Of a stretch of DNA of 64,000 bases, positions 1 through 64,000 are shown piece after piece. Positions within the stretch are counted from its first letter, which is position 1; the number at the start of each line of letters is the position of its first letter. A program made the translations under genes and the position numbers. The stretch comes from a virus, in the IMG/VR virus record IMGVR_UViG_3300011113_000491, positions 32,001-96,000 of that record. One strand, written 5' to 3'. The notes beneath the pieces are model-generated. The model saw nothing but the letters and a program-made list of their open reading frames with translations, ran no database searches and had not been told where the DNA came from.

Positions 1-34
1 TTTTATCTTTGATTAAAAGTGGCATTGTTAATTT

Positions 35-703
35 TTAAAAACTTATTGTTCTTTTTCTTCCAATTGTATCTTCAATTTCAAATACTTTAGGCGATACACC
101 AATTTCACTTAATCTTGTAACTTTAAATAAGAAAGATCCAAGTTCCTGTGTGTTTACAATTGATGCATCAGTATTTTTTATTTTAAATCTGTCAGCACCA
201 TTACTTGAAGATGAAAATACAACGCCGGAATTGTCATTAAATATAAATCCTTCATCGGAAGAATTAGAGGAACAAAGAACAAAAGAAGTTTCATATTGTA
301 TATAATAGCTTCTTGATTGTCCTTTTGCAAAATTAGATCCTAAAGTGTCTAGTATTGATCCATCTATAACAGCCCAAATTCTATAATATTCGCTAACTTT
401 AAAATTTGCTATAACAATGTCTAATCTTAATCGATTTAGTGTTCCAGATATTACAATATCATTCAAAGAAGGTAAAAAAACTTTATCACCGGATATAGAT
501 GATAAATTTATAGTATTGCTAGATGCAACGTCATAGAAAAAAATATTGTTATAGGTATTTTGAAATAATATATTCTCTTGAATTTCATTTAGTTCTGAAG
601 CCTGTAAAGAATATCCTGGTTTAAACGCAACCAAAGAATATTTGTGGTTTTCAAAAACTTCATTTCTACTTTTATATGGCGATGAACCTAATGGTGAACT
701 CAT
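35..703 (-). CDS. Virion structural protein with DUF4815-like N-terminal motif
   Basis: FKPGYSLQASELNEIQ resembles the F.PG...QA.EL.Q.Q motif found in proteins downstream of gp8 in T4-like phages; last gene of the baseplate operon here. Confidence 0.6.
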   Translation of the reverse strand: MSSPLGSSPYKSRNEVFENHKYSLVAFKPGYSLQASELNEIQENILFQNTYNNIFFYDVASSNTINLSSISGDKVFLPSLNDIVISGTLNRLRLDIVIANFKVSEYYRIWAVIDGSILDTLGSNFAKGQSRSYYIQYETSFVLCSSNSSDEGFIFNDNSGVVFSSSSNGADRFKIKNTDASIVNTQELGSFLFKVTRLSEIGVSPKVFEIEDTIGRKRTISF

Positions 704-704
704 A

Positions 705-2450
705 TTAAATCCTTGTTACTGTTATTATATTAATTGACGTATTTTCTAAATTTCCAGTTGTTCTGGGACTTACAATTTGACTAGATCTTGGTGTTCCGGT
801 GAATTGAGTAACATGTGTCGGAATTGATACATCTTCAGGAGTTACTGTTGTAGATTCACCATCCGGTAAAATAATTGAGCTAATTCTAGAATATTGAGAT
901 TTAATATCACCACTAACTCTTACATATTCATACGAAGCATCTTCAGAAACATTTTTAATATCTATTGTTGATATTGGTGAATAATTTTCTACAACCTCTA
1001 CTCCTGTCCAATTTGTAGGGTTTTCTAATTTCTCTTTATCACTTCCAGAGAAACCACTTTTTACAAATTTTAAAGTAGTTAAAAATGATTGAATTTCTTT
1101 TGTATATTTTGAAGATGTGGATTTACCAGCAACAGATGAAACTTCTCCTTCTTTTATTGGATTTTCAACCAATGAAAAGAAATTTATCTCTCTCGGTAAA
1201 ATTAAACTTTCATCTGCTAATTCTTGTTTTCCTAAACTAATAGAAGTCATTACGCTATTTGAATTTAATGTTTTTGCAGGATCTAAACCTAGTTTATCAA
1301 CAGGATCTAAATTTATTTGAATTTTTGAATTTATAAAGTCCTGATGATCATTCATTCCGGGTAAAAGAGATGTATCTATTGATAAACTTATGTCTTTATA
1401 ATTCTCACCCCTAGAAACAACTTTAATACCGTTTACTTGATGATTTCCGTTTGAATTTATAAATGTAGTCAATTCAATTACTGCACCATAACCTGTGAGT
1501 GATTTTATTTGTAATCTTGGATTTGCTTGTGTTGCAATCAATTCTGCTACAGTTTCTGATGATAAATCTACAAACGCTGAAACTATACATCCATCTTCAA
1601 ATCCATTATTATACCAAGTCGAATATAGTTTATAATAAACAGAATTAGGAGACAATTGACCAGTTTGAATTTGTTTTTCAATTAAATCAAATTTTGATAA
1701 TATTTCTATAGATTCTTCAACCTCTTGATTTCCATAAAAGACAGAAACAAAATCATCATCTTCATCTTCAAACAAGAAATAACACTCTCTGCACGTTAAT
1801 TCTGGTATTGATGTGTATAAATCACCTAAAGCGTATGATTCATAGCTGTTACCAGAAGTTGGTATTTCTTTTTCTTTATTTACATATACTGCACAGTTAC
1901 CAGTTGCTCCAACCACTCCATTACAAAAAGATGTACATCTATCCCAAGGAGTAGTTCCACCCAATCCCACTTCGTATTCGTCTAAACTTGGAACTGGAAT
2001 CCAGTCACTAGTTACAAATTTTTCAAGAGATGGAGTGATCTTAAAGAGGGCCAACCAACTATAACCATCGGAAAAGGAAACTTCTCCCGTCGTATGGGAT
2101 GGTTTAAATCTAGAAACAGTATCGTAACCATCTAGTCTATTGTTTGAATTATCAGATGTACAAAGATAAACGTAACCATTGTCTCGATTATAGATGTAAT
2201 AATTTTGTACGCTTGAAGAAATATTTGGCTTCCAAGGAGTATACTGAGATCCTCTATTCCATGAAATTCTAGGAACAACTGCTGAAACATCATTTCTAGA
2301 AACTTTATATGTTATTTCTGCATCTTTCCAAGCTTGCCTGAATAATTCTGAAGAATTTGGTTGCAATGAAGTTTGAGTAGTTTTTCCAAGTAAAAAATAA
2401 TTTTGATATTTTCTACCAACTTCTAGTTTGTAATCTATTGCTTTATTCAT
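705..2450 (-). CDS. gp8: Baseplate wedge subunit gp8-like
   Basis: VPRISW...YIYN...VYLC..N...PSHT...DGYSW..LF...FVTSDWIPVP signature; synteny gp6-gp7-gp8. Confidence 0.8.
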   Translation of the reverse strand: MNKAIDYKLEVGRKYQNYFLLGKTTQTSLQPNSSELFRQAWKDAEITYKVSRNDVSAVVPRISWNRGSQYTPWKPNISSSVQNYYIYNRDNGYVYLCTSDNSNNRLDGYDTVSRFKPSHTTGEVSFSDGYSWLALFKITPSLEKFVTSDWIPVPSLDEYEVGLGGTTPWDRCTSFCNGVVGATGNCAVYVNKEKEIPTSGNSYESYALGDLYTSIPELTCRECYFLFEDEDDDFVSVFYGNQEVEESIEILSKFDLIEKQIQTGQLSPNSVYYKLYSTWYNNGFEDGCIVSAFVDLSSETVAELIATQANPRLQIKSLTGYGAVIELTTFINSNGNHQVNGIKVVSRGENYKDISLSIDTSLLPGMNDHQDFINSKIQINLDPVDKLGLDPAKTLNSNSVMTSISLGKQELADESLILPREINFFSLVENPIKEGEVSSVAGKSTSSKYTKEIQSFLTTLKFVKSGFSGSDKEKLENPTNWTGVEVVENYSPISTIDIKNVSEDASYEYVRVSGDIKSQYSRISSIILPDGESTTVTPEDVSIPTHVTQFTGTPRSSQIVSPRTTGNLENTSINIITVTRI

Positions 2451-2462
2451 TTTTACACCAAA

Positions 2463-3608
2463 TTAACTTGCACATGCCGCTCCGCATGTTAGTCCTGCGT
2501 TTGGACTTGTAAACCCAGAAACATAACACATGTTTATGAAGTTATCAATATTTATATCGTTAAACTTAAATCCAACTATATTCTCCGACCAATTTGGGAA
2601 AACATGAGTTGGTTTATTCCAAGGACTCGCTTCAGCACATCCCTCACAATAAGTCAATCCATACAGAGAAAAAGTAGATCCACCAAAGCTACCAACACCT
2701 ATTTGTGTGTTATATGTTGTTCCAAGTTGATATGAATGATAATTTCCGAGTATAGGAGTTTCACAAATTAATAAATCAGTATCTCCCGGTACTCCTGCTC
2801 CTGGATAATCTTCTATGTTAGTTTCTAAAAGTGCTCTTAATCCTGCTGGATGTAGAGTATTCATGAAACTAGTTTTGTATAAGTCTTGATTTATTCCAGT
2901 TTTAAGAATATATGAAAAGTCTTGAAACCAATCAGAATCTTGTATTCTGGAATCGTTTAAAGAACTTCCCCCTAAGTCTAGAGTTTCATCATACTCACCA
3001 ACTCCACCTCTAAATGTGAAATTTTCAGAGTAGAACTTACCACCATTTAATCTTAATAGATTAACTTTTGGGTAGTAAATTGAAAAGTCTTCTTCAGAAA
3101 ATTCAGGAAATAGTGTTAGAAAAAAATACTTGATAGAATCAATCGTTGTTTTCTTTTGATTAAAATTTTTGGATATACCTTTTAATAATTTTATGAATTT
3201 TTCATTAGAAATAGAACCACCATTAAATTCAAATTTAGAAGGATCTAGTCCATTTCCATAAATTTGTAAAAATCTATTCAAATATGAAGTTCTTGTTTTT
3301 TCTATATCAACAAGATCTAAAAGATTTTGAGATAAGGTGTATTGAGCACCCGATGGATTATCACAATACAACCAATCATAGTATTTTTGAAGGAAATCAA
3401 AAACCGAAACTTGTTTTGTTCCATATTCATTTTCTAATTTAACTTTTTCCTCAACTATCCAAAAAGGAACATACCGACTAATATCAAAATTGGTAGGACA
3501 TTCGAATGAAGTATCCTCAAAAAAATCTTGAGAGGATAGCAAATCAAAGAAGTTTTGTAATTCACTTCTTAAACTAGATGATTGATTTGCTAGATATGAA
3601 TAATTCAA
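2463..3608 (-). CDS. gp7: Baseplate wedge protein gp7-like (short)
   Basis: FLQKYYDWL, IQDSDWFQDFSYIL and HPAGL motifs; position between gp6 and gp8. Confidence 0.7.
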   Translation of the reverse strand: MNYSYLANQSSSLRSELQNFFDLLSSQDFFEDTSFECPTNFDISRYVPFWIVEEKVKLENEYGTKQVSVFDFLQKYYDWLYCDNPSGAQYTLSQNLLDLVDIEKTRTSYLNRFLQIYGNGLDPSKFEFNGGSISNEKFIKLLKGISKNFNQKKTTIDSIKYFFLTLFPEFSEEDFSIYYPKVNLLRLNGGKFYSENFTFRGGVGEYDETLDLGGSSLNDSRIQDSDWFQDFSYILKTGINQDLYKTSFMNTLHPAGLRALLETNIEDYPGAGVPGDTDLLICETPILGNYHSYQLGTTYNTQIGVGSFGGSTFSLYGLTYCEGCAEASPWNKPTHVFPNWSENIVGFKFNDINIDNFINMCYVSGFTSPNAGLTCGAACAS

Positions 3609-5344
3609 AGTATTTTTACCTCTGAGATATAAAAGTTATTAACATTGTTATATTTTGATTGTAGTATTTTTTCATTCATTGGAATATTAATTGTGAATGA
3701 AACACTAGAAATATCTGCAAGATATATTATTCCTTGATTTATCAATATTCTACCATAATCTAAAGAAGTATCTTCTATTCCGGTTAGTGAATTAAAGCCT
3801 CTAATTTTTACAAAATTATCGAAGGAAGTGGTTGGTCCGGTTACTACTTTCAATATAATTGGTGTTCCATAAATATTTGAAAATTCAGTGCTTATGGTTG
3901 TAGAACCAATAAATGGGAATTTAAAAGGACTTCCTAAATTTATATTAGTTTCGCTACTCCTATTTAAGTCCATATTTGTTATAATATTTTTTCTATATTT
4001 TATATCAAATCTATCAGCAGATATTGAAATATCATCATATTGTTCCATTATAGAATTTGATAATTCAAATGAATCAAAGGTATAATTGAATGAATTATAT
4101 GTTATAGATTCTTGTATTTTATTTTTAACTTTTTTGATCGCTTCTAATTTTTGAGTTGGAGTCGGAGATACATTTTTATATGTGAATTTTACGTCTAGTA
4201 AAAATTCATTGTAAACGGGCGAAACATATTCCGGTAACACAGTAATTACTGAGTATTCCTTCAGATATGATATAATAGTGTTTGGATTTAAGGAATTATC
4301 TGCTATTGATACAAAGACTCTACCATACCTTGGGGGCTGTAGTTCATCGCCTCCAAAAATTGAAATTTGGTCAACGGAATCTATTAGTTTAGAATCCAGT
4401 AATAATCCCATATAATCAGATTTCGTAACGGCTCTACCTTGTGAAGAAAACCATTTTGGTGCTAAAAATTTAATTAAATTAATGTTTGGTTGATCTAGTC
4501 CGCCCCTAGACTCATTGCACTCATCACAAGACACCCCTACATTTAAGTTTCCGGGAGTATATGCTACAGGTGTTCCTGCTCTAAACTGATATATGTTATT
4601 TCCCTTAACTCCAGATGAAACCATATATCTTATCTCTAGCGCATCTCCATCCTCAATGGAAACACCCAAACTATTTTCAATTCCAAATTGAACTATAAAT
4701 CCACCAGTGCTTAGTCTTTCTACAAAATATATTTTATCATCTACTCTGAATGGAGTTCCTATGTTTCCAGATAAAGACCAAATTTCTGAATTTACCTTTA
4801 CTTGAATTGTAGATATATCAATATTTTCGTTTACTATTAAATATCTTTGTTTTTCAAAATCAAAGGAACTTATCGCAGATGTATCGTTTACTAACTGTCC
4901 TTCTGTTACTTCTATGACAACATCGCTGTCGTTCACTACTCCAGAATTTAAATTTCTAAAAACATATTCTATGCCATCTTCGTTTATTCCATAAAAATAT
5001 TCAAGTTCTGGAAATGAAGAATTATCTGCTTGATTTATACCTGTTACTTGTATAGTTGCCCTAGCAGATCTTTTGCCAGGAACGGTATATCCTAATGGTT
5101 TTGCTAAAGATATTATAGAATCTAATCTTTGTGCAGAATCTAAAAACATTTCACTTGATACCATGTTCATGTAATATGCATAGTAAAAAGTATTATATGC
5201 TAGTAAATCCACCAAAGCTCTAATAGCAGAGCCCTCGTAGTTGTAATCTTTAATTATGCTTTGATTTCGTAAATATTCAATTAAACTGCTTTTAATATCT
5301 TCAAAGTCTAGATTCCCAAGTACATTTGTTGGCGTATTTGCCAT
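3605..5344 (-). CDS. gp6: Baseplate wedge subunit gp6
   Basis: LDFEDIKSSL, DYNYEGS, LLAYNT, EMFLDSAQ, QGRAVT..DY, PPRYGRVF motifs. Confidence 0.93.
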   Translation of the reverse strand: MANTPTNVLGNLDFEDIKSSLIEYLRNQSIIKDYNYEGSAIRALVDLLAYNTFYYAYYMNMVSSEMFLDSAQRLDSIISLAKPLGYTVPGKRSARATIQVTGINQADNSSFPELEYFYGINEDGIEYVFRNLNSGVVNDSDVVIEVTEGQLVNDTSAISSFDFEKQRYLIVNENIDISTIQVKVNSEIWSLSGNIGTPFRVDDKIYFVERLSTGGFIVQFGIENSLGVSIEDGDALEIRYMVSSGVKGNNIYQFRAGTPVAYTPGNLNVGVSCDECNESRGGLDQPNINLIKFLAPKWFSSQGRAVTKSDYMGLLLDSKLIDSVDQISIFGGDELQPPRYGRVFVSIADNSLNPNTIISYLKEYSVITVLPEYVSPVYNEFLLDVKFTYKNVSPTPTQKLEAIKKVKNKIQESITYNSFNYTFDSFELSNSIMEQYDDISISADRFDIKYRKNIITNMDLNRSSETNINLGSPFKFPFIGSTTISTEFSNIYGTPIILKVVTGPTTSFDNFVKIRGFNSLTGIEDTSLDYGRILINQGIIYLADISSVSFTINIPMNEKILQSKYNNVNNFYISEVKIL

Positions 5345-5745
5345 TATCTGTTCCTCTCTACGCTAATTGTTACGGTTTGAATTGCTCTGGTATTTACATT
5401 TTGATATGTTAAATCTATTAGTAAAATTCTAGGATTGTTTGTATCTAGATTGAAATCAACTTCCATCACCTGTATTCTGGGTTCAAATCTATTAACTGCT
5501 GCTTGTAGATCTATTTTATACGGTGTCAATCTAACATCTTCATTGTTTATATTTTCAAATAACAAATCGTAAAAAACAGTACCAAAATCAAATTTAAAAG
5601 GTTTTTCTCCAAGTCTAGTCAATACTATATTGATTATAGACTGTCTAATTGCATTACCGTCTTTCTTTAAACTCAAATCGTTGGTAAATGAGTTTTTTGA
5701 AAAGAAAAATGGTATGTCGGAGAAAATATTCTTAGTTATTTGCAT
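5344..5745 (-). CDS. gp25: Baseplate wedge subunit gp25 (start corrected to MQITK)
   Basis: AIRQSIINIVLT..GEKPF...FG...LFE and FEPRI motifs; late promoter 5 nt upstream of ATG 5745. Confidence 0.9.
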   Translation of the reverse strand: MQITKNIFSDIPFFFSKNSFTNDLSLKKDGNAIRQSIINIVLTRLGEKPFKFDFGTVFYDLLFENINNEDVRLTPYKIDLQAAVNRFEPRIQVMEVDFNLDTNNPRILLIDLTYQNVNTRAIQTVTISVERNR

Positions 5746-5750
5746 GGCTT

Positions 5751-5758
5751 TATTTATA
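5751..5758 (-). promoter_or_regulatory. T4-type late promoter TATAAATA
   Basis: Exact consensus 5 nt upstream of the gp25 ATG. Confidence 0.85.
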
Positions 5759-5759
5759 G

Positions 5760-8700
5760 TTAAAATAAGTAAGATAATAATTTTTCTAAAGCAGTTGTAG
5801 TATAATCTGGTGACACCGGCAACGTATCTCGTATCAAAGTTAAATCTTGAGTGCAATTTGAATCTTTATAGAAACTCATATTGATTTCAGATATCAACCA
5901 CCTTCCGTGGAGATTCTTTTCAGATACTGCCATATTTGGGTCAGGATTTAGTTGTTTTATCTTTATAATATCTCCTACCTTTACTACACTTGTTGGTGGA
6001 ATTGATATTGTTATTTGCTGTGCTCCTATTTGTGATATTAGTGCTTTTCTAATCAACGGAGTGGCATCTGGAGTATCCCAGAAAGTAGCGTATGTTCTGC
6101 TATATTCTAGATATTCTTTAAATTTTTCTCCTTGATTTGGACAATCGCAACTACATGGATTTGTTGGGTCGCTCCAAAGACAACCAATATACTCTTCTCC
6201 CAATACACTTTCAATTAAATCACATTCTTTAATATCTAAATATTTTTTAAACAACTCTAGGTAACTTGGTTCTGGTTCATCTGGTATATGCTCTTGTGCT
6301 GGACAATTGCAATATGGATTTTCTGGACCACACTCATCATTTGAAATATAACCATCTGGATTTGCACATTTTAGTTTTCCACAGATATTTGGAATTTGTC
6401 TAGAGAATACCACAAATTGTGCAGAAAAATTGTCATCAAACACATCATGATTTGGTGACATTGTTTTTGGAGAAACCAAACCATAATCAGTTTCTCCAGT
6501 CAAATCATACTTCCAAACATCTTCAGGAATCAGACTTGGACGATATAACATAAAGTCCCCAAACATCCAATGCATTGTTGTTTTATGAAAGTAAGCATTT
6601 AATGCACCAAGTGAATTTGGAGAATGAACCTCTGCATGATTTGCTAGTGGTAAATTATTAGTATTTGAAAGAACACTAAGAAGCTTCAATCCAAAACTTT
6701 CTACAAACGACTTTCCTGCTGGAGTTAGACGCAACCATCTATCCACTTCATCCCCATACCACCAGTAGTAATCTTTATATTTGTGTGCAAAAATATCACC
6801 CAACACTCCACTACTTTCTCCATCAATTTCCGCAAACTTAGTAGAAAGCATATGGAACAACTTTTGTGGTATGAAGATGTTCTTTGGAATATGGAAAGAC
6901 CACCAAGATCTATGTGGTTTTACTTTTCTATGCGAGTATTGTAAATATCCACTAGCGTGGGCACTTTCTTTATATTCTGGATCAACATCCGCAGATCTTG
7001 TATACCAATCGTAATTATTATTACCTTTTTGTAATAGATCTACATCCGCATCTCCATGATACCATGATGATTTCCACCACCATCCCTTTGGATCTGCTGC
7101 ATAATATGGGAAAGTGGTTTCAAAACCAACTTCTGGCCACAATTCCATTCCATTATTTGTTAATGATGTATCATTTAGATTTCTATATTCATCCCACCAT
7201 CCATATTGCTTTTCCGTTTCCTCATCATCGACTTTTGATTTCTTAACTGCCACATCGAATCCATAAGGATCCATTCCTATTACTGCTACATTATTTCTAA
7301 TGGTTTGTCTGCCAGTTGGACCCGGTGTCAACGATACCAAGTAAGGTAGGAAATATTCAGTTCCTGCGTCTCTAATAAATCCATCGGGGAAATCTACAAT
7401 TCTATCTAACCCAATTGGTTTAGTAAATTCAATTCTAACGTAAGAACTTAATTGCTCTTTCTTTAAATTTGGTGGTATAGATTGTGGATTTATATTGAAC
7501 AAATTAAAAGTATTTTGGAAAGATTGACTCGTGACTGATGCCGGTATGTCCGTTTGAGTATTGCTAATTTCTAAAAATGAACTACTAAACCCGCTACCGA
7601 TCATTTGTTGATGTGGTATACTGAGATAACCACTCAATTCGATATTTGAGTTTTCCCCGCAAGTTGGAGCAAACTCTGAAACAAATGGGAAGTTATTTAA
7701 TTTGTTAACATCTTCGTTGTAATTATATGTCTTGAATAATTGTCTTTGAGATACAAATCTAGTTTGATATTTCTGTGAATAGTATGGATGGTTTGTTCCT
7801 TGAGTTTCATTGGTTGTATTATTCCAGAAGAAGTTATATAACCACTCTCCTATCTCACCCCCGGTTATTCCTTTGTTCTTTGCTAATAATTCGTATCTAC
7901 TACCTCTTATTTGTTTTTTCTTTATCGATTTAATATTAAATAAAGATTTTTTAGAAGCAGTTATAGGTTGAGCTCTTCCTCCATCTATACTTCCTTCAAT
8001 TTCTGTGCTGATATCAGTAAATACATTTTTTCCGGGGATCTTGGAATAGAAGAATGCCTTTCTGTTCCACCACTCTTGGTAGTTTTCGTTGAATTTTGTT
8101 ATAAATTCACTAGCAAAAATATCTCTTGCATATATGAGTAAAGATTTTTCTGCATTTAGAATTTTCAATTCTTCTATTGCTCTTCTTTTTTCTACTTCAA
8201 GATATAAAGGATTAAAGCATAAGGTGTTATAGCAATCTCCATTTTCTAAGCATCTTCTTGTAGTTTCTGGATCTCCATTCGGACCTATGTAATCATCTAT
8301 ATCTGTAAATGCAGAAGATCCACCCGGTTCGAATCTATATTCGTTATACCACCTACCTTCAGTACCAATATACTGAACTAAAGTTTTCATAAACTTATTT
8401 TTAGAACACAAAGAAGCCCATTGTGGCAATGGAGAATATGTAGTTGCCTGTTCTAATGTACAATTGCAGCAATTAGAATCGTCAAATTCTATATCCAATG
8501 CACTAGTAGAAAAGTTATTACACTTTATACATTTACCTTGAGGCAAAGTGATAAGCGGAACTCTTCCCAATCCATCAACATAATTAAATCCAATACAAGA
8601 CGCAGGCTCTCTATTAAATACACTACCAGTTAATGTATCTGTGCATCCTTGTCTTAGACATGCAGTAGTCCCCTCTTGACATAGATTGTAATTTCCTGTG

Positions 8701-11492
8701 GGCCCAGTTATTGAGCAATTGTTTATAGCATCACAAGAAAGACCTCTAAACCAAGTGGTTCTATTTGGTTCTCCAAATATTTCTATTGCATAAGAGTAGC
8801 AGTCATCAAAGGTTGAATTGTCTGTACATGAACAATTATCGCCACTTAATTGATTCAAAATTCCACAGTCTTTACAACAAGCACCAGTTGTAGTTGTACT
8901 TCCAAAGCATATTGCATAATAATTAGCAATTTGTTCTGGTGTTGGATTAGATCCTAAAGATACTAGTGAATTTGAGGGAGCGGAAGAAGATTGTTCCAAT
9001 AATGGACAAACTTTACAAGTATCTCCCTGTGAACCTATTGAGGGATTGTCGTTGCATCCACAGAGTTCTAGTCCATTCCACAAAGTTGGTTCGTTGTTTG
9101 TATTACAGGGCGGAACTTCCTCTCCACCCCCGCCACCGCCACCACCTCCTGCTCCTCCACCACTACCACAAGGACCATTTCCAGCATCACTCCAAACATT
9201 ACCAACATTTTCACATGATTGTTCATACAATTCAGAAAGAGTAGAACATGGTGGATAATTAGGATTTGCATCGTAGCAACATGCATTGATGCACCCATTT
9301 TGACCTCCACTGCATGTTCCCATGAATGTATATTCTGGAGGACACGGTCCGCCGTCACCACCGGAACTACCAGCAAGCAACATAGATCTAAATGCCACTT
9401 CTGCTTGAGATCCTATTGGAGTTGTTTCGTTTTCAAGTGGTTCACAACAGTCTAAAATTCTGCTGTTAATCCAATTATCAGCTTCTGTAATATATGAATC
9501 AACTGCACTTAAGAAAGCATTTGCTTCAAGTATTTTACCGTCAATTTTTGAAATTTCTTTATCGTATTGATTTGTTCCTCTGGTCAAAACTCCAGAAACA
9601 TAGTCTGGAATTTCGTTTTTCATATTGTAAAATTGACCAATAGTAGAAGCATACCAATCGTTTGGAGTATAGTCGTTGGGAGAAACGCCCTCTGGAATTT
9701 GATAATTCAAATTATCTAAATTTACAGATAGTGTTAGGCCGTGTTGTATTTCTTCATCTTTAGAATCATAGTCTATTACATCAGTAAAGGATCCAGCTGC
9801 TACTATTTTATATTCTTGCTGAGAGTCAGAGAATATACCTTCCTTACCAAATAGGAATGCATATTCTACAGCAGTTTCTGCAAGATTTGCAATTAAGGCT
9901 AGAGGATTAAAAAATGTAAGAATGTCTTCTACATTACCAAATGTATTTTCTGCACAACAGACCACACATCTATAAACTTCCCATTGTCTCTTTAAATTCT
10001 TAAGTCTTACAAATTCTTTTCTTTTTTCCTTTAGAGGTATTCTGATTTTTTTGTAAATATTATATAGTGTTTTGATTTCTAATTCTGTACTGTCAAATTG
10101 GGGTTGCCATGTGTTGTTTGTCCATCGAGAATCTTTTTCTCTATCTAAGTAATCCCACCAAACCACTTCTTGATCTTGCTGAGTATCTTTTGATAATGGA
10201 GGATTACTTGCAAAAGGAGTATTATATGTTTTTGTTTCATAAAATCCATATATGTTATCTTTTAGTAAAGTAGCAGGCTTTGGTACTTTTTCTTGATTTA
10301 ACAATGAAACTTTAATGGGATCAGTATCAACAGTATCAGATATTAGTTTATATTCTTCGACATGTGATATATCGGAAAAATCACGGTGATAGTTGTAATC
10401 AACAACACTATATGTAAATCCTGATTTACTGCTTAAGAAGTCGGAATATACATTTGAATAATCTGGTTTTATTCTCACATAGTGAGACATGAATGCATTA
10501 TCTTGAAACAAAGATAATTGATCATTTTGTTTTATAACTCGAATAGAAATGATTCTCTTCTTATCGGCAAGGTCGTCGCTATTTAAATCTAATTCAATCT
10601 TTTCTGAACCATTTGATTTTAAAATACTCTCTAATGATTTAAAGTGCCACCCATCACGATCTTTCCAGAAGAAAAAGTTTGGTGCTCTTGTATTATCCTT
10701 TGGTAAAGCATAATTCGTTATGTATGTCATCAACTTAGGAACACTAATTTGACCTTGTGCAACACCGGATGGAAATGATATTTCTGAACTTTTTAACCAT
10801 ATCCCATTTTTAGTTCCTTCAATTTCAATCGGAGATAGATTTAATTTTTCTGCTATTACATTTACTAGTCCGGGAATTTCGTCTCTTTGCTCAAAGGCTA
10901 CATTTGCAGCGAAAGATGCAATTCCACCTCCACCTTGTTGTAATAATCCAATAGCAGAATCAAAAATGGATGTTTCTTTTGCAATGTAACCAACAAAATC
11001 TTCATCAAATTCTAATAAAGATTTATTGAAAACATTATTAAATATCTCTTCAGATATAAACTCTAGTCTATAGACTATGACCTTTTCTTCAGTTGTATCT
11101 TTTATAGAAGCATATGATGCAAAATTGTTTATTATTTTTTGTGAGCAAACAAAGAATTGTAGAGTTACAGTTTCTTCTGTATCATAGAATCCAAATTCTA
11201 TTGTTAATAATTCACTTCCGTTTAAATTTAGTTGACCTATCCAATTGTCTTTATCGATTACATCAATATGACCATACATGAATGGAGAAAATATATTTTC
11301 ATGTATTGATATGCTTAGTAGTTTACTTTCCCCACTCCCTACTGTATCTGGACTTACAATTTCAAAGGAATTATTAATAATCCAATTACTTTTATCCTCC
11401 ATATAGTTAAGAAGTTTATCAATCTTAACGGATACTAGGAACGAAGTTAAAGGTGATGGAGAACTATCTGCTTTTTGATTTATATCAGTCAT
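5760..11492 (-). CDS. Giant baseplate hub-like protein (gp27/late control D-like ends) with a Cys/Gly-rich insertion
   Basis: N-terminal IHENIFSPFMYGHIDVID and FFFWKDRDGWHFKSLESI, C-terminal VKVGDIIKI...HGRWLISEINMSF typical of hub proteins following gp53; 1910 aa. Confidence 0.65.
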   Translation of the reverse strand: MTDINQKADSSPSPLTSFLVSVKIDKLLNYMEDKSNWIINNSFEIVSPDTVGSGESKLLSISIHENIFSPFMYGHIDVIDKDNWIGQLNLNGSELLTIEFGFYDTEETVTLQFFVCSQKIINNFASYASIKDTTEEKVIVYRLEFISEEIFNNVFNKSLLEFDEDFVGYIAKETSIFDSAIGLLQQGGGGIASFAANVAFEQRDEIPGLVNVIAEKLNLSPIEIEGTKNGIWLKSSEISFPSGVAQGQISVPKLMTYITNYALPKDNTRAPNFFFWKDRDGWHFKSLESILKSNGSEKIELDLNSDDLADKKRIISIRVIKQNDQLSLFQDNAFMSHYVRIKPDYSNVYSDFLSSKSGFTYSVVDYNYHRDFSDISHVEEYKLISDTVDTDPIKVSLLNQEKVPKPATLLKDNIYGFYETKTYNTPFASNPPLSKDTQQDQEVVWWDYLDREKDSRWTNNTWQPQFDSTELEIKTLYNIYKKIRIPLKEKRKEFVRLKNLKRQWEVYRCVVCCAENTFGNVEDILTFFNPLALIANLAETAVEYAFLFGKEGIFSDSQQEYKIVAAGSFTDVIDYDSKDEEIQHGLTLSVNLDNLNYQIPEGVSPNDYTPNDWYASTIGQFYNMKNEIPDYVSGVLTRGTNQYDKEISKIDGKILEANAFLSAVDSYITEADNWINSRILDCCEPLENETTPIGSQAEVAFRSMLLAGSSGGDGGPCPPEYTFMGTCSGGQNGCINACCYDANPNYPPCSTLSELYEQSCENVGNVWSDAGNGPCGSGGGAGGGGGGGGGEEVPPCNTNNEPTLWNGLELCGCNDNPSIGSQGDTCKVCPLLEQSSSAPSNSLVSLGSNPTPEQIANYYAICFGSTTTTGACCKDCGILNQLSGDNCSCTDNSTFDDCYSYAIEIFGEPNRTTWFRGLSCDAINNCSITGPTGNYNLCQEGTTACLRQGCTDTLTGSVFNREPASCIGFNYVDGLGRVPLITLPQGKCIKCNNFSTSALDIEFDDSNCCNCTLEQATTYSPLPQWASLCSKNKFMKTLVQYIGTEGRWYNEYRFEPGGSSAFTDIDDYIGPNGDPETTRRCLENGDCYNTLCFNPLYLEVEKRRAIEELKILNAEKSLLIYARDIFASEFITKFNENYQEWWNRKAFFYSKIPGKNVFTDISTEIEGSIDGGRAQPITASKKSLFNIKSIKKKQIRGSRYELLAKNKGITGGEIGEWLYNFFWNNTTNETQGTNHPYYSQKYQTRFVSQRQLFKTYNYNEDVNKLNNFPFVSEFAPTCGENSNIELSGYLSIPHQQMIGSGFSSSFLEISNTQTDIPASVTSQSFQNTFNLFNINPQSIPPNLKKEQLSSYVRIEFTKPIGLDRIVDFPDGFIRDAGTEYFLPYLVSLTPGPTGRQTIRNNVAVIGMDPYGFDVAVKKSKVDDEETEKQYGWWDEYRNLNDTSLTNNGMELWPEVGFETTFPYYAADPKGWWWKSSWYHGDADVDLLQKGNNNYDWYTRSADVDPEYKESAHASGYLQYSHRKVKPHRSWWSFHIPKNIFIPQKLFHMLSTKFAEIDGESSGVLGDIFAHKYKDYYWWYGDEVDRWLRLTPAGKSFVESFGLKLLSVLSNTNNLPLANHAEVHSPNSLGALNAYFHKTTMHWMFGDFMLYRPSLIPEDVWKYDLTGETDYGLVSPKTMSPNHDVFDDNFSAQFVVFSRQIPNICGKLKCANPDGYISNDECGPENPYCNCPAQEHIPDEPEPSYLELFKKYLDIKECDLIESVLGEEYIGCLWSDPTNPCSCDCPNQGEKFKEYLEYSRTYATFWDTPDATPLIRKALISQIGAQQITISIPPTSVVKVGDIIKIKQLNPDPNMAVSEKNLHGRWLISEINMSFYKDSNCTQDLTLIRDTLPVSPDYTTTALEKLLSYLF

Positions 11493-11493
11493 T

Positions 11494-12402
11494 TTAAATA
11501 TTTATGTCTATTTGAACACTTCTTCCAATCGTGTCACTCTTTGCTGCTCTCTTATACAATTCAAATAATGTTGATATTATTTCTTGTCTAGGAACTTTTA
11601 TAGAATATTTTTCATACTCCAAATCATTTTCATATTGTCTTACAGTTTTTACTAACGCAGGTATTGTTTGATTGTTGATATACCGATAAAGTAACGTATA
11701 CCGTATAGTGCTAGTATCTTCATAATCACCAGTGTCTTCTATGCTGGTAGAAGTTGAATCTGCGGTGACACTCGTTAATACACCAGATGCATTTACAATT
11801 CTATATGGACTAATAATTTCAGATCCTTGATAAAAGTATTTAACTACGTCAAGGTTTTGTGTTACTTTATTTTTTAATGTTATTAAATTAGAAACTTGCT
11901 CAAAACTGTCTCCAATATTTCTTACAAATATTACTGTGTCGTTAGAAGAAAATGTCCCTTGTCCACCAAAAACTACTATATTTCTTACAGTAGAATCCCA
12001 TTTAGTCACTGTAGCATATTTTGATTGATCTATAGTAGAACCGTTAGACGCAACCATAATATCACCGGGTCTCAGATCTGGTAAATCGTAAGTAAAAAAG
12101 GAAGAACCCTTGTACTTATTTTCAAGATATGTATTAAAGGTGGTATAATCCATAGGCCAATCCGTGTGAGGATTGACTATTTGATTCGACAAAAATAAAA
12201 ACCAAGAATAATTAGGATTGAAATAATACTTGTATGCTACTCTCTCAGGAGAGGACCCATCAGTTATAAGATAATTGTCAAATAGTCTTTCATCTAATAA
12301 AGTCTTTTGTGTTATGGAAACTCTTCTAAAGATATCACTTAATTGAATTGTTTTTCCGTTTTGGAATGTATAATTTATTTTAGGAAAAGTTCTAAAAAAC
12401 AC
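11494..12402 (-). CDS. gp53: Baseplate wedge protein gp53
   Basis: MFFRTFPKINY, DIFRRV, Y.I.DG..PE.VAYKYY, W......N.I.NP..DWP motifs. Confidence 0.9.
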   Translation of the reverse strand: MFFRTFPKINYTFQNGKTIQLSDIFRRVSITQKTLLDERLFDNYLITDGSSPERVAYKYYFNPNYSWFLFLSNQIVNPHTDWPMDYTTFNTYLENKYKGSSFFTYDLPDLRPGDIMVASNGSTIDQSKYATVTKWDSTVRNIVVFGGQGTFSSNDTVIFVRNIGDSFEQVSNLITLKNKVTQNLDVVKYFYQGSEIISPYRIVNASGVLTSVTADSTSTSIEDTGDYEDTSTIRYTLLYRYINNQTIPALVKTVRQYENDLEYEKYSIKVPRQEIISTLFELYKRAAKSDTIGRSVQIDINI

Positions 12403-12403
12403 G

Positions 12404-13303
12404 TTATCCCCCTATTATACTACCGGCTGCTCTGGCTGCTCCAGCACCAATTCCACCTAAAGAGTAAAATGATGTAGATCTGCTAACTATTGTTGTGCTA
12501 AAGGCTGCAGATAAAACTGGTTCTAATTCTACAAAGGATAGACTTATTGATTGTGCAAGTGGCTTTAGTCTTCCACCATCTGAAACTGCAAACATATTTT
12601 TGAACCCTGCTTTATTTACCGTGCAGTTATTCAATAAAGAAAACTGAGGTTGTCCGCACCAATCGCTGTCAAAATTTGGATTGTTTCCTGGACCTATTCC
12701 AAAATACCATAAAGATGGATGTCTTACTATTTTACTAAAGACACCGGGGACTGCTGTTGGTAATTGAAAAGCTTGAAAGAATTCAGAAATCTGAGAAGCT
12801 ACTGCTGCATCTTGTTCTGTGATTGATGCTAGTAGTATCTTGAACTGATACATTCGTTTGTTCATTCCTTGAAATGTCGTATCACTCATGTCCATGTTGA
12901 CCAGATTACCAAGTCCAAATGGTCCATTATTAAACTTCATAGCAATACCTTCAATCATGTCCAATAGTCCATCTTCGTTTGCATCCATTCTTGCACCGAA
13001 TAAATTTCCAACCGAAGATGCCATGTTTGACAGTGTTTGTCTGGGATCTGCTTTTGTCTTTGTCTTAGGTGAGTTTATTGCAGTAGCATATGAAGCATTC
13101 GCATAAGTAGAAAACTCAGTAGGAGCTGGAATCATCACAGAACCAAGCATTGGTAATCCTGCGGGTGGTATACCAGACGAAGCAAGAGCGTTAGATCTAT
13201 ACAAACTGTTAGAGGAATACTCGTAGCAAAAGAATTTTAACCAAAGTGGAACCTTTTGTTGAAGTTCTGGAGTAGCGGGATAAATGTAATTAAATATAGG
13301 CAT
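12404..13303 (-). CDS. gp48: Baseplate tail-tube cap gp48-like
   Basis: FQGMNKRMYQFKI and ISLSFVELEP motifs; divergent from gp4 as in T4-like cyanophages. Confidence 0.65.
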   Translation of the reverse strand: MPIFNYIYPATPELQQKVPLWLKFFCYEYSSNSLYRSNALASSGIPPAGLPMLGSVMIPAPTEFSTYANASYATAINSPKTKTKADPRQTLSNMASSVGNLFGARMDANEDGLLDMIEGIAMKFNNGPFGLGNLVNMDMSDTTFQGMNKRMYQFKILLASITEQDAAVASQISEFFQAFQLPTAVPGVFSKIVRHPSLWYFGIGPGNNPNFDSDWCGQPQFSLLNNCTVNKAGFKNMFAVSDGGRLKPLAQSISLSFVELEPVLSAAFSTTIVSRSTSFYSLGGIGAGAARAAGSIIGG

Positions 13304-13329
13304 TACTTTGGTTTTTCCTTATAGATATT

Positions 13330-13764
13330 ATGATGCCATACAAAACAAAATACATTCCAGAGAATCCCACAAAATATATAGGTGACTCAAAATCTATTTT
13401 GTGTAGATCTCTTTGGGAAAGAAAATTTTGCAAGTATTTAGACAACAACAAAAATGTTGTAAGATGGGCATTCGAGGCGGTAAAAATACCTTACCTGTCA
13501 CCAGTAGATAACAAGATACACAATTACATACCAGACTTCATAGTAGAAACTAAGGATAAGGACGGTAACGTAAACACCACACTGGTAGAAATAAAACCAA
13601 AAAAACAAACAACCAGCCCCGAAAAAGGTAAAAAGAAAAAAAGAACACTGATAAACGAAAGCATCACCTTTGCAATAAATACTGCAAAATGGAATTCTGC
13701 AAAAGAATTTTGCAACAAACATAATATACAGTTCAAAATTCTAACCGAGGAGGAATTGTTTTGA
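13330..13764 (+). CDS. gp4: Head completion nuclease gp4 (TnsA-like); true start possibly 13333
   Basis: P.NP.KY.GD, RSLWERKF, IPY.SP.D...H.Y.PDF, EIKP..QT, N.AKW..A motifs. Confidence 0.95.
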   Translation: MMPYKTKYIPENPTKYIGDSKSILCRSLWERKFCKYLDNNKNVVRWAFEAVKIPYLSPVDNKIHNYIPDFIVETKDKDGNVNTTLVEIKPKKQTTSPEKGKKKKRTLINESITFAINTAKWNSAKEFCNKHNIQFKILTEEELF

Positions 13765-14426
13765 GTTACGATAGAACCGGAAGATCCATATCAAAAATGA
13801 GAGAAGCAATGCTAGTAGCAGGTGGCATTCAGAGCCCTGCTAGATATGAAGCATTGTTCACCGCGCCTGGTTTGCCATCGTTTACTTGTTATCCTGAAAA
13901 TATAACTTTACCTCCTAGATCATTTCAAACAACCCCATTTACAAACTGGGGACCCGATTATAATATACCAACCAAAAGAGAGTATGGAGAATGTGCAATG
14001 TCCTTCATATTACTTCAAGATTGGTTCGAAAGAAGATATTTTGAGTCTTGGATGAACAAGGTAATACCAACGAGTGCTGCACAAGAACCACCACAAGCAG
14101 GTTTAGGATTTGTGCAGAGCACACTTAATACTTTGATTCCAGGCGCATCTACCGTTTATAGTGGTTTATCTGATAGAGTTGCTTTGACTGAAAATTATTC
14201 AGACTATACAACTGGTTACAATAACTTTGGTGGAATTATTCAAGTTAATTGTTTACGGACTGACGGTAACGGCAGAGGGGGAAACTCATCTTCAAGAATA
14301 ACCGCAAGTATACTTATGAAAGATGCATATCCCTTATCAATAACCCCAACAACTTTAAGTGCAGAAGCATCTGGTTACGGAACATGTGTAGTAGTATTTA
14401 CCTTTAGAGAATATGTTTTCTATTAA
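13761..14426 (+). CDS. gp54: Baseplate tail-tube initiator gp54-like
   Basis: TLPPRS, FESWMNKV, AYPLSI...L, VVFTFREY tail-tube fold pattern; synteny gp4-gp54-gp26; TTG start. Confidence 0.7.
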   Translation: MSYDRTGRSISKMREAMLVAGGIQSPARYEALFTAPGLPSFTCYPENITLPPRSFQTTPFTNWGPDYNIPTKREYGECAMSFILLQDWFERRYFESWMNKVIPTSAAQEPPQAGLGFVQSTLNTLIPGASTVYSGLSDRVALTENYSDYTTGYNNFGGIIQVNCLRTDGNGRGGNSSSRITASILMKDAYPLSITPTTLSAEASGYGTCVVVFTFREYVFY

Positions 14427-14436
14427 TGGAGTTTAA

Positions 14437-15168
14437 ATGAATCTTTCTGAAATTATAAAATCAACATCACCAAAGTTTAGCGATATTGTTCCTTCTACAA
14501 ATAAAAAAATATGGTTTAGACCATTTTTAGTTAAAGAGGAAAAATTATTATTAATTGCACAGGAAATGGGATCAGAGCAAGAAATATTGAAATGTATATC
14601 ACAAGTAATACAGTCATGTTTTGATGATATAGGAGATGTTTCTAAAATTCCACTATTTGATCTTGAATATCTTTTTATAAAACTAAGATGTAAATCAGTT
14701 CAAGAACTAGCCAGTCCAATCTTAATTTGTCCAGTTACTGGTGAAGAAGTAACATTAAAACTTAATTTAGAAGAAATAGAAGTTATTAAAGATCCAAAAC
14801 ATTCTAAAACTTTAAAAATCTCTGATAATTTAATAATCGGTATGAAATACCCATCTATATCTTTATTCTTAAATTCCAATATAGATTCAATGGAACTTTC
14901 AGATTTTTATGATTTGGCTGTTAATTGTGTTGAGTATGTGGAAACTAGAGATGAAAAAATATTAGCAGATAGTGTGAGTAAAGAAGAAATTAAAGATTTT
15001 ATCGATAATATGACAAAGCAACAATTTGATATGATTATTAATTTTTTCAGCACCATGCCAAGAATAGAAAAAACAGTAAAATATATAACTTCTGATAAAG
15101 AAATAAGATCTATAACTTTAAGGGGAATTAAAGATTTTTTCGGGTTGGCCTCAGTCACACAAACTTAA
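14437..15168 (+). CDS. gp26: Baseplate hub assembly protein gp26
   Basis: PST.K.I.FRPFLVKEEKLLLIA, FDLEYLFIKLR.KSV, FF.TMP, G..DFF motifs. Confidence 0.92.
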   Translation: MNLSEIIKSTSPKFSDIVPSTNKKIWFRPFLVKEEKLLLIAQEMGSEQEILKCISQVIQSCFDDIGDVSKIPLFDLEYLFIKLRCKSVQELASPILICPVTGEEVTLKLNLEEIEVIKDPKHSKTLKISDNLIIGMKYPSISLFLNSNIDSMELSDFYDLAVNCVEYVETRDEKILADSVSKEEIKDFIDNMTKQQFDMIINFFSTMPRIEKTVKYITSDKEIRSITLRGIKDFFGLASVTQT

Positions 15169-15359
15169 ATAGTGTTTTTGATATAATTTTTAAGTTATCA
15201 TATCATTACAAATATAGTATAACTGAATTAGAATCATTAATACCTTGGGAAAGAGACATTTATGTTGAGTTACTGAGGCGATTAGTAGAAGAGGAAAATA
15301 ATAGATTAAAGAACGAACAAAATATGCACGCAGCACTAAGATCTAGGAGACATAGATGA
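15138..15359 (+). CDS. gp51: gp51-like hub assembly catalyst; no start codon, probably reached by -1 frameshift from gp26
   Basis: Manual translation FRVGLSHTNL...YHYKYSITELESLIPWERDIYVELL...* carries the gp51 PWER.IY motif; no in-frame ATG/GTG/TTG before it. Confidence 0.8.
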   Translation, partial: FRVGLSHTNLNSVFDIIFKLSYHYKYSITELESLIPWERDIYVELLRRLVEEENNRLKNEQNMHAALRSRRHR

Positions 15360-17137
15360 ATGAAGAAAAAAACATAGAAGAACTTAAAAATCAACTATTA
15401 AATATTTTTTCTAGTTCTGTACAAATTATACCAAAACCCCAAATAGAATCAAAATCTTTGGGCGTAGAAACTCCTCTTCCAGATTTCAATTCAAATCAAA
15501 GAACAGAAACATCAAAAGATGCTCCGATTAATATCAATGTTAATGTAAATGGATCCGAAAAGGAAACCAAAGAATATAAAAAGCAAGTAAAATTTGATCC
15601 ATCTAGTAGAACATATAACATAGAGCTAAAAAAAAATCATAAACCATTAGATTTAATACTAAACTCTAATACTGAATTGCTTAATAAAATAAGTCCAATA
15701 TCAGTAACTAGTATATTTAATTCCAATAGCAATTACTTTAAATCTAGTAATTCTTTAACAAAAACAAGTAATTTTAAAAAAAATAATAAAACAAAAGTCA
15801 AAAACACAGCTTATATGTCATTCTTAAAAAATGAACCATATAATTTTATGACTGGTATTGGTAATTACTTTGTAACAAATATAAACAAAGATGTAAAATA
15901 TAAAAATAAAAGATTAGAACCAAATATCAGCAATCTTAGTAAAAATGGTTTAACTAATAATTCTTCTACAATACAATTTAATACGACATCAAACACATTT
16001 AATCCTGTGTCAAATGTTAACAACACTTCAAACACATTTAACGCCGCGTCAAATGTTAACAACACTTCAAACACATTTAATCCTGTGTCAAATGTTAACA
16101 ACACTTCAAACACATTTAATCCTGTGTCAAATGTTAACAACACTTCAAACACATTTAACGCCGCGTCAAATGTTAACACAACCGATTTATCACCAATTAA
16201 TATAGAAAATATAGCAAATTCAAAAGATATAAGTCTAACTAATAACAATTTAAATCAAGTAAATAAAATAATTAGAAATGAAGATGGTTCTTTGAGTGTT
16301 ATAAAAACACAAAATGATCAAAAAATGTACAGCAAAACCGTTCAGTTAAATTCAAACACAAATGAATTAAATATCAAGACTGATAACTCATCTTTTAGTT
16401 CATCTAAACATAACGAAATTTATCAAAATAGTAATAATGTAAATAACATTACTAGGTCGTCTACAAACTATAATGATATTTCAAACAATAATGTTAATAA
16501 TATTGTAGAACACAATAAACAACAACTAGACTCTAGAAATGTTAAATTTTTAACAACAGAAAAGTACATTACAATAAATCCACAACTGGGTGAAACATTT
16601 AATACGGTAAATAAATTATCATTTCATGATATAAAATCTAGAACTATTAATAGAATGCAGGCAAGAACGATAGTATCTAATAAAGAAAATAAATTAATAG
16701 TTCCTGCTTTCGCGGGTGGTGGTATTGTCGATAGTCAAAAGATATATGTTGCCCGAGAAGCCGGAGCAGAAGCTATAATACCATCAAAATTTCCAAACGA
16801 AACAAAAAGCATAGTTTCACAGGTAAACCAAGCAGGAAATAATATAACAAAATTAGAACCAAAAATTTCAAATGAAGCTTCAAAAACAATAGAACAAAAT
16901 TTACAGATGAAAGAACAAATTCAATCTGAAAAATCAATACAAGATATGGAAAAAATACAAGATAATGAAAACATGAATTCTATAAGGAACCAAAATTATA
17001 TAACAGAAGATGTTTCAAAGGGAGAACTACCCACCAAACCGCAAGCCGATATAAACTTAGATCAAGGTGGATCTACTGTCGAAAAATTTAGAAGAATGAT
17101 TTCTATGGTTCCAGATTGGAGAATTAAGTATATTTAA
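15356..17137 (+). CDS. Asn-rich low-complexity protein at the gp29 (tape measure/hub) position
   Basis: Follows gp51; 13-aa repeats; PAFAGGGIV...GAEAIIP motif seen in tape-measure C-termini. Confidence 0.5.
   Translation: MNEEKNIEELKNQLLNIFSSSVQIIPKPQIESKSLGVETPLPDFNSNQRTETSKDAPININVNVNGSEKETKEYKKQVKFDPSSRTYNIELKKNHKPLDLILNSNTELLNKISPISVTSIFNSNSNYFKSSNSLTKTSNFKKNNKTKVKNTAYMSFLKNEPYNFMTGIGNYFVTNINKDVKYKNKRLEPNISNLSKNGLTNNSSTIQFNTTSNTFNPVSNVNNTSNTFNAASNVNNTSNTFNPVSNVNNTSNTFNPVSNVNNTSNTFNAASNVNTTDLSPINIENIANSKDISLTNNNLNQVNKIIRNEDGSLSVIKTQNDQKMYSKTVQLNSNTNELNIKTDNSSFSSSKHNEIYQNSNNVNNITRSSTNYNDISNNNVNNIVEHNKQQLDSRNVKFLTTEKYITINPQLGETFNTVNKLSFHDIKSRTINRMQARTIVSNKENKLIVPAFAGGGIVDSQKIYVAREAGAEAIIPSKFPNETKSIVSQVNQAGNNITKLEPKISNEASKTIEQNLQMKEQIQSEKSIQDMEKIQDNENMNSIRNQNYITEDVSKGELPTKPQADINLDQGGSTVEKFRRMISMVPDWRIKYI
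15989..16178 (+). repeat. About 5 tandem 39-bp coding repeats (SNTFNPVSNVNNT / SNTFNAASNVNNT), order A-B-A-A-B
   Basis: Unit tcaaacacatttaa(tcctgtg/cgccgcg)tcaaatgttaacaacact read directly. Confidence 0.95.
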
Positions 17138-17180
17138 AAAGAAACACCCCCGTAATCCAGCTGCAGCTGGCGGGGGTGTC
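17137..17180 (-). terminator. Terminator downstream of gp32 (possibly bidirectional)
   Basis: ACACCCCCG/CGGGGGTGT stem enclosing the palindrome CCAGCTGCAGCTGG; U-rich tail on the minus strand; lies between convergent genes. Confidence 0.75.
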
Positions 17181-17207
17181 GGACGAGAGATTCTATCTCC
17201 CGTGGGG

Positions 17208-18119
17208 TTAGTCGTCGGCTAGCTTCTTGAAGTATTCAAGAGCGTCCGTGGAATCATCTACCTCATCTTCAACGGGAGCCTTCTTGGTCTTAGAAGTGCC
17301 ACCCCACTGCTTTTCGGCGAGTTCTTCCTCATCAACATCCTCCGCAGTACGCTGACCCATAGGCGCCTTACCACGGATGTCACCCTTTAGAACGCTCTCA
17401 AGCTTCGTCTTCAGTTCCTCATAGGTCTTGAAGTTAGAAGGAGCAATAAGTTCCTTCAGTGAGTGCTGAGAACGCCATACCTTCTCCAACTGTGCATCGT
17501 CACCACCGAGAAGTGGGGAGGATGAATCAAACTCAGACTTGTCATAGTTGACATAACCGCCAACATTACGAACCTTGAGTTTGAAGTTTGCTCCAGTCCA
17601 GAAGTTGAACGGATCAATTGGTTCTTCGTCATTGAATTCAGGCTGCATTGCCTCCTGAACCTTCTCAAAGATCTTTTGACCGTACTTGAACAGGAACACC
17701 TTTCCCTCGTTCTGAGGATTAGCAGGATCGCTAACCACCAGAATATTGGAGATGTAGTTTAGCTTTCGCTTACGCTGCCGTGCAAGATCCTTGTCGCTGT
17801 CTAGACCACTCTTCCAGAGTAGACTGTTCATTTCTGAAACCGGATCCTGCTTTCCAAGAGTGGTCAGTGAGTTTTCGATGTACCAACCACCTGGACCTTG
17901 GAATGCGTGGGAGTAGAGCTTGACCCACGGAACATCCTCACCATCAATAGTGGGGAGGAATCGGATAACAGCAAAACCGTTCTTTGCCTTATCCAGAGTA
18001 GGACGCCAGAAACGCTCGTCCTTGTAATCCTTCTTGCCGCCTTCTTCTTCTGCAAACTTCTTGACTAGAACATCGATGCTAGTCTTTGACTTCTTCTTAA
18101 AATCGCTAAATGAACTCAT
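17208..18119 (-). CDS. gp32: Single-stranded DNA-binding protein gp32
   Basis: DERFW.PTLDKA.NG.AVIRFLP, GGWYIENSLTT, NEGKVFLFKYG, NYDKSEF, acidic tail ending YFKKLADD. Confidence 0.98.
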   Translation of the reverse strand: MSSFSDFKKKSKTSIDVLVKKFAEEEGGKKDYKDERFWRPTLDKAKNGFAVIRFLPTIDGEDVPWVKLYSHAFQGPGGWYIENSLTTLGKQDPVSEMNSLLWKSGLDSDKDLARQRKRKLNYISNILVVSDPANPQNEGKVFLFKYGQKIFEKVQEAMQPEFNDEEPIDPFNFWTGANFKLKVRNVGGYVNYDKSEFDSSSPLLGGDDAQLEKVWRSQHSLKELIAPSNFKTYEELKTKLESVLKGDIRGKAPMGQRTAEDVDEEELAEKQWGGTSKTKKAPVEDEVDDSTDALEYFKKLADD

Positions 18120-18189
18120 AAAATCTCCTTCCCGAAGATCTCCTTCGGACTAAACTAAACGGTGGGAACTCCCCACCACCAACAAGACA

Positions 18190-18218
18190 AGTATACCACA
18201 CTACCATTCGCCGTTCAA
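18190..18218 (-). promoter_or_regulatory. sigma70-type promoter of gp32
   Basis: TTGAAC-17-TATACT with extended TG. Confidence 0.7.
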
Positions 18219-18442
18219 GCAAAAGGTAGTGAGTTCTTTTTTCTTGGCAAAAGATTTAACTTCTGACCCTCTTCCTGTAATTTTTCAATTATTGGTTGGG
18301 ACAAAAGTTTAGGGGACACAGTAATATCAATGGAGTTTTCCTCCAAAATATAAATTATTGCGTCCATGTAGGAACATTCTTTTTCTTTTACTCTATTTTC
18401 GACTTTCTTAGAAAAGTCTTCTTTGGTTAATTCAATAAACAT
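18215..18442 (-). CDS. gp33: Late transcription coactivator gp33
   Basis: FS..VE..V......YMDAI and KL..E...LNLL motifs; adjacent to gp32; TATAAATA at 18455-18462. Confidence 0.88.
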   Translation of the reverse strand: MFIELTKEDFSKKVENRVKEKECSYMDAIIYILEENSIDITVSPKLLSQPIIEKLQEEGQKLNLLPRKKNSLPFA

Positions 18443-18497
18443 ATGTTATCCTTCTATTTATATTACCATTATACATAGCTTCTAGAAGGAATCAAGG

Positions 18498-19760
18498 ATG
18501 CCATACACATTCGATAATATTTTAATTACAACAGCAACGGGTGACGCATATCTAGCAACAGACTGGGGAACTAGTGGTACTGGATTTACACAATCACATG
18601 TCCCTATTTCAAAAATAGCATATGGTGATGATGCAACGACATCCCGAGTAACTACTGCAACCCCCCTACCAATTTATATGTACGGTTCGACTGGTTCTGT
18701 TACAGTCACTGGTACTGTTTCTGGCAGCGGCACCTTCTTGGTGGATAATATCAATTCTAGTTCATTCCTTAAAGTGGGTGGAACTACATTTGCCACCACA
18801 CTGATCGGAGTAACAGGAACCGTCCAGGGAATTTCTGGTGGAACTCCAATAGGAGTCACTGGAACCGTATCAATTTCCAATAATCAATTTGGTGTATATG
18901 GAATTTCTGGTGCAACAGCAATTGGTATTACTGGTGGTAGAAGGTCTAATTATCTAACAGACTCAGTATCTGTATATGGTAATGTTGGCATCAGTGGATC
19001 TTTAAATCTTGCGGCCGCAACCAATAGTATTTCTGTTTTTGGATCAGACGCAGGAGCTAAAGTACTCACAAGATTGTACTCGTCAGATGGAACCACTCTT
19101 GGAGTTTCGGGAGACGCACTTAAGGTTGCTATAACAAATTCGGGAGTTACCTTTAGTGTTACTATTGGAGCAGAGATAGGAATAACAAATTCTGGTCCAA
19201 GCGGAATCATGGTAAGAGGAACTGGGGTAACAAGTGATCATCCGGTTCTAGTTCAAGGAATTGCCGCTGATGGGTCAATAGAAGTTTCTGCAACATCAAA
19301 TCTCCCCGTTACTGTTCAAAATGCATCTTTAGTAATAGATGATGCAGATTTACTTAGCGCACTGGGAACAAGTGGAACTTTACATACTGATTTGGTTTCA
19401 ATTAGAACAAACACATCCTCAGTTAGTTCTATAAATGACAAACTGACAAATGGAACACTACAAGTAAAAATTGTAGAATCTAACAAACCAAGCACACTAA
19501 GAAGTGGAAAGAAGATTGCAACTGTTACTTCTTCACAATTAGTGTCAAATTCTACTAGATTAAATTCTGGAGTACATATCAAGGCATCAGTCGATAACAC
19601 TTCAATTTGTTATGTGGGTTCTACTGCGTTAAACTCTGATACCACTGGAGGATTCCCACTTTCGCCAGGAGAGTCTATCTTCATAGAAATAGGAACTCTT
19701 TCTAGTGTTTATGTTAGAAGTGTTTCGGGAAGTCAAACACTACATTACATAGCATCGTAA
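18498..19760 (+). CDS. Gly/Thr/Ser-rich virion structural protein
   Basis: VTGTV repeats; C-terminal GFPLSPGESIFI; variant late promoter TATACATA at 18470-18477. Confidence 0.6.
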   Translation: MPYTFDNILITTATGDAYLATDWGTSGTGFTQSHVPISKIAYGDDATTSRVTTATPLPIYMYGSTGSVTVTGTVSGSGTFLVDNINSSSFLKVGGTTFATTLIGVTGTVQGISGGTPIGVTGTVSISNNQFGVYGISGATAIGITGGRRSNYLTDSVSVYGNVGISGSLNLAAATNSISVFGSDAGAKVLTRLYSSDGTTLGVSGDALKVAITNSGVTFSVTIGAEIGITNSGPSGIMVRGTGVTSDHPVLVQGIAADGSIEVSATSNLPVTVQNASLVIDDADLLSALGTSGTLHTDLVSIRTNTSSVSSINDKLTNGTLQVKIVESNKPSTLRSGKKIATVTSSQLVSNSTRLNSGVHIKASVDNTSICYVGSTALNSDTTGGFPLSPGESIFIEIGTLSSVYVRSVSGSQTLHYIAS

Positions 19761-19761
19761 A

Positions 19762-20823
19762 ATGAATCCAAATAATGTCAAATCTACAAAGGTTCAAACA
19801 AAAAAGAACTTTGAAAAAAAGTCCACAAGTTCGTTTGTAACATGTAGATCTGGCATATTTTATGGACTTATTTACGAAGACATAGTATCTAATGAATTAA
19901 ATACATCCTCTGGGTTGGTTGCCACACCGAATTTTATTTTTATGGACAATCAAACTAAAGTTTTCATAGATTTTTCTGACTATAAAAATTCAGAAGAAAC
20001 TCCACAGGAATTCAAAAAATTTTGGGATTTGGCTGAAAAGGGTTCTACATTTTCGGTATCTAGTGCAGAACTATATGACAGCAATACAAATAAAAAATAT
20101 GATGTTTCTGGAACCTATGAAATTTTAGAAATAAGAAAAGAAATGATATATGCGTCGGTAATTTCAGTTGCTAAAATTGACACAAATTTAGACACATATT
20201 CAAAACAAAATTTTAAATATACTCCAGTATTTCAAATCAACACAAATTTATCAATAACATCAGAACCAAATACAACGATGATAGTAAATAAGTTTGGAAT
20301 CGATAGCAAAAACTCATTTTCTTTTTTGGGAATTGTTATTGGAGATAAAATAAAAATCCAAAACAACGATACTGCATATGATGTTTTGGATTATAAAATA
20401 GATTCTATCGGTAGAGAAATTTTAAAAATAAAAGGTGAGATTGCAGACGAAGACCGCAATCTCACCAAAACACTAGTTCAAGTTCTAGTGCGTGTTAATC
20501 CTAATGTAGAATATCCTGAAATAATTTTAGAGGATGAAGTTATTGGTTCTTGCAAATACACCGACGGCGATGGAACAATAAAATGTTACGATAAACAAAC
20601 CGCATCTCAATGTAATTGTAGAAAACAAAAAGTAAATTCCTTTATAGAGTTTTCGGCAAATACAAATTGTGAAGGTGAATTTTTGTATAACAAAAAAACA
20701 AATACTATAATTTCTACAACAGAATCCACTCAATCATCAGAAGTTGTCTTGAGTAGATTGGTAAAGGACATAAGTAAAAAAATAAGCACTTTACCAAACA
20801 TGACTACTGGTAAGATTTTTTAA
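19762..20823 (+). CDS. Hypothetical late protein with a Cys-containing C-terminal segment
   Basis: Long ORF coupled to the upstream gene. Confidence 0.6.
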   Translation: MNPNNVKSTKVQTKKNFEKKSTSSFVTCRSGIFYGLIYEDIVSNELNTSSGLVATPNFIFMDNQTKVFIDFSDYKNSEETPQEFKKFWDLAEKGSTFSVSSAELYDSNTNKKYDVSGTYEILEIRKEMIYASVISVAKIDTNLDTYSKQNFKYTPVFQINTNLSITSEPNTTMIVNKFGIDSKNSFSFLGIVIGDKIKIQNNDTAYDVLDYKIDSIGREILKIKGEIADEDRNLTKTLVQVLVRVNPNVEYPEIILEDEVIGSCKYTDGDGTIKCYDKQTASQCNCRKQKVNSFIEFSANTNCEGEFLYNKKTNTIISTTESTQSSEVVLSRLVKDISKKISTLPNMTTGKIF

Positions 20824-21152
20824 ACCCTACGAACTGACTTTACCTTATTGCTCTTTGGCATATCAACAGAAATCTTGTTTATCTTGTGGTTCACATTTTC
20901 AAGTTGATCTTGCATTTCGTAGTAACGATTAAAAAGAGTATCGTTCTCCCTCTTATAAACAGTTATCTGATCCATAATTTCATTCTTCATCACATATTGT
21001 TCATATGGTAGAAGAATGAAAGACCATACATTAGCAAGACAAGAGAACATAAGGCAAACAGCAACAGCAACGCGGTCGCCACCAAGAAATGCTCCAGCAC
21101 CAATACCAATTGCAAGACACGACAGAAGATTCAAAATCCTAATTTTACTCAT
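20820..21152 (-). CDS. Hypothetical membrane protein (start corrected to MSKIRIL)
   Basis: Two hydrophobic segments plus coiled coil; AAAGGA upstream. Confidence 0.6.
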   Translation of the reverse strand: MSKIRILNLLSCLAIGIGAGAFLGGDRVAVAVCLMFSCLANVWSFILLPYEQYVMKNEIMDQITVYKRENDTLFNRYYEMQDQLENVNHKINKISVDMPKSNKVKSVRRV

Positions 21153-21546
21153 AGAGTTTCCTTTCATCATCAGAGAGTAGTTCAAAACCAGTATCCGTAG
21201 TATACCAAATCTCATCAAACATTTCAATACACCAAGGTAAGCAGTGTTTGCATGGTTTGGAGTTGCGAAGTTGCTCAAATCGATTCATACGGATATTGAC
21301 CAGTTTGAGTTTACGAAGATCCTTCTTGTACTTCTTTGGAAGTTTGTTAAAGGCATCTAGTTCAGAGTGAACACAACCAATGACATAACCATACTTGTTT
21401 GCCAGTGGATGAGTCTTAAAAACATTTGTACCAACAGAAACAAGTTTGCTCTTGTGATAAATTAAACTTACATGCTTCTTTTGTCGCTGAAGTCCTAGAC
21501 AAATTGGCTTCACATCACGAAGAATGTCGTTGAAGTCGAGAATCAT
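21145..21546 (-). CDS. Cytidine/dCMP deaminase-fold zinc protein
   Basis: HSE...SKPCKHC zinc-deaminase motif; the longer ORF start overlaps the tRNA, so start corrected. Confidence 0.75.
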   Translation of the reverse strand: MILDFNDILRDVKPICLGLQRQKKHVSLIYHKSKLVSVGTNVFKTHPLANKYGYVIGCVHSELDAFNKLPKKYKKDLRKLKLVNIRMNRFEQLRNSKPCKHCLPWCIEMFDEIWYTTDTGFELLSDDERKLYE

Positions 21547-21552
21547 ATCAAA

Positions 21553-21627
21553 CACGGGTGACAGGAATCGAACCTGCATCATCCAGTTACGGTAAATCTG
21601 TTTAGAAGACAGAGCCGATACACCCGT
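21553..21627 (-). tRNA. tRNA-Arg(UCU)-like RNA lacking a D-arm
   Basis: Acceptor ACGGGTG/CACCCGT, anticodon arm TCTGT-CTTCTAA-ACAGA, T-arm GCAGG-TTCGATT-CCTGT; only 7 nt between acceptor and anticodon stems. Confidence 0.75.
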
Positions 21628-21676
21628 AAATAGAACATTCGTTCTTTACATATATATTATACTAGGAGTTCGATTC

Positions 21677-22146
21677 ATGTCAATTCATAAATGTAAACTT
21701 TGCAATAAACAAACAAAAAATCCTAAATTTTGTAGTAGTAGTTGTTCTGCAACATTTAATAACAAAATGAATCCAAAAAGAAAACCAGAAGGCAAATGTA
21801 AAACTTGTAATATAGCAATAAATAAAAGTAGAAAATATTGTAAAAAATGTTATGATAAATTTTGTTCTACTGAAGACTATACATTAGAGCAAGCGATTTA
21901 TGATAAACATCATAGATCCTCGGCATATGCACTAGTGCGTTCTCGCGCCAGATCAACAGAAAAAGCAAAAATACAAAAAGATGTGAAATCTGTAATTACT
22001 CAAAGCACATAGAGGTATGTCATATTAAACCAATATCGTCGTTTCCGTTGAATTCTCTATTAAGTGAGATCAACAAAAACGACAATATAATTTGTCTTTG
22101 CCCCAATTGTCATTGGGAATTTGACAATGGTTTAATTAAACTGTAA
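21677..22146 (+). pseudogene. Frameshifted HNH homing endonuclease
   Basis: N-terminal zinc fingers (KFCSSSC) in one frame; C-terminal CEIC...EVCHIKP...LCPNCHWEFD in the -1 frame from about 21970 to TAA 22146. Confidence 0.8.
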
Positions 22147-22450
22147 GTTTCAGATCTGCCGGATTAATCACGCTCTTGGTGGGTGGCACAAAAAGACCAC
22201 CAACAATCACGGTCGTATAGTGATCTTCAAGTTCCTTCTGTGCAGGGACGGTGAAAAGAACATGCTTGCTATCTAGTGTAATACCGCCCTCAATATCGGC
22301 ATATGGTAGCCACTTTGCGAACATGAGCTTGCCTTCAGGGGTTGGCAGAAGAACTGCCGGATCCTTTAGAGTGAGAGTGCCTTCACCCTCAGTAACATTT
22401 GCAATAATTTCTTCACCACTAACAAGACGAGTAATCAAAATATTAGCCAT
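22136..22450 (-). CDS. Conserved small T4-like protein, probable Sm-like fold
   Basis: RLVSGEEIIA...LKDP...W.PY pattern; AGGAG SD. Confidence 0.65.
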   Translation of the reverse strand: MANILITRLVSGEEIIANVTEGEGTLTLKDPAVLLPTPEGKLMFAKWLPYADIEGGITLDSKHVLFTVPAQKELEDHYTTVIVGGLFVPPTKSVINPADLKLTV

Positions 22451-22459
22451 AATATCTCC

Positions 22460-22681
22460 TTAATTTTCACACTGGCAACAACGACCCATAATACGATCCC
22501 AAAGCGAACACTTTGGTGGTTTATCTACCGGCCAACATTGACCGGTTACATCTTCTAAGCAATTTGAGTTTTTGACATCAATTGCACGGGATGATGCTTC
22601 AATGAATTCATCTTCTGTGAATAGAAGATCAATGCATCTACCATCAATCACTTTCTTTACATGAATATATTCATTGCTCAT
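22460..22681 (-). CDS. Hypothetical protein, paralog of 53056-53310
   Basis: AAGGA SD; shared G.C..LL..E.E.....RAID.KN motif. Confidence 0.65.
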   Translation of the reverse strand: MSNEYIHVKKVIDGRCIDLLFTEDEFIEASSRAIDVKNSNCLEDVTGQCWPVDKPPKCSLWDRIMGRCCQCEN

Positions 22682-22698
22682 AAAAACATCCTTTATAA

Positions 22699-23062
22699 TG
22701 GAGGCCGGGGGAGTCGAACCCCCGTGTACCCTATACTTATGTATAAGCCCTACATGATTAGTTTCTTTTCATAAACAATTTCGTAAGGTAAGAAACAAAC
22801 TTACGAATTGCTTTGACTGTTAATTTCGAATCGTTTACCAGTCACTCACGATTCTATCAGATTTGAGAAGTCAGGAATTATCTGAGTCACTTCCTGTACC
22901 CTCTTGACGGTCCTAGTGAATTAAGGATCGACTGTTTCTCAAGCAGCCATTGCAAATGCTCTAGTGTTGGCATTTGTGGTTTGGTTGTTTTTAACGAAGC
23001 CATCAACCATCTTCGTCATGCTCTTCTACATTTGTCTAGAATATCGAATCCGATTGGCCCCC
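22699..23062 (-). ncRNA. ssrA: tmRNA, tag ANTRAFAMAA
   Basis: 5-prime GGGGGCC..GGATTCGA; 3-prime GGGGGTTCGACTCCCCC-GGCCTCCA with G3-U70; tag ORF at 22971-22939 ending AA-TGA; 364 nt. Confidence 0.95.
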
Positions 23063-23665
23063 TTAGTCTTGCTTGTGGATCTTAATCTTACCACCACTCA
23101 TGGTATAATTCAAGTCCCTTTTAATAATTCCGCCTTGTTTTCCTGCTTCAATTTGGGCAATGACTCTAGCATTTCCTTTGCCCTTTGGCACATTGGTTAC
23201 ATTGATTGCACCCTTTGCTACGCCGCCAAAGTTTCCTGAAATTTGTCTAGTGTTGCCCTTTGGTCCTACCAAAAAGAAAGAACCCTGATGACGAACAACA
23301 TGGTGTTCTTCACCGGGTTGACCTTCTTGGGTTCTAACTACTACTGAAGCAACTTGTCCGTCCTTTAGACCCTTGAGAGTTTCTACTTCTCCCTCGTATC
23401 GTTTGGCGTGTTGTTCTTGCTTCTTTGCCGCAACTTTACCAGCAGCAGTTCTTTCTTCTGCCGCTTTTCTATCTGCTGCTCGTTTTCTGGCAGCAGCACC
23501 TTGTCTCATTTTTTCACCAACGGCAATAGACATTCTTTTATTTTCTGCCTCCATGCCCTTTGCGTGCATTTTTGCTTGTCTGAAAGTTTTTGCAGAGCTT
23601 TCTTGTAAAGATCCCCATGCGCCTGACTTGACTAACGATTCTAAAAGTCCTCTGAGTGTTTTCAT
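23063..23665 (-). CDS. Late basic protein with CTS-like start MKTLRGLLE
   Basis: TATAAATA at 23682-23689; GAGG SD; stop codon abuts the tmRNA 5-prime end. Confidence 0.7.
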   Translation of the reverse strand: MKTLRGLLESLVKSGAWGSLQESSAKTFRQAKMHAKGMEAENKRMSIAVGEKMRQGAAARKRAADRKAAEERTAAGKVAAKKQEQHAKRYEGEVETLKGLKDGQVASVVVRTQEGQPGEEHHVVRHQGSFFLVGPKGNTRQISGNFGGVAKGAINVTNVPKGKGNARVIAQIEAGKQGGIIKRDLNYTMSGGKIKIHKQD

Positions 23666-23696
23666 ATAGTACCTCAAAGGATATTTATAATGGAAA

Positions 23697-23789
23697 TCAC
23701 TTCATCCGAGCGAGTTTCATTGCACGACGCTTCTTTGAACCCATCTTACGACGGCGCCCAAACTTTGTATGTGTTCCTTTGCGACTCAT
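23697..23789 (-). CDS. 30-aa very basic peptide MSRKGTHTKFGRRRKMGSKKRRAMKLARMK
   Basis: Perfect AAGGAGG SD; fills the intergenic gap; below the ORF-track cutoff. Confidence 0.65.
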   Translation of the reverse strand: MSRKGTHTKFGRRRKMGSKKRRAMKLARMK

Positions 23790-23815
23790 ATTACCTCCTT
23801 AATATTTGTTGATTA

Positions 23816-24904
23816 TTACTTTGCTCCCAAAACATCTCTTCCGAGTATACCATTGGTTGTCAGCATATGGAAGGATGTATCTGCCAAAATGTCGAAAGAA
23901 AGTTGCTCGTAAAATCCGTTTGCTCCCCAAGGTGTTCCTTCGTGCCACAAACCTCTCTGCTGTGGTGGTGGAGTTGAGGATCCATTCCACCCTGCCCGGG
24001 CACGACGATCAGCGTCCATGACTTCAGAGACTGCAACGCCACTCACATGACCGTCAAAGAACAGGGCATTTGGTGTACTACTATTTCCTTGATTAAAGAA
24101 CCAAGGAGTGTATCCTCCAGCAAATCCCGGATTGAGTGGGCCACCGTCTTGATTCTGTAGCCAATAGAACTCAATCATGCGAGTCTTTAGTTCAGAATAC
24201 TTTGCTTGCCCCTGTGTGGGACACTTGTATCCTGCGGGAAGAGTGTTAGGGTTTCTGAATCCCTTGTCCGAAAGCACATCTGGATTCCACAATGCCGCAG
24301 GACTCCACACATATGTTGAAAACACTACTTGTCCCGGTTGATTGGGAAGCAAAGTAAATTCGCCCGGACTACCTAGACCTTCCTCTGCTCGTTCCATTGT
24401 CAGTTTGTCCTTTGGAGCAACAAAGGTGCGGTCATAGAAACGACCATTGATGTAACTATTGAACGCCTTCACATTAGGCAATCGGTAATAGCCGAATCCG
24501 CCGTTGGTGAAAGTCCACTCGTTTGGATGGTACACAATCCAATTGTTACACCCTCCCGGTTGTGTAGGCGGACACAAGCCACCGCCCAACCAGTACCCAT
24601 ACAAGTTTCCCTGACTATCCCATCCCAAAATTTGTTGACCGGGACATCCAATAGTATTCAGATACGTTTGGCAACCTCCGTTAGCAAGACCAAAATCGTC
24701 TGCTGCCTGTGTAAACTGACGGTCAGCATAATCAGCCCCGTAAGTAGCATTAGCAGCAGCTAGATTTCGTAGATTACCAAGACTCTGAGTCACTAGAGCA
24801 GCATCTCTTGCTCGTCCCAGTGCAGGAAGCAAAATTGCAATCAGTAGTGAGATAATAGCAACAACAACCAACAACTCAACAATAGTAAATGCCTTCTTTT
24901 TCAT
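23816..24904 (-). CDS. Prepilin-type N-terminal cleavage/methylation protein (DUF1559 / planctomycete pseudopilin family)
   Basis: KKKAFTIVELLVVVAIISLLIAILLPALGRAR..A......NL and C-terminal NALFFDGHV. Confidence 0.9.
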   Translation of the reverse strand: MKKKAFTIVELLVVVAIISLLIAILLPALGRARDAALVTQSLGNLRNLAAANATYGADYADRQFTQAADDFGLANGGCQTYLNTIGCPGQQILGWDSQGNLYGYWLGGGLCPPTQPGGCNNWIVYHPNEWTFTNGGFGYYRLPNVKAFNSYINGRFYDRTFVAPKDKLTMERAEEGLGSPGEFTLLPNQPGQVVFSTYVWSPAALWNPDVLSDKGFRNPNTLPAGYKCPTQGQAKYSELKTRMIEFYWLQNQDGGPLNPGFAGGYTPWFFNQGNSSTPNALFFDGHVSGVAVSEVMDADRRARAGWNGSSTPPPQQRGLWHEGTPWGANGFYEQLSFDILADTSFHMLTTNGILGRDVLGAK

Positions 24905-24917
24905 ATATTCTCCTTAA

Positions 24918-25436
24918 TTAAAGTAGTCCCATCTCTTCATCCAGTCTAGTCATCTTTTCTAGTGCTTGCTTAGAAAACAGCTTACGAATAGCCTCTAGGT
25001 GGCCGTTGCTGTCTGCACCATGTTCGATACGACAGTCGATCTCGTTCATGATGCGACCCTTTTCTAACCAAGCCTCGTCGCGTTCCTTACGCAATTCCTC
25101 ATTCTCTTTACGAAGTCGATCATTCATTTCAAGAAAACTCTTATCTTGTCCCTTAAGGAATTTGTCAAAGTCACTTACCGATTGTGGAAATCCTGGCCAC
25201 TTTCTCTCATCATTGAAATAATTCCAACCACGGGAGTTGGCGTAATCTCCTGCAAGGAATCCAGTCAGGTGATGAAAGCCACAGACTTCCCACCTTGCTT
25301 CATCACGCTCCTGCACCAACTTGTTTATCTCAGCAATAGCACGACCAATCAAGATCTGATGAAATGTATCTCGGCTACCGCTGTTGATGTAGTTGTTCAG
25401 AACATCAACGATTTCGCCTTCTGTTGGTTCAATCAT
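24918..25436 (-). CDS. Hypothetical protein with two ERDEA coiled-coil segments
   Basis: Coupled operon ORF. Confidence 0.6.
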   Translation of the reverse strand: MIEPTEGEIVDVLNNYINSGSRDTFHQILIGRAIAEINKLVQERDEARWEVCGFHHLTGFLAGDYANSRGWNYFNDERKWPGFPQSVSDFDKFLKGQDKSFLEMNDRLRKENEELRKERDEAWLEKGRIMNEIDCRIEHGADSNGHLEAIRKLFSKQALEKMTRLDEEMGLL

Positions 25437-25624
25437 TGTAGAAGATCCTTATCAATTGCACATCCGTGCAGTGCTTCAAGTTCACTAATCCTCAGATTCA
25501 TTGCGTCACACACATTGAGAATGCCAAAAAGAATAACACAATTGACCAGCATCATAAAAAGCAAAATACTAATTAAAATGAAAACAAGATTGAATTGCTT
25601 ACCAGTTGAATTATTGTAACTCAT
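25433..25624 (-). CDS. Small membrane protein
   Basis: Single hydrophobic helix; overlapping start/stop codons. Confidence 0.55.
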   Translation of the reverse strand: MSYNNSTGKQFNLVFILISILLFMMLVNCVILFGILNVCDAMNLRISELEALHGCAIDKDLLQ

Positions 25625-25887
25625 TCGTAGTTTCCTCTGTCAGTCCACTTATCTTCGTAGAGATCGTGAATTTCTTGTTCAAGTTTTGCTATATCTTTCC
25701 TATAGCACTCGGCCTTGAATTGCCAGTATGCCCGTTCACGGGCCATTGATTGCATTGATTGAATCGTCTTGTCAATGAGAGTATGCACCTCTTTTTCTCC
25801 AAGAGTCAATTCAGTCATAGACCTTTTATATAAAGCATCCATGAGAATTTGCTCTTCGTTTGTAAACTCACGATTGTCAATGCTCAT
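25621..25887 (-). CDS. Hypothetical protein
   Basis: AAGGAG SD; ATGA overlaps. Confidence 0.6.
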   Translation of the reverse strand: MSIDNREFTNEEQILMDALYKRSMTELTLGEKEVHTLIDKTIQSMQSMARERAYWQFKAECYRKDIAKLEQEIHDLYEDKWTDRGNYE

Positions 25888-26081
25888 ACGAAACTCCTTT
25901 GGTATCGTTCCTTGATCGTCTTACATTCGATTCTAGCGGCGCCGTCCTTGTGCATCTTACGCTGCTTGGTAATGACTTTTCCCATACCAACAGGACGGCA
26001 TGCCAGTTGACGATGACGAGCAATAGCATTTGCCTGTTGCTCCATCATCAGATCAATTTCATCAATCTTACGCTTTGCCAT
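25884..26081 (-). CDS. Small basic hypothetical protein (start MAKRK)
   Basis: TAATG coupling with the upstream ORF. Confidence 0.55.
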   Translation of the reverse strand: MAKRKIDEIDLMMEQQANAIARHRQLACRPVGMGKVITKQRKMHKDGAARIECKTIKERYQRSFV

Positions 26082-26260
26082 TAGATGGCCTTTCCAACAT
26101 ACCAATTCTTGACTGCATCTTCTGCCAGACGATATGAGTTGTATGTCTTGGCATTTACGATAACTTCATCTTCGTAAAAGTTAACAACATAAACAGGCAT
26201 ACTAGTCTCGCCATTAAGCATTGTTTCAATTTCTGCTGACTTCAAAGGTTTGGTTTCCAT
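26081..26260 (-). CDS. 59-aa hypothetical protein (METKPLKSAEIE...)
   Basis: Manual translation; starts immediately after tRNA-Ile. Confidence 0.5.
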   Translation of the reverse strand: METKPLKSAEIETMLNGETSMPVYVVNFYEDEVIVNAKTYNSYRLAEDAVKNWYVGKAI

Positions 26261-26262
26261 AA

Positions 26263-26333
26263 TGCGCCGACCTGGTGCTGCCCCAGTTTTAGACCGTTAT
26301 AAGCGGCCCTGCGAAGCTGTCCGCCCTCGGCGC
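26263..26333 (-). tRNA. tRNA-Ile(UAU) with non-canonical T-loop
   Basis: Acceptor GCGCCGA/TCGGCGC, D stem GCGG/TCGC, anticodon arm GGCCG-CTTATAA-CGGTC, T-arm CTGG-GGCAGCA-CCAG. Confidence 0.75.
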
Positions 26334-26341
26334 GTGTGAGT

Positions 26342-26369
26342 ATTGTAAACTATTCTGACGGATTGTCAA
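26342..26369 (-). promoter_or_regulatory. sigma70 promoter of tRNA-Ile
   Basis: TTGACA-16-TACAAT directly upstream of the tRNA. Confidence 0.75.
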
Positions 26370-26592
26370 TAGGTGTTTCAAAAGAAAGTTTACATTTCTT
26401 TTGAGTCACATGACCGTTAACGGTCTTGACAAGGTAATTGGACTTTTGCCGGTCATCGTCGTGACCTAGGCGATATCCAAGTTCAGGAACGCTATCCTTG
26501 AATGTCTGAAGCAAAGAGATTAGCTCCTGGCACTTCGTAATGGCATCCTGTTCCGTCATATTCAGGGGAATGTCAATGTAGAATCGAAACAT
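26350..26592 (-). CDS. Hypothetical protein
   Basis: ORF track; TAATG coupling. Confidence 0.55.
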   Translation of the reverse strand: MFRFYIDIPLNMTEQDAITKCQELISLLQTFKDSVPELGYRLGHDDDRQKSNYLVKTVNGHVTQKKCKLSFETPIDNPSE

Positions 26593-26708
26593 TATTCTTC
26601 GTCCATTTTTCTAAATAATACAATCAAACCAACTATAACAAAGGTGTAGAAAAACATAACACCAATGAACTGTGGCCACGATATGTAATCTTTTAAAGTT
26701 TCTTCCAT
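26592..26708 (-). CDS. 38-aa membrane peptide (MEETLKDYISWPQFIGVMFFYTFVIVGLIVLFRKMDEE)
   Basis: Manual translation; GGAG SD; one TM helix. Confidence 0.5.
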   Translation of the reverse strand: MEETLKDYISWPQFIGVMFFYTFVIVGLIVLFRKMDEE

Positions 26709-26725
26709 ATGAACTCCCTGAAGGA

Positions 26726-26758
26726 AACGGGGCCAGACCCTTTCGAATCTGGCCCCGT
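26726..26758 (-). terminator. Hairpin terminator
   Basis: ACGGGGCCAGA/TCTGGCCCCGT stem followed by a short U run. Confidence 0.65.
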
Positions 26759-26779
26759 CGAATCACTCAGTTGTTAGTA

Positions 26780-27046
26780 TCAGGCGATCTGATAACGCGA
26801 ACCGTCACGGCGGAAACCGTAGGTGCGCTCACCCGGATGGGTGTCCCGCATGAAGTACCGGCCACGGGAGTCGGTCACGATTTCCCAGTTACCGTACTTC
26901 TCGACCATTTCGCGGATGTCGCTGATGGTAGCACGGAGGTTGCCCACACCGTACTTTTCTGCCGCTTCACGGGGGCAAAGACCCCATCCACGGGCGAGAT
27001 GATTAATGACCTGACGCTTCTTGCTGAGATTGCTGTTGTTACGCAT
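26780..27046 (-). CDS. Small winged-helix DNA-binding protein
   Basis: VINHL..G..L...EA..KYGV.NLRATISDIR HTH pattern; GC-rich codons; own promoter and terminator. Confidence 0.7.
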   Translation of the reverse strand: MRNNSNLSKKRQVINHLARGWGLCPREAAEKYGVGNLRATISDIREMVEKYGNWEIVTDSRGRYFMRDTHPGERTYGFRRDGSRYQIA

Positions 27047-27129
27047 AACGATAAATTCACTTTCCTAAATTACACTCTTCAATCTAAACCGGGGATTCCG
27101 AGTGTCTGAGTCCCGATTACTATGCAAGT

Positions 27130-27158
27130 ATTGTAGCAGACTGTTTCCATTCTGTCAA
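27130..27158 (-). promoter_or_regulatory. Strong sigma70 promoter
   Basis: TTGACA-17-TACAAT with TGn extension. Confidence 0.8.
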
Positions 27159-27196
27159 TACCCTGAGAAGAACTTTCTTAAGATTGTTCTTCTCAA

Positions 27197-27271
<75 letters not shown>

Positions 27272-27374
27272 AATGCGGTTGGCGATGCCGCTTACGCCAA
27301 GGTTTATTTTTATGATCTGCTCAACCTTAAACACAGATGCACATCACATGTTAGGGACACCGTGACAACCCCTT
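27272..27374 (-). ncRNA. Candidate structured RNA: three tandem H-type pseudoknots
   Basis: Pairings AGGGG/UCCCU+GUCAC/GUGAU, AUCUGU/GCAGAU+AAGGUU/AACCUU, GGCG/CGCC+GCGG/CCGC; non-coding, directly 5-prime of tRNA-Lys. Confidence 0.6.
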
Positions 27375-27468
27375 ATAATATACACATTGATAGGTTCAAT
27401 GCAGACCAAAATAATAACTTATGTTAAAGATGATACATGTTTAACTCCGTTACTTTCTTACGCTTTAA

Positions 27469-28029
27469 TTATAGCACAGTTGCGGTGTTTGTCAATACCC
27501 ACCACTCTGGAATCTTATTATTCTTCCACTTGGCAAACCGTGCCTTTGCGCCGATATAATACGCACGATATGCCATTACAGCATCTTCGTTCTTGTAAAT
27601 ATCTGGCATTGCTTGAGCAAACGGCGTAAGAGGACCATTTGTGATATTTGCGGGTCTGTTCTTCTGTAACCATACAAGCAAATTGTTTGATGTATGAACC
27701 TTACCATAACGAGATGTGTATTCATTGCACATCTCTACGGCATGAGATGCCAACCAATCATAGTTTGTATTCGTTTCCCTAGTCCAAATTGTACAGGGAT
27801 GATTAATCATTGTTGATTGATATAGAAATCCATCAATGATTGGGTTATGGTGACGATAAGTAGTGTACTTTCTACCAGACTTTGTAAGTTTGACAGAATA
27901 GTATCCATCAAGATAACGGTGTGCTGTTGAGAGTAATTGAGCACTCTCAAGAATCATCTTGACTACATGCTTGTCACATAGTGATTGTGCTGCAACTGTT
28001 GGATTGTTGTCAAGTACAAAGATATTCAT
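27469..28029 (-). CDS. Pyrimidine-dimer DNA glycosylase / endonuclease V-like protein
   Basis: MNIFVLD..P..AA...CDKHVVKMILESAQLLSTAH, NHPC..W.R, FAQAMP..Y, AYR.YY motifs. Confidence 0.85.
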   Translation of the reverse strand: MNIFVLDNNPTVAAQSLCDKHVVKMILESAQLLSTAHRYLDGYYSVKLTKSGRKYTTYRHHNPIIDGFLYQSTMINHPCTIWTRETNTNYDWLASHAVEMCNEYTSRYGKVHTSNNLLVWLQKNRPANITNGPLTPFAQAMPDIYKNEDAVMAYRAYYIGAKARFAKWKNNKIPEWWVLTNTATVL

Positions 28030-28175
28030 AGAATGGCGGGTGGGATCAGACCAGTCTTTTCCCACATTTCCCTGGTCTTCTTCTTTGCGTCCTTACGCAT
28101 TTCAATTGCCTTGTTACGGTTCTTGATAATCTTCTTACGGTGCTTACGCTTTACAACTCTTCCTGATTTATTCAT
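28026..28175 (-). CDS. Small basic protein (MNKSGRVVKRKHRKK...)
   Basis: GGAG upstream; coupled to guaC and the glycosylase gene. Confidence 0.55.
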   Translation of the reverse strand: MNKSGRVVKRKHRKKIIKNRNKAIEMRKDAKKKTREMWEKTGLIPPAIL

Positions 28176-28176
28176 T

Positions 28177-29184
28177 TCATGCTCCAAAAATATTATTAAT
28201 CTGATTATTAACTCTGACAAATGTAGTACACTTTGGTAGATGCTTTAGTCTACTTGCACCAACATAGGTACAAGCAGATCGCAACCCACCTAGAATTTCG
28301 TTCAGGACATTGTTGACACTTCCCTTGTATTCTACCTGAACAAGTTTTCCTTCGCTAGCCCGGTGGGATGCTACCCCACCGAAATGCTTCTTCATGGCAA
28401 ACTCCGACGACATGCCATAAAAAGTTTTGTGTGTTAGAACACCATTTGAATATACTGGTGTTCCTTCAGACTCATCGGTGCCGGAAAACATCCCACCGAG
28501 CATAACGAAGTCAGCGCCCCCTCCGAAGGACTTTGCGATATCACCGGGACAGGTGCACCCACCATCCGCCATGATATGACCTCCCAGACCGTGTGCTGCA
28601 TCGGCGCACTCCATCACTGCTGAGAGTTGAGGATATCCCACCCCGGTCATCTTGCGTGTTGTGCATACGCTTCCGGGGCCGATTCCAACCTTGACTATAT
28701 CCGCGCCTGACAGGAGTAGTGCTTCTGTCATTTCCGCTGTTACTACATTCCCTGCTATGATTATTGCATTCTTCCATTTTTGTCTTGTTTCCTTTACTAG
28801 ATCAACAAATACTTCCGTATATCCATTTGCTACATCCAAACAGATAAACGGAACATCTTCATTATAAAACTCTTGTAGATTTTCCCTACTTGCCTCGTCA
28901 AGTCCGCAAGTCAACGCGATATATTCTTTATTTAGAATTTGATCATATTCGCCCTTGCTGATAAACTTGTGCATACAAGTAACACACCTGTAAGGACTTA
29001 GGGCATTTGCCATTTTTGATACGCCAATAGTATCCATGTTGGCAGCCACGATTGGAATACCAGTCCAAGTTCTTTTACTGTGCAAAAAGGTAAAGGTTCT
29101 AGTTAGATCTACTTCTGCTCGGGATGTCAACTTAGAACGCTTTGGACGAATCAATACATCAGAATAATCAAGTTTCATTTCCAT
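28177..29184 (-). CDS. guaC: GMP reductase
   Basis: KLDYSDVLIRPKRS, AANMDT, CLDVANGY, KVGIGPGSVCTTR, FYGMSS, RASEGK, GGLRSACTYVGA. Confidence 0.96.
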   Translation of the reverse strand: MEMKLDYSDVLIRPKRSKLTSRAEVDLTRTFTFLHSKRTWTGIPIVAANMDTIGVSKMANALSPYRCVTCMHKFISKGEYDQILNKEYIALTCGLDEASRENLQEFYNEDVPFICLDVANGYTEVFVDLVKETRQKWKNAIIIAGNVVTAEMTEALLLSGADIVKVGIGPGSVCTTRKMTGVGYPQLSAVMECADAAHGLGGHIMADGGCTCPGDIAKSFGGGADFVMLGGMFSGTDESEGTPVYSNGVLTHKTFYGMSSEFAMKKHFGGVASHRASEGKLVQVEYKGSVNNVLNEILGGLRSACTYVGASRLKHLPKCTTFVRVNNQINNIFGA

Positions 29185-29398
29185 TAGATTTCTTTCCACT
29201 ATTCTTTCCACCCATATGTGTTTCAATATGGAGTTGGAGAGACTTCATCTTCTTTGCAAGAGTTTTTCTATCTGCCTTGTCAAGAAGATACTGCTCATAA
29301 GTATACACTGCCTGCGTTGCAAGTTCAATCAGTTCGATGACATATTCATCATCATGTGCGTTTTGTTTAGTTCTCCCGAACAACTTCAATTTCCTCAA
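29168..29398 (-). CDS. Hypothetical protein
   Basis: Operon ORF; start uncertain. Confidence 0.5.
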   Translation of the reverse strand: MRKLKLFGRTKQNAHDDEYVIELIELATQAVYTYEQYLLDKADRKTLAKKMKSLQLHIETHMGGKNSGKKSNGNET

Positions 29399-29675
29399 AA
29401 AGATTCAACTGATTATCATTTAGTTCTTGATTGTAATTCTTTAAAAAATTCAGAGCCTGAAGAACACATTCGGCAAGTTCACTCGATGCGTTTGAATCAT
29501 ACACATCAATACTTTCATTAGAATTCCAATTACTAAAATGAAGACCAATTACTCCATTTTCATTTTTTCTTAGAGTTATGAATGGATTTTTAGATTCTTC
29601 TGGAAAAATTTCACAAATGAATTGAATATCTCCATTGAGATAATTATCAGAGTTTGAGTCTACCTTTATGTTCAT
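29367..29675 (-). CDS. Hypothetical protein
   Basis: AAGGA SD; operon ORF. Confidence 0.55.
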   Translation of the reverse strand: MNIKVDSNSDNYLNGDIQFICEIFPEESKNPFITLRKNENGVIGLHFSNWNSNESIDVYDSNASSELAECVLQALNFLKNYNQELNDNQLNLFEEIEVVREN

Positions 29676-30001
29676 AATAATTCCTTTATTTTTAAACTTT
29701 CTGTTTTGGATTGCATTAGATCTTGAGTTGTATAGAAATATATTACGCTACTCAATCTAAAACTTTTCCACTCCTTATCAATTATATCATAAACTGGAAC
29801 GAGATCAACATCTTTCTGAAAAGGAGAGAATATTTCTTGCAAAGATCTTCTCGCATTTCTATTAAGCATACCATAATTCAATGAGCAATACAAACTTCTA
29901 TATTTTCCATTTGTCACTTTTTGAAAATAAACCTTACACACTCCGGCAGATAGATATTTAAGAACCAAATCTCTTTGTAATTGATTTTCCTTTAACATCA
30001 C
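29672..30001 (-). CDS. WYL-like/SH3 small protein (DUF2693-like)
   Basis: V.FQKV.NG.YR...C.L and VYDI...EWKSFR pattern. Confidence 0.65.
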   Translation of the reverse strand: MMLKENQLQRDLVLKYLSAGVCKVYFQKVTNGKYRSLYCSLNYGMLNRNARRSLQEIFSPFQKDVDLVPVYDIIDKEWKSFRLSSVIYFYTTQDLMQSKTESLKIKELL

Positions 30002-31593
30002 TCATCTCCAGGCATTGTTTCCGGTAGTTTAAAGTGTTTTCTCAGTTTCTTTAGTACTTCTTTTGCTGCTTTTCTGTTTTCACCAAAACGCCAATTATAT
30101 TCTTGCCAACCATGAGATTCTTTTATTGGTGTTTGTGATTCCATATGAGCCTTTAGATCATCTTTAAGTTTATCTGAGTACTTAGTGCCTTTTGTACCAA
30201 ATGCATCACTACCCACAGCACCAGTCTCCAACCATTTCTTTCCGCCGCCGGCGCCCTGATTATGACTGTATGCTAATACTTCTAGTTGTTTATGTTTTGG
30301 AAGATTTCTATATTGAGGACTTAGTTTTGTTAAAACTCTGTGATTGGCAATAGTAAATCCTGCTAACATATCTTCTTGCATTTGTGGATTTGCTCTAAAT
30401 TGTTCTCTCGCAGAAGTATGATGTCCTGGGTCATCAATACCTAAAACCCTTGCAGCATCCGTCTTTGCATCACGACCTAATTGATATCTACCATCGTAGT
30501 GTTTTCCAGCACCACCTGCAACGCTATAATCTCCACCAGATTCAATGTGTGATAATGATCCACGAAAGACATTCCATGTATCAGCATCAATTCCTAAATG
30601 CTGTGTGATAAGCTCATGAGGAACTTTGACACCAGAGTGTTGTGCTGTTTGCGTTGGTTTTGCTTCTGGTGTATGTGTCACTTTAGTCTGTACTTGACCT
30701 AGTGGATTTGCATTTCTTGGATGTACAGTAGGAGTTTTAGAAACTTGTGTTTCTAATGGTTTTTGTGGAAACAGTGTTCTATTCAAAGAAGTCCCTACTG
30801 CTTTCCCACCTAACATAGCTCCACCGGCGGCTGCCAAACCTAGTCCAACTGCTGCTACCTTTTTCATTAATTTTGATTCATTTAAAGACAATGATGCGTC
30901 TCTCATCTGTTCCATATGATCATTCATTTTATCAAGATAACCAGAATTACGCAACTCCTTGAATACTAAATTTTCATAAGAGAACTCGCCTGACTTTTTA
31001 AGTCCTGCCACTCTCATGTTTTTAATTTTATCTTTGAGTGTCTTAAAAGAGAACTCATTTGCTCCACCAGAAACTAAATCATCAATTCTATTTTTAAGAT
31101 GATCTATTTTGTGAAGAAGATGTGGGTTATCATAATCAACACGGACATGGTGAGGGTGTACCAACCAGTCATCGTTCTTTAGACTATACACCCCTTGATC
31201 TTTTTGATATGGGTCATTGACATCTTGAGCATATAGTTCAACATCATGACCTTTTACTTTGACATCGTGAATCTTTGACCAAAGTTCTTTTTTATCTTTT
31301 AGATATTCATCAACAAACTCGGGAGCAGCATCCATTTGATCTTTGTGAATGACAAAGTGTATATCAAGATCAGAATGTTCGGTATAATTGTAATTTGCAT
31401 TACCACCAACTAGAATAATATCTTCTATTATGCTATTTGGTATTTTTGCAAACTCTTGCCAAAACTTTGCAACATACAAAAGATGATTTCTGATTTCTGG
31501 TTTTAATTTATCATTTTCCCAGAAAACAGGATTCAACTCATCATGATACTGAAGAGTTAGTGATTCTTTGATGTATGATGAAAAAGTTTTCAT
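29998..31593 (-). CDS. Putative internal head polyprotein: nucleotidyltransferase domain plus lysozyme/SLT-like domain
   Basis: MKTFSSYIKE start; GGNANYNY...SDLDIH pol-beta NTase motif; IESGGDY...GRYQ and AY.HNQG lysozyme-like motifs; LNES/IKES junctions. Confidence 0.7.
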   Translation of the reverse strand: MKTFSSYIKESLTLQYHDELNPVFWENDKLKPEIRNHLLYVAKFWQEFAKIPNSIIEDIILVGGNANYNYTEHSDLDIHFVIHKDQMDAAPEFVDEYLKDKKELWSKIHDVKVKGHDVELYAQDVNDPYQKDQGVYSLKNDDWLVHPHHVRVDYDNPHLLHKIDHLKNRIDDLVSGGANEFSFKTLKDKIKNMRVAGLKKSGEFSYENLVFKELRNSGYLDKMNDHMEQMRDASLSLNESKLMKKVAAVGLGLAAAGGAMLGGKAVGTSLNRTLFPQKPLETQVSKTPTVHPRNANPLGQVQTKVTHTPEAKPTQTAQHSGVKVPHELITQHLGIDADTWNVFRGSLSHIESGGDYSVAGGAGKHYDGRYQLGRDAKTDAARVLGIDDPGHHTSAREQFRANPQMQEDMLAGFTIANHRVLTKLSPQYRNLPKHKQLEVLAYSHNQGAGGGKKWLETGAVGSDAFGTKGTKYSDKLKDDLKAHMESQTPIKESHGWQEYNWRFGENRKAAKEVLKKLRKHFKLPETMPGDE

Positions 31594-31799
31594 TTTTTAA
31601 TTGTCTTTGGTTTTGGTGTAGGGTTTGATATAGGTTTTGGTGTAGGCTTCCGACCATATATATCGTCTATATTAAATCTCATATCATCTAGTGCTTCAGC
31701 AGAATATGCTGTTCCACGATATACTGGTTCTTTTGGTTTATCAAAATCAAAAGTGAGTTGTTCCCCAACTTCTAGAAGATATTGTTTGAATGATTTCAT
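31590..31799 (-). CDS. Small late protein with CTS-like leader MKSFKQYLLE
   Basis: Late promoter 5 nt upstream. Confidence 0.65.
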   Translation of the reverse strand: MKSFKQYLLEVGEQLTFDFDKPKEPVYRGTAYSAEALDDMRFNIDDIYGRKPTPKPISNPTPKPKTIKK

Positions 31800-31804
31800 G
31801 CTAT

Positions 31805-31816
31805 TATTTATAAATA
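31805..31816. promoter_or_regulatory. Overlapping divergent late promoters
   Basis: Palindrome TATTTATAAATA gives TATAAATA on both strands between divergent genes. Confidence 0.8.
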
Positions 31817-31850
31817 ACAAAGTACATACATATATTTAAAGGAAACTATT

Positions 31851-32279
31851 ATGAACTTAAAAGAATACTATAAAGAATTACTTTCAGAGCAACTATTGAA
31901 TGAAATAGGTGCAGCAAAATTAGGAAGAATCGAAAAATCAATTAAAAGAAAAGAAGCACAAAAAGATAAAACAACAGCGGCAATTGATTCCAGTCGCGGA
32001 AGAATACAGGATGCTCTTTTAAATCCAGATGCAGTAAAAACCGCAGCCGTTGGACCCGGAAGTCCCCTACAACAGAGACTTAATGCACTGTATATGGCAA
32101 GAGCCCGTGGTCAAGTTGGAAGAAAAGAAAAACTCAATAAACGAGGGATGAAAATAGCAGGACAGGCTGGTATGGCAATTGGCCAGGGTGCTACAAATCG
32201 AGATACAATTCAATCATATAGCGATAGAATCGGTGGACTTGGCCACCCAGGCGGTCACCCTAGATTTAGACCTAGATGA
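31851..32279 (+). CDS. Basic late protein with CTS-like leader (MNLKEYYKELLSEQLLNE)
   Basis: AAGGA SD; late promoter; terminator follows. Confidence 0.7.
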   Translation: MNLKEYYKELLSEQLLNEIGAAKLGRIEKSIKRKEAQKDKTTAAIDSSRGRIQDALLNPDAVKTAAVGPGSPLQQRLNALYMARARGQVGRKEKLNKRGMKIAGQAGMAIGQGATNRDTIQSYSDRIGGLGHPGGHPRFRPR

Positions 32280-32294
32280 TGTAAAACAATAAAA

Positions 32295-32325
32295 TAAAAA
32301 GAAACCCCCATATGGGGGTTTTTTA
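32295..32325. terminator. Bidirectional terminator
   Basis: AAACCCCC-ATAT-GGGGGTTT with A and T tails between convergent genes. Confidence 0.85.
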
Positions 32326-32339
32326 TTTGTCTCTAAAAA

Positions 32340-32957
32340 TTATCCGTTTCTTATCACAGAAACACCATCTGCTGACATTCCAGAGAAATGTGTTGCAATT
32401 TTCGCCATTTTTTCGTGATCTCTACCCCCACCGCTTTTTATTGATGGTATGACTCTGAGATCCATATGTGTATCCAAGAACGCCGGAATATCGGTGATCT
32501 TCCTTTGAGTTATGGGGGAAACAGACTTTAGTGCAATATGTTCATCGTCACCAATGTCCTTTGCGGCCGCACCATGTAATCTTTCTACCACTTTACGTCT
32601 CGGAGAGAAATGTTTACCATCAAATGTGCTCAAGAATACAGGGGAGTGATTCTGTATTATATCTTCGTGATGAACAAATACAATCGGTTTTGTATTTGGT
32701 TTGTAAACTGCAACCCAAGGAACCTTGCTCGTGTTTCCTTCTCTCTGAAGTGCATATGGTGCAATCAGTCCAACATTAGATCCTGCATAGACACCACTGA
32801 ATGGTTTGTGTCCTTCGAGTGGCATATCCCCTCTCTGACTATTTCCATGTCTATCCATCACATATGGTTTTGGATCGAATTGTTCTACTGGTTTATGATC
32901 CAATCGAAAAACATGGTTGGAACGAGACTCAAGAAGATACTGACGAAATGATTTCAT
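32340..32957 (-). CDS. Late protein with CTS-like leader MKSFRQYLLE
   Basis: Leader motif; operon. Confidence 0.7.
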   Translation of the reverse strand: MKSFRQYLLESRSNHVFRLDHKPVEQFDPKPYVMDRHGNSQRGDMPLEGHKPFSGVYAGSNVGLIAPYALQREGNTSKVPWVAVYKPNTKPIVFVHHEDIIQNHSPVFLSTFDGKHFSPRRKVVERLHGAAAKDIGDDEHIALKSVSPITQRKITDIPAFLDTHMDLRVIPSIKSGGGRDHEKMAKIATHFSGMSADGVSVIRNG

Positions 32958-32961
32958 GTTC

Positions 32962-33207
32962 TCACCAAATTCTGTTTAATATCTGCCCATCAGGACCCAT
33001 ACTACTCCATCTTGTCCCTGTTCCCGTTGTATCAAAGACAGCATCTTCCGTTCCCATCTTATGTCCTTCTAAGTAGTGTGGATTGTCTTTGTGATCTGCA
33101 TGGTGACTCAAATTAAAGAATCCATGCTCAAACCCTAAACTAAAAGCCTTTTGTTCTGCTTCGGTTCTTTTGTTTTCTTTTAGAAATTTTTTGAAAGAGA
33201 GCATCAT
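32962..33207 (-). CDS. Late protein with CTS-like leader MLSFKKFLKE
   Basis: Leader motif; coupled start. Confidence 0.65.
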   Translation of the reverse strand: MMLSFKKFLKENKRTEAEQKAFSLGFEHGFFNLSHHADHKDNPHYLEGHKMGTEDAVFDTTGTGTRWSSMGPDGQILNRIW

Positions 33208-33791
33208 TTTTTCCTTGTTCTAATTCTTTTTGGTCTAAGTTCAAATTTTGTCAATTCTGCGCGTGTAAAACCATGAGGATCACTCCTTCTACTATATGCT
33301 CCGCGTTCATCTTTTGCCGGATTATAGACTGTAACCTTTCCATCGTAATCCATATGAACAGGTCTAATTCCTGCCAGTCTTCTCCAAACAGATCGTGAAC
33401 CACGGGTCTGTTGTTCGCCTGATTCTATTGTGACTCCCAGTTTATCTGCTAGAGTACCATATACTTTAGGAACTAAATTTTTTACTCTTGCCTTTTCTCC
33501 TGCATGGGTCTTGTGAATGGAAGGGCTATTAATAGTAACTCTTCTAGCCCGAGGATGACTGACAGGAAAGATTCCTACTATTTGCTTTTTATGAACAAGA
33601 TGATAAACCGTTTCGTCTTCATCTGGATATAGTGGATGGTCTTCGTGAGGTCGTATTAGACTGTATGATCCAATTTTACCAATCAGTTTACCTGGCACAG
33701 ATGGTACTACTTTTGATAGATAATCAGCATATCTTCTACTGGTTTGAATCATTTCTGGTGCTTCAAGAAGATATTGTTTGAATGATTTCAT
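33204..33791 (-). CDS. Late protein with CTS-like leader MKSFKQYLLE; possible GNAT-like fold
   Basis: Leader; IESGEQQTRGSRSVWRRL resembles the S...Q..G...VW pattern of phage GNAT-like proteins. Confidence 0.65.
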   Translation of the reverse strand: MKSFKQYLLEAPEMIQTSRRYADYLSKVVPSVPGKLIGKIGSYSLIRPHEDHPLYPDEDETVYHLVHKKQIVGIFPVSHPRARRVTINSPSIHKTHAGEKARVKNLVPKVYGTLADKLGVTIESGEQQTRGSRSVWRRLAGIRPVHMDYDGKVTVYNPAKDERGAYSRRSDPHGFTRAELTKFELRPKRIRTRKK

Positions 33792-34243
33792 CGTCGGCTT
33801 CTCTTTCTACTAGTTAGACCAGATATATTTGTCGCAGTAATTCCATATCGTCCTGCCATTGCCTGATAAATTGAATGTCTTACTGGATCATCAGTATCAT
33901 ACACAATATCTCTTGGTTTTTGAGTCATCATATGATGATGAAAGTACTCATGAATCTTTTTACCTATTGCCAAAGCATGGTGGGCAGGAATACGGGTAGA
34001 TGGACTCTCAAACCGATGATTCACAGTAAATGCAATTTTAGAAACTCCGTCTTCCACTTTTTTTGCCAGGAATGATACTCTATATTCCGCGTCACTGTCT
34101 CTAATATGACCACGATATACATGAGTATCAAGAATTTTTGAATGCACCCCTGCCGGAATGAATTCATAATCGGGATGGTAATATGGAACCTCTTGTGCGG
34201 AGGTATCAAACATTTCCATGATGTATTTTTTGAATGATCTCAT
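33788..34243 (-). CDS. Late protein with CTS-like leader MRSFKKYIME
   Basis: TATAAATA at 34250-34257. Confidence 0.7.
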   Translation of the reverse strand: MRSFKKYIMEMFDTSAQEVPYYHPDYEFIPAGVHSKILDTHVYRGHIRDSDAEYRVSFLAKKVEDGVSKIAFTVNHRFESPSTRIPAHHALAIGKKIHEYFHHHMMTQKPRDIVYDTDDPVRHSIYQAMAGRYGITATNISGLTSRKRSRR

Positions 34244-34262
34244 ACCCCATATTTATAATTTT

Positions 34263-34679
34263 TTTGGGGACTGGGGGATCCTAAAGGGGGACCCTAAAGA
34301 TTATCGAACTATTAGATTACCATTCCAAATTTTTAGTTTCGAACCCGGAAAGAATTCTTGTAGAAGCTCTAGGAGTTCTTTTTCTTTTTCTTTTGATAAT
34401 TTTGTTGGTTTCTTGTTTCCAATAAAATTACCAGATTGAGTAATGCCTTGATTTAGATTGAAGTCAGGAGCATCATCAAAATCAGGAACAAGAAAGAGAA
34501 TATCCTGAATTGGAATTATTTTTACTTGAGAAGATGCTACTACAGGAGATGTAAGTAGAGAAATACAGAGAAAGATCACGATTAGTATTTTTGAAAGCTT
34601 CATGATATTATTTATAAGAATTATTTGGGGACTGGGGGATCCTAATGAAAAGGATTTTTTGGGAACTGGGGGATCCTAA
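34263..34679 (+). repeat. Three copies of TTTGGG(G/A)ACTGGGGGATCCTAA
   Basis: Copies at 34263-34284, 34624-34645 and 34658-34679 (one mismatch). Confidence 0.95.
34301..34603 (-). CDS. Secreted 100-aa protein resembling an isolated planctomycete secretin N-domain
   Basis: Signal peptide; IQDILFLVPDFDDAPDFNL...ELLELLQEFFP....IWNGNLIVR; TATAAATA at 34609-34616. Confidence 0.55.
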   Translation of the reverse strand: MKLSKILIVIFLCISLLTSPVVASSQVKIIPIQDILFLVPDFDDAPDFNLNQGITQSGNFIGNKKPTKLSKEKEKELLELLQEFFPGSKLKIWNGNLIVR

Positions 34680-34839
34680 AAGAACTTATAAGGGGGGTAG
34701 GGGGGGTAGGGGTTATAGTGAGCCTCGCTAGCGCACTATAGGGGTGGGACCCCATTTTCTAATATCACTGTTGTGTGACGCGAGCTCGGCGTGACGCGAA
34801 CCCCCACGAAACCCCTACGATTCCCTGCACAAACGAAAC

Positions 34840-34872
34840 AACCCCCGCACCACTCTCACATGGTACGGGGGT
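34840..34872 (-). terminator. Terminator of the leftward early operon
   Basis: CCCCG(C/T)ACCA-based hairpin followed by a U-rich run on the minus strand. Confidence 0.6.
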
Positions 34873-34894
34873 CGATGATGACGACGCGCTGTAG

Positions 34895-35290
34895 TTAGTC
34901 TGCGCCGTTCGGTGTCTCGTCGGAATCGTTGGGAATCGTTGGCGTTTCGGCACAGCGACGACAGATGATCTTCCCTTGTGAATCATGCTTGGCGAAGGCC
35001 TTGCCGAATGCACCACCACAACGGGAGCAACGGCACAGATTCACCTTGGATTGATGGGGTTCTGGCGCACCATCGATCATGGCCTTCATCGTCTCCCAGT
35101 CGATTGGAATGACTTGAATGCCAGTGGATTCGAGCTCACGAGTCCATTCGTTCCAGTTGCGTTCCTCGAGCTGATCACGATTGAGGGGAAGGGCATTACG
35201 CTTGGATGGCCATGATTCGTTGATGCGCCGAAGCATGGCAATGAGAATCCACATGTCGGTGATGGGGGCAGGCAGTGTAGGCATACTCAT
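34895..35290 (-). CDS. Hypothetical protein with C-terminal zinc ribbon (start MSMPTLP)
   Basis: CSRC...CRRC; GGAGGG SD; TAATG coupling. Confidence 0.6.
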   Translation of the reverse strand: MSMPTLPAPITDMWILIAMLRRINESWPSKRNALPLNRDQLEERNWNEWTRELESTGIQVIPIDWETMKAMIDGAPEPHQSKVNLCRCSRCGGAFGKAFAKHDSQGKIICRRCAETPTIPNDSDETPNGAD

Positions 35291-35505
35291 TAGCGAGCCC
35301 TCCGATTGCAGCGTTCGGCACGGCGCAGGTTCTCGGTGTCCGTTGCCGAAACCATTACGATTTCGGGGGCGGTCTTGTGGTACCAGTCCATGAATCCGAT
35401 GGGGGAACGAACGCGGGAGCACTTCACGCAGGTCGTAGTGGTGGGAATGGCATCGAGCCTGCCTTTCGGAATGTCGATGCCGCAGGTGTCGCAGGTCTTG
35501 GTCAT
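35290..35505 (-). CDS. TraR/DksA-type C4 zinc-finger protein
   Basis: CDTCGIDIPKGRLDAIPTTTTCVKC matches the C..CG..IP..RL.A.P....C..C signature; AAGGA SD. Confidence 0.85.
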   Translation of the reverse strand: MTKTCDTCGIDIPKGRLDAIPTTTTCVKCSRVRSPIGFMDWYHKTAPEIVMVSATDTENLRRAERCNRRAR

Positions 35506-35510
35506 TGTAG

Positions 35511-35621
35511 TTAGTCCTTGATTACAGAGAGAAAGAGAGAAACGGTCATCACGAACAGCGCAGCCCAGGCGCAGATGATGAATGACCACATGAGAAGAGC
35601 GAGAATCTGAAGAAGTTCCAT
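35511..35621 (-). CDS. 36-aa membrane peptide (MELLQILALLMWSFIICAWAALFVMTVSLFLSVIKD)
   Basis: Manual translation; AGGA upstream. Confidence 0.45.
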   Translation of the reverse strand: MELLQILALLMWSFIICAWAALFVMTVSLFLSVIKD

Positions 35622-35651
35622 GAGTGTTGAGTTTCCTAGTGAAGTTGAGAA

Positions 35652-36596
35652 TCAGACGCAATCGTTGTACTGCTCGGTGTGCCAGCGGCCTGCACGGGCC
35701 ACACGGACATGGTTGCAGACATAGTGCCAACCGAAGTCGATGCAGACGGTGTGCCAACGGTTGCCGAAGCGCCACCAGCCGACATTGCCGTAGTGGAGGT
35801 CACCACCACCACGAATGAGCCCATGCTTACGCATCGTGGCGCCCTTGGGAATCGGGCGAAGCTCGCCGTATTCCATCTTATCGATGGCATTCACGGTGAT
35901 GGAGTTGTCCCGAGGCGATCCACGCAGGTCGAGGTGGCGCAGGGCCTTCACCCAGCCTTGCATTTGCATACTGAACCCTGCCCACTCATCGCGGTCGTTG
36001 CCGTCGCGTTCGATCTCATCCAGCATCATGCCGAAGTGAGTGCCGATCAGGCGAATGTCCTTGCCCGTCAACGAAGGAAGATCGGTGGGGCGAGGGACGA
36101 GCCGACCCCTGTAGTTGTCGATCTCACGCGCCATGTTGTCGTCGCCGTAGTAGGCCATCATGCACTCCATCAGCGATCCCGAACCCGAAGCATCACGCTG
36201 ACGGTCGGTCATAGTGATCGCCACGCCAGTCTGATAGCCCCACAGAACATCGAGGCGATTGCGACTGGTGCCGGTGGGCTTACCGATGAGCTCGAAGCGC
36301 ACCATACGATGCACAGGCGGGGCCAAACGGGCCTTGTACGCCTGACGCTGACGCCACCACGCAGCATACGCATCCTGCGGGTCTTGACCAGTGAGCTTGA
36401 TGCCGAACTGGTGCGGGTCACAGACCTTCGCATTGTTGTCGAAGTACTGCGCCTGGGCGCCGTTCGAGCTGTTCTTGAAGACGCGACGCCACATGGAGTT
36501 GGTGAGGAGGTAAACATCGACCATGCCGTAAACACGGTCACGGTACGAGCGAACGGGAGCGATACGGGGAAACACCGACGAGAGACGAGAGAACAT
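35652..36596 (-). CDS. Protein kinase-like (APH/PKL fold) early protein
   Basis: FGIKL (beta-3 Lys), DLHYGNV catalytic loop, IDFG Mg-binding loop. Confidence 0.7.
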   Translation of the reverse strand: MFSRLSSVFPRIAPVRSYRDRVYGMVDVYLLTNSMWRRVFKNSSNGAQAQYFDNNAKVCDPHQFGIKLTGQDPQDAYAAWWRQRQAYKARLAPPVHRMVRFELIGKPTGTSRNRLDVLWGYQTGVAITMTDRQRDASGSGSLMECMMAYYGDDNMAREIDNYRGRLVPRPTDLPSLTGKDIRLIGTHFGMMLDEIERDGNDRDEWAGFSMQMQGWVKALRHLDLRGSPRDNSITVNAIDKMEYGELRPIPKGATMRKHGLIRGGGDLHYGNVGWWRFGNRWHTVCIDFGWHYVCNHVRVARAGRWHTEQYNDCV

Positions 36597-36647
36597 GAGT
36601 GTGAGAGATCCTGTGTGAGAGAACGGGAAGAACGATGAAAGAGACGA

Positions 36648-37031
36648 TCAGACGGCGTAGAGCCAGCGGTTCTGGCCACGCCACGTATTGGCGCCGTCGA
36701 TGTACTGGGTGATGGCATTGCGGACCACGATCAGGAAGTCCACCATGTCGGTGTCGGGTTCCAGCACATATTCGGCGATCACATTGCGATCAGCGCCGCT
36801 GCGGGTGACATACCAAATCTGGTAGGTCTTGCCACCGCGGAAGATCGTGCCGCTGCATTCGAGCCAGCCCCACACATACGAACCAGCGCCTTGCAGGCGC
36901 ACGGCGTATTCCATGTTGCGGACTTCCTTCGGAGTGGCGTTGATCACGACGCGGTCGGCGCCGCGGATCAGACAGGGGCGAAAGCCCTCGCGGGGCGCGG
37001 AAATAAGAATGGTTTCAAGAGTCATCATCAT
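36648..37031 (-). CDS. Hypothetical early protein, leaderless start
   Basis: ATG lies 7 nt after the -10 box. Confidence 0.65.
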   Translation of the reverse strand: MMMTLETILISAPREGFRPCLIRGADRVVINATPKEVRNMEYAVRLQGAGSYVWGWLECSGTIFRGGKTYQIWYVTRSGADRNVIAEYVLEPDTDMVDFLIVVRNAITQYIDGANTWRGQNRWLYAV

Positions 37032-37038
37032 GGGGGTC

Positions 37039-37067
37039 ATTCTACAGACCCCCCTCCCCCGTGTCAA
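37039..37067 (-). promoter_or_regulatory. Early sigma70 promoter
   Basis: TTGACA-17-TAGAAT. Confidence 0.85.
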
Positions 37068-37261
37068 GCCGGCATAACCCCAGTCGGCACAAGGACTTAC
37101 GGCATTTATGGGGATTTTCCCCGCGTGATAGTAACCAGTTATCGGACGTACTTTCCCCTCACCGTTGTCTTTTTACATCAAACGGCAACAGTGCCCAATC
37201 AAACCGTGATAGTACATTCAGATACTTGGTGTCGATTTGACAGTCTCAAATACGCTGCACC

Positions 37262-37298
37262 AAATGAAACAGGGACTGCCCCTTGGAGGCAGCCCCTG
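37262..37298 (-). terminator. Hairpin terminator
   Basis: AGGG.CTGCC/GGCAG.CCCT stem with U-rich tail on the minus strand. Confidence 0.6.
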
Positions 37299-37436
37299 AA
37301 AGTATTCACGGCACTTGATCTTCTAGAGCCAAGGTTAGAGAGAGCGCCGGCGACACTATGTGCCGCTTTCCCATCGTCTAGCGTGGGCGGGATAATTTGG
37401 TATTGTCACCCCCTGTTAGCACCGCAGAGTAGGCAC

Positions 37437-37643
37437 TTACGCCAAGCGGATGCCGCCAGTGCGCCCACGGACAAACATCACACGGGCGCCGAAATGCGCG
37501 ACCAGAGATCGGCGGACATCATCAGACTTCATGCCGTATTGTGCGGCAAGGTCCTTGAGAGTCACGCGCTGGCCTCCATTGACGGCGGTTTCGAAGGCAG
37601 CGAAGTCGATCTTGGTGCTATTGGGATTCATGGTAGTGGTCAT
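37437..37643 (-). CDS. Small winged-helix DNA-binding protein
   Basis: VTLKDLAAQYGM...VRRSL helix-turn-helix and RGRTGGIRLA wing (Rrf2-like); AAAGGA SD; promoter TTGACT-17-TATACT at about 37668-37696. Confidence 0.7.
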   Translation of the reverse strand: MTTTMNPNSTKIDFAAFETAVNGGQRVTLKDLAAQYGMKSDDVRRSLVAHFGARVMFVRGRTGGIRLA

Positions 37644-37966
37644 ATTGTTCCTTTCTTGAACACACATAGTATAGAACAGAGAGAGGTATAAGTCAAGAGA
37701 GTAGCAGCGTATTTGTTGAAACGGCAGCACATTTCTGAGTGACTCAGTTTCCCTGGATCGGCATTAGAGATCTCACGGCATATCACAGCCTCATGGCAAA
37801 GTGCCTGTGAGAAGTGGTGGGCACTGGCTTAGACTGCTCAAACGGCAAAGCCTTCTCAACACCCCTCAAAGCCCCCTCTATTTTCCCTCATTTCGTCTAC
37901 ACGCCCCACACTCCCCCATCCATCAACACTCCTCCCCACCCCATTCAATATACCCTCTAGAAACAG

Positions 37967-37998
37967 AAAACCCCATTGGCGTGAAACCAATGGGGTTT
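37967..37998 (-). terminator. Terminator after the embedded late gene
   Basis: AAACCCCATTGG/CCAATGGGGTTT stem. Confidence 0.8.
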
Positions 37999-38021
37999 GT
38001 ATACGATTCTGTGCTGTGTGT

Positions 38022-39635
38022 TCAGTCCTGCTCGTAGTGTTCTGCTATACCTCTTTCTCTCTTTCGAGCCTGTGAAGCTGCGCGCCGGGCAGCAATGTAA
38101 CCGGTTTCTGCCTCGGCCTTCAGACCTCGCTCCCTTCTGCTGACTCCGTATTCCTTGGTATTGGCGGCATCGATCTTGGAGTACATCAGACCTATAGCTT
38201 TAGTCGGCAACCCAAGGCGTTCGGCTGTTGTGTATCTTATGTCAGGAACCCCATCCGGGCCGATAACATCGCGTTCGCGAGGCGTGAGTCCGCCGCGCCC
38301 AAAGCGCCGGCCGCGCCACCACTCATCGCGCTTTACCCTATATTGGTGATCTCTGGTGTCTGGCGTGCCTTGTTTCCTCGCTCTCGCCGCTGCCAAATCT
38401 ACGAGGCTCGCTGGAATCCCTGCGGCGTGACCTTCCCGTGCAGTTCTTTGTGCAAGAGTCCCGGCGACTTTGGATCTGTCTAGTTTCTCATCTAGTCTCT
38501 GCTTGTAGTGGTCTTTCAAGGTCTCCTCTAGTCTACGGCGTGGCTTGAAGAATGGAGGTTTTTTCGCCGCTTCAGCACCAGGCGCGAGCTTCGGCACTTG
38601 TTGGGCCGATCTTGCTACATTCTGTAGTCCTTGATATGCTGACTGGACACTCGCAGAGGCTCGTTGCCCCTCCTCTTGTGCTTTGTGGAGGTCAAACTGA
38701 CCTCCGACGCGGTCGCCCGCGTTGCTCACGGCGAGCGTGGTAGCGAGGCCAAGCGCCGCTACCGCTCTCGGCGATATGTGATGGCCGTGCAGCGTATCGG
38801 TATCGCGTGGATTCAATCCGGTTTTCCGGCCTCGGCCGTCCGTCCGTACATAGGGTACATACTCGTCCGCTTTCTTGTCGATGGCACCACTGATCCGACC
38901 GACCGCTGTTCTTATCTTGTCTGTTATTCTTCCTTCATTCATATGAGGATCTTTTAGTATCTTTGGTTTTGGTTTATGTGCTTCTAGACTCCGTTTGTAC
39001 TTCTCTGAATCCTTTGGTCCGCTATGCACGGTTGGATCAAATGGCGGCTTCTTCGGACCGGTATGTACGGTTGGGTCTGGTTCACCCTTCTCTGGCATCT
39101 TCATCTCATTCATCATTTCTCGTAGTGTGTTCTCTAGACTCATTTCATCTCTCCTTTGTTTATTATTTATACTTCTATCGATCTGTCGTAGTTCTTGCTT
39201 CTTGTCCATTGCTGCTTTGTTGACGACATTTGGTGTCAACAATCCACGACCCGTGAGTGCCATCGTACCAGCCAGAACCCCTGCGGCGATTCGTTCTAGT
39301 GATGCCCTGACTGCATCTGATCTCTTGAGTCGGGCGGACCTTTCTTGTCTGTAGGTTTGAAGCCATTGCGTATCCCGTGGATTGCTGGTCTCTGTTTTCT
39401 TCCACCGACCGCGATGGCCTGGTGTTTCTGATCCATCAGGCATGATGCCTTTGATGATGGGGTTTGTGGTCTCTCCCCTTCTCCCACCAAACCTCTCGAC
39501 CGTCTTATCCCAGGCTCTACCAAAGGCGCGTTTGTTTCTAGCAAACCTCATGTCTAGAATCGACTGTCGTTTTTGTGATCTCCGCAGAGAGTCTAGGATT
39601 CCTTCATTCAGTCTCTGCTTGTAGTGTTCTTTCAT
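38022..39635 (-). CDS. Basic segmented late (internal head) protein inside the early island
   Basis: MKEHYKQRLNE recurs internally as LKDHYKQRLDE; further MNE junctions; variant late promoter CATACATA at 39657-39664; GGAG SD. Confidence 0.7.
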   Translation of the reverse strand: MKEHYKQRLNEGILDSLRRSQKRQSILDMRFARNKRAFGRAWDKTVERFGGRRGETTNPIIKGIMPDGSETPGHRGRWKKTETSNPRDTQWLQTYRQERSARLKRSDAVRASLERIAAGVLAGTMALTGRGLLTPNVVNKAAMDKKQELRQIDRSINNKQRRDEMSLENTLREMMNEMKMPEKGEPDPTVHTGPKKPPFDPTVHSGPKDSEKYKRSLEAHKPKPKILKDPHMNEGRITDKIRTAVGRISGAIDKKADEYVPYVRTDGRGRKTGLNPRDTDTLHGHHISPRAVAALGLATTLAVSNAGDRVGGQFDLHKAQEEGQRASASVQSAYQGLQNVARSAQQVPKLAPGAEAAKKPPFFKPRRRLEETLKDHYKQRLDEKLDRSKVAGTLAQRTAREGHAAGIPASLVDLAAARARKQGTPDTRDHQYRVKRDEWWRGRRFGRGGLTPRERDVIGPDGVPDIRYTTAERLGLPTKAIGLMYSKIDAANTKEYGVSRRERGLKAEAETGYIAARRAASQARKRERGIAEHYEQD

Positions 39636-39708
39636 AGCAACAGCATTCTCCAGTCATATGTATGCCTGCGAACACACCGACGCGCGTGATAGTACAGCGT
39701 GGGTACAA

Positions 39709-39733
39709 AGAAACCCCGCGCATGGCGGGGTTC
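39709..39733 (-). terminator. Terminator of the MoxR operon
   Basis: AACCCCGC/GCGGGGTT stem with U-rich tail on the minus strand. Confidence 0.7.
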
Positions 39734-39765
39734 GTTGCGAGTTGAGATGTCATCCGATGGGCGTC

Positions 39766-40329
39766 CTAGTCCACCCGCAGGACTACGGATGGATCCATCC
39801 GCAGGGTCTGCATGAGCTCCGTGACAAGGAACCCGCCGGGCCCGAATCCCTTCTGTGCCTCATTCACCGAGTCATACCACACTACTGCGTCGTTGATGAT
39901 GAGCCATTGCCAGATGAATCGTCCTAGTTCTAGGGACGGCGTGATCGGTGAGCTAGGCTTCATAATCAGGATCGGTTGTTCTGCCCCATAGCGTACAGGT
40001 ACTCGGTCACACCCAGGCCGTGCCATGTACACGGAGTATGAGCTCGCGGCCGCAGAATCCGTTGGAACCCATGTCACGCATACACAGTTCTCCGGGATCA
40101 GGGAGAACTTATACAAACATGGGCGCGAGTTCCAACGAAACCAAAAGTTCCCGATTGAATCCGAACCATACCCAGGCGGATTGAACATACTGGGGCGATT
40201 GCCGTTCAAACGAACTCCAGTCCAACGACACCCGAGCTTGTCCAGTCCAATCGACGCCAGCATCTTCGTGTCCCCCGCGACAACCGCATCCACGATCATC
40301 TCATCCGAGAACGATTCAAGTGAAGTCAC
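39766..40329 (-). CDS. Hypothetical early protein
   Basis: GTGA coupling; GGAGG SD. Confidence 0.6.
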   Translation of the reverse strand: MTSLESFSDEMIVDAVVAGDTKMLASIGLDKLGCRWTGVRLNGNRPSMFNPPGYGSDSIGNFWFRWNSRPCLYKFSLIPENCVCVTWVPTDSAAASSYSVYMARPGCDRVPVRYGAEQPILIMKPSSPITPSLELGRFIWQWLIINDAVVWYDSVNEAQKGFGPGGFLVTELMQTLRMDPSVVLRVD

Positions 40330-40763
40330 ACCGAGCCTCCCATCGAACGGATGCGGGACTCAAGCACGGCGACCTTGGACTCAAGGTCAGCGATCTTCTT
40401 GGTCATCGCATCCGCACTGGCCGCACAGGCGTTGGCAAACTTGGTTGCCGACTCCAAGTCCATGTTGAGCGAGTCCACACCGGCAAGCAGGGACAGGGCA
40501 TCCTCGCCGTCTTGGAAGTACCCTGCCTTGCGAAGGACATCGATCTCCCCCTTGGCCTTCATCATCTCGTTCAGGTTCTTGAGGTCGAGGCGGATGTCGG
40601 GACGAACGGTCTTGGCATCCACGGCATCGATCTCGTCGTTGAACACCTCGTCCAACGATTCCTCCGTGGGGAACAGGAGGAGGGCGCCTTCGTTGGGGGT
40701 GATGGTTTCGTAGGTCTGTCCGTCAGAGAACACGATGATTGCGATGGTTTCGTTGTTGGTCAT
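40326..40763 (-). CDS. Hypothetical protein with C-terminal coiled coil
   Basis: GC3-biased codons; pyrimidine-rich leader. Confidence 0.7.
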   Translation of the reverse strand: MTNNETIAIIVFSDGQTYETITPNEGALLLFPTEESLDEVFNDEIDAVDAKTVRPDIRLDLKNLNEMMKAKGEIDVLRKAGYFQDGEDALSLLAGVDSLNMDLESATKFANACAASADAMTKKIADLESKVAVLESRIRSMGGSV

Positions 40764-40800
40764 GTTGTACCTTGTGTTGGGGGTGAAAGAGGAAGAAGAA

Positions 40801-42108
40801 TCAGGCGTTCATTGCGTAGTTCGACACACTCACCGAACTCGGCATCGGCGTGGTCGTGGGAGGAGGGCCAGGGATGAAGTGACCGTTACTCGCCACATTG
40901 CTGATGTACTGCGGATCGATGACGATGGTACGAGTCTCAAGCAACTTGGTCGCCTGCGTAGCCCGCTGGGACCACTCGACACGCGCAGTAGCAGAACTGT
41001 ACACAATCGAAGCGTTCAGCAACCGAAGCGCCTTCTTGTAGTCAGAGTCCATCCTCATCTGCGGGCCACCGGTCTCACGCGGCCGGCGGTGTTCGCCTCG
41101 GCGCCGCATAGCAGGAAGCGCACACCCGTAGTTGTTGCGCGACGGGTTGCCGCACAGTTCCACCGAACGAACCTTGACGAGATCTCCGGGAACGCCAGAC
41201 ATCTGAATCTGTGGGATGAACACATGGACGCGAAGGCCGATGTCACCTGCGGCAGTCGCAGATGCGTACCTGCAACGCTCATCGTCCAGCGCCGAGTCCC
41301 CGGCGGTGAAGAAGCTCTGCTGAACACCAGCAAGCTCGCGCGTCACCAACACATGGGCGGTCATGCCCGATGCGTGTGCCAGTTCAGACTGATCGAAGCA
41401 GTAGGTCATTGCACTGGCGATCAGGAAGTCGTAGTTATGCACGAAACTGTCGGGGCACATGACCTTGGACCAGTCCTTCTCGGTGAAGTCGTTGGGCAGG
41501 GCCTCAAGTTCCCTACGGTTGGGATTCAGTTCAAAGTCGATGACCTGGAGGTTGTTGAGACTGCGGATCACACTGCTCATGTCCGCGCGAAGGCCAGGAG
41601 TCCACGACCAACGACCGTGTGCCGGAGCGAGGTTCCATCGTGCGCCGATGGACTTGAAGTAGTTGTTCATTTCCTCGTCGTACCCACAGGTCTTGAGCAC
41701 CAAGGTGGGCATTCCCTCCTGCGGAAACCGATTCAACTCGCTCCAGGCGGTGTAGTCGTTGACGACGATGCCGCTCACGAGGCCGTCATTGTACAGAGAC
41801 ATCTGCACATCCTTGGCGAGCTTGTCCCACTTGGAACGGAGGATGACGAAGGTTCCGAGTTCTTCCATGAACGATGCACCATGAGCCTTCACGCGCTCAC
41901 GCAGCTTCTTTGACTCGCGGGTGCGGAAGGGGACATGGATCGTGACGGCGACCGGACGCTCGTAGAACTTCCTTTCGGAGATGGGCTTGTCCGAGTCGCT
42001 GATGGCGAGGTTGAGTGCTTCCAGGCCTGCAACGCTTCCATGAACTGAAGCGGCAACGCCGAGGGTTTGGTAGACTGACGAGAGTTCGATTTGATTGAAG
42101 ATGACCAT
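40801..42108 (-). CDS. Hypothetical early protein (435 aa)
   Basis: GC3 bias on the minus strand; operon context. Confidence 0.7.
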   Translation of the reverse strand: MVIFNQIELSSVYQTLGVAASVHGSVAGLEALNLAISDSDKPISERKFYERPVAVTIHVPFRTRESKKLRERVKAHGASFMEELGTFVILRSKWDKLAKDVQMSLYNDGLVSGIVVNDYTAWSELNRFPQEGMPTLVLKTCGYDEEMNNYFKSIGARWNLAPAHGRWSWTPGLRADMSSVIRSLNNLQVIDFELNPNRRELEALPNDFTEKDWSKVMCPDSFVHNYDFLIASAMTYCFDQSELAHASGMTAHVLVTRELAGVQQSFFTAGDSALDDERCRYASATAAGDIGLRVHVFIPQIQMSGVPGDLVKVRSVELCGNPSRNNYGCALPAMRRRGEHRRPRETGGPQMRMDSDYKKALRLLNASIVYSSATARVEWSQRATQATKLLETRTIVIDPQYISNVASNGHFIPGPPPTTTPMPSSVSVSNYAMNA

Positions 42109-42198
42109 GAGATGATTCCTGAAAGAGTGCGGACGATTGAAACGGGAAAGGTGAGTAACGGCGTTAGCCGATACCCACCGAGTAGGAGGTGTGATGGA

Positions 42199-42666
42199 TC
42201 AGAGGCCGGACAGGGCGCCGGGGCCGGACAACTTGGCAAGGCGGCGGAGGAAGTCGGCCTTACGCTTGCCCTTGAGCAGCACTGCCACGCTGACATAGTT
42301 GCTGCCCTGCTGACCCTGCTCCGTGTAATCCACGGCAGCGTCACCGCGCGTAGCGAAGATGCCGCGGAAGGTGGGCATCTTGTTCATCTGCTTGCGGAGT
42401 TCGCGGATGAAACGCTCGTCCGTGTAGATGAGCCCGTGACGCTGAATGTCCCAGTCCTTCTTGGTGAAGTACACGCGGAAGGCGACATACAGATCGTCGT
42501 TGTGGTAGTCGGCAAGGAGCTCCCCATCGTTCGGGAAGATGTAGTCCAGTTCGATGCGACGGATGGTGATGGTGCGGATCGACTCCGACCACAACCCCTT
42601 GCCGTCGGTCGTGCAGACGATGGGGGTCTTGAGAGGGAACGAGATACGAGTAGTAGTGTTGGTCAT
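42199..42666 (-). CDS. Conserved phage hypothetical protein
   Basis: TDGKGLWS, VYF...W....HGLIYTD..F...L, YTEQG.QG..YVS pattern. Confidence 0.7.
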   Translation of the reverse strand: MTNTTTRISFPLKTPIVCTTDGKGLWSESIRTITIRRIELDYIFPNDGELLADYHNDDLYVAFRVYFTKKDWDIQRHGLIYTDERFIRELRKQMNKMPTFRGIFATRGDAAVDYTEQGQQGSNYVSVAVLLKGKRKADFLRRLAKLSGPGALSGL

Positions 42667-42714
42667 GTTACTGATGATCCTTGTGTTGAGTGTGCGAGAG
42701 AAAGAAACGAACGA

Positions 42715-43923
42715 TCAGAACGGCGCCTTGGTGCGATCAACCGGGGCGGCCGCCGGAGCCGGAGTGGGTTCCGGTTCCACGATCTTGGACCACGCGGAGT
42801 AGAACGATTCCTGCGTGGACTGATCGAAGCGGGCGAGTGAGAGGCGGATCGCCTTGTCCTTGTCACCGAACACCGAGAACGCCTTGACGATGTTGAGCAG
42901 ACGACGGGTCGAAACCACCTCATCGCAGGCACCTTCCTTGAAGGTGGCGCGGAGCATATCCGCCCACTTGCACAGGTAACCCGCGAAGTCCTCATCGACC
43001 TTGCCGTACTTCTTCATGGCACGGACGAGGATGCGCTTCTCGGTCGCCACAGGGGCGTAGTCCTGCTCGTAGGTGTAGTCGAAGCGGTCGAGCATTGCCT
43101 CGTTCATCACGCGAGTACCGACGAAGCGGCCGTCATCGCTACCCTTGCCCTTGGTGTTGGCGGTGGCGAAGATGGTGAACCCGGTAGCGGGCGAAACCCA
43201 TTGGTTGATCTTCTTGAGGAACACACCCTTACCCTCAAGCACCGACTGGAGGCACATGAGCTTGTCGCTGCCGAGGTCGATCTCGTCAAGGAGCAGCACG
43301 GCACCACGCTTCATCGCGGACACGACAGCACCATCGTGCCACACCATGTCGCCGTTGACGAGGCGGAAACCACCGAACAGATCATCCTCATCGGTCTCCG
43401 CAACGATGTTGACACGGAAGCACTCGCGTCCGAGCTTCGCGCAGACCTGTTCGATCATCGTTGTCTTGCCGTTGCCGGACAGACCCGTGACGAACACAGG
43501 CGAGAAGATGTTCGCCTTGATGATCGTGGAGATGTCATCGAAGTGACCCCACGGGACATACTCGGCGTTCGTGGGCGGGATCAGAGTGGCGCGATCACCA
43601 CCGGTCATGCCCAGGACCTCGGCGTTGAACACCGCAGGGGCGGCCGCGGCGATCTTGACACTCGGCGCCGGAGCGGCAACCGGAGCAACCGGAGCAGCAG
43701 CAGGCGTCGCCTTGGTCGTCGTCGCCGGAGCGTTGACGATCTCGGGGACATGGAACAGGCCACGACCGGCGTGGCGAGCGGGATCCTTGACGATCCACGC
43801 GGGCGGGAAGTTGTTGCCCACCAGCTGTGCAGCCTGGAGGAGCTGCTGGCGCGTCACGGGAGTGGCGCGCGTAATGGTGGCGAGGGCGGTGAAGTACGCG
43901 GTCTGCTTGGTAGTATTAGGCAT
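42715..43923 (-). CDS. MoxR/CbbQ-family AAA+ ATPase (CobS-like phage family), leaderless start MPNTTKQ
   Basis: Walker A GLSGNGKT, Walker B LLLDEID, ATANTKGKGSDDGRFVGT, LDRF, STRRL. Confidence 0.92.
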   Translation of the reverse strand: MPNTTKQTAYFTALATITRATPVTRQQLLQAAQLVGNNFPPAWIVKDPARHAGRGLFHVPEIVNAPATTTKATPAAAPVAPVAAPAPSVKIAAAAPAVFNAEVLGMTGGDRATLIPPTNAEYVPWGHFDDISTIIKANIFSPVFVTGLSGNGKTTMIEQVCAKLGRECFRVNIVAETDEDDLFGGFRLVNGDMVWHDGAVVSAMKRGAVLLLDEIDLGSDKLMCLQSVLEGKGVFLKKINQWVSPATGFTIFATANTKGKGSDDGRFVGTRVMNEAMLDRFDYTYEQDYAPVATEKRILVRAMKKYGKVDEDFAGYLCKWADMLRATFKEGACDEVVSTRRLLNIVKAFSVFGDKDKAIRLSLARFDQSTQESFYSAWSKIVEPEPTPAPAAAPVDRTKAPF

Positions 43924-43930
43924 ACCGTCC

Positions 43931-43959
43931 AGGCTACCAGCTTCTGGTCCACGGCACAA
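43931..43959 (-). promoter_or_regulatory. Early promoter of the MoxR operon
   Basis: TTGTGC-17-TAGCCT (TGG extension), 7 nt to ATG. Confidence 0.7.
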
Positions 43960-43980
43960 GCCAGGAAATGGAAATATTTC

Positions 43981-44185
43981 TAAGTCCTTGTCCCATAAGG
44001 ACTTACATAAACCCTTGTAAATAAAGGACTTATGGGGGGTATTATCGGACGCCGTTCCCTACTGCCGGGGGCGGGGGCCCATATTATCGGACATCCACCA
44101 GAGAGGAGGGGGCGTCCGATAAGCGTGATAGTATCCAGTTATGGGACTTTCGGTCGTAAGTCCTTATGCCACAACGATTTACGAT
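43981..44185. promoter_or_regulatory. Cluster of palindromic operator-like sites TAAGTCCTT-N7-AAGGACTTA and TTATCGGAC repeats
   Basis: Perfect palindrome at 43981-44005; degenerate copies at about 44007-44033, 44155-44183 and 37073-37101. Confidence 0.7.
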
Positions 44186-44203
44186 AAATCTAGGGTTTCC
44201 CTA

Positions 44204-44232
44204 TTGCGCGGGGACCCCCGATATGGTAGCCT
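44204..44232 (+). promoter_or_regulatory. Early promoter of the vWA gene
   Basis: TTGCGC-17-TAGCCT (TGG extension), 7 nt to ATG; mirrors the MoxR promoter. Confidence 0.7.
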
Positions 44233-44239
44233 GTCCGGT

Positions 44240-46693
44240 ATGCTTACTGCCAGTACTACGCCCGTCGTTCAAACCATTCGCCATACTTCAAAGGATCTGC
44301 TTGCGCGTATCCTCGCCACGGAGAATCTGACCGTGCGCCACGATCCCTCCGCGCAGACCGCCAGCATGGATGTCGTCAATCGCGTTCTCACGCTCCCCGT
44401 GTGGACTGACATGACCAACGAGGTCTACGATATGCTGATCGGTCACGAGGTCGGCCATGCCCTGTTCACTCCGCACACGGAAGCAGACAAGCGCGTGTCT
44501 GGCCCGTGGTGTGCCGCTGCCGAGGAGATCGCTGGTATCAACCAAGAAACTCCGAGGTGCCAGATGCTCCTCAACATCGTGGAGGACGCCCGCATCGAAC
44601 GCATGATGAAGCAGAAGTTCCCCGGTATGCGCCGCGACTTCTTCAAGGCCTACGAGTACATGAAGGCCAATGACTTCTTCGGCATCAACGCCAAGACCGC
44701 GGATGAACTGAACGCTCTGCGTTTCGCTGACCGCATCAACCTGCACTACAAGCTCGGCACCATCGGTGATACGGGTATCTACTTCAGCGACACCGAGCGC
44801 GAGTACCTCAAGCGCATCGATGCCGCCAAGACCTTCGATGACATCAAGGACATCGTGCGCGACCTGTGGAACACCAAGGCGTACAACGAACCGGGCCAGA
44901 AGCAGGATGCCGGCGACGGTACTGGTGACGGCGACATCGGTGACATGGACAACGACGGCAACGACGCTGGCCAGCAGCAGCAGGGCAAGTCCAACAGCGG
45001 ACAGACCAACAGCGGCCAGTCGCCCAGTAAGGGCAACGATTCGCAACCGGGTCAGGATCAGTCCAATGGTGCATCGCAGCAGCAGGGCGACCAGAAGTCC
45101 AACCAGTCCGGTGCCGGTCGTCACGGCGACCACAGTTCTGTTGCGGGTTCGACGCAGCAGGCGATGCAGGATCACCTGTCGTCGCGTACCAAGACCAGCG
45201 GAAGCTACCAGTACATGACTCTGCCCGAGCCTGATCTGTCCAAGATCATCATGGGTTGGCGCGACATCGCCAAGGAGTTCGTGCAGTTCGACTCCAAGGT
45301 TTCGGGTGCCTACGATATGCCCGCGATCCGTCGCGTGGCGACCGAGATGTCGAGCAAGTTCATGTCGGACAGCAAGCCCATCGTGTCGCTCATGGTGAAG
45401 GAGTTTGAGATGCGTAAGGCCGCCGATGCGTCGGCGCGTGTTCGTGTCGCCACCACCGGCGTCCTCGACGGCGTGCGTGTCTGTAACTACCGGATCACCG
45501 ACGACATCTTCCGTCGTCACGCGACCGTGCAGGCTGGCAAGAACCACGGGTTCGTCATCTTCATCGACTGGTCGGGTTCCATGTCGCCCGTGATCGGGCC
45601 CGTGTTCAACCAGGCGCTTCAGGTGATGATGTTCTGCCGTCGCGTCGGTATCCCGTTCGATGTGTATGCGTTCAGCAGCGCGACTGCTCCGGGCGTCGAG
45701 CGTCGTGACCAGTGGAAGACTACTGATGGCAACAACATCATGTTCAACAGTTTCATGCTCATGCACCTGTTCTCATCGTCCATGTCGTCGGCAGCGTTCA
45801 ACAACCAGGTCGCCCTCATGTGGAGCGTTGCCCATCAGCGCGGTCTTTCGACCGAGTGTGAGCGTCGCGGTATGCGTATCGGTTGGAGTGCGCCGATTCC
45901 TGACTTCATGCACATGGGTTCGACTCCGCTTGACGAGTCCATCGCCTGTGCAATGAAGATCGTGCCGGAGTTCCGCACCCGCAATCGTGTGCAGATCGTC
46001 AACACGGTGTTCCTCACCGACGGCGCTACTACGAGTCCGTGGGGTGGTGGCAACGCATACGATTCAATCTGCGGAGACAAGGCGACGAGCAACATGGAGT
46101 TCCTGACCGTCGGTCACAAGAACTACGCCGCTGCACCGTCATCGACTGCCGCAATGCTGCGCGCGCTGCGTGACCAGTGCGATACTCGCGTGATCGGGTT
46201 CTTCCTTGTCGAAGCACCCAACAAGGTGTATGCCGAAGGCAAGTTCTCGCCTGCCAAGCCCAATCGCTACAGCGGCGACATCGACTCGTCGTACTCGTAT
46301 GTCGATGCCACGGGCCGCGAGTGTCCGTCCAAGGTTGGTTACTTGACGCAGGGTCTCATTCCACTCGACCGTCCCGCGATCAAGTCGCATTGGAACTCCC
46401 GTCCGATTCTGTCTGCGGATGACTGCAAGCGGGCCAATGAAGAGGTCGCCCGGTTCGCAGAGGAGGACTACTGCATCGCCGTGCCGACTTCGTTCGTCGG
46501 TGCCGGGTACGACGAGATGTACATGATCCGTGCCGGTCTCGATGTTGACAACACGGATCACCTCGGTGCGCTCAACGCCAACACCGCCACGGTGGCACAG
46601 GTGAAGCGCGCCCTGCTCAAGTCCGCCCGTGGCAAGCTCAAGTCCCGTAAGATGTTCACCCGTTTCGTTTCCCTCATCTCGACCCAGGCCTAA
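44240..46693 (+). CDS. Metallopeptidase-like plus vWA domain protein (CobT-like MoxR partner), start MLTAST
   Basis: HEVGHALFT, NIVEDARIE, low-complexity linker, MIDAS DWSGS...TPL...LTDG. Confidence 0.9.
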   Translation: MLTASTTPVVQTIRHTSKDLLARILATENLTVRHDPSAQTASMDVVNRVLTLPVWTDMTNEVYDMLIGHEVGHALFTPHTEADKRVSGPWCAAAEEIAGINQETPRCQMLLNIVEDARIERMMKQKFPGMRRDFFKAYEYMKANDFFGINAKTADELNALRFADRINLHYKLGTIGDTGIYFSDTEREYLKRIDAAKTFDDIKDIVRDLWNTKAYNEPGQKQDAGDGTGDGDIGDMDNDGNDAGQQQQGKSNSGQTNSGQSPSKGNDSQPGQDQSNGASQQQGDQKSNQSGAGRHGDHSSVAGSTQQAMQDHLSSRTKTSGSYQYMTLPEPDLSKIIMGWRDIAKEFVQFDSKVSGAYDMPAIRRVATEMSSKFMSDSKPIVSLMVKEFEMRKAADASARVRVATTGVLDGVRVCNYRITDDIFRRHATVQAGKNHGFVIFIDWSGSMSPVIGPVFNQALQVMMFCRRVGIPFDVYAFSSATAPGVERRDQWKTTDGNNIMFNSFMLMHLFSSSMSSAAFNNQVALMWSVAHQRGLSTECERRGMRIGWSAPIPDFMHMGSTPLDESIACAMKIVPEFRTRNRVQIVNTVFLTDGATTSPWGGGNAYDSICGDKATSNMEFLTVGHKNYAAAPSSTAAMLRALRDQCDTRVIGFFLVEAPNKVYAEGKFSPAKPNRYSGDIDSSYSYVDATGRECPSKVGYLTQGLIPLDRPAIKSHWNSRPILSADDCKRANEEVARFAEEDYCIAVPTSFVGAGYDEMYMIRAGLDVDNTDHLGALNANTATVAQVKRALLKSARGKLKSRKMFTRFVSLISTQA

Positions 46694-46707
46694 TAGGAGA
46701 ACCTACA

Positions 46708-47580
46708 ATGACTACCAAGACATGGCCATCATCATTGGACGCACACATCGAAATGAACTTTGAGTTCAGGTACAACCACGGCGCAGGACTCGCGTTCCAT
46801 GATGGACTCAATCCTGCGTTGGCGGACATCATCACTACAAGAGAGATGTTCCACCTCGCACAAGATTGGGGATGCCAGAAGTACGCGCAGATCAAGAAGT
46901 ACATCAAGGGATATGACTCGTTCAGTCTCCTCATGCACCCGGACTCGTCTGTGAAGATGTTCGTCAAGTCCCTCACCGTCAGCTACACCACGATGAACAC
47001 CGAGCGGATTCTGTTCTTCTATGACTCAAAGGGAGTCAACGACGGCGTTGCAATGCTCTGGCTTCCTGGTCACAACAGTCCGGCGCCCATGAGTCCTGCT
47101 CGTTTCTCGACCCACGCCGAAACGGTCAACGGACTTGGAGACAGAGGGTACTACCGCCAATACGAAGAAGGATTCAAGCAGAATCCGATTGCGATGGCGA
47201 AGCACATGGTCTGCGAGATCATTCGGATCAAGCAGGTTCACCGATGCGCGCCGGGTAGTATGGCAGGCAGCAACGAACAGGACTTCCGTCTGATGCCGCT
47301 CGAGCTCTTCGTCGGTAGCAAAGAACTGATCCGAGATGTGTGGGATTCTCTCGTTGGATACTCCCCGCGGCCGGTCGAGATGAAGGAAGAAGGATCAGCA
47401 ATCTGCACGAACGGTCTGAAGTTCGGTGACTACATGGAAGAATGCGGTGACATGATGATTACGCACTACAACAACCACATTCTTGAATCGTTCGCAGACA
47501 ACCTCCGCATCAACGGCATCAATATGTTCCCGATTGTTAGCGGTCATTCAAACAAGGGTATCGTGACGCACCCGGTTTGA
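46708..47580 (+). CDS. Hypothetical early protein
   Basis: AGGAG SD; followed by a terminator. Confidence 0.7.
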   Translation: MTTKTWPSSLDAHIEMNFEFRYNHGAGLAFHDGLNPALADIITTREMFHLAQDWGCQKYAQIKKYIKGYDSFSLLMHPDSSVKMFVKSLTVSYTTMNTERILFFYDSKGVNDGVAMLWLPGHNSPAPMSPARFSTHAETVNGLGDRGYYRQYEEGFKQNPIAMAKHMVCEIIRIKQVHRCAPGSMAGSNEQDFRLMPLELFVGSKELIRDVWDSLVGYSPRPVEMKEEGSAICTNGLKFGDYMEECGDMMITHYNNHILESFADNLRINGINMFPIVSGHSNKGIVTHPV

Positions 47581-47622
47581 ACTAACACGAACCCAGTCAG
47601 ACGCCCAAGGTGGGCAGTAGCA

Positions 47623-47658
47623 TGGGGCGGATCGTTCTACGATCCGTCCCTTTTTTTA
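47623..47658 (+). terminator. Rho-independent terminator
   Basis: GGGCGGATCG-TTCTA-CGATCCGTCC plus T run. Confidence 0.85.
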
Positions 47659-47858
47659 TCGTGATAGTATCGCGTGGTATTCGCCGCATGACCACGGGAA
47701 AGATCGGCAGGATATGGATATATGCCATCGTGGCAGGATATGAAACACCGATGGCATAGTGGTCATACTGCCATATGCCAATGCAATCTGGCATTATTTC
47801 TTTCAGAAATATGTGAAATATGCTTGTGAAATGTTTCACGATCCGGTAGACTACACGC

Positions 47859-48131
47859 ATGGCAAGACCTACAGACCCGTTCGATCCCGCGTCTATGGAC
47901 GCATACATCAACCCGATTCTCAATCGCGCGGCAATCGATGTCGTCTATTTGAACGACATCGCATCCAAAGCGGAGCTCATGCTTGAGTTGTTCATACAGC
48001 ACGGCCTGCTCGACATTGAAGTGACCGGCAACGGTGACTTCGCCTACCGTGTGTCCGACATTTGGAAGAAAGAACTCGCCGCTGAAGGACACGATCTCTC
48101 TCGCATTCCCCTCTCGCACCTCTCTTACTGA
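47859..48131 (+). CDS. Hypothetical early protein, leaderless
   Basis: Promoter TTGTGA-17-TAGACT at 47824-47852, 6 nt to ATG. Confidence 0.7.
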   Translation: MARPTDPFDPASMDAYINPILNRAAIDVVYLNDIASKAELMLELFIQHGLLDIEVTGNGDFAYRVSDIWKKELAAEGHDLSRIPLSHLSY

Positions 48132-48141
48132 AATACGAAAT

Positions 48142-48510
48142 ATGCCATTCGACCCCTACAACAACGAACACACCGACAGCAGCCTCTACTTCGATGACTT
48201 CGGAGACACCGACGACCGCATGGAAATCCTGCGCGAGCTCGATGAGGACTACGACCCCATGAGCGACCCCGATCCCTTCGATGACGATGAAGAATGGTCA
48301 GAGGAGGACGACGACCGCGGCGCCGTTCGTGAGGACGAGGATGAGAACTACGACGACCTGGATGACGACGACCTTGAGGATGACGACCACGAGGAACTGC
48401 CGCATGAGGACGACGACGACTTTGATGACTGCTTCAACTGCGACGGCAGCATCTCCGATAAGGGATTCGCCCTTCTCGGTGACATGGATCGCAGGGGTCT
48501 CTTTGTCTGA
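48142..48510 (+). CDS. Extremely acidic protein (start MPFDPY)
   Basis: Long D/E tracts with spaced aromatic residues. Confidence 0.7.
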   Translation: MPFDPYNNEHTDSSLYFDDFGDTDDRMEILRELDEDYDPMSDPDPFDDDEEWSEEDDDRGAVREDEDENYDDLDDDDLEDDDHEELPHEDDDDFDDCFNCDGSISDKGFALLGDMDRRGLFV

Positions 48511-48520
48511 AAGGACACCA

Positions 48521-49006
48521 ATGACCACCACTACTGTTTCTGTTCCCCAAGTTCATCCGCCTGCCTATTCGTACTGCACGGCCAAGGTGATTCCCCCCAC
48601 AACCAAATCCATCACGACCGGCATGATGATGTTCGACAAGTCGTATATGCTTTCTGTGCAGAGCAAGTTCATCCATATGTGGATGCGCGATATGCCAGCA
48701 AAGTACCCGCAGCACAAGACGCCGCATATGCCCTCAAAGGCGTGTGAGTTCGCGCAGGCCTGCTATATGCTTGCGACTGGATATGGCGAACACGCCATGC
48801 CGGCATTCAATGGGTACAGTCGTGACTTCCTGATGATGGTTTCCAATCAGTTGGGATATGCGTATATCCCGGCATGGATCGTCAAGGACAAGTCGCGCCG
48901 CCTTGATCGTTCGATGTACATGGTTCCCGAAGTTTCGATTTATGCCGTCGCATATCTCTCCACCCTCCCGACTCCAACCACCAACGAGGTTACCACCAAT
49001 GCGTGA
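48521..49006 (+). CDS. Stand-alone homolog of the MoxR N-terminal domain
   Basis: AAGGA SD; PAWIVKDKSRRLDRSMYMVPEV versus PAWIVKDPARHAGRGLFHVPEI in the ATPase. Confidence 0.7.
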   Translation: MTTTTVSVPQVHPPAYSYCTAKVIPPTTKSITTGMMMFDKSYMLSVQSKFIHMWMRDMPAKYPQHKTPHMPSKACEFAQACYMLATGYGEHAMPAFNGYSRDFLMMVSNQLGYAYIPAWIVKDKSRRLDRSMYMVPEVSIYAVAYLSTLPTPTTNEVTTNA

Positions 49007-49307
49007 GAACACCATCACCGTGATTTTTGACGACGCCGACCGCCGACAGATGGAGTGGCAACCCAATCTGACAGAGCATGAGTTTCCCCTGTGGTGGCAG
49101 AGTCTCACCGATACCGACTTCATTCGGTTCTACTTCAACCCGTTCGCCCTGCCAGGCACGGTCAAGGTGATGAAGAATCGGCAGGAAGTGAAGCCGTATT
49201 ACTACTGCTACTTCGATGAGATGCAGAACTCATACATCAGCGTGGGCCAGAGGACGATCCCGTATCGATACGGCGATCTGAACTGGAAGAGGCACTGGCC
49301 CGCGTAA
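48999..49307 (+). CDS. Hypothetical protein (start MRENT)
   Basis: GAGG SD; overlapping coupling. Confidence 0.6.
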   Translation: MRENTITVIFDDADRRQMEWQPNLTEHEFPLWWQSLTDTDFIRFYFNPFALPGTVKVMKNRQEVKPYYYCYFDEMQNSYISVGQRTIPYRYGDLNWKRHWPA

Positions 49308-49334
49308 CACAATCTCCGTGCCATGGGACGCAAC

Positions 49335-49371
49335 GACCCGACAGGTTTCATCGCCTGTCGGGTCTTTTTTT
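49335..49371 (+). terminator. Rho-independent terminator ending the early island
   Basis: GACCCGACAGG/CCTGTCGGGTC plus T run. Confidence 0.88.
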
Positions 49372-49525
49372 GACGCGTGATAGTATCAGTATAGAAATAT
49401 GCTAGTTTATGAAATATGCGATTTTAGGAAATATGCAAATCATAATCCAACAAATCTAGCAACAAGGATTCCAACGCAGAACGAAATAAGCGAAATGAGA
49501 ATCTTGTGAATCTTCAAGTCGTTCT

Positions 49526-50094
49526 TCATGTTGATCTTTTCCCCGAGCGGCCGCGGCCGCCTCTTCCGGTCAATCTACGCATCAGTGCTTGCTTCAATAC
49601 ATCTCTGATTGTTGGTTCGTCAACAGTCGGTGATTCTGTTGGAGTTGGTGCAACTTCTGGTCTAGTTTGCTGACCAGAAACTGAATCAGATGAAGCAGAT
49701 CCACTACTTTGTTGTGTTGGAGTAGTCTGCTGCGGCGGTGATGTGGTCGCCGAGGATTGGGTATTTGATGGATTCCATCTTGAATACCAATCATTTCTTT
49801 CATCAGCTGCCGGTGTTGAAGATGCCGGAGTTGGAATATCTGAAACTGGACTTTCTATTGGTTGCCACGATGAAGCAATAGAAGAAGAACTTGTTGGCAA
49901 TCTTCCTTGCTCAACAGGGGGTGTCATGGGAACCGCCTGACCAACTTCCTCTTCTGGAGAAGTAGTAAGTTCTCTCCTAGCAGTTAGTTGCTTTGATGGA
50001 GTTGGAGTAGAAGGTTCCGTTGTCCCCACATTTCCCGGAGGAGTTGCCATCGGTCTAACCGATGGATCACTTCGGGGTGGGGTTACCGTTTTCC
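49526..50094 (-). CDS. Pro/Ser/Thr-rich -1 frame extension of the upstream late protein
   Basis: Frame is open back to the GGGAAAA heptamer at 50089-50095; ATG 50050 has no SD and sits in a hairpin. Confidence 0.6.
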
Positions 50095-50814
50095 CTTACC
50101 ACGCCCCAATGAAGTAACTTGACCTCTGGCAATTTTTAGCAAAGATGGTTTTTCAATTGGTACTTCTGGCTCTGGGAAGTTTCTATCAAGAATCTTCTGT
50201 AACATCCCTGCATATCCCGCGGGATCTTGTACTCCTCGGGCCTTCCATTCACTGCCAGTTGTCTGCTGGCGACTTGCTGGAGGCCGAGCGACCTGTCTAT
50301 ATCTTACTCCGGCGCGTGGTCCGCCGAGCTCTGGTTCCCTCGTTAATTCTGAACCAAAATCTCCGCCGAGAGGATATTGTCTGGGAGACAGGTTCAAAAT
50401 TGCCTGTTGAATATACTTCTTGAGAGCTCCAGGCAGACCCAACCCAGCAAGGAGACCTCTATTTTTGATGTTTGTACCTATTGCCTTCGCTCCAGCAAAT
50501 AGTGGTGATTCCTTTTTGCTAGATGCTGTTCTCATTGCACCAAAAACATTAATTTCGTTTAACTGATTGTTAATTCTTGCTTTGAAATGTTCTTTCATAT
50601 CCATATTGAGGTTTCCTTCTTTTTCTAATTTGAATGCAGCTTTTTGAAGTTTTAGTTCTTCTTCTCTTGCCTTATTTATGCTATCGTATATTTGTCTTTC
50701 GGCAGCAGACATTGGTTTTCTTGCTCGTAAAGCATCGGCAATCTGTGCCATAAACTCATCGTCTGCCGGGGTCGTGGTTCCCTTTATTACTTTATCTAAA
50801 TCGTTTTGTTCCAT
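50083..50814 (-). CDS. Late protein (start MEQND) with internal MKEHFKARINNQLNE segment
   Basis: TATACATA at 50820-50827, 5 nt upstream of ATG. Confidence 0.7.
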   Translation of the reverse strand: MEQNDLDKVIKGTTTPADDEFMAQIADALRARKPMSAAERQIYDSINKAREEELKLQKAAFKLEKEGNLNMDMKEHFKARINNQLNEINVFGAMRTASSKKESPLFAGAKAIGTNIKNRGLLAGLGLPGALKKYIQQAILNLSPRQYPLGGDFGSELTREPELGGPRAGVRYRQVARPPASRQQTTGSEWKARGVQDPAGYAGMLQKILDRNFPEPEVPIEKPSLLKIARGQVTSLGRGKGKR

Positions 50815-50900
50815 AAGAATATGTATAAAAGAATAACAAAATAGACATTTTGCATCGGCATACCCCCTGTGGTATAATCTACATATCAAGGAGGTGCTAT

Positions 50901-51518
50901 ATGACCAAAGAGCAAGAACTCGTAAAGCATATCAGGAATCATCTCAAGGAACATGGGTTCCGTCTTATACTCGGTAGAGGTAAGAAAGTAAATGTCGGTG
51001 ACGCACGGTGTGAAGGATACTTCTCCGTTGGTGACACCAAGAAAGAAAGACAAATAAGAGTGGCGAAGGCAGGGGACACATGGTTGTATGTCCTTGCCCA
51101 TGAATATTGTCATTTTCTACAATGGCTAGAAACTCCACAAAGAACTCTAGACACACAGGACAATGCACAGCATATTGTTCATTGTGTTTCTGTTGGACAG
51201 ATAGATCCCAAGTGGAAACAATCATATATCCGTTGGGCATTCCGTGTTGTCGCAGAGAACGAAAGAGACTGCGAACGCAGGACGGTACGACTTCTTGAGG
51301 AGTGGGGCATTCCTTTCAACAAGGATATGTACATCAAGAAGGCAAATCTGTATGTGTATCTCCACCATATGTGGAGAGAATATCACTTCCTGAAGACCAG
51401 ATTCAATGTCTATAAGTCAAATAAGATTTTGGATGTTGTGTCAAACAACTTCAAGGCAAAGAGTCACATCGTGGTACCAAAGGCAGTCCGAAGAGAACTC
51501 GACCGAGCATTTGCTTAA
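50901..51518 (+). CDS. HEXXH zinc metallopeptidase-like protein
   Basis: LAHEYCH...E..CE; promoter TTGCAT-17-TATAAT at 50850-50878; AAGGAGGT SD. Confidence 0.75.
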   Translation: MTKEQELVKHIRNHLKEHGFRLILGRGKKVNVGDARCEGYFSVGDTKKERQIRVAKAGDTWLYVLAHEYCHFLQWLETPQRTLDTQDNAQHIVHCVSVGQIDPKWKQSYIRWAFRVVAENERDCERRTVRLLEEWGIPFNKDMYIKKANLYVYLHHMWREYHFLKTRFNVYKSNKILDVVSNNFKAKSHIVVPKAVRRELDRAFA

Positions 51519-51949
51519 AACTCTATGTGCTTGCTTGGTGGGGGTGGAGTTGCACTTATTATATTGCCAACTGTTGGCTCTATTCCCTTATCGTGCAAAT
51601 CAGAAATAACTTTGAATCCCTCAGCAGTTCCTGCATAGTGCTTCACAAATTGACCATGTAACTGCTTTGCCACTCTCATTCTCTCTGGGATGGTAAGTGC
51701 GCCAAGATCTTTGTTGTCATGATTTCCACTTATAATTTTATTTTGTGCCACTTGCATTGCTTTGGCAATATGATGCGGATGCTCTGACTCTGGAACAACT
51801 CCTACCCTAGCAAGATTATCGTATAAAACTTGACTATGTAAAGTTCCCATGCCAGTGCCGGAAGCTGGGTTTTGGGGATCCCTAGCAAATATATCCATTG
51901 CAGCACTTCCGGTTCTCATTTCCAGTAAATGTTGTTTGAATGATTTCAT
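51515..51949 (-). CDS. Late protein with CTS-like leader MKSFKQHLLE
   Basis: TATAAATA at 51955-51962, 5 nt upstream. Confidence 0.7.
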   Translation of the reverse strand: MKSFKQHLLEMRTGSAAMDIFARDPQNPASGTGMGTLHSQVLYDNLARVGVVPESEHPHHIAKAMQVAQNKIISGNHDNKDLGALTIPERMRVAKQLHGQFVKHYAGTAEGFKVISDLHDKGIEPTVGNIISATPPPPSKHIEF

Positions 51950-51973
51950 GTCATTATTTATATACATACTGGT

Positions 51974-52714
51974 ATGGACAAAAGACTTCAAAGAATAAAA
52001 TATGTAAGAATGGTGTTAGAGGGAATGCCAATCAAAGCATCCATAGATGGAAAACCAGTTCAGGCAGAACTTCTAGACTCTCCTGTTACACAAAATAAAC
52101 CATCTGCAACGGCAGCAGCAAAATCACAGTCAACTGCGTTAGCAACAATAAAACCAAATACTACCTCTACAACTTCTGGAAGCACTTCGTCTCCAACATC
52201 TAGTCCAACATCTAGTCCCACAACTGATCTTGCCACATCAAAACAACCACAAGCAACCACTGTTCCTAATCAAAATCAAAAACCAAAGAAATCAAAAAAA
52301 TCCACTGGAACATCTACAAATGTAGGTAGTGGCTCTAACACTGCTCGCGCAGGAAGAGATCAATACGGAACCCAAGTAGGAACAGGCAATACAAATACAG
52401 GGACTATGGGGCAAAGAATAGGATCCATGAAAGACAGTTCACAAGTGACTGGAGCAGTTTCTGGAAAAAACAACACGGTAGCAGGTAGAGATGTAGTTAC
52501 AAATATTTTTCAGGGTGGTGGAGGTCAAGAACAGGAAGAAAGTGGCAAGTTCTTAAATCCATTCGGAAAGGGCGGTAAAAGCAACCTAACTTCTCAACTA
52601 ACCTCGGTAACAATGTCTAACAAACCAACTCCAATGTTAAGAGAAATGAAAAGAGTAAAAACAGCAAAAGGTTTATTTGAGAGAGTAAAAAATGCACGCC
52701 GATATTCCAGATGA
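51974..52714 (+). CDS. Low-complexity late protein sharing a module with 57906-58895
   Basis: TATACATA at 51961-51968; TSSP repeats; AGRDQYGTQVGTGN module. Confidence 0.7.
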   Translation: MDKRLQRIKYVRMVLEGMPIKASIDGKPVQAELLDSPVTQNKPSATAAAKSQSTALATIKPNTTSTTSGSTSSPTSSPTSSPTTDLATSKQPQATTVPNQNQKPKKSKKSTGTSTNVGSGSNTARAGRDQYGTQVGTGNTNTGTMGQRIGSMKDSSQVTGAVSGKNNTVAGRDVVTNIFQGGGGQEQEESGKFLNPFGKGGKSNLTSQLTSVTMSNKPTPMLREMKRVKTAKGLFERVKNARRYSR

Positions 52715-53075
52715 CATTCTACAACAGTATATGCAAGAAGGTGCTGACTTCGGATTCAGCGCCGTTGATAATGGTGAACTGAGTGGCATACTAAGCCCGG
52801 TTCAGGATAGTCCAGAGATAAATGCAATCAAGGAAAAGTTAGATCTCATTCTTGAAATGAACTCAACTTGTGAGGGTGCTTTAGCAGTTAAGGCACAATA
52901 CGATCAACTACTCAAGGCAAGACTTCTTGAAATAGAAAAAAATATAGTCCCTCTTTTACTCAACCTGAAGAAAAATAAAGAGAAGGACTATATTTATTGG
53001 CCAGGCGCCCAAAGACAGGCGCAATGTGACTTACAAGTTCAGAAGATTCTGAACCTTACTCGAAATAACCTTTAA
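52692..53075 (+). CDS. Conserved T4-like hypothetical protein
   Basis: DFGFSAVD and PLL.NLKKN.EKDYIYWP motifs. Confidence 0.7.
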   Translation: MHADIPDDILQQYMQEGADFGFSAVDNGELSGILSPVQDSPEINAIKEKLDLILEMNSTCEGALAVKAQYDQLLKARLLEIEKNIVPLLLNLKKNKEKDYIYWPGAQRQAQCDLQVQKILNLTRNNL

Positions 53076-53310
53076 TCTTACTTCCGATCTTTTCGATTAG
53101 ACCGTCGATGAAAGATTTTGGTTCTTCCTTTTTCTCAACAACTGGGACTTGGATTTCGCATCTGTCTTGACCAACAAGAAGACTGGCATTCTTTGGATCG
53201 ATTGCTCTTGCCACTCCCTTCATGATCTCAACTTCAGATAAAAGCATTTCCTGACACTTCCCGGTATATGCCTTGGCGAAATATAACTGAACTTTCTTAC
53301 CTTTCTTCAT
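53056..53310 (-). CDS. Hypothetical protein, paralog of 22460-22681
   Basis: GKCQEMLLSEVE...RAIDPKN; GAGGAG SD. Confidence 0.6.
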   Translation of the reverse strand: MKKGKKVQLYFAKAYTGKCQEMLLSEVEIMKGVARAIDPKNASLLVGQDRCEIQVPVVEKKEEPKSFIDGLIEKIGSKIKGYFE

Positions 53311-53927
53311 ATTCTTCTCCTCTTATTTAAAAATACTGACAACGATAACAACGCAAGACATCCGGGTGCTGGAACGGCGTTCGTTCCAAAACCGCAGTAG
53401 TCAATCAAATTACCTTGTGTGTTTCCGCCCACTGCATTCACTGCTTCAAATGCAAATCTAGTCAGATTGCCAATTGAAGTAATAGTTCCGAAGTGAACTT
53501 GCCATGCTGTGTTATCAGCAGAAAATTCTTGTTGAAATAAAACGGTATCATCTCCACCACCAACAGTCTGATCTGTACCAAAATCAGTGATGGTCAAACG
53601 CATGGTATCAACACCATCTCTTCCACGGTGAGCAAAGTGCCAATTGATTTGATTGAAGTCACCGAGTCCATTTACATTCTGATATAGGGTAGAAGCATAA
53701 TTTGCATTTAATTCTGCAAACGAATTTCCTTCATAGGCAGGAACTCCTAAAAATCCATTTTCCCAGACTTCGATCAAGTTATCTGGTGCAGTAGTTGCCC
53801 AGCCACTTTGAGGATCTGTTCCAGAATAAAAACTGTAGCCCCATGCGGGAAAGCTCTCAAAACCACCATTGACTAAATTTGCGGATGCTGAAGTGGTAAT
53901 TGCTAATGCTGCTAGAAATGCTTTCAA
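53307..53927 (-). CDS. PEP-CTERM (VPAPG variant) sorting-signal surface protein
   Basis: Signal peptide, NLVNGGFE, C-terminal VPAPG-hydrophobic helix-KRRR. Confidence 0.85.
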   Translation of the reverse strand: MKAFLAALAITTSASANLVNGGFESFPAWGYSFYSGTDPQSGWATTAPDNLIEVWENGFLGVPAYEGNSFAELNANYASTLYQNVNGLGDFNQINWHFAHRGRDGVDTMRLTITDFGTDQTVGGGDDTVLFQQEFSADNTAWQVHFGTITSIGNLTRFAFEAVNAVGGNTQGNLIDYCGFGTNAVPAPGCLALLSLSVFLNKRRRI

Positions 53928-54667
53928 ATTCTTCTCCTTGTTGGTTTAACTAACTGATACAGCACGAACGACGAAACGGTTGATGGTGTAGGAACAACCG
54001 ATATTGCTCCCATTCTATAATCAGGTGTCATATCAATATCTGGTAACTGCGTAGAAGTCAGATCAAATGATATGACCGGAGGAGTCGCGTAAAAATCAGA
54101 AACCGCTAGATCAATTGCGGATACTGCTTCAGGCAACTGCTCCGGTTGTGCTGGAGACTCCACTGCATCTTTCGATGAAGTCTTTGGTTTTAATTTAAAT
54201 CTAGTTGGAACAAACGAAGATGATTCCGAGTTAGATTTAGATGAAGTGGCAACATATATGCGATATGGTCCTTCATACTTTGTGTTCTCTTCCAGAAAGA
54301 TATTCTTATTTGAGTTTGCTACAAATTCTTTAAGATTTGGATTTCTTATTTTATTTGGAGTGTTGATGTTGTTGGTTTGATCACTAGATCCAGATTCTGC
54401 TTCTGGAGTTTTGTCTGGATTTGCAATGTTCTGAACGCTAGTAATAGACTCAATCAACTTTTGAATCTTTTCTACTGCTTCTTGTCCAACTATAGTCAAT
54501 GCAACAGTACTGGCAATAGTCAATGCCATAATCTTACCCTGCATACCGACTATTCTTCTTTTATTTTCTTCGTTCTGTTTCTGACAGTCTTCTATTTGAC
54601 CTTTTTTGATTTCTTCTATTTGTTCCTTTAATGATTCGCAAGAAGAACAATTTGGTTTATTTGACAT
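53924..54667 (-). CDS. Membrane protein with degenerate PEP-CTERM-like tail
   Basis: Coiled coil plus TM helix; ends VPTPSTVSSFVLYQLVKPTRRRI. Confidence 0.6.
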   Translation of the reverse strand: MSNKPNCSSCESLKEQIEEIKKGQIEDCQKQNEENKRRIVGMQGKIMALTIASTVALTIVGQEAVEKIQKLIESITSVQNIANPDKTPEAESGSSDQTNNINTPNKIRNPNLKEFVANSNKNIFLEENTKYEGPYRIYVATSSKSNSESSSFVPTRFKLKPKTSSKDAVESPAQPEQLPEAVSAIDLAVSDFYATPPVISFDLTSTQLPDIDMTPDYRMGAISVVPTPSTVSSFVLYQLVKPTRRRI

Positions 54668-54711
54668 GTTTTGCCTTTCTGGTAAAACATTACAAACACA
54701 TCTTAAACAAA

Positions 54712-54882
54712 TTATATAATACGAAACTGTGCTGGATATATTCTAAACTTTGCGTCAGAATCTTCCGAATCTTTAGACTCTTTCTTGGGTTTTCTTATGG
54801 ATTTAATTACCCCAATCCTTCTTTGTTTTGGAGTTAGTTCAGTCCTTTCAGAATAAAACTCAGAGAGTCTTCGTTTCTTCAT
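54712..54882 (-). CDS. Small basic late protein (MKKRRLSEFYSE)
   Basis: TATACATA at 54888-54895, 5 nt upstream. Confidence 0.5.
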   Translation of the reverse strand: MKKRRLSEFYSERTELTPKQRRIGVIKSIRKPKKESKDSEDSDAKFRIYPAQFRII

Positions 54883-54928
54883 ACAGATATGTATAAATAA
54901 TATTATACAACCTAATAAGGAGAATCCT

Positions 54929-55291
54929 ATGAAAGATTTTAACTCTCTGATCGGTAAGATTTTTGAAGAAAAGGGGAAACATGCAGACAGGATTCGAAAA
55001 AAGGCAAAATTTAAGAAGGTAGATTCAAAAAAAGAAACCAGAAGTGGTAGACCTATCAACCGTTGTCGGTGTGAAAGATGTCAAAACGGTCGTAAATGCT
55101 CCATGAATAAGAAGATGGACGAGTCTTCTGAGGATTCTATATATGAGTATCTGTACGAGTATATTTTAAGAAAGGGAAGCGAATACCAAATTGTCAGCAA
55201 GAAGGGGAAACCTCTTGGCAAGTTTAAGAGTAAAAAGAAAGCAGTCAAGAGACTTCGGCAGATAGAATGGTTTAAGCATCACAAAAAATGA
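54929..55291 (+). CDS. Basic late protein
   Basis: TATAAATA at 54892-54899; AAGGAG SD; GK.LG.F.SK..A.KRLRQIEWFKH motif. Confidence 0.7.
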   Translation: MKDFNSLIGKIFEEKGKHADRIRKKAKFKKVDSKKETRSGRPINRCRCERCQNGRKCSMNKKMDESSEDSIYEYLYEYILRKGSEYQIVSKKGKPLGKFKSKKKAVKRLRQIEWFKHHKK

Positions 55292-55764
55292 GCTGGTCAA
55301 AGAAATACAAAAAATCAATAGACTGCAATAACCCAAAAGGATTCTCCCAAAGGGCTCACTGTCAAGGTAGAAAGAAAAGAAAACTTAAAGAGTTCAAGGA
55401 GTACATCACTGAACAGGCAGAATTACAGAGCAAAGTTTCAGACTTTGTTGACTTTGCCACCAATTACCTTGGACTCAGCAGAAGACCAAATGTTACTCTT
55501 CTCACTGTCAGGGAACCAAATATGACTACTGCGTACTACAACATAAAAGATGGTAATATGAAAATATATTCAAAAGGTAGAGCATGTTTTGACATTTGTA
55601 GAAGCATTGCACACGAGATGGTTCACCAAAAGCAACACGAAGAAATAGACAATCCAGACGATCTTGATGGTTCAACTGGATCACCACACGAAGATGAAGC
55701 AAATGCAGTTGCAGGACGAATGATTAGAACATATGGGGAACAGGTGCCTGGATTCTATGAATGA
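55288..55764 (+). CDS. Late protein: IDC.NPKGFSQRAHC motif plus HEXXH domain
   Basis: LKEFKEYITE junction; AHEMVH.KQ...GSPHEDEANA. Confidence 0.75.
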   Translation: MSWSKKYKKSIDCNNPKGFSQRAHCQGRKKRKLKEFKEYITEQAELQSKVSDFVDFATNYLGLSRRPNVTLLTVREPNMTTAYYNIKDGNMKIYSKGRACFDICRSIAHEMVHQKQHEEIDNPDDLDGSTGSPHEDEANAVAGRMIRTYGEQVPGFYE

Positions 55765-56419
55765 AATAAAGCAACAACTTCTAACGGAAATCAAACAAAG
55801 ATTCGGTTCATTCGATCACAAAGACATGAAAATAACCGATAAGAGATTTCCTTTGCAGATAAACAACAAATACAAAAAAGATAAAAAGACAGTAAAAGAA
55901 AAAGCAAAAGAAGAAATTGAAAAAGGATATCATCGTGGTATAATAAGAAAAGCAAATTTACCTACAAGTTATAGATTCAAACCAACAGCATTTAACACTG
56001 GTAAACTCTCATATTCTGGTTACACTGAGAGTGGAAACCACGAATATACGATAAAATCAGAAAACGGTGATGTTAAAATAAACATAGATCACAGGAAGTC
56101 TAAGAAATCAAATCTTAAAAAAGGTTCACTAACAACCAGTAACATCAATATAGATTTTACAACAGAAAAACCATCTGAAGAGATAATGAACAGTATAATA
56201 CCATCAATAGCACATCACATAAATTCACATGCACCAGACACAATCAATTTTGAAACCAAAAATTTAAAAGCATTTTATGACAAGATGATTGATGGTATAT
56301 CCAAAAAATACAGGGTTTCCTCTAAAGAAGATGAAAACGGAAAACATTCTTGGACTCTACAAAGCAAAAAGATAACCCCAAAAATTCAACATCTAATTAA
56401 AAGTCTGCTAAATAAATAG
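55757..56419 (+). CDS. Late hypothetical protein (start MNEIKQQLLTE)
   Basis: Overlapping coupling; leader ending LTE. Confidence 0.6.
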   Translation: MNEIKQQLLTEIKQRFGSFDHKDMKITDKRFPLQINNKYKKDKKTVKEKAKEEIEKGYHRGIIRKANLPTSYRFKPTAFNTGKLSYSGYTESGNHEYTIKSENGDVKINIDHRKSKKSNLKKGSLTTSNINIDFTTEKPSEEIMNSIIPSIAHHINSHAPDTINFETKNLKAFYDKMIDGISKKYRVSSKEDENGKHSWTLQSKKITPKIQHLIKSLLNK

Positions 56420-56451
56420 TAAACGATCAGTTATAAAATAAGGAGTAAACC

Positions 56452-56724
56452 ATGGCAAGCAATCCAAGATTCGCCGGAAATAACAGAAATAGAAGCGCAG
56501 ATCAAGAAGCAAGACTAAGAATTGCTGAAAGACGACAAGGATTTCCAAATGGTAGTCCTCTAAGACCAGTTGAAGATGTAAACAATGCAAGTCAAAAGTA
56601 TCTGGAGAAGAGTAGATTTCATAAAGCAAATCAAATAGGAAACCAACCAGTTCCTCCACAGATAAATGCAGCAGATCGTGATCTACAAAGAAGAGCAGAG
56701 AGAAAACAACAGAGACAGGACTGA
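56452..56724 (+). CDS. Basic hypothetical protein
   Basis: AAGGAG SD. Confidence 0.65.
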   Translation: MASNPRFAGNNRNRSADQEARLRIAERRQGFPNGSPLRPVEDVNNASQKYLEKSRFHKANQIGNQPVPPQINAADRDLQRRAERKQQRQD

Positions 56725-56726
56725 TA

Positions 56727-57029
56727 ATGCCTAATTATGGATTTGTGTGTGAAAATTGTGAAAAAACATTCGAATGTTTGTTGAGTATGTCTAATAGAGA
56801 TAATCCGTTAAATGAACCCTGCCCCCATTGCTTAAAGGAAGGTAAAGTTGTAAAGGATTTTCAAGGAATACGATGTGCTTTATCTTCTGATGCAACACTA
56901 ACTCCCGACAAAGCAACAGGTGGTAGATGGTCGGAGTTGATGGGAAAGATGAAAAAGGGTTTAGCTCCGAGATATCATGGAAAATTAGATGCAGCAACAA
57001 ATAGATCGGGGAGAAGATGGAAAGGCTGA
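56727..57029 (+). CDS. FmdB-family zinc ribbon protein
   Basis: MPNY.F.C..C...FE...CPHC. Confidence 0.8.
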   Translation: MPNYGFVCENCEKTFECLLSMSNRDNPLNEPCPHCLKEGKVVKDFQGIRCALSSDATLTPDKATGGRWSELMGKMKKGLAPRYHGKLDAATNRSGRRWKG

Positions 57030-57904
57030 CATTCAAAGAATTTATCTTAGAGGCAAAAGGAATATTTGGTCAATACGGATCGGTTGACGCAACTCGGAGC
57101 TATCTTGAGTCTCAAGGTAAATTTAGATATACTAGTGCCATAGACGCATACTTTCAAAATAGATTTTGGAATCAGCAAGACGCAGGAAATAAAGTAGAAG
57201 TTCCCAAAGAGAACATTTCAAGAACATACACCGACACAATATCATCTCTAAAGCAAAGCGGTCAAGCCCCAGTTTCTAGAGATTATAGATCACAAGTTAT
57301 CAGAAATAGAAGAATAGCGGCAGGGGAAAAGGTATTGCCTTCCGATCTTCTAAAAGAAGCAAGAAAACTTACAGCAAAAATATCCTCTCCCAGACTGAGG
57401 GTATTTGACTTCGACAATACGATTGCAAATACTAATTCTCGTGTAATAATAAAAGACAAGAAGACAGGCGAAGTCATTCAAAAACTTTCATCAGCAGATT
57501 ATGCAAAATACAGACCACAAAAATCTCATGAGTCTGACTTTTCTGAGTTCTCTAAAGTAATTAATCCCAGAGCAATATTTCAAATACAAGGAATAATGCA
57601 GAATCTTTCTAAAAAGAATAGACCATATACAATATTAACCGCTAGACCACAATCTGCATCTAAAGAAATATTAAGATACTTGAAAAAACAAGGCCTGAGC
57701 AGCAAAGGAGTACGAGTTGTTGGACTTGGTACGTCTGATCCTGAAGCAAAAGCAAGATATCTTTCTGGGATTCTTCAAAAAGGAAAACACACCCATTTAG
57801 AATTCTTTGATGATCATCATGAAAACGTAAGACATGTTGCAAAACTATCTAAATTATTTCCGGGTATAAATATAAAAGCAAGACACATAGCATACGGAGA
57901 CTAA
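57017..57904 (+). CDS. CTS-like leader protein with a HAD-superfamily domain
   Basis: LTFKEFILE; VFDFDNTI, ILTAR, K, FFDD HAD motifs I-IV. Confidence 0.75.
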   Translation: MERLTFKEFILEAKGIFGQYGSVDATRSYLESQGKFRYTSAIDAYFQNRFWNQQDAGNKVEVPKENISRTYTDTISSLKQSGQAPVSRDYRSQVIRNRRIAAGEKVLPSDLLKEARKLTAKISSPRLRVFDFDNTIANTNSRVIIKDKKTGEVIQKLSSADYAKYRPQKSHESDFSEFSKVINPRAIFQIQGIMQNLSKKNRPYTILTARPQSASKEILRYLKKQGLSSKGVRVVGLGTSDPEAKARYLSGILQKGKHTHLEFFDDHHENVRHVAKLSKLFPGINIKARHIAYGD

Positions 57905-57905
57905 A

Positions 57906-58895
57906 ATGGACAAAAAAACATATTTGAGCTGGATTTCATCTGAAGTAGAAAAGAAAAATTTTTACAATTTAGATGAAGCAAAGAAGAAAGCAACTAAAAA
58001 ACCAACCTTGACACATCCAGAATTAAAAACAGCAGCAAATGCTCTAATTGAACCATTTGCTGATAAGATTGCAGCGGCAATAGATAGAATTGGTCAAGAG
58101 AGAGTTTCTTTGTCCTCTCCAAAATCAGATGATGATGAAGCACTTCCATCCGTTGATGAATTTCAACCATCATTTTCCAAAGAACCAGTGAGCATAAAGT
58201 ACGGAAAAGCAGCTGGGTATACTAAATCTCAACATCCAAGTGATAAATCTTCAATAATCGATACACTGAATCAAATGTATGCAGTAAATGAAGAAAATCT
58301 AAATGAGTTCAGTGCTGCGGCCGCCCAAAGAGTTACACCAGCAAAGAGAATAGGAAAAACAAAAAGTTTCAGTAGATCCGCAAGTAAAGAAACTGGTGGA
58401 GCAATTGTAAGAGTAGGTGGAGCAAAACCACAGACATCAACTGGTGGAGCAATTGTAAGAGTAGGTGGAACAAAACCAGCACCAACTTCATCCGGCGGAG
58501 CAATAGTTCTTGCTAGAAGATCACCAATAAGAACAGTTCCATCAGAAAATACCACCGGAGGAGCACTAACAACAACTGGAGGAAATACGACAGGTGGTAC
58601 AAGTGCGACTCCAGTAACTACCACAAGACTTCCAAACATTAGAACTACAAATAGAATAACTAATGTAAGAAATATTGGTGGAGACATCAATGTTGCAAGA
58701 GCAGGAAGAGATCAATACGGAACCCAAGTAGGAACAGGTAATAAAAATACAGGGACTATGGGGCAAAGAATTGGTAGAATGCAGGGTAGTTCACAAGTAA
58801 CTGGACAAATTAGTGGAAGCAACAACACAGTTGTCGGTCGTAATCTAAGAGAAATGACCGCAGAAATAGTCAAAAGAAAGCTTTGTATTATCTAA
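57906..58895 (+). CDS. Low-complexity late protein with GGAIV repeats
   Basis: TGGAIVRVGG repeats; module shared with 51974-52714. Confidence 0.7.
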   Translation: MDKKTYLSWISSEVEKKNFYNLDEAKKKATKKPTLTHPELKTAANALIEPFADKIAAAIDRIGQERVSLSSPKSDDDEALPSVDEFQPSFSKEPVSIKYGKAAGYTKSQHPSDKSSIIDTLNQMYAVNEENLNEFSAAAAQRVTPAKRIGKTKSFSRSASKETGGAIVRVGGAKPQTSTGGAIVRVGGTKPAPTSSGGAIVLARRSPIRTVPSENTTGGALTTTGGNTTGGTSATPVTTTRLPNIRTTNRITNVRNIGGDINVARAGRDQYGTQVGTGNKNTGTMGQRIGRMQGSSQVTGQISGSNNTVVGRNLREMTAEIVKRKLCII

Positions 58896-58896
58896 T

Positions 58897-59592
58897 ATGA
58901 TCGTAGTTGGTAATTTTCATCATGTAAAAACCGATCTTGAACTTCCAAATCTAGAAAGACTTGAAGTAGCAGGGGAACGATTCTACCAGACACCAGATGG
59001 TAGAGTATATCCCTCTGTAACCACTGTAACTGGATTTGAAAAGCGATCATTTTTTGCCGAATGGAGAAGAAACAATCCCACAGAGTCAAAGAGAGTTTGT
59101 TCTAGAGGCAATAGTCTTCACTCTGTAGTCGAAAAATATTTACTTAACGAAAGAGTAGATTTATCTGAGCTGGGTGATATAGAAAGAGATCTATTCCACA
59201 CCATAAAACCAGAAGTAGATAAAATAACGAACATATATTGTCTAGAATCTCCTCTTTACAGTAGAACACTTCAGTTGGCTGGTAGAGTGGATTGTATTGC
59301 CATGCACGAAGGAAAATTAGCAGTAATAGATTTCAAAGGCAGTACCAGAAACAAGAAGAGAAATGAAATAGAAAACTATTTCTTACAAGCAAGTGCATAT
59401 TCATTGATGTTTCAAGAAATGACTGGAATCAAAATTCCTGATATTAAAATATTGTTGGCATCGGAGGAAGGAATTTGTCAAGTTTTTGAAGACAAAGTTA
59501 TAAATAATGTTGGTAGATTAAAAGAAGTCATAGACACATACTTTGATTATATTAGAAACATGAGGAACAACAATGAAGCGACTACGACTTGA
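58897..59592 (+). CDS. PD-(D/E)XK exonuclease (Cas4-like, conserved in T4-like phages)
   Basis: YPSVTTV, RG...H, LAGRVDCI...IDFK.S, YFLQ..AY. Confidence 0.9.
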   Translation: MIVVGNFHHVKTDLELPNLERLEVAGERFYQTPDGRVYPSVTTVTGFEKRSFFAEWRRNNPTESKRVCSRGNSLHSVVEKYLLNERVDLSELGDIERDLFHTIKPEVDKITNIYCLESPLYSRTLQLAGRVDCIAMHEGKLAVIDFKGSTRNKKRNEIENYFLQASAYSLMFQEMTGIKIPDIKILLASEEGICQVFEDKVINNVGRLKEVIDTYFDYIRNMRNNNEATTT

Positions 59593-59977
59593 AGAAGTGA
59601 ACAGAAGAAACTCAGTTACATGGACCGCATGTAATGATGATTCTAGATCACTAGTATGGAGAAAACTTTTTATTGAAAGTTTTGGTGGTAAATTCTTAAG
59701 AGAAGGTCGCTACTGGAAATGGGAAGAAAACAAAAAAGAACAAATTATTCCAAGAAAATCTTGGGTGTTTTCAGACAAAAATAGTAAAGAGGTAAGAATA
59801 ACTAATTTTACCGAATACTGCAAAGAACACGATTTGAGTAGATCCGCTATGTATGAAGTCATGAGTGGTAAAAGACGACAGCACAAGGGGTACACATTCT
59901 TGGCAGAAGAAATAAACGGTGTAAAAATAGTTCGACTTTTCGATCCACCGTCAAACGACGAAGAAAAAGTAGTCTAA
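59573..59977 (+). CDS. Hypothetical protein with C-terminal NUMOD1-like DNA-binding segment
   Basis: NFTEYCKEHDL.RSAM..V.SGKR.QHKGY. Confidence 0.55.
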   Translation: MKRLRLEEVNRRNSVTWTACNDDSRSLVWRKLFIESFGGKFLREGRYWKWEENKKEQIIPRKSWVFSDKNSKEVRITNFTEYCKEHDLSRSAMYEVMSGKRRQHKGYTFLAEEINGVKIVRLFDPPSNDEEKVV

Positions 59978-59995
59978 TATAGTCAAGTTTGTGCC

Positions 59996-60022
59996 AACCA
60001 GAGGATTACCCTCTGGTTTTTT
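59996..60022 (+). terminator. Rho-independent terminator
   Basis: AACCAGAGG/CCTCTGGTT plus T run. Confidence 0.85.
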
Positions 60023-60053
60023 ATCTGTATAAATACAGTACAGGAACTAATTT

Positions 60054-62678
60054 ATGGCAAAAAGTATAGTCGTAACATATGGTAGATTCAATCCCCCAAC
60101 GGCGGGACACCACTTACTAGCACAAGAAGTGGTGCGTCAGGCGGGAGAAATGGGTGCAGATCATATGATCTATGGTAGTATGAGTGCAGATCCCAAAAAG
60201 AATCCACTTACCCCAGAACAAAAAGCAAAGCACATGGGAAGAGTTCTAGGAACTCCAAGAGTCCATGTTGGTGAGGGTGCAAGAAATCCATTTGAGATGC
60301 TTCATCATTTAAGTCAGCAGGGGTATGACACGGTTCATATGGTTCTTGGTTCAGATAGAGCAGATGAAGGTATATTCAACAAAATGAAACAATATGTTGA
60401 AAGTGGTGAACTGCCTGGAGTTGGAAAACTTGGAATCAAGAGACTTACAGGTTCAACTGCCGGTGCAGCAAGAAGTGATGATGCCAAAGGTCTAGCTGGT
60501 ATTTCCGGTACGAAGCAAAGAGCTTTTGTTTCTGCTGGAGACTTTGCTGGATTCAGAAAAGGTCTTCCCGGACATGTTTCTGAAGAGCATGCAAGAGAAC
60601 TTTTCGATGACGTTAGGGCTGGAATGCAAGGATCAACTAAATCCAGGCCAAAAAAGAAAGTATCCAAAAAGAAAGTTGCAAAGAAAGTAAAGAAGAAACT
60701 TAAAGAAAGTTTATACTTTGGTCCCTTGTCGTTTGTTATCAATTCATTTTTGACAGAATCGCAAAAGAAAACAACGGTAGAAAGAAAAACATCACAGAAT
60801 ACAAGAAAAAGAAACCAAAGAACTAACGACAAGGCAAAACAAGCCTCAGGTGATTTGTCTCAATACATGATTGTTAGCACAAAACAAAATAAAATTGAAA
60901 TTATTACAAAGGGCGCATACAGAAGCAAAAATCATGTGATTGTGACCCCACCAGAAAAAATGAGTACTGGCGCAATGTCTAAAGCCGCCAAAGACAAAAA
61001 CTTTAGAGCAACACCAACTTCTGTAAAATTAGGATTTGGAAAGAAAGAAGATTTAGAAAAAGAAGGAAAATCAGAGAAGAAAAAATCACAGGCGAGAGGA
61101 AAAACCAAAAGCGAAAAACAAGAAGCACCCCAAGCTCTACCACAAAGAGTTCCGAGAGTGTCTGGTTCAAAATCAAGTTTTCCAGATGACGATCATGCTG
61201 CTGGAGATATGGAATCTGGAATTGTTGCCGCATTCAATGAAGCAATGGGCATATCACTAGAAAAGCAAATAAAAGAAAAACTAATTACACCAGAAGCAGC
61301 AGAATTTATAAAAAATAGCACCACTCTCGGAGACTCGGCCAGAAGAACATTACAGGTTATTTCAGAACAACTATCTGTAAAACATCCTGGATCTAACTTT
61401 GCTGCAATACACTATGGAGCAACAAAAACAGAAAGACTAAGTAAATTTTGGACTGGTTATGGCGGAGTAGATAACACACCAAAGTCTGACATATTGTTCC
61501 GTGACATGAACACTGGACAAATTATTGGTGTTTCTGTGAAGTGTGGACCATCACAGTTGATGTCGGGTAAGGCCGGCGGCGAAGCAACTGCTACTGTATA
61601 TACCGCACTTGAAGGAATGGACAAACGAAAATTAGAACCAAAAGTTCAAAAGAAAGTTCAAAAACTAATAAAAGCACTAAAAAATTTAGTGAATGAACCA
61701 AGAAGAACTAAAGGTGGAGATATATCTGATTACCTAAAAGGAGAACTGAAAGGTAAAGACGAAGATATATTGTTGTTCGACAAACTTCATAAAGATGCAA
61801 AAAAGGATCTAGAAGATCTGTTATCAGAAAGTAAAGAATTTAGAAAAGGATTTGTTTTTGAAGCACTAACTGGTGCAGCAAAATTTGATACAGGAAATCC
61901 AAAGAAAATAAGTCCTGCTGTAGCACAATATGTACTGTCCATGAATAGAGATGGAACAGAAACATCATTATCTCAAATAACACCAGAATATGCAGATAAA
62001 GTTGCAGATGCTTTAAGTTTCGTTATTCGTTTTAAGAGTAGTTCTGTAAAATCATCCGAAGCAGTGGCATTTCAAAAGAAGACTGGTAAAAAACTATATT
62101 CATACTGGAGTGTGATATCAATGGTTCTAAATCCAAAGAAGTTCATAAAAGAATCATTTACTTATAATCCAGTTCTAAGTAGTCTGCTAAATGAAGATCC
62201 TGTAACAGACAGAGAAACTTTAGAAATTTTAGATCAAATTGAAAATGAAATTGGTGGAGATATCTACTCTTTAATGCAGTTCCTAGAGATTGAACCCGAA
62301 TCGTTTTCAACTGGAGACATTGACTTTACAAACTTTGGAAAAGTAGAATCAGGATTCTATAACACAGTTGTAATAGGAGATAAACAATTTGAAATACCAG
62401 TAGAAAAGAATGTAATAGAACAAGTTTATATTTCTTTTGCTAAAAAATTCCTACTAGAAAAAAGAAACTATAGAAAAGAGTATGACAATTACCAAGGTCG
62501 TTCAGATCAGATTGAGAAGAGATCAAGTCGCAACAAGGCAAGAAGACTTCTCAAGAAGATGGGTAGAGTAAGAGATGGGGACGGAAAAGATGTTGATCAC
62601 AAGAATGGCAACCCAAAAGATAATAGTGTTAAAAATCTAAGAGTTACCAGCAAGTCCCACAACAGATCCAAGAGGTAA
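60054..62678 (+). CDS. Late polyprotein: cytidylyltransferase-like domain, PD-(D/E)XK-like domain and C-terminal HNH
   Basis: TYGRFNPPTAGH, GSDR, ISGTK; TPKSDIL...VSVK; DVDHKNGNP.DN...NLRV; TATAAATA at 60028-60035. Confidence 0.75.
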   Translation: MAKSIVVTYGRFNPPTAGHHLLAQEVVRQAGEMGADHMIYGSMSADPKKNPLTPEQKAKHMGRVLGTPRVHVGEGARNPFEMLHHLSQQGYDTVHMVLGSDRADEGIFNKMKQYVESGELPGVGKLGIKRLTGSTAGAARSDDAKGLAGISGTKQRAFVSAGDFAGFRKGLPGHVSEEHARELFDDVRAGMQGSTKSRPKKKVSKKKVAKKVKKKLKESLYFGPLSFVINSFLTESQKKTTVERKTSQNTRKRNQRTNDKAKQASGDLSQYMIVSTKQNKIEIITKGAYRSKNHVIVTPPEKMSTGAMSKAAKDKNFRATPTSVKLGFGKKEDLEKEGKSEKKKSQARGKTKSEKQEAPQALPQRVPRVSGSKSSFPDDDHAAGDMESGIVAAFNEAMGISLEKQIKEKLITPEAAEFIKNSTTLGDSARRTLQVISEQLSVKHPGSNFAAIHYGATKTERLSKFWTGYGGVDNTPKSDILFRDMNTGQIIGVSVKCGPSQLMSGKAGGEATATVYTALEGMDKRKLEPKVQKKVQKLIKALKNLVNEPRRTKGGDISDYLKGELKGKDEDILLFDKLHKDAKKDLEDLLSESKEFRKGFVFEALTGAAKFDTGNPKKISPAVAQYVLSMNRDGTETSLSQITPEYADKVADALSFVIRFKSSSVKSSEAVAFQKKTGKKLYSYWSVISMVLNPKKFIKESFTYNPVLSSLLNEDPVTDRETLEILDQIENEIGGDIYSLMQFLEIEPESFSTGDIDFTNFGKVESGFYNTVVIGDKQFEIPVEKNVIEQVYISFAKKFLLEKRNYRKEYDNYQGRSDQIEKRSSRNKARRLLKKMGRVRDGDGKDVDHKNGNPKDNSVKNLRVTSKSHNRSKR

Positions 62679-62680
62679 TC

Positions 62681-63313
62681 ATGCAGGAAGTAGATCTTAT
62701 TAAAGAGTTTAGTTTTAATTATTGGATCGAACTTGGGATTGCGGTTGGAGTTGCTGTTGGTGCTGCTGTGTGGAAATTGTGGCCAAAGAAAAAAGAAGAA
62801 ATAGAAGATCATATGGACTGGAGAGTTCATAGTGACATACACGAACAACTAACAGAACTAAGAGTTCTCTCGGATGCTGCCAGAGCACAATTAATTCGTT
62901 TCCACAATGGCGAATACTTTATGGATGGTGTGTCCATGAGAAAACTTTCTCTGACTCATGAATCTGTTTCTCGTGGAGTCGCTGCTGAAGGTGACAAAAA
63001 AACAAATCTACTCATCTCCCTTTTTGCACCACTCATTGAAAAGATAATCAACAATTCAGCAGACATGCATTTCATGACATCCGAAAGAGAAGGATTTCAT
63101 AAGTCTTTCATGGAGATATCAAATGTAAACTCTTTTATGGTTCTTCCAGTAAAGTACAAGAACAACATCTCTGGGTATCTTATGCTACAGTGGTGCAGTC
63201 CAACAAAGACAAAGAAGGCAATAAATAATATAGTTCAAACATCTAAACTTATAACAGATGCAAGAGACAGAATACAAGTTCTTCTTGAAGAACAAACGAG
63301 GGTGAAGAAATGA
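62681..63313 (+). CDS. Single-TM protein with GAF-like C-terminal domain (holin T-like architecture)
   Basis: N-terminal TM helix; RA....FHNG...S.THE....GV; LPV......GYL.L. Confidence 0.55.
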   Translation: MQEVDLIKEFSFNYWIELGIAVGVAVGAAVWKLWPKKKEEIEDHMDWRVHSDIHEQLTELRVLSDAARAQLIRFHNGEYFMDGVSMRKLSLTHESVSRGVAAEGDKKTNLLISLFAPLIEKIINNSADMHFMTSEREGFHKSFMEISNVNSFMVLPVKYKNNISGYLMLQWCSPTKTKKAINNIVQTSKLITDARDRIQVLLEEQTRVKK

Positions 63314-64000
63314 AGGGATTGAAGAAAGCAAAAACACCTGAAGAAATTGCAAAAGAAAAAGGTGTCCCACTTGAGGATGTCATTCGTCAATTACAGATGG
63401 GTGTAAAGGTTGAAAAAGAACACACAACCGATAAAGATATTGCAACACATATTGCTTTACAACACCTAGAAGAACTTCCAACAAAGTACTACTCGATGTT
63501 GAAGAAGATGGAAAAGGCAGCAATGAACGAAGATTTAAGAAATTGGTTCAATCCAAAACACCCGGATGGTGGATGGAAAAGAATCAATTCAAAAGGAGAG
63601 GCGGTAGGACCATGCGCGAGAGGATCAAGTTCAGAACCCAAACCAAAATGCATGTCGAACAAGAAAAGAAAACAACTCAGCAAAAAACGAAGGGCTGCGG
63701 CTGTAAGGGCAAAAAGAAAACATGATCCTGTCGCGGATCGTGCAGGAAAAGGTGGCAAACCAGTAAATGTTTCTAACTTTGGAAAGGGAAGGATATCAGA
63801 GGAAATGGAATACTTAGCAGAAAAGAATGTACCAACAAATCCAGAATTATGGTCAAAAGCAAAATCACTTGCGAGATCCAAGTTTGATGTTTATCCTTCC
63901 GCCTACGCCAATGGTTGGGCAGCCAAATGGTATAAGAATAAAGGTGGCGGATGGAAGAAGGGCAAGGTAGACGAATCAGTTCTGTTTGGAATTTTAAATA
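63310..64000 (+). CDS. Segmented late protein, truncated by the window end (DUF5661-like plus small conserved modules)
   Basis: Manual translation: MGVKVEKEHT.D...A..IAL.HL.E...YY; MNEDLRNWF; LAEKNVPTNPELW..AK...FDVYPSAYANGW. Confidence 0.75.
   Translation, partial: MKGLKKAKTPEEIAKEKGVPLEDVIRQLQMGVKVEKEHTTDKDIATHIALQHLEELPTKYYSMLKKMEKAAMNEDLRNWFNPKHPDGGWKRINSKGEAVGPCARGSSSEPKPKCMSNKKRKQLSKKRRAAAVRAKRKHDPVADRAGKGGKPVNVSNFGKGRISEEMEYLAEKNVPTNPELWSKAKSLARSKFDVYPSAYANGWAAKWYKNKGGGWKKGKVDESVLFGILN

Follow-up and report, generated by a model that had tools for sequence, protein, structure and literature searches.

A conserved 14.6-kb block of host-like codons in the AT-rich genome of a T4-like lake phage

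The DNA analyzed here derives from an uncultured T4-like lake phage represented by a 123-kb contig of 38.8% GC (G000). The window is a stretch of 64,000 nt, corresponding to positions 32,001-96,000 of record IMGVR_UViG_3300011113_000491. Its left part (1..17137) holds AT-rich, late-type structural genes with PHROG baseplate wedge and tail matches and GC3 values of 0.13-0.35. The gene for the single-strand DNA-binding protein gp32 (17208..18119, minus strand; phrog_224, 1e-113) forms a middle tier and is intermediate in composition (GC 0.47, GC3 0.52), as a first-pass annotation of this DNA had noted; its ortholog in the relative G001 has a GC3 of 0.41. Measured in 1-kb steps, GC content lies at 25-39% in the first 17 kb, rises to 40-46% between 23 and 29 kb and to 51-62% between 35 and 49 kb, and falls back to 35-44% past 50 kb. 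The extremes reported earlier for single 60-nt lines hold, with 0.68 GC at 43561-43620 in a MoxR gene and 0.18 at 15721-15780 in a late gene. GC profiles, reading of the edges, ORF GC3, and RSCU together delimit a GC-rich island with host-like codon usage (34740..49385; 56% GC), which has sharp boundaries, near 34,690-34,740 on the left and at 49,385 on the right.

The island consists of two divergent arms, on the minus strand to 43959 and on the plus strand from 44141. The minus-strand arm carries a cobS-like gene for a MoxR-type AAA+ ATPase (42715..43959; Pfam AAA_5, 3e-19, and CbbQ_C; phrog_249, 2e-100; GC3 0.79), and the plus-strand arm encodes a cobT-like partner protein (44141..46693; phrog_459, 3e-152; GC3 0.77). 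The latter contains what we take to be HExxH and MIDAS-type DxSxS motifs, and residues H102, E103, H106, D476, S478, and S480 are invariant among 16 aligned sequences. Besides these two genes, the island carries about a dozen genes of no known function. Intrinsic-terminator-like hairpins end the minus-strand arm at the left edge (34839..34874, minus strand; 15-pair stem, then a T run) and the plus-strand arm at the right edge (49335..49364, plus strand; 12-pair stem, then TTTTTTT). A sigma-70-like promoter (TTGACA-17-TAGAAT, an 11/12 match) lies within the island (37039..37067, minus strand), and a private 10-nt motif is present there and nowhere else in the contig. Hairpins with a T run are directly followed by CGTGATAGTAT at 47624-47669 and 49335-49385 in the plus-strand arm. 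This motif, reminiscent of an extended -10 box, has three of its six copies between minus-strand genes in the same orientation, and it was not found in G001 or in a further relative, G002. Adjoining the left edge are two AT-rich genes (33788..34603, minus strand), each with a GGATCCCCCAGTCCCC repeat upstream and with TATAAATA 5-6 nt ahead of its start codon. As a late box, TATAAATA lies upstream of 0/18 island ORFs versus 15/107 others, a difference that is not significant (Fisher p = 0.125).

This conserved 14.6-kb block is written in the codon dialect of the probable host, and the rest of the phage genome in the opposite codons. GC3 is 0.50-0.84 among the island ORFs, a set that probably includes some shadow ORFs since all ORFs came from a greedy picker rather than a gene finder, and these values are almost without overlap with those of the structural genes (in the class comparison, 0.50-0.80 versus 0.12-0.35). 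By class, GC3 is 0.67 in the island, 0.30 in replication genes, and 0.19 in structural genes, and Mann-Whitney tests set the island apart from every one of the other classes (p 2e-6 to 2e-8). AAA, AGA, and ATA are abundant in late-type genes and scarce in the island, as had been claimed: their shares of Lys, Arg, and Ile codons are 0.78, 0.83, and 0.49 in structural genes versus 0.17, 0.11, and 0.11 in the island, and TTA accounts for 0.47 versus 0.00 of Leu codons. Preferred in the island are AAG (0.83), ATC (0.72), and CGC plus CGT (0.53). The shift extends beyond third positions, with GC1 at 0.59 in the island versus 0.41, GARP amino acids at 0.29 versus 0.21, and the GC of non-ORF DNA at 0.52 versus 0.37.

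The host is probably a planctomycete of 66-68% GC, an assignment made through one gene, because a host-derived pseudopilin-like gene of the phage (23816..24904, minus strand; N_methyl motif) is about 83% identical to chromosomal genes there. This gene lies outside the island, and its matches (82-84% amino acid identity) are tandem chromosomal genes on five MAG contigs of 65-68% GC, three of which are labelled Planctomycetaceae, Singulisphaera, or Planctomycetota, one Bacteroidia, and one "uncultured bacterium". The high GC agrees with the high-GC host proposed at first pass, but no label is specifically Phycisphaerae, the group then suggested for comparison. In the host codon sample, made up of ORFs with GC3 of at least 0.75 and therefore exaggerated in bias, AAA, AGA, ATA, and TTA provide 0-1% of their amino acids' codons. 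RSCU correlates with this sample at r = +0.90 for the island in both G000 and G001, whereas every other gene class gives -0.67 to -0.70. Once GC3 is factored out, the use of C/(C+G) across eight four-codon families correlates with the host at r = 0.99 for the island of G000 and 0.88 for that of G001, compared with -0.52 to 0.62 for the backbone; the value of 0.99 is not host-specific, because many high-GC bacteria share similar C-versus-G preferences. Both measures bear out the earlier view of host-like island codons.

Two tRNA genes lie in the window. The tRNA-Lys(UUU) gene, which reads AAA (27196..27270, minus strand; Rfam 75.3 bits), is the one tRNA returned by ARAGORN at default settings. 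The other (21553..21627, minus strand) is an aberrant tRNA-Arg(UCU)-like gene that would read AGA; with an Rfam score of 36.9 bits (cut-off 29), an unmatched D arm, and an ARAGORN call only with -ps, it may be non-functional. Three tRNAs had been announced, among them a reader of AUA, and here the first-pass annotation was not borne out: no AUA-reading tRNA was found in the window by ARAGORN (default or -ps) or Rfam at gathering, or in 20.5-28.5 kb by Rfam at E<=5, and BLAST queries with Ile-UAU tRNAs from two relatives found none either. Laxer ARAGORN settings gave 47 and 256 calls, which are noise. G001 and G002 do encode an Ile-UAU tRNA, and outside the window the G000 contig also has Asn-GUU, Gly-UCC, and Leu-UAA tRNAs. 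The phage tmRNA reported earlier is present (22696..23062, minus strand; Rfam 119.4 bits and ARAGORN), with the tag ANTRAFAMAA, and tmRNAs also adjoin the tRNA clusters of G001 and G002.

Only two sigma-70 sites in the 123-kb contig match the consensus at 12/12, each before one of the two tRNA genes of the window. One (TTGACA-16-TATAAT with TG upstream; 27468..27495, minus strand) is 198 nt upstream of tRNA-Lys and the other (21656..21683, minus strand) is 29 nt upstream of the tRNA-Arg-like gene. In G001, 8 of the 11 tRNAs have a site of at least 11/12 within 400 nt upstream, and tRNA-Ile of G002 has a 12/12 site 13 nt ahead of it. When anticodon classes are ranked by use in structural genes minus use in the host, the five tRNAs of G000 rank 1, 2, 5, 7, and 10 (P = 6e-5, and 0.04 among U34 classes), and so serve codons whose use most exceeds that of the host, in keeping with the earlier claim that the phage tRNAs read late codons. 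The 11 tRNAs of G001 fill 10 of the top 12 ranks, a sum reached in 0 of 100,000 random draws (P = 0.0004 among U34 classes). Of every 1000 codons, 216 have a cognate phage tRNA in structural genes and 179 in replication genes, compared with 67 for the island and 29 for the host sample. Replication genes are early or middle in T4. However, the split is not the one between early and late genes that had been proposed, but one between the island and all else, with the replication genes on the AT-rich side both in these counts and in RSCU (r = -0.67).

G001 is a whole-genome syntenic relative with 83 reciprocal-best orthologs at a median amino acid identity of 54%. In both G001 and G002, cobS/cobT are embedded in a GC-rich block (12-13 kb; 52-58% GC), with the tRNA/tmRNA cluster 7-10 kb off, and in the metagenome contigs L187 and L189 the same GC step is followed by homologs of the right-flank genes of the window. 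The step is thus common to four other phage contigs (33-69% protein identity). Orthologs of cobS have GC3 values of 0.86 in G001 (69% identity) and 0.77 in G002 (51%), and cobT of G001 has 0.82. Across loci, the GC of cobT is 53-61% in 10/10 with at least 38% cobT identity and 40-44% in 11/11 with at most 35%. Between G000 and G001, synonymous sites are near-saturated and almost random: at four-fold sites of conserved residues, 0.47 are identical versus 0.34 expected in the island, and 0.43 versus 0.37 elsewhere. Nevertheless, ortholog GC3 correlates between these genomes at r = 0.84 overall and at r = 0.74 for 75 non-island pairs. The high GC of the island is actively maintained and no relic, because the host-derived pseudopilin outside it fell in GC3 from 0.89 to 0.39. 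The MAG copies of that gene have a GC3 of 0.87-0.89, and between them and the phage copy third bases show 147-158 strong-to-weak versus 6-11 weak-to-strong changes, with 83% of the amino acids kept.

In cyanophages, cobS is described as an early marker gene of P-SSM2 and gp32 as a middle marker of P-HM2 (Liu et al., 2019; PMC6628666), and the GC3 order of cobS (0.79), gp32 (0.52), and structural genes (0.19) is in line with this order. From the timing in P-SSM2, the sigma-70-like promoters, and the intrinsic terminators, we infer that the island is expressed early and ahead of the other genes. The best explanation for the whole, which we hold with slightly better than even confidence, is that the host-codon block is made first and that phage tRNA supply gates the AT-rich genes. 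Immediately on DNA entry, the tRNAs already present in the host would suffice to translate the island, and host RNA polymerase would meanwhile make the phage tRNAs from their perfect sigma-70 promoters, together with the tmRNA. Efficient translation of the AT-rich replication and structural genes would follow only after phage tRNA build-up. If the AT-rich genes wait for phage tRNAs in this way, the codon split would therefore set the order of protein synthesis, and it may act as a "translational timer". A candidate host MAG has single-copy tRNAs for AAA, AGA, UUA, and GGA, so late codons could be read without phage tRNAs and rate alone is in question.

A different, unlikely reading is regional composition pressure without translational selection, in which local mutation or recombination keeps the GC high and the host codon match is a by-product. 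Such pressure could come from GC-biased gene conversion where recombination is most frequent, or from recurrent exchange of the module with high-GC phages. The island is shifted in GC1, GC2, amino-acid usage, and non-ORF DNA, at all positions like a 56% GC genome, and regional pressure would therefore look alike. Position, not gene identity alone, predicts composition, because 4/4 ortholog pairs located in the block of one genome only have the higher GC3 there (0.43 and 0.55, 0.26 and 0.50, 0.38 and 0.64, and, for the fourth, 0.57 in the G000 block versus 0.48 outside it in G001). Strain differences over 32.0-51.5 kb are balanced (weak-to-strong versus strong-to-weak, 110 versus 101 for X4 and 107 versus 97 for X10), which fits an equilibrium of any cause. 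However, no known mechanism would restrict such bias to a single 13-15 kb stretch of a T4-type genome that replicates by recombination and keep its edge at one gene junction, as seen in four contigs. Silent-site divergence is alike within and outside the island, which speaks against repeated recent replacement. Regional pressure also leaves aside that the codon match persists with GC3 factored out and that the tRNA set and tRNA promoters indicate translation as the selected trait.

Selection might instead concern the region transcribed first, as DNA or as RNA, with host-like GC evading AT-targeted host functions until the phage has counter-measures, rather than matching codons to tRNAs. Silencers, Rho, and nucleases with such targets exist in general, and the candidates here would be xenogeneic silencing, spurious promoters, Rho-dependent termination on AT-rich RNA that is translated poorly, and AT-directed nucleases. 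We consider this quite unlikely. The raised GC of island non-ORF DNA would suit it, as would the sigma-70-like promoters, the strong terminators at both outer edges, and the private motif, but the tRNA genes and several small neighbours have consensus host-type promoters at 40-46% GC. Host-polymerase transcription thus needs no GC-rich DNA here, and the C-versus-G codon match would be left unexplained. The sharp edges, atypical composition, and private motif could also point to an assembly chimera of a low- and a high-GC phage or to an island newly gained from a host or mobile element, which is very improbable. Each edge is crossed by an independent contig, the left by a Logan contig of another study (33307-35159) and the right by one of another sample (49224-50575), and chimeric assembly at 34.7 and 49.4 kb, raised as a concern at first pass, is not supported; the stretch, whole or in part, is present in 20 runs from 12 studies. 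The architecture and junction recur in G001, G002, L187, and L189, no direct repeats were found flanking the island, and no integrase or transposase was found among 19 island ORFs searched by Pfam and 10 by PHROGs. Against two host-like MAGs, island DNA yields only four patches of 78-134 nt at 71-73% identity, two island proteins have no match in them, and both cobS and cobT are of a kind typical of phages. Within the reach of these tools, a chimera or recent insert is rejected.

Several known systems resemble the host-codon block in part. Promoter-early/stem-loop (PeSL) cassettes belong to the hyperplastic early regions of T4-type phages, and the plus-strand-arm hairpins directly before CGTGATAGTAT may resemble them; half the copies of the motif sit between minus-strand genes, and G001 and G002 lack it. 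With acquired genomic islands the block shares a sharp compositional break, but divergent relatives have it at an identical junction, and it shows no drift to genome composition, in contrast to the truly host-derived pseudopilin, which decayed strongly. Classic T4 work reportedly related codon usage to expression time. The general principle of a codon split is already known; within the literature searched, its size, sharpness, and conservation here are new. As far as their available accounts go, published temporal-codon studies likewise describe temporal classes that differ in synonymous codons, with phage tRNAs serving later genes. There, timing is known and class differences are statistical, whereas here timing is inferred and the regimes are near-disjoint, gathered in one physical block, and conserved across near-saturated divergence. 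The island AAA+ protein is 57-60% identical to cyanophage CobS, the early gene described for P-SSM2 (PMC6628666), but cobS/cobT occur without a large GC step in more distant phages (cobT identity at most 35%) and in most of 58 viral loci. Low-GC T4-like cyanomyoviruses are described as supplying tRNAs of their own when infecting high-GC hosts (Limor-Waisberg et al., 2011; PMC3152331), and share with this phage an AT-rich T4-type myovirus genome, a GC-richer host, and mostly U34 tRNAs for A-ending codons that the phage uses often and the host seldom. In that account, however, low GC is genome-wide, whereas here one conserved block is opposite and matches the host (r = +0.90 versus about -0.7), and the gap between host and phage is far larger, at about 68% versus 39% GC and a GC3 of 0.86 versus 0.19.

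The window (bases 32,001-96,000) comes from a single virus contig of 123,465 bp with 38.8% GC, in which a GC-rich block occupies window positions 34,740-49,385. GC computed per 1 kb runs at 25-39% across the structural genes at 1-17 kb, is 40-46% where the tRNA and tmRNA genes lie, reaches 51-62% at 35-49 kb, and is 35-44% further right. Near 34,740 it takes about 100 nt for GC to go from 34% to 57%, and on the right the GC-rich DNA stops at 49,385, directly after a terminator-like hairpin. The two 60-nt lines sampled in the first-pass annotation have GC of 0.68 and 0.18, exactly as it had reported. In gene classes built from ORFs of at least 300 nt with our own greedy picker, GC3 is 0.67 in the block, 0.19 in the structural genes, and 0.30 in both the tRNA region and the replication side. 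Per-gene values scarcely overlap between block (0.50-0.80) and structural genes (0.12-0.35). The block figures are conservative since the picker probably took in some antisense shadow ORFs there; block genes inspected one by one reach GC3 of 0.73-0.84. Synonymous codon use differs between these gene classes, which are set by position or type and whose timing is presumptive. The codon shift read from the sequence at first pass is borne out, as AAA accounts for 17% of Lys codons in the block vs. 78% in the structural genes, AGA for 11% vs. 83% of Arg codons, and ATA for 11% vs. 49% of Ile codons; TTA accounts for 0% vs. 47% of Leu codons. Replication genes are also GC-richer than structural genes, both in this phage contig (G000; median GC3 0.30 vs. 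0.19, p=2e-6) and in a related one (G001; 0.23 vs. 0.19, p=0.0025).

On its gene content, the phage is a T4-type myophage. The contig carries a replication and recombination core comprising the single-strand binding protein gp32 (phrog_224, 1e-113), a gp41-type helicase, UvsX, and a gp43 polymerase, the other PHROG matches of this core being phrog_19 (6e-126), phrog_97 (3e-82), and phrog_262 (in two pieces). It also encodes a baseplate wedge protein (phrog_219, 4e-88), additional T4-type baseplate or tail proteins (phrog_438, phrog_232), and a ribonucleotide reductase. Two separate ORFs, a C-terminal one of 371 aa and an N-terminal one of 489 aa, make up the gp43-type DNA polymerase at contig positions 111,943-117,549, equivalent to window coordinates 79943-85549, past the window end. 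The roughly 3 kb between the two halves holds tRNA-Asn, tRNA-Gly, tRNA-Leu, and small ORFs, and the same arrangement is seen in G001.

An assembly chimera is rejected as the source of the GC step. A Logan contig from another study bridges the left edge (33307-35159), a contig from a different sample, in what may be the source study, bridges the right edge (49224-50575), and the window stretch or parts of it were found in 20 runs from 12 studies, with no RNA run listed among them. The same block is also present in other contigs. A search with the protein encoded by the block's cobT-like gene recovered G001, a viral contig of 156.7 kb that was fetched whole; it has 36% GC overall and the same GC step, its block covering some 13 kb at 52-58% GC. 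G002 is a 65-kb fragment of 43.5% GC with a 12-kb block at 52-57% GC. In both contigs, tRNA genes clustered with a tmRNA lie at a distance of 7-10 kb from the block, which matches the layout of the window. The GC step recurs in two metagenome contigs (L187 and L189), where homologs of genes from the window's right flank (50850-51518 and 52692-53075 or 55288-55764) come next. A recently acquired island is likewise rejected, given the presence of the block in these relatives, the absence of mobility genes from Pfam and PHROG scans of block ORFs, and the absence of direct repeats bracketing the block. A set of 50,697 phage records searched by megablast contained no match to the block. A set of 58 viral loci of at least 8 kb was assembled with more distant cobT relatives, L001 being found with the protein of the window itself; the range of GC measured per 2 kb is at most 0.15 in 54 of them and wider in L001 (0.26), L004 (0.19), L075 (0.18), and L002 (0.16), compared with 0.33 in the phage's own genome.

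Synteny between the two whole contigs, G000 and G001, holds along their full length, with a median identity of 54% over 83 reciprocal-best pairs. The window genes 18498-19760 and 19762-20823 are neighbors, yet their orthologs sit at the opposite ends of G001 (300-1562 and 155978-156457), and thus the 156.7-kb record, although its entry gives it as linear and 70% complete, may be a complete, circularly permuted genome. At four-fold sites of conserved residues, the two contigs agree at 47% of block positions vs. 34% expected from base composition, and at 43% vs. 37% outside the block, which indicates that silent sites are near saturation to a similar degree in both compartments. Across G000, G001, and G002, GC3 is nonetheless 0.79, 0.86, and 0.77 for cobS and 0.77, 0.82, and 0.75 for cobT. 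Ortholog GC3 correlates between G000 and G001 at r=0.84 overall and at r=0.74 for the 75 non-block pairs. Strain differences over 32.0-51.5 kb are balanced by our own sums (110 weak-to-strong vs. 101 strong-to-weak in X4, 107 vs. 97 in X10), as expected for composition at equilibrium. Read from these sequence comparisons, the block composition is held rather than inherited.

A pseudopilin-like gene (23816-24904, minus strand) with an N-terminal methylation motif lies outside the set of reciprocal-best pairs between G000 and G001. Five MAG contigs of 65-68% GC (loci L110-L114) carry three paralogs in tandem, and the phage protein is 82-84% identical to the first of these, identity being 83% to the first paralog and 65-69% to the second and third. 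It looks as though a planctomycete surface-protein gene moved into the phage; the gene is absent from G001. GC3 of the phage copy is 0.39 vs. 0.87-0.89 in the MAG genes, and third-base differences at conserved residues comprise 147-158 strong-to-weak and 6-11 weak-to-strong changes. This erosion suggests that, outside the block, GC-ending codons are lost faster than amino acids change. Inside the block, GC-ending codons survive amino-acid divergence of 31-67%.

The genome scan gave five near-full-length pseudopilin matches, on contigs labeled Singulisphaera sp., Planctomycetaceae bacterium (a 400-kb contig), Planctomycetota bacterium, "uncultured bacterium," and Bacteroidia (a 6-kb contig). 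Language-model look-alikes of the protein fall in clusters with Planctomycetota as the commonest phylum, which serves as a lead only. The host is probably a planctomycete of about 66-68% GC, an assignment drawn from one gene and the presumed direction of its transfer. The first-pass annotation had proposed a high-GC host and looked to Phycisphaerae for it; the high GC is supported by the MAG contigs of 65-68% GC, and the labels Singulisphaera, Planctomycetaceae, and Planctomycetota do not single out Phycisphaerae. Phage GC, at 38.8%, lies well under this host value of 65-68% derived from one gene. Phages predicted to infect Planctomycetes are mentioned in one report (PMC6802176). Host DNA as the source of the block was rejected: matches to two host-like MAGs (G003 and G004) are limited to four patches of 78-134 nt at 71-73% identity, and two block proteins searched in the same MAGs gave no match. 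The sole part of the block with these weak DNA matches is an Asp/Glu-rich acidic repeat at 48280-48417 (two 36-nt copies, 72% alike), and the matches probably reflect low-complexity similarity.

Host codon usage was sampled from 39 ORFs (10,730 codons) at 15 loci of G003, the ORFs being picked at GC3 of at least 0.75, a bias that we introduced ourselves. As shares of their own amino acids, AAA makes up 1%, AGA 1%, ATA 0%, and TTA 0% in this sample. RSCU of the block correlates with the host sample at +0.90 in both G000 and G001, whereas every other gene class gives -0.67 to -0.70. Much of this match is a GC3 effect. With GC3 factored out, C/(C+G) across eight four-codon families correlates with the host at r=0.99 for the G000 block and 0.88 for the G001 block, vs. 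-0.52, 0.62, and 0.05 for the backbone classes; only eight points enter this test and the backbone estimates are noisy. C-versus-G preferences of this kind are common among high-GC bacteria. The 2.7 Mb of G003 encode 44 distinct single-copy tRNAs, including Lys-UUU, Arg-UCU, Leu-UAA, Gly-UCC, and three CAU genes, so that the host would be able in principle to read the phage codons.

Three phage tRNAs, for AGA, AUA, and AAA, had been announced for the window, but only a canonical Lys(UUU) gene and a weak, aberrant Arg(UCU)-like gene were detected. The latter (21553-21627) scores 36.9 bits against Rfam with its D arm unmatched and is called Arg(UCU) by ARAGORN under relaxed settings only; an AUA-reading tRNA was not found in the window by any of five approaches. 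The remainder of the contig encodes Asn-GUU, Gly-UCC, and Leu-UAA. To compare these tRNAs with demand, 45 anticodon classes were ranked by primary-codon use in structural genes minus that in the host sample. The eleven tRNAs of G001 fill 10 of the 12 top ranks; none of 100,000 random draws of 11 classes reaches the observed sum, and drawing its nine U34 tRNAs among the 14 U34 classes gives P=0.0004. The five canonical tRNAs of G000 rank 1, 2, 5, 7, and 10 (P=6e-5 and 0.04). The phage tRNAs thus read codons that the phage uses often and the host seldom. For the tRNA set of G000, cognate codons number 216 per 1000 in structural genes, 179 on the replication side, 67 within the block, and 29 in the host sample; for that of G001, the counts in the same order are 414, 397, 132, and 59. 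These counts place the dividing line between the block and all other genes, not between early and late genes where it had been drawn.

The tmRNA noted at first pass is present (22696-23062), and its placement beside tRNAs is conserved in all three genomes (G000, G001, and G002). Its predicted tag is ANTRAFAMAA. The tmRNA of the candidate host G003 (contig C14:40442-40792) has the tag ANTQYALAA; this is a weak reading, made by eye from a frame translation of a gene that ARAGORN does not recognize. The tags share a common start, and the phage tags end in MAA (G000), IAA (G001), or RAA (G002) vs. LAA in the host.

The block consists of two divergent arms containing cobS (42715-43959, minus strand) and the cobT-like gene (44141-46693, plus strand). 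CobS is a MoxR-class AAA+ ATPase by Pfam (AAA_5, 69.7 bits against a cut-off of 22; CbbQ_C, 21.1 against 20.6), and it matches phrog_249 (2e-100) and is 57-60% identical to cyanophage CobS. The cobT-like neighbor encodes a divergent 850-aa protein matching phrog_459 (3e-152), which is labeled "peptidase." A VWA/MIDAS partner role was sought for it at the sequence level: Pfam returned no domain, and DxSxS and HExxH are invariant in the alignment. By homology, both recognizable block genes are phage genes. The Pfam scan of 19 block ORFs left 18 without any match, cobS being the exception, and a PHROG scan of 10 gave strong matches for cobS and cobT only, with one weak match of ORF 40326-40763 to phrog_1857 (E 0.0012). 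Searched by phmmer against PDB sequences, block proteins of 537, 435, and 850 aa had no match.

Several repeats mark the block and its left edge. CGTGATAGTA occurs in six copies (37124, 37205, 39685, 44124, 47660, and 49376), all on the plus strand, between ORFs, and in the block, with none elsewhere in the contig of 123 kb, and neither G001 nor G002 contains it. The motif resembles an extended -10 box (TG-n-TAGTAT), and three copies lie between minus-strand genes, in the "wrong" orientation. The copy at 44124 ends 8 nt ahead of the start codon of the cobT-like gene, a spacing that hints at a leaderless mRNA. Two nested inverted repeats, the outer pairing 43917-43939 with 44224-44246 (87%) and the inner pairing 43981-44006 with 44156-44181 (85%), enclose the divergent cobS/cobT-like control region and the starts of both genes. 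At the left edge, a repeat (...TTTGGGGACTGGGGGATCCTAA) occurs in three copies within 34249-34679 and nowhere else in the contig, on the minus strand and just upstream of the TATAAATA boxes of two adjoining genes. GGGGACTGGGGGATCC has three copies, all at the left junction, and is thus no genome-wide signal.

Only two perfect TTGACA-16-TATAAT sites exist in the whole contig, one 29 nt upstream of the Arg-like tRNA and the other 198 nt upstream of tRNA-Lys. In G001, sites matching at least 11 of 12 positions lie within 400 nt upstream of 8 of the 11 tRNAs, and G002 has a 12/12 site 13 nt ahead of tRNA-Ile. Such placement, conserved among the three genomes, points to transcription of the phage tRNAs by unmodified host polymerase. 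Sigma-70-like sites also occur within the blocks (11/12 at 37067 in the window; 12/12 and 11/12 in G001; 11/12 in G002); their total in the window's block does not exceed that in shuffles (11 vs. 9.5 +/- 2.8). Terminator-like hairpins stand at both outer block edges. The putative late box TATAAATA has 21 occurrences in all, and in 15 cases an ORF follows within 80 nt, as raw counts in AT-rich DNA. It precedes 0 of 18 block ORFs vs. 15 of 107 non-block ORFs at that distance, a contrast that is not significant (p=0.125); the 15 ORFs include both genes abutting the left block edge. GC3 falls from 0.79 in cobS through 0.52 in gp32 to 0.19 in the structural genes. By analogy, this order fits the cyanophage markers in PMC6628666, where cobS is early for P-SSM2 and gp32 is middle for P-HM2.

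The most likely mechanism, which we hold with slightly more confidence than doubt, is that the host-dialect block is translated first and phage tRNAs then open the AT-rich rest, the timing being deduced by analogy. Host tRNAs would translate the block at once, and phage tRNAs from consensus host promoters would next open the remainder; the tmRNA would plausibly recycle ribosomes stalled at host-rare codons. The main rival is that a regional composition pressure shapes the block. It stays alive because the shift extends to GC1, amino-acid usage, and non-ORF DNA, and because genes lying in the block of one genome only are GC-richer in that genome. A second rival places selection on the DNA or RNA of whichever region is transcribed first, and it is weakened by the tRNA genes, which have consensus host promoters and yet sit in DNA of 40-46% GC.

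Translation of the block ahead of the AT-rich rest could also be cast in an obligatory form, which we regard as rather unlikely. Here, the block would be a "bootstrap," the sole part of the genome translatable at a useful rate in a planctomycete of 68% GC, and all other phage proteins would wait until phage tRNAs had been made from consensus host promoters. Ribosomes stalled at host-rare codons would be freed by the phage tmRNA, whose tag ending is altered, and tRNA supply together with promoters would time protein synthesis. Selection would then keep two opposite codon equilibria within one genome across the clade. If this were true, block GC3 would track host GC and could act as a signal for host prediction.

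The effects of phage tRNAs, and of codon differences that separate early from late genes, are as a rule weak and statistical, and their meaning is debated. In this clade, a natural case is at hand: the two codon regimes are almost non-overlapping, physically apart, and kept across deep divergence, with a decayed, apparently host-derived gene in the same genome as an internal control. Two questions thereby become testable: whether codon choice orders protein synthesis, and whether phage tRNAs act as a rate-limiting switch. Composition-based binning or chimera filters would split or drop such genomes, and predicting the host from GC or codon usage of the entire genome would fail, the block alone indicating the host. 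The clade would also link an abundant freshwater T4-like phage group to Planctomycetota, for which, to our knowledge, few phages are known.

In the literature searched, the general principle is known already. Low-GC myoviruses add to the tRNA pool of high-GC hosts, codon use differs between phage early and late genes, and late genes are favored by phage tRNAs, as stated in the respective reports (PMC3152331; PMC5683454; PMC12482277). No precedent was found for a discrete, conserved host-codon block in an otherwise anti-host, AT-rich phage, in a search that many subscription journals lay outside, and this variant is apparently new. As in the compensation of a high-GC host by the tRNAs of a low-GC myovirus, both the GC gap and the codon match are found here, and use of the tRNAs is predicted from sequence. 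As in temporal codon partition, codon classes differ here too; the classes are defined by position, and their timing would follow from a homolog and promoter-like sites.

Follow-up and report, generated by a model that had tools for sequence, protein, structure and literature searches.

Directly upstream of the tRNA-Lys(UUU) gene of an uncultured freshwater phage lies an RNA that almost certainly belongs to a real family of structured RNAs, as judged by the compensatory changes among its relatives. Our preferred reading, to which we give a probability of about 40%, is that the phage tRNA-Lys transcript begins with a conserved RNA domain, its 5' leader, which has not been described before and acts mainly in cis. 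Judged by its sequence, the family appears to be new, and would be of a kind already known, a structured RNA cotranscribed with a tRNA.

The tRNA-Lys leader and its parts

The window, the whole stretch of 64,000 nucleotides that was analyzed, is part of a 123-kb IMG/VR virus record with an estimated completeness of 55%, and it was assigned to a myovirus on the basis of T4-type baseplate genes. The initial annotation, which had described three back-to-back H-type pseudoknots in front of the tRNA, located the region and its strand correctly: the leader RNA is the reverse complement of 27374-27272 (minus strand), comprises 103 bases and is adjoined directly by tRNA-Lys(UUU). The TATTAT box placed before the leader in that annotation was found as TATATTAT at 27382-27375. 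From 5' to 3' in the sense of the tRNA, the parts of the locus are as follows.

27468-27495, minus strand: sigma-70-like promoter TTGACA-16-TATAAT (consensus scan, 12/12), overlapping the stop of the denV-like glycosylase gene
27375-27382, minus strand: -10-like box TATATTAT, adjoining the folded leader on its 5' side (read from the sequence)
27343-27373, minus strand: module 1 (PK1), hairpin AGGGG (27373-27369) with UCCCU (27357-27353), whose loop GUCAC (27366-27362) can pair with GUGAU downstream (27347-27343); pairings present in the sequence
27299-27338, minus strand: module 2 (PK2), H-type, with S1 AUCUGU (27338-27333) and GCAGAU (27320-27315), L1 GUUU, S2 AAGGUU (27328-27323) and AACCUU (27304-27299), L2 GA and L3 CAUAAAAAUA
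27275-27298, minus strand: module 3 (PK3), hairpin GCGG (27291-27288) with CCGC (27278-27275), whose loop CGCC (27284-27281) pairs with GGCG (27298-27295) directly 3' of module 2
27270-27274, minus strand: AUUUU linker, with the predicted RNase P cut between 27270 and 27269
27197-27269, minus strand: tRNA-Lys, anticodon UUU, no encoded CCA (ends 27196/27270 by an alternative call); ARAGORN, and Rfam RF00005 at 75.3 bits
27165-27194, minus strand: 9-bp hairpin GAGAAGAAC-12 nt-GUUCUUCUC after the tRNA, no U-tract (read from the sequence)
27130-27158, minus strand: sigma-70-like promoter downstream of the tRNA (promoter scan, 11/12)
26780-27046, minus strand: 88-aa winged-helix gene, syntenic with tRNA-Lys (Pfam HTH_39, E = 1e-3, below the family cut-off)

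Both sigma-70-like promoters (27468-27495 and 27130-27158) were called by consensus match alone; the TTGACA-16-TATAAT sequence of the former is also present in the related contigs L002, L003 and L004. Transcription is predicted to start at the TATATTAT box, whose equivalent in clade B of the relatives described below is a TATTATATTAT(G/A)AGAG block before the leader; L089 has TGTTATAAT. The promoter at 27468-27495, approximately 100 nt upstream of the box, might lengthen the leader transcript by about 90 nt. The hairpin that follows the tRNA was kept in L003 and L004 with a G-C to A-U change (GAGAAAAAC/GUUUUUCUC). A co-directional cluster of tRNA-Lys, small genes, tmRNA and further tRNAs, largely untranslated, occupies 27.4 to 21.5 kb on the minus strand.

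Next, the window leader was compared with shuffled controls. Taken in this one sequence, the quoted pairings are no better than chance, and the pseudoknot pattern of the initial annotation was not upheld at this level. The nested minimum free energy had a z of -1.28, and 23 of 200 shuffles folded equally well. A counter of H-type pseudoknots, a rough test that scores the number of non-overlapping candidates with maximal stems only, was matched by 473, 393 and 93 of 500 dinucleotide shuffles for stems of at least 4, 5 and 6, respectively. Interleaved stems of this short length occur readily in any 100 nt, and the pattern alone proves nothing. Single-sequence pseudoknot spotting thus carries no statistical weight here, and the case is carried by the relatives.

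Relatives and compensatory changes

Relatives were sought through the flanking proteins, the denV-like protein and, as a syntenic marker, the 88-aa winged-helix protein, and not through the RNA. The denV-like search returned 3 close viral contigs, and the 88-aa search 32 viral loci and 61 metagenome loci. A leader-like stretch was seen in 13 of the 18 examined loci with an upstream tRNA-Lys, being missing in L114, L115, L118, L121 and L122, and the element was matched by a regular expression in 27 of the 61 metagenome loci. Inspection of the sequence 5' of tRNA-Lys brought in L193, L198 and L200 as well as five third-clade loci; the rest of the metagenome loci lie on short contigs or, like L210, have no leader. 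Another three, L089, L090 and L134, came from two motif scans of the viral collection. After removal of duplicates, 30 distinct leaders remained, all on contigs of uncultured T4-like phages and all immediately followed by a tRNA-Lys gene or a tRNA-shaped element. They fall into three clades: clade A, which is divided into A1, the clade of the window, and A2 (L096, L097 and L169, with L003/L004 also in A2); clade B, with 18 sequences; and clade C, with 2.

A model built from clade B alone recovered the window leader at 27.6 bits (E of about 9e-4 in 250 kb). The leaders of clade A2 (L003/L004 and L096/L097) and clade C were unmatched by model R1 at the thresholds used, and model R2 listed neither clade at E<=1; the homology of these two clades was assigned on synteny and on the shared GGCG...UCGCC and AAGGUU/AACCUU blocks. 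Two phage records that were searched whole contain one leader copy each, and the larger tRNA arrays there are without it. Among cultured phages, no DNA or protein match was obtained for the locus, the 88-aa protein or either leader type, and the 19-nt block of clade C returned no viral contig. A degenerate pattern scan of species-representative genomes (185,579 species) gave 30 matches, about the chance expectation, and none was upheld. Five of these reach E<=10 with model R1, and the best (L240, 20.3 bits) has neither a tRNA nor the PK3 hairpin; all 30 were taken as chance.

The MAFFT alignments labeled A1, A2 and A4 mis-registered P1, S1 and the PK3 hairpin between clades. Therefore, an alignment with hand-set integer segment lengths anchored on GGCG, together with an Infernal alignment, was used instead. 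In the hand alignment, pairs were counted on the 25 sequences that are distinct over the core. S1 of PK2 had 85% standard pairs and double changes in 6 of 9 columns, a result that was reached by none of 2,000 column shuffles. Fifteen distinct strand pairs form this stem, such as AUCUGU/GCAGAU, AUCCAU/GUGGAU, AUCGAC/GUCGAU, AUUGUGGG/CCCACAAU and GCGUAU/AUACGC, and its unpaired cells are almost all in the two outer columns, which most of clade B has lost. S2 had 95% standard pairs and double changes in 2 of 7 columns, again with 0 of 2,000 shuffles reaching the observed value, although this covariation is a single clade-level event: AAGGUU/AACCUU in clade A versus UAGUUUC/GAAACUA in clade B, that is, A-U to U-A and G-C to U-A. 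The S2 exceptions are 3 G.A cells and 5 mismatches in terminal columns, with no G.U; given this and the single clade-level change, S2 could just as well be an inverted repeat in DNA. The PK3 hairpin showed the clearest signal, with 99% standard pairs, double changes in 7 of 7 columns, 0 of 2,000 shuffles and 15 distinct strand pairs. Its loop pairing was 100% paired with double changes in 1 of 4 columns (88 of 2,000 shuffles reach the observed value); GGCG:CGCC is unchanged in 24 of 25 sequences and is AGCG:CGCU in the other (L173, with an identical sequence in L174), a single compensatory haplotype on two contigs. The 15 G.U cells in S1 and the PK3 hairpin indicate that the constraint acts on RNA in the sense of the tRNA.

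As a check, a covariance model was built from nine clade B sequences with two nested helices only, and Infernal was used to align 21 sequences. Over four helices, 92.4% of the pairs were standard in this alignment, which was fitted to S1 and the PK3 hairpin, versus 75.7 +/- 1.1% in shuffles, none of which (0 of 500) reached the observed value. Changes on both sides were seen in 17 pairs versus 11.1 in shuffles, the covariation score was 0.423 versus 0.125, and sliding the partners by 1 to 3 columns lowered pairing to 40 to 45%. Since this alignment misplaces S1 in the clade A rows, the support for S1 is understated and not inflated; S2a is misplaced in the window row. As read from these sequences, PK2 is an H-type pseudoknot with both helices supported across relatives, and the predicted PK3 hairpin is strongly supported, with a loop pairing that is backed by invariance and one compensatory variant. 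RNAalifold preferred a different partner for GGCG in clade B, namely, positions -1 to +3 of the tRNA; this pairing is impossible in clade C and was rejected.

Module 1 was less uniform. The loop-tail stem of PK1 was present in clade A1 only, where its second position is U-A in the window, L160 and L163, A-U in L002, L089 and L162, and G.U in L095 and L164. One compensatory event among very similar A1 sequences makes the support for PK1 suggestive, not strong. Clades A2 and B have hairpins of other sequence in its place, with 16 distinct strand pairs: a bulged hairpin GUACCCG/CGGGAC in A2 and a plain 7- to 9-bp hairpin in B, the latter with compensatory changes such as GAUGAUUU/AAAUCAUC versus GAUAAUUU/AAAUUAUC. 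No module 1 hairpin was assignable in the 2 distinct leaders of clade C. Consequently, of the three H-type pseudoknots first proposed, all pairings are present in the window, and compensatory pairing across related phages was observed for both stems of PK2 and for PK3, whereas PK1 as a pseudoknot is confined to the closest relatives. We also observed that the modules abut without linkers in clade B, suggesting one long coaxial stack, and that the hairpin lies 5 to 14 nt from PK2 in clade A.

The junction with the tRNA and transcripts of the locus

Between the last stem and position +1 of the tRNA lie 4 to 8 nt in each of the 28 leaders that were fully parsed; the leader thus has the position that had been proposed, one from which RNase P would set an RNA free on cutting at the tRNA. 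For 27 of the 30 distinct leaders, the adjoining element was tRNA-Lys(UUU), which in L089 is interrupted by an insert. An atypical tRNA-Lys-like gene follows the leader in L106, L179 and L196, with acceptor GCUUCGG, T-loop GGCAGUA and no GG in the D-loop. This gene was missed by ARAGORN; by Rfam, the L179 copy scored 45.5 bits and the L106 copy was unlisted at E<=0.1. In clade C, the leader abuts a tRNA-shaped element that is followed by tRNA-Lys. That element has kept a covarying acceptor stem (GAAUGCU/AGCAUUC versus AAAUGCU/AGCAUUU) and the T arm, and its anticodon arm is shortened; Rfam gave it 49.9 bits in L173 and no match in L170. Retention of the acceptor stem and T arm while the anticodon arm decays would fit a processing signal. 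The steady adjacency of leader and tRNA element is consistent with the leader being removed by RNase P, a step that we regard as probable given the established role of this enzyme.

The tRNA-Lys locus is itself a hot spot of change, as seen in the anticodon-loop insert, the atypical tRNA-Lys genes and the degenerate duplicate.

A bare promoter 10 nt before tRNA-Lys, with no leader, was found in L114, L115, L118, L121, L122 and L210. The existence of these leaderless relatives indicates that the leader is not needed to express tRNA-Lys and that the domain is an addition.

Parts of the locus were contained in eight runs recorded as RNA, from several studies. Contigs from four freshwater metatranscriptomes of one study cover 26764-27184, that is, the winged-helix gene up to 27156-27184, and one run covers the upstream gene down to 27373. 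None of the contigs of these four metatranscriptomes lies over 27278-27345; such contigs show no transcript ends, and small structured RNAs are poorly recovered in them, so that the gap speaks neither for nor against expression of the leader. In the same study, tRNA look-alikes came from other organisms.

Possible roles of the leader

The strand in the sense of the tRNA folds into three units: a hairpin at the 5' end, to which the clade of the window adds a loop-tail pairing, then an H-type pseudoknot, and last a hairpin with a loop that pairs back to GGCG. In the preferred reading, the promoter-like box directly before the RNA, or else the stronger promoter upstream, would drive its transcription, and RNase P would cut 5 nt past the last stem, yielding a compact RNA of approximately 105 nt with both ends buried in structure. 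Acting in cis, the domain would set the amount of mature tRNA-Lys and of downstream RNA, and the released leader would be either a stable by-product or a second product. Since S2, GGCG/UCGCCA and several loops are conserved far beyond the needs of stability, recognition by a macromolecule seems likely; the pattern of conservation points to a protein, RNA polymerase, RNase P or a ligand as the putative recognizer.

The leader might instead be the real product, an RNA that acts in trans with a 3' end set by RNase P and binds a host or phage factor, for example, as a decoy or inhibitor in the tRNA-Lys contest with anticodon nucleases. We consider this doubtful but credible, and the released noncoding RNA and the nuclease block put forward in the initial annotation are likewise conceivable. 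Both of its ends are structured, its loop and stem sequences are strongly conserved, and the tRNA-Lys locus is variable (insert, atypical genes and degenerate duplicate). In every case a tRNA-shaped element adjoins the leader, and in clade C this holds although the element is degenerate, yet such adjacency is equally expected of a cis element, and no anticodon-loop mimic is visible in any leader loop. Host tRNA-Lys is a target of defense, according to PMC11464382. A role in promoter-proximal antitermination, in which polymerase would resist Rho and terminators across the cluster after passing a boxA/Nus leader or one like that of HK022, seems unlikely to us. As in lambda nut, rrn boxA and HK022 put, an antitermination leader of two hairpins, the element is promoter-proximal in its transcript, lying directly after the promoter at the head of the co-directional cluster from 27.4 to 21.5 kb. 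In three runs of one study, the RNA contigs extend 34 to 62 nt beyond the predicted start of the next promoter on its upstream side, which hints weakly at read-through. At the S1b/L3 junction, an exact match to the lambda boxA octamer, CGCUCUUA, is present in 10 of the 30 distinct leaders (for the boxA sequence and the lambda nut and rrn boxA leaders, see PMC2724277). However, boxA (CGCUCUUA or UGCUCUUUA) is absent from the leader of the window, the octamer is missing in 19 other distinct leaders, its CGC is paired within S1, and chance alone would place an 8-mer about 4 times in a 120-kb genome. The window leader also resembles neither boxB-boxA-boxC nor the two put hairpins in architecture, the two records searched whole have a single copy per genome with larger tRNA arrays lacking it, and the cluster has further promoters of its own.

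An attenuator, with PK2 as the aptamer of a riboswitch and the PK3 hairpin and a U-rich tail as a terminator gating tRNA-Lys transcription, would make sense of the conserved loops around the H-type pseudoknot and of the relatives in which a G+C-rich PK3 hairpin is followed by U-runs, for example, CCCCUGU-UUUAUUUU in L112. Nevertheless, L108, L111, L186 and L202 are without such a tail (AAUC, AAAUUC and AAAUCC), the stem in the window has only 4 bp, no covarying antiterminator partner was seen for the 5' strand of the hairpin, and no Rfam riboswitch matched at E<=10, so that we hold this to be very unlikely. Still more improbable is an element that works as DNA, with the inverted repeats of S2 and GGCG/CGCC as operator half-sites for a regulator such as the neighboring winged-helix protein. 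Both repeats are conserved as sequence with no G.U, the spacing between S2a and S2b is nearly fixed (18 to 19 nt in clade B), and the winged-helix gene is syntenic; on the other hand, S1 and the PK3 hairpin vary in sequence yet stay paired, the 15 G.U cells would be mismatches in DNA, and there are relatives with the winged-helix protein and no leader. The two identities offered by the initial annotation, a mimic of a ToxI-type antitoxin and a preQ1-I-like aptamer, we regard as close to untenable, since the resemblance is a general one of short pseudoknots with an A-rich loop 3 in PK2 of the window. ToxI is likewise a short pseudoknot-forming RNA in a phage-defense setting, but consists of tandem identical repeats of about 36 nt that are cut by its own toxin, whereas Tandem Repeats Finder reported 0 arrays in 27100-27520 and the three modules are unrelated in sequence. 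The preQ1-I aptamer shares the small H-type pseudoknot and, in the window, the A-rich loop 3, but differs in genetic context and in the S2 of the leader, which has 6 to 7 bp; L3 reads CAUAAAAAU in A1, CAUGAAUA in A2 and UACCUAC, UACUUAC or UACAAAU in B, so that the A-rich loop, and with it a docking loop of the preQ1-I type, is not conserved.

At the gathering thresholds and at E<=10, the leader had no match in Rfam, in agreement with the first description of a structured noncoding element absent from that database, and the 5 matches at E<=10 include no antitoxin RNA family, although Rfam has a ToxI model. Within the reach of covariance models, this result excludes the preQ1 models, the small ribozymes and riboswitches that are known, and the pseudoknot models of plant viruses.

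Other identities of the leader were tried and rejected. ATG frames in some relatives stop after 4 to 6 codons, and the indels are not multiples of three, which argues against a coding leader. RF00005 matches 27197-27269 only and not the leader, so that it is not itself a tRNA. For a T-box-like reading, the complementarity of the loops to lysine codon or anticodon is not conserved.

The literature that we searched describes no such pseudoknotted leader of a phage tRNA-Lys. Candidate structured RNAs from IMG/VR, 8,495 in number, have been reported (PMC10690425); the passages of that paper on tRNA and pseudoknots do not mention the element, which its supplementary tables might list.

Phage tRNA genes are now viewed as countermeasures to tRNA-cleaving defenses, and tRNA-Lys(UUU) is the best-documented target. 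As described in PMC11464382, host tRNA-Lys is cut by PARIS, from which phage T5 escapes by means of a tRNA-Lys of its own. A conserved RNA domain joined to exactly this tRNA suggests an extra, undescribed layer of control or counterdefense. We consider it rather improbable that the leader is an RNase P-released regulatory or counterdefense RNA that neutralizes or senses a host tRNA-Lys factor or reprograms RNA polymerase for the tRNA/tmRNA cluster. If this reading were true, the leader would represent a new class of phage noncoding RNA tied to tRNA-targeting immunity. At the least, it is a new RNA family of approximately 100 nt with four to five helices and two covariation-backed pseudoknots, suited to structure determination and to tests of how structured leaders affect RNase P processing.

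Several known systems resemble the preferred reading of a structured cis-acting leader in part. The Escherichia coli 3'ETS-leuZ sponge and the stable RNAs of the phage T4 tRNA cluster are left over from tRNA transcripts and either remain stable or function in trans; unlike the present element, these are not pseudoknotted 5' leaders, and they have no sequence or structure in common with it. In MALAT1-mascRNA and the tRNA-miRNA units of gammaherpesvirus 68, RNase P generates the 3' end of a noncoding RNA by cutting at a tRNA-like element that lies downstream. The likeness here is a structured RNA directly 5' of a tRNA-shaped element, a decayed one in clade C; those are eukaryotic and animal-virus cases, and release of the phage leader is a prediction. 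In the 3' untranslated regions of plant RNA viruses, the UPD of TMV and the UPSK of TYMV are pseudoknot domains before a tRNA-like structure that act in translation and replication. The phage differs from these viruses in having a DNA genome and a real tRNA gene, and its leader has no sequence relation to their domains and no Rfam match at E<=10. Even so, stacked pseudoknots directly 5' of a tRNA-shaped structure make these plant-virus domains the closest architectural parallel to the tRNA-Lys leader.

Promoter matches, tmRNA and tRNAs of the minus-strand RNA cluster

The leader, a pseudoknotted RNA of about 100 nt directly 5' of tRNA-Lys(UUU), belongs to a co-directional minus-strand run of RNA genes and small genes, along which sigma-70-type promoter matches recur. 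The features of this run and its flanks are as follows.

Features in the window
27495, 27158, 26369 and 21683 (-): sigma-70-type promoter matches (TTGACA, 11 to 12 of 12)
28177-29226 (-): GMP reductase/IMPDH-family gene flanking the cluster
27165-27194 (-): hairpin after tRNA-Lys
23816-24904 (-): flanking gene whose product bears an N-terminal methylation motif of the pilin type
22696-23062 (-): tmRNA, tag ANTRAFAMAA (Rfam, 119.4 bits)
21553-21627 (-): second tRNA (Rfam only, 36.9 bits)

Both promoter matches inspected, those at 27495 and 27158 among the four, are preceded by GGGTAT. The second tRNA, for which ARAGORN made no call, begins 28 nt downstream of a promoter matching at 12 of 12 positions (21683-21656), and therefore has only a short leader. 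The tmRNAs of two relatives (L107 and L113) carry the tag AAPMRMAA and are marked with an asterisk by ARAGORN, which we take to mean that they are of the permuted type.

In the hairpin that follows tRNA-Lys, the palindrome CUUAAG forms the core of the loop; leader clade A2 retains this hairpin with a compensatory change. In that clade, a further similar hairpin with a T-run (GAAGAAC...GUUCUUUUU) occupies part of the interval that separates the leader from the upstream promoter.

Leader and tRNA-Lys variants in homologous loci

An exact lambda boxA octamer, CGCUCUUA, was observed at the junction of stem 1 and loop 3 of the middle pseudoknot in 10 of the 30 distinct leaders (L103, L108, L110, L112, L129, L135, L179, L182, L196 and L197); the window's own leader does not contain it. 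The sequence following the leader also varies among these loci, which come from uncultured phage and metagenome contigs.

Features in homologous loci
L003:2425-2455: clade A2 counterpart of the hairpin after tRNA-Lys
L089:1268-1540 and L161:1-100: insert in the tRNA-Lys gene of two close relatives
L106:188-260, L179:1174-1245 and L196:397-470: atypical tRNA-Lys(UUU)-like gene, next after the leader
L173:530-598 and the corresponding place in L170: tRNA-shaped element additional to tRNA-Lys, lying between it and the leader (clade C)

The insert, of approximately 184 nt, interrupts the anticodon loop of tRNA-Lys on the 3' side of CUUU. A terminal G, and a U just ahead of the insert, give it the look of a group I intron; at E<=0.1, it matched none of the Rfam intron models. 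In L161, an additional HNH-type ORF is inserted 3' of tRNA-Lys.

The atypical gene exhibits the acceptor pairing GCUUCGG/CCGAAGC, a T-loop GGCAGUA and a D-loop without GG, and ARAGORN called none of the three copies. When Rfam was run on L179 and L106, the former copy scored 45.5 bits, and the latter was not among the matches at E<=0.1. In the clade C element, the anticodon arm is either shortened or closed by a loop of 6 nt, and the T arm and acceptor stem, the latter with one compensatory change, are retained.

Base composition

The G+C content is 49 to 60% at positions 34000-50000, compared with 28 to 44% elsewhere in the window; possible explanations for this stretch are a block of foreign or host origin and a chimeric assembly.

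Follow-up and report, generated by a model that had tools for sequence, protein, structure and literature searches.

Genes A and B and their genomic setting

Two adjacent genes, here called A and B, lie on the minus strand of the window, the stretch of 64,000 nucleotides analyzed in this work, which corresponds to bases 32001-96000 of a 123,465-bp IMG/VR record (estimated completeness 55% according to CheckV). Gene A (50083..50814, delimited by translation and homologue alignment) extends from an ATG at 50814 to a TAA at 50085-50083 and encodes a protein of 243 amino acid residues in the zero frame. Its 3' end reads ...GGT AAG GGA AAA CGG TAA, and the protein ends in GRGKGKR*. Gene B (49526..50095, minus strand, supported by alignment and dN/dS) is an ORF in the -1 frame, with 189 codons if counted from a heptamer close to the end of gene A and 174 if counted from an internal ATG. 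It is followed by an ORF for 29 hydrophobic residues, MKNDLKIHKILISLISFCVGILVARFVGL (49440..49529, minus strand, identified from the sequence and its relatives), whose ATG overlaps the TGA of gene B in an ATGA motif. This ORF is conserved in three related loci (L003, L005, and L007). It probably codes for a small membrane peptide and, given the ATGA overlap, is probably translationally coupled to gene B.

The virus is a T4-like myovirus, although a distant one. At 705-12402 of the window lie genes for the baseplate wedge, and the gp6-like protein shares 29-34% identity with its counterparts in T4-like cyanophages. The T4-type late promoter motif TATAAATA is present at most 45 nt upstream of 10 of the 80 long ORFs, where 0.26 would be expected; over the whole genome (G000), it is frequently located just 5-18 nt ahead of the ATG. 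The neighbors of genes A and B code for a CobS-like AAA ATPase, a peptidase, an exonuclease, a polynucleotide kinase-like protein, and orphans. Parts of the stretch were found in 20 sequencing runs from 14 studies; most are labeled freshwater, lake, river, or viral metagenome, and no RNA data set was listed among them. The gene A/B family is known only from metagenomes, and it is found in freshwater phage contigs.

Other features of the genome deserve mention. The G+C content varies from 0.28 to 0.60 within this single phage contig, with a high-GC block at ~34-50 kb that ends at gene B. As synteny across this boundary is retained in L003 and L005, it does not represent an obvious chimera. In the block, several long ORFs overlap the one at 48034-48510 (plus strand), whose predicted product is extremely acidic and rich in Asp and Glu. 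A tmRNA with the tag ANTRAFAMAA (22699-23062) and a tRNA-Lys(UUU) (27196-27270) are encoded on the minus strand of the window; the latter decodes the A-site codon, AAA or AAG, of all the heptamer variants described below. Two adjacent orphan genes (53307-53927 and 53924-54667, minus strand) code for proteins with PEP-CTERM-like C-terminal sorting signals, in which VPAPG or VPTPS precedes a hydrophobic stretch and RRRI. NCBIfam gave a weak match only (PEP_CTERM_THxN, E value of 0.046).

The gene A product starts with a conserved, helical region of ~95 residues; its C-terminal half is variable and terminates in the basic sequence ...ARGQVTSLGRGKGKR. Eight homologues were detected at an E value of ≤0.01. 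The three closest ones (243-282 residues) likewise terminate in GKGKR or GRGKR, and in four others (326-390 residues) the N-terminal ~95 residues are common and the C-terminal half has diverged. Among the relatives, the 390-residue protein of a Logan contig (P0004) has an internal duplication of an NEV...KSPL segment and, after the GRG motif, an 85-residue in-frame extension unlike gene B. The C-terminal half is highly modular in this family. A word-based search, which is weak evidence, returned no relative of gene A, and no fused form with a close gene A N terminus, of more than 426 residues, and the search of viral contigs for gene A yielded only L002, which ends inside the gene.

Gene B codes for a Pro-, Ser-, and Thr-rich sequence with a conserved C terminus, EPTIRDVLKQALMRRLTGRGGRGRSGKRST. 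Five homologues were found, four of which (P0009-P0012; 114-174 residues) were called from the Met codon corresponding to the ATG at 50050 and differ in length by in-frame deletions only. Comparisons of the window with L003, L004, and L007 gave dN/dS ratios of 0.27-0.30 at dS values of 0.63-0.67. As dN/dS is ~0.3 and every length variant is in frame, gene B is translated and under purifying selection. Its alignment gave no match in viral contigs.

Searches of Pfam, PHROGs, and NCBIfam with gene A, gene B, and a fused orthologue described below (P0014) returned nothing above threshold. No homologue of gene A was found by tblastn in 50,697 phage records, and blastn of the phage collection gave no match. 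The best score in the ESM Atlas was 0.85, below the useful range. The AlphaFold2 model, built from an eight-sequence alignment, was uninformative (pLDDT of 46.8), with a helical N terminus and an unstructured remainder. Two known types of paired genes were considered and rejected: a tail assembly chaperone (TAC) pair of the G/GT type, because there is no PHROG or Pfam match and the neighbors are not tail genes, and an IS3-family OrfA/OrfB transposase, because neither gene A, gene B, nor P0014 matches Pfam or NCBIfam.

An earlier, sequence-only reading of the locus had described gene A as a non-tail late gene coding for a probable internal head protein with a Pro/Ser/Thr-rich tail. Its non-tail nature is borne out by the lack of TAC homology and by the distance of ~38 kb to the baseplate genes, and the composition of the tail by a P+S+T fraction of 0.45. 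The assignment to the head found no backing in Pfam, PHROG, or NCBIfam matches, in phage-record homologues, or in neighboring head genes. The late class found no support either, as gene A is preceded only by TATACATA, a one-mismatch version of the late promoter motif placed 7 nt before its ATG, versus the exact motif at the 10 ORFs mentioned above. The counterpart of this late-type motif in L005 is TATAGATA.

Slippery heptamer, predicted stem-loop, and internal ATG

Sequence inspection and three-frame translation revealed a slippery heptamer, G_GGA_AAA (50089..50095, minus strand), in the X_XXY_YYZ register at the end of gene A, with GGA coding for Gly241 and AAA for Lys242. Directly 5' of it lies a -1-frame TAA (50096..50098, minus strand, from three-frame translation). 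The heptamer is followed by a 6-nt sequence, CGG TAA (50083..50088, minus strand), so that the zero-frame stop codon comes one codon past the slippery site. The TAA at 50098-50096 precludes entry to the -1 frame further upstream in this genome. From the heptamer, this frame is open up to a TGA at 49528-49526, and the ATG at 50050 is its sole start codon before residue 16. Slippage would generate a product of 429 residues, with ...GKGK joined to TVTPPR... at the junction.

Motifs of this type are frequent in this genome. The 130 ORFs of at least 100 codons contain 206 in-frame X_XXY_YYZ heptamers (Y = A or T) per 40,027 codons, i.e., 1 per 194 codons, and slippage at 6 of the 206 would add 50 or more codons. 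Within this genome alone, the signal is thus only weakly beyond chance, and the case rests on the relatives. The other heptamers with at least 50 open -1 codons are at 15135-15141 (plus strand) and 29690-29696 (minus strand) of the window and at 119353-119359, 104423-104429, and 17872-17878 (all on the minus strand) of genome C1. One of those outside the window, G_GGA_AAT, lies 10 codons from the end of a 169-residue ORF and is followed by 439 open -1 codons. Most of these cases are probably plain gene overlaps. Transcriptional slippage was ruled out, as the A-run counts merely 4 bases in the window and 6 in L006 and L007.

Folding and alignment predict a stimulatory stem-loop (50024..50082, minus strand) that begins 6 nt past the heptamer. 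Two outer stems, CCCCAC/GTGGGG and CCCG/CGGG, enclose an inner hairpin of 7-8 bp with a TAG loop, one arm of which, ACCGATGG, includes the ATG. The MFE of the structure is -31.5 kcal/mol (z = -2.12), compared with a mean of -24.5 (sd 3.3) for shuffled sequences, of which 6 in 200 were at least as stable. In the consensus fold, 20 of the 21 pairs are invariant in all five sequences (the window and four relatives) and none of the 21 covaries; the structure is thus supported by stability and invariance and not by compensatory changes. Over the 32 nt that separate the stop codon of gene A from the ATG, three of the four relatives are identical to the window and one differs at a single position, although dS in gene B is 0.63-0.67. 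The probability of at most one difference in 32 nt is ~2-5e-7 if the stretch were neutral and ~0.02 if it were constrained by -1-frame coding alone. That one substitution, AGT>AGC, leaves the residue encoded by the -1 frame unaltered.

The ATG (50048..50050, minus strand, from sequence and folding) lies in the 3' arm of the inner hairpin and is the sole candidate for an independent start of gene B. Its predicted pairing probability is 1.00, and the region from -30 to +30 around it is the most stable of those of 80 ORF starts (-23.5 versus a mean of -6.4 kcal/mol, sd 4.4). No purine-rich motif is present upstream of it. Independent initiation at this codon therefore looks disfavored, given the tight folding of the start region and the lack of such a motif. 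The missing Shine-Dalgarno (SD) sequence itself is weak evidence because most ORF starts of the phage lack AGGAG, including that of gene A, which has no SD sequence either: AGGAG precedes 12 of 80 starts (0.8 expected), and GGAG precedes 21 of 80 (3.5 expected). The ATG is retained in all five DNA sequences, which fits an independent start too, although its place in the stem is by itself a reason for its retention.

Scans for sigma-70 promoters and terminators between 49200 and 51100 revealed none on the minus strand between genes A and B, and no T-run. The 37-nt hairpin pattern had no match in viral contigs or in genome contigs.

Relatives across the junction and competing explanations

A scan of metagenomes yielded six related loci, four of which span the junction (L003, L004, L006, and L007). 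The heptamer comparison covers the window and these four loci; the contigs of P0001-P0003, P0010-P0012, and the P0014 cluster are outside it. In all four relatives, gene B is in the -1 frame relative to gene A, an X_XXY_YYZ heptamer is kept at the same position with respect to the stop codon and the stem, and gene A ends one codon later. Its letters have changed, to C_CCA_AAA in L003 and L004 and to C_CCA_AAA overlapping A_AAA_AAG, followed by TAA, in L006 and L007. The codon before the heptamer is GGC in the first pair and ATC in the second, with a final C in both. The peptides just upstream have diverged (GRGKGKR, NIQGPKR, KTQGPKR, and RKIPKK). As the encoded amino acids around the site differ, conservation concerns the slippery motif in its register and not the peptide that it encodes. 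We put the chance that the pattern would persist given these dipeptides at 1-2%, a rough estimate rather than a computed value. No sequence has a -1-frame stop codon between the heptamer and the ATG, and in L003, L004, L006, and L007 this frame is open for 11-12 codons further upstream than in the window. The four relatives do not represent independent lineages: at the junction, L006 has the same sequence as L007, and L003 is closely related to L004. An SD-like sequence that might act as an upstream stimulator, GGAGGAGG, is present in L006 and L007 only and is thus not conserved.

Fused forms of the two genes also occur. A gene B profile had four matches among 1.84 billion representatives, including P0014, a protein of 467 residues as called. 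Homology to gene A was detected in the N-terminal part of P0014 (BLASTP E value of 2e-9; hhalign probability of 95.6%), and its C-terminal part bears the end motif of gene B. The locus is syntenic, as a spurious read-through extension at the N terminus of P0014 matches the DNA upstream of gene A. The P0014 cluster has seven members, five of which are single-ORF A+B fusions on separate contigs (463-518 residues as called). Counted from the aligned Met, the fused orthologues are ~426 residues long, versus 429 for the predicted frameshift product. These proteins represent a sister lineage that encodes both parts in one uninterrupted ORF. The two remaining members of the cluster and P0013 are shorter, B-like calls of 277-303 residues; P0013 and P0021 (277-291 residues) have a Met of their own, and ORFs of this type may be truncated calls or reflect a different split. 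P0014 had no match in viral contigs. A deleted form is found in L005 (3884-4324), on a 33-kb contig, in which a deletion of ~1.2 kb places codons 1 to ~95 of gene A in frame with the last 17 codons of gene B. This form still has the small downstream ORF attached.

We consider it likely that genes A and B constitute one recoded gene, from which a programmed -1 frameshift would produce isoforms of 243 and 429 residues. Of the hallmarks of bacterial and phage -1 cassettes, a heptamer in register, an open -1 frame under selection, conservation in diverged relatives, and fused orthologues are found for this locus, and a stimulatory structure is predicted. Most ribosomes that initiate at the ATG at 50814 would terminate at the TAA at 50085-50083 and release the 243-residue protein. 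A minority would pause over G_GGA_AAA while the stem-loop 6 nt downstream resists unwinding, and the tRNA-Gly and tRNA-Lys would then re-pair one base back, on GGG AAA. Decoding would then proceed in the -1 frame, across the hairpin and the ATG within it, as far as 49526, yielding the 429-residue protein. In this form, the body of the gene A product would be followed by a disordered linker rich in Pro, Ser, and Thr and then by an amphipathic C terminus rich in Arg and Gly, and both isoforms would have similar Arg/Gly/Lys-rich tails at their C termini. Because the hairpin occludes the ATG at 50050, the B segment would be made mainly or only as a fusion. Both the slippage itself and its efficiency are what we infer from these features.

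All the sequence features that the sequence-only reading had described at the junction were confirmed. The heptamer G GGA AAA is present at 50095-50089 and in register, a -1 stop codon stands immediately ahead of it, and the frame is correctly described as open to 49526. The stem placed 6 nt downstream, with the pairings CCCCAC/GTGGGG and CCCG/CGGG, is predicted by folding as described, and the only nearby ATG is indeed buried in the inner hairpin. The remark that this ATG lacks an SD sequence is true and carries little weight in this phage. Conservation in related phages had been put forward as a check, and the heptamer pattern, its register, and the -1 frame are kept in four of four relatives in spite of the changes in the heptamer. 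The two proposed isoforms, of 243 and about 430 residues (429 as computed), are supported by the same four relatives and by the single-ORF orthologues.

The main alternative, which we regard as unlikely but worth serious consideration, is that A and B are separate genes and that B is translated from the ATG at 50050, the hairpin being opened by a ribosome that terminates 32 nt upstream (translational coupling or re-initiation), with the heptamer as a by-product of a Gly/Pro-Lys-rich C terminus. Hairpins that occlude start codons are a classic coupling device, used for instance by RNA coliphages, and coupling appears to be used in this very operon, at the ATGA overlap between gene B and the 29-residue ORF. 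The retention of the ATG in the five DNA sequences and the calls of P0009-P0012 from this codon also agree with separate genes, as do the many genes of this phage that have no SD sequence. The high frequency of in-frame heptamers and a Lys-rich C terminus that favors A-runs could account for the slippery motif, the extreme conservation of the hairpin equally fits a regulatory hairpin, and the fused orthologues are equally compatible with an ordinary gene fission whose halves are translated separately. However, separate genes leave unexplained why an X_XXY_YYZ motif is kept at exactly the same place even though GGG has become CCC and the codon ahead of it has changed, why the hairpin starts exactly 6 nt past it, and why no stop codon interrupts the -1 frame between the heptamer and the ATG in any of the sequences. 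Moreover, a ribosome stopped at the TAA would melt the outer stem, whereas the inner hairpin of 7-8 bp, with the ATG 32 nt away, would hardly be opened, and no SD sequence is available there to capture a ribosome.

A programmed frameshift thus remains the reading that we favor, and a more speculative extension of it, to which we give little credence, concerns the birth of the gene. An ancestral ORF of ~426 residues, of the P0014 type, might have become a two-isoform gene in which the hairpin both drives slippage and locks the ATG, the short isoform acquired a tail, GRGKGKR, that mimics the GRGGRGRSGKR end of the long one, and the phage tRNA-Lys(UUU) could set the ratio of the products. If so, the Pro/Ser/Thr-rich tail could be delivered only as a fusion, and if the tRNA sets the isoform ratio, frameshift efficiency would be controlled by the phage and time dependent.

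It appears very improbable that the stem-loop acts mainly at the RNA level, as a site for RNase processing or stability or for protein binding, and that the resemblance to a frameshift cassette is coincidental. Nucleotide conservation above that expected from coding alone would fit such an element, all the more as the invariance in close relatives reaches ~100 nt past the stem, to 49919. Rfam gave no match at an E value of ≤10 between 49800 and 50300, and there is neither a T-run nor a terminator-like site on the minus strand. An RNA element would not account for the conservation of the heptamer or for the fused orthologues.

Finally, an indel in the A-run from sequencing or assembly, or a recent inactivating frameshift in what is really one ORF or a pseudogene, would fit the short A-run and the single-ORF orthologues of the sister lineage, but it is extremely improbable given contigs without an indel in three other studies, the same two-frame layout in four divergent loci and in independent protein calls (P0001-P0003 and P0009-P0012), the conservation of a gene A end ...GKR, PKR, or PKK plus stop across diverged relatives, and a gene B that shows a dN/dS of ~0.3 and in-frame indels only. 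Of the four runs compared, X4, X5, and X9, each from a different study, have contigs that bridge the site, which excludes an assembly error; run X3 has no contig over 50052-50419. Among the differences listed for X4, X5, and X9, none falls between 49919 and 50096, and X9 differs from the window at 30 of 750 positions. In X9, TGA replaces the -1-frame TAA before the heptamer (50097 T>C, plus strand).

If our interpretation is correct, the annotation of two hypothetical proteins should be changed to one recoded gene with two products. The locus also provides a compact cassette that is well suited to reporter assays: three variants of the heptamer occur in nature, the hairpin is invariant, and both fused forms and an in-frame deletion are available.

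Comparison with known recoding systems

To our knowledge, few programmed frameshifts of phages have comparative support beyond tail chaperones and some capsid genes. On the comparative evidence, the locus is a further example of the known -1 recoding signal, outside the gene families of lambda G/GT, dnaX, and IS3. In the parts of the recoding literature consulted here, which was not searched specifically for one, no comparable frameshift case is described in a T4-like phage.

The predicted event resembles that of lambda G/GT, where a -1 slip on G_GGA_AAG, i.e., of the G_GGA_AAR type, near the end of the upstream ORF generates a minor, extended isoform next to an abundant short one. As with the TAC frameshift of tailed phages, the two-ORF layout is kept across relatives despite sequence divergence. 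Lambda G/GT is not known to require a strong structure. In contrast, the locus described here is outside the tail module, has no TAC homology, and has a predicted strong downstream stem-loop. A study cited in PMC10885494 (PRFect) proposes that frameshifting plays no part in the production of the tail-chaperone proteins of T4-like phages.

With E. coli dnaX and the OrfAB frameshift of the IS3/IS911 family, the locus shares a heptamer, a spacer within the 5-9 nt range, and an adjacent zero-frame stop codon; the stem-loop predicted here would correspond to the downstream hairpin or pseudoknot of those systems. The A_AAA_AAG motif of these systems followed by TAA is found exactly in L006 and L007, and, as in OrfB of insertion sequences, the downstream frame has a potential start codon of its own. 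In E. coli, AAA in the A site is less slippery than AAG, a point against slippage at G_GGA_AAA. The differences are that no transposase or clamp-loader homology was found here and that the SD-like upstream stimulator is not conserved. Furthermore, the shift shortens the dnaX product, whereas it would lengthen the product here.

The closest parallels for a non-tail phage gene are found among capsid genes. Phage A2 uses C_CCA_AAA. In T3 and T7 (genes 10A/10B) and in Lactobacillus phage A2, some of the molecules made from the capsid gene are extended at the C terminus through a -1 slip (PMC5009743), as we propose for gene A. The extended protein is the major capsid protein in those phages, often with an Ig-like extension, whereas the gene A product has no detectable fold or family and its predicted extension is of low complexity.
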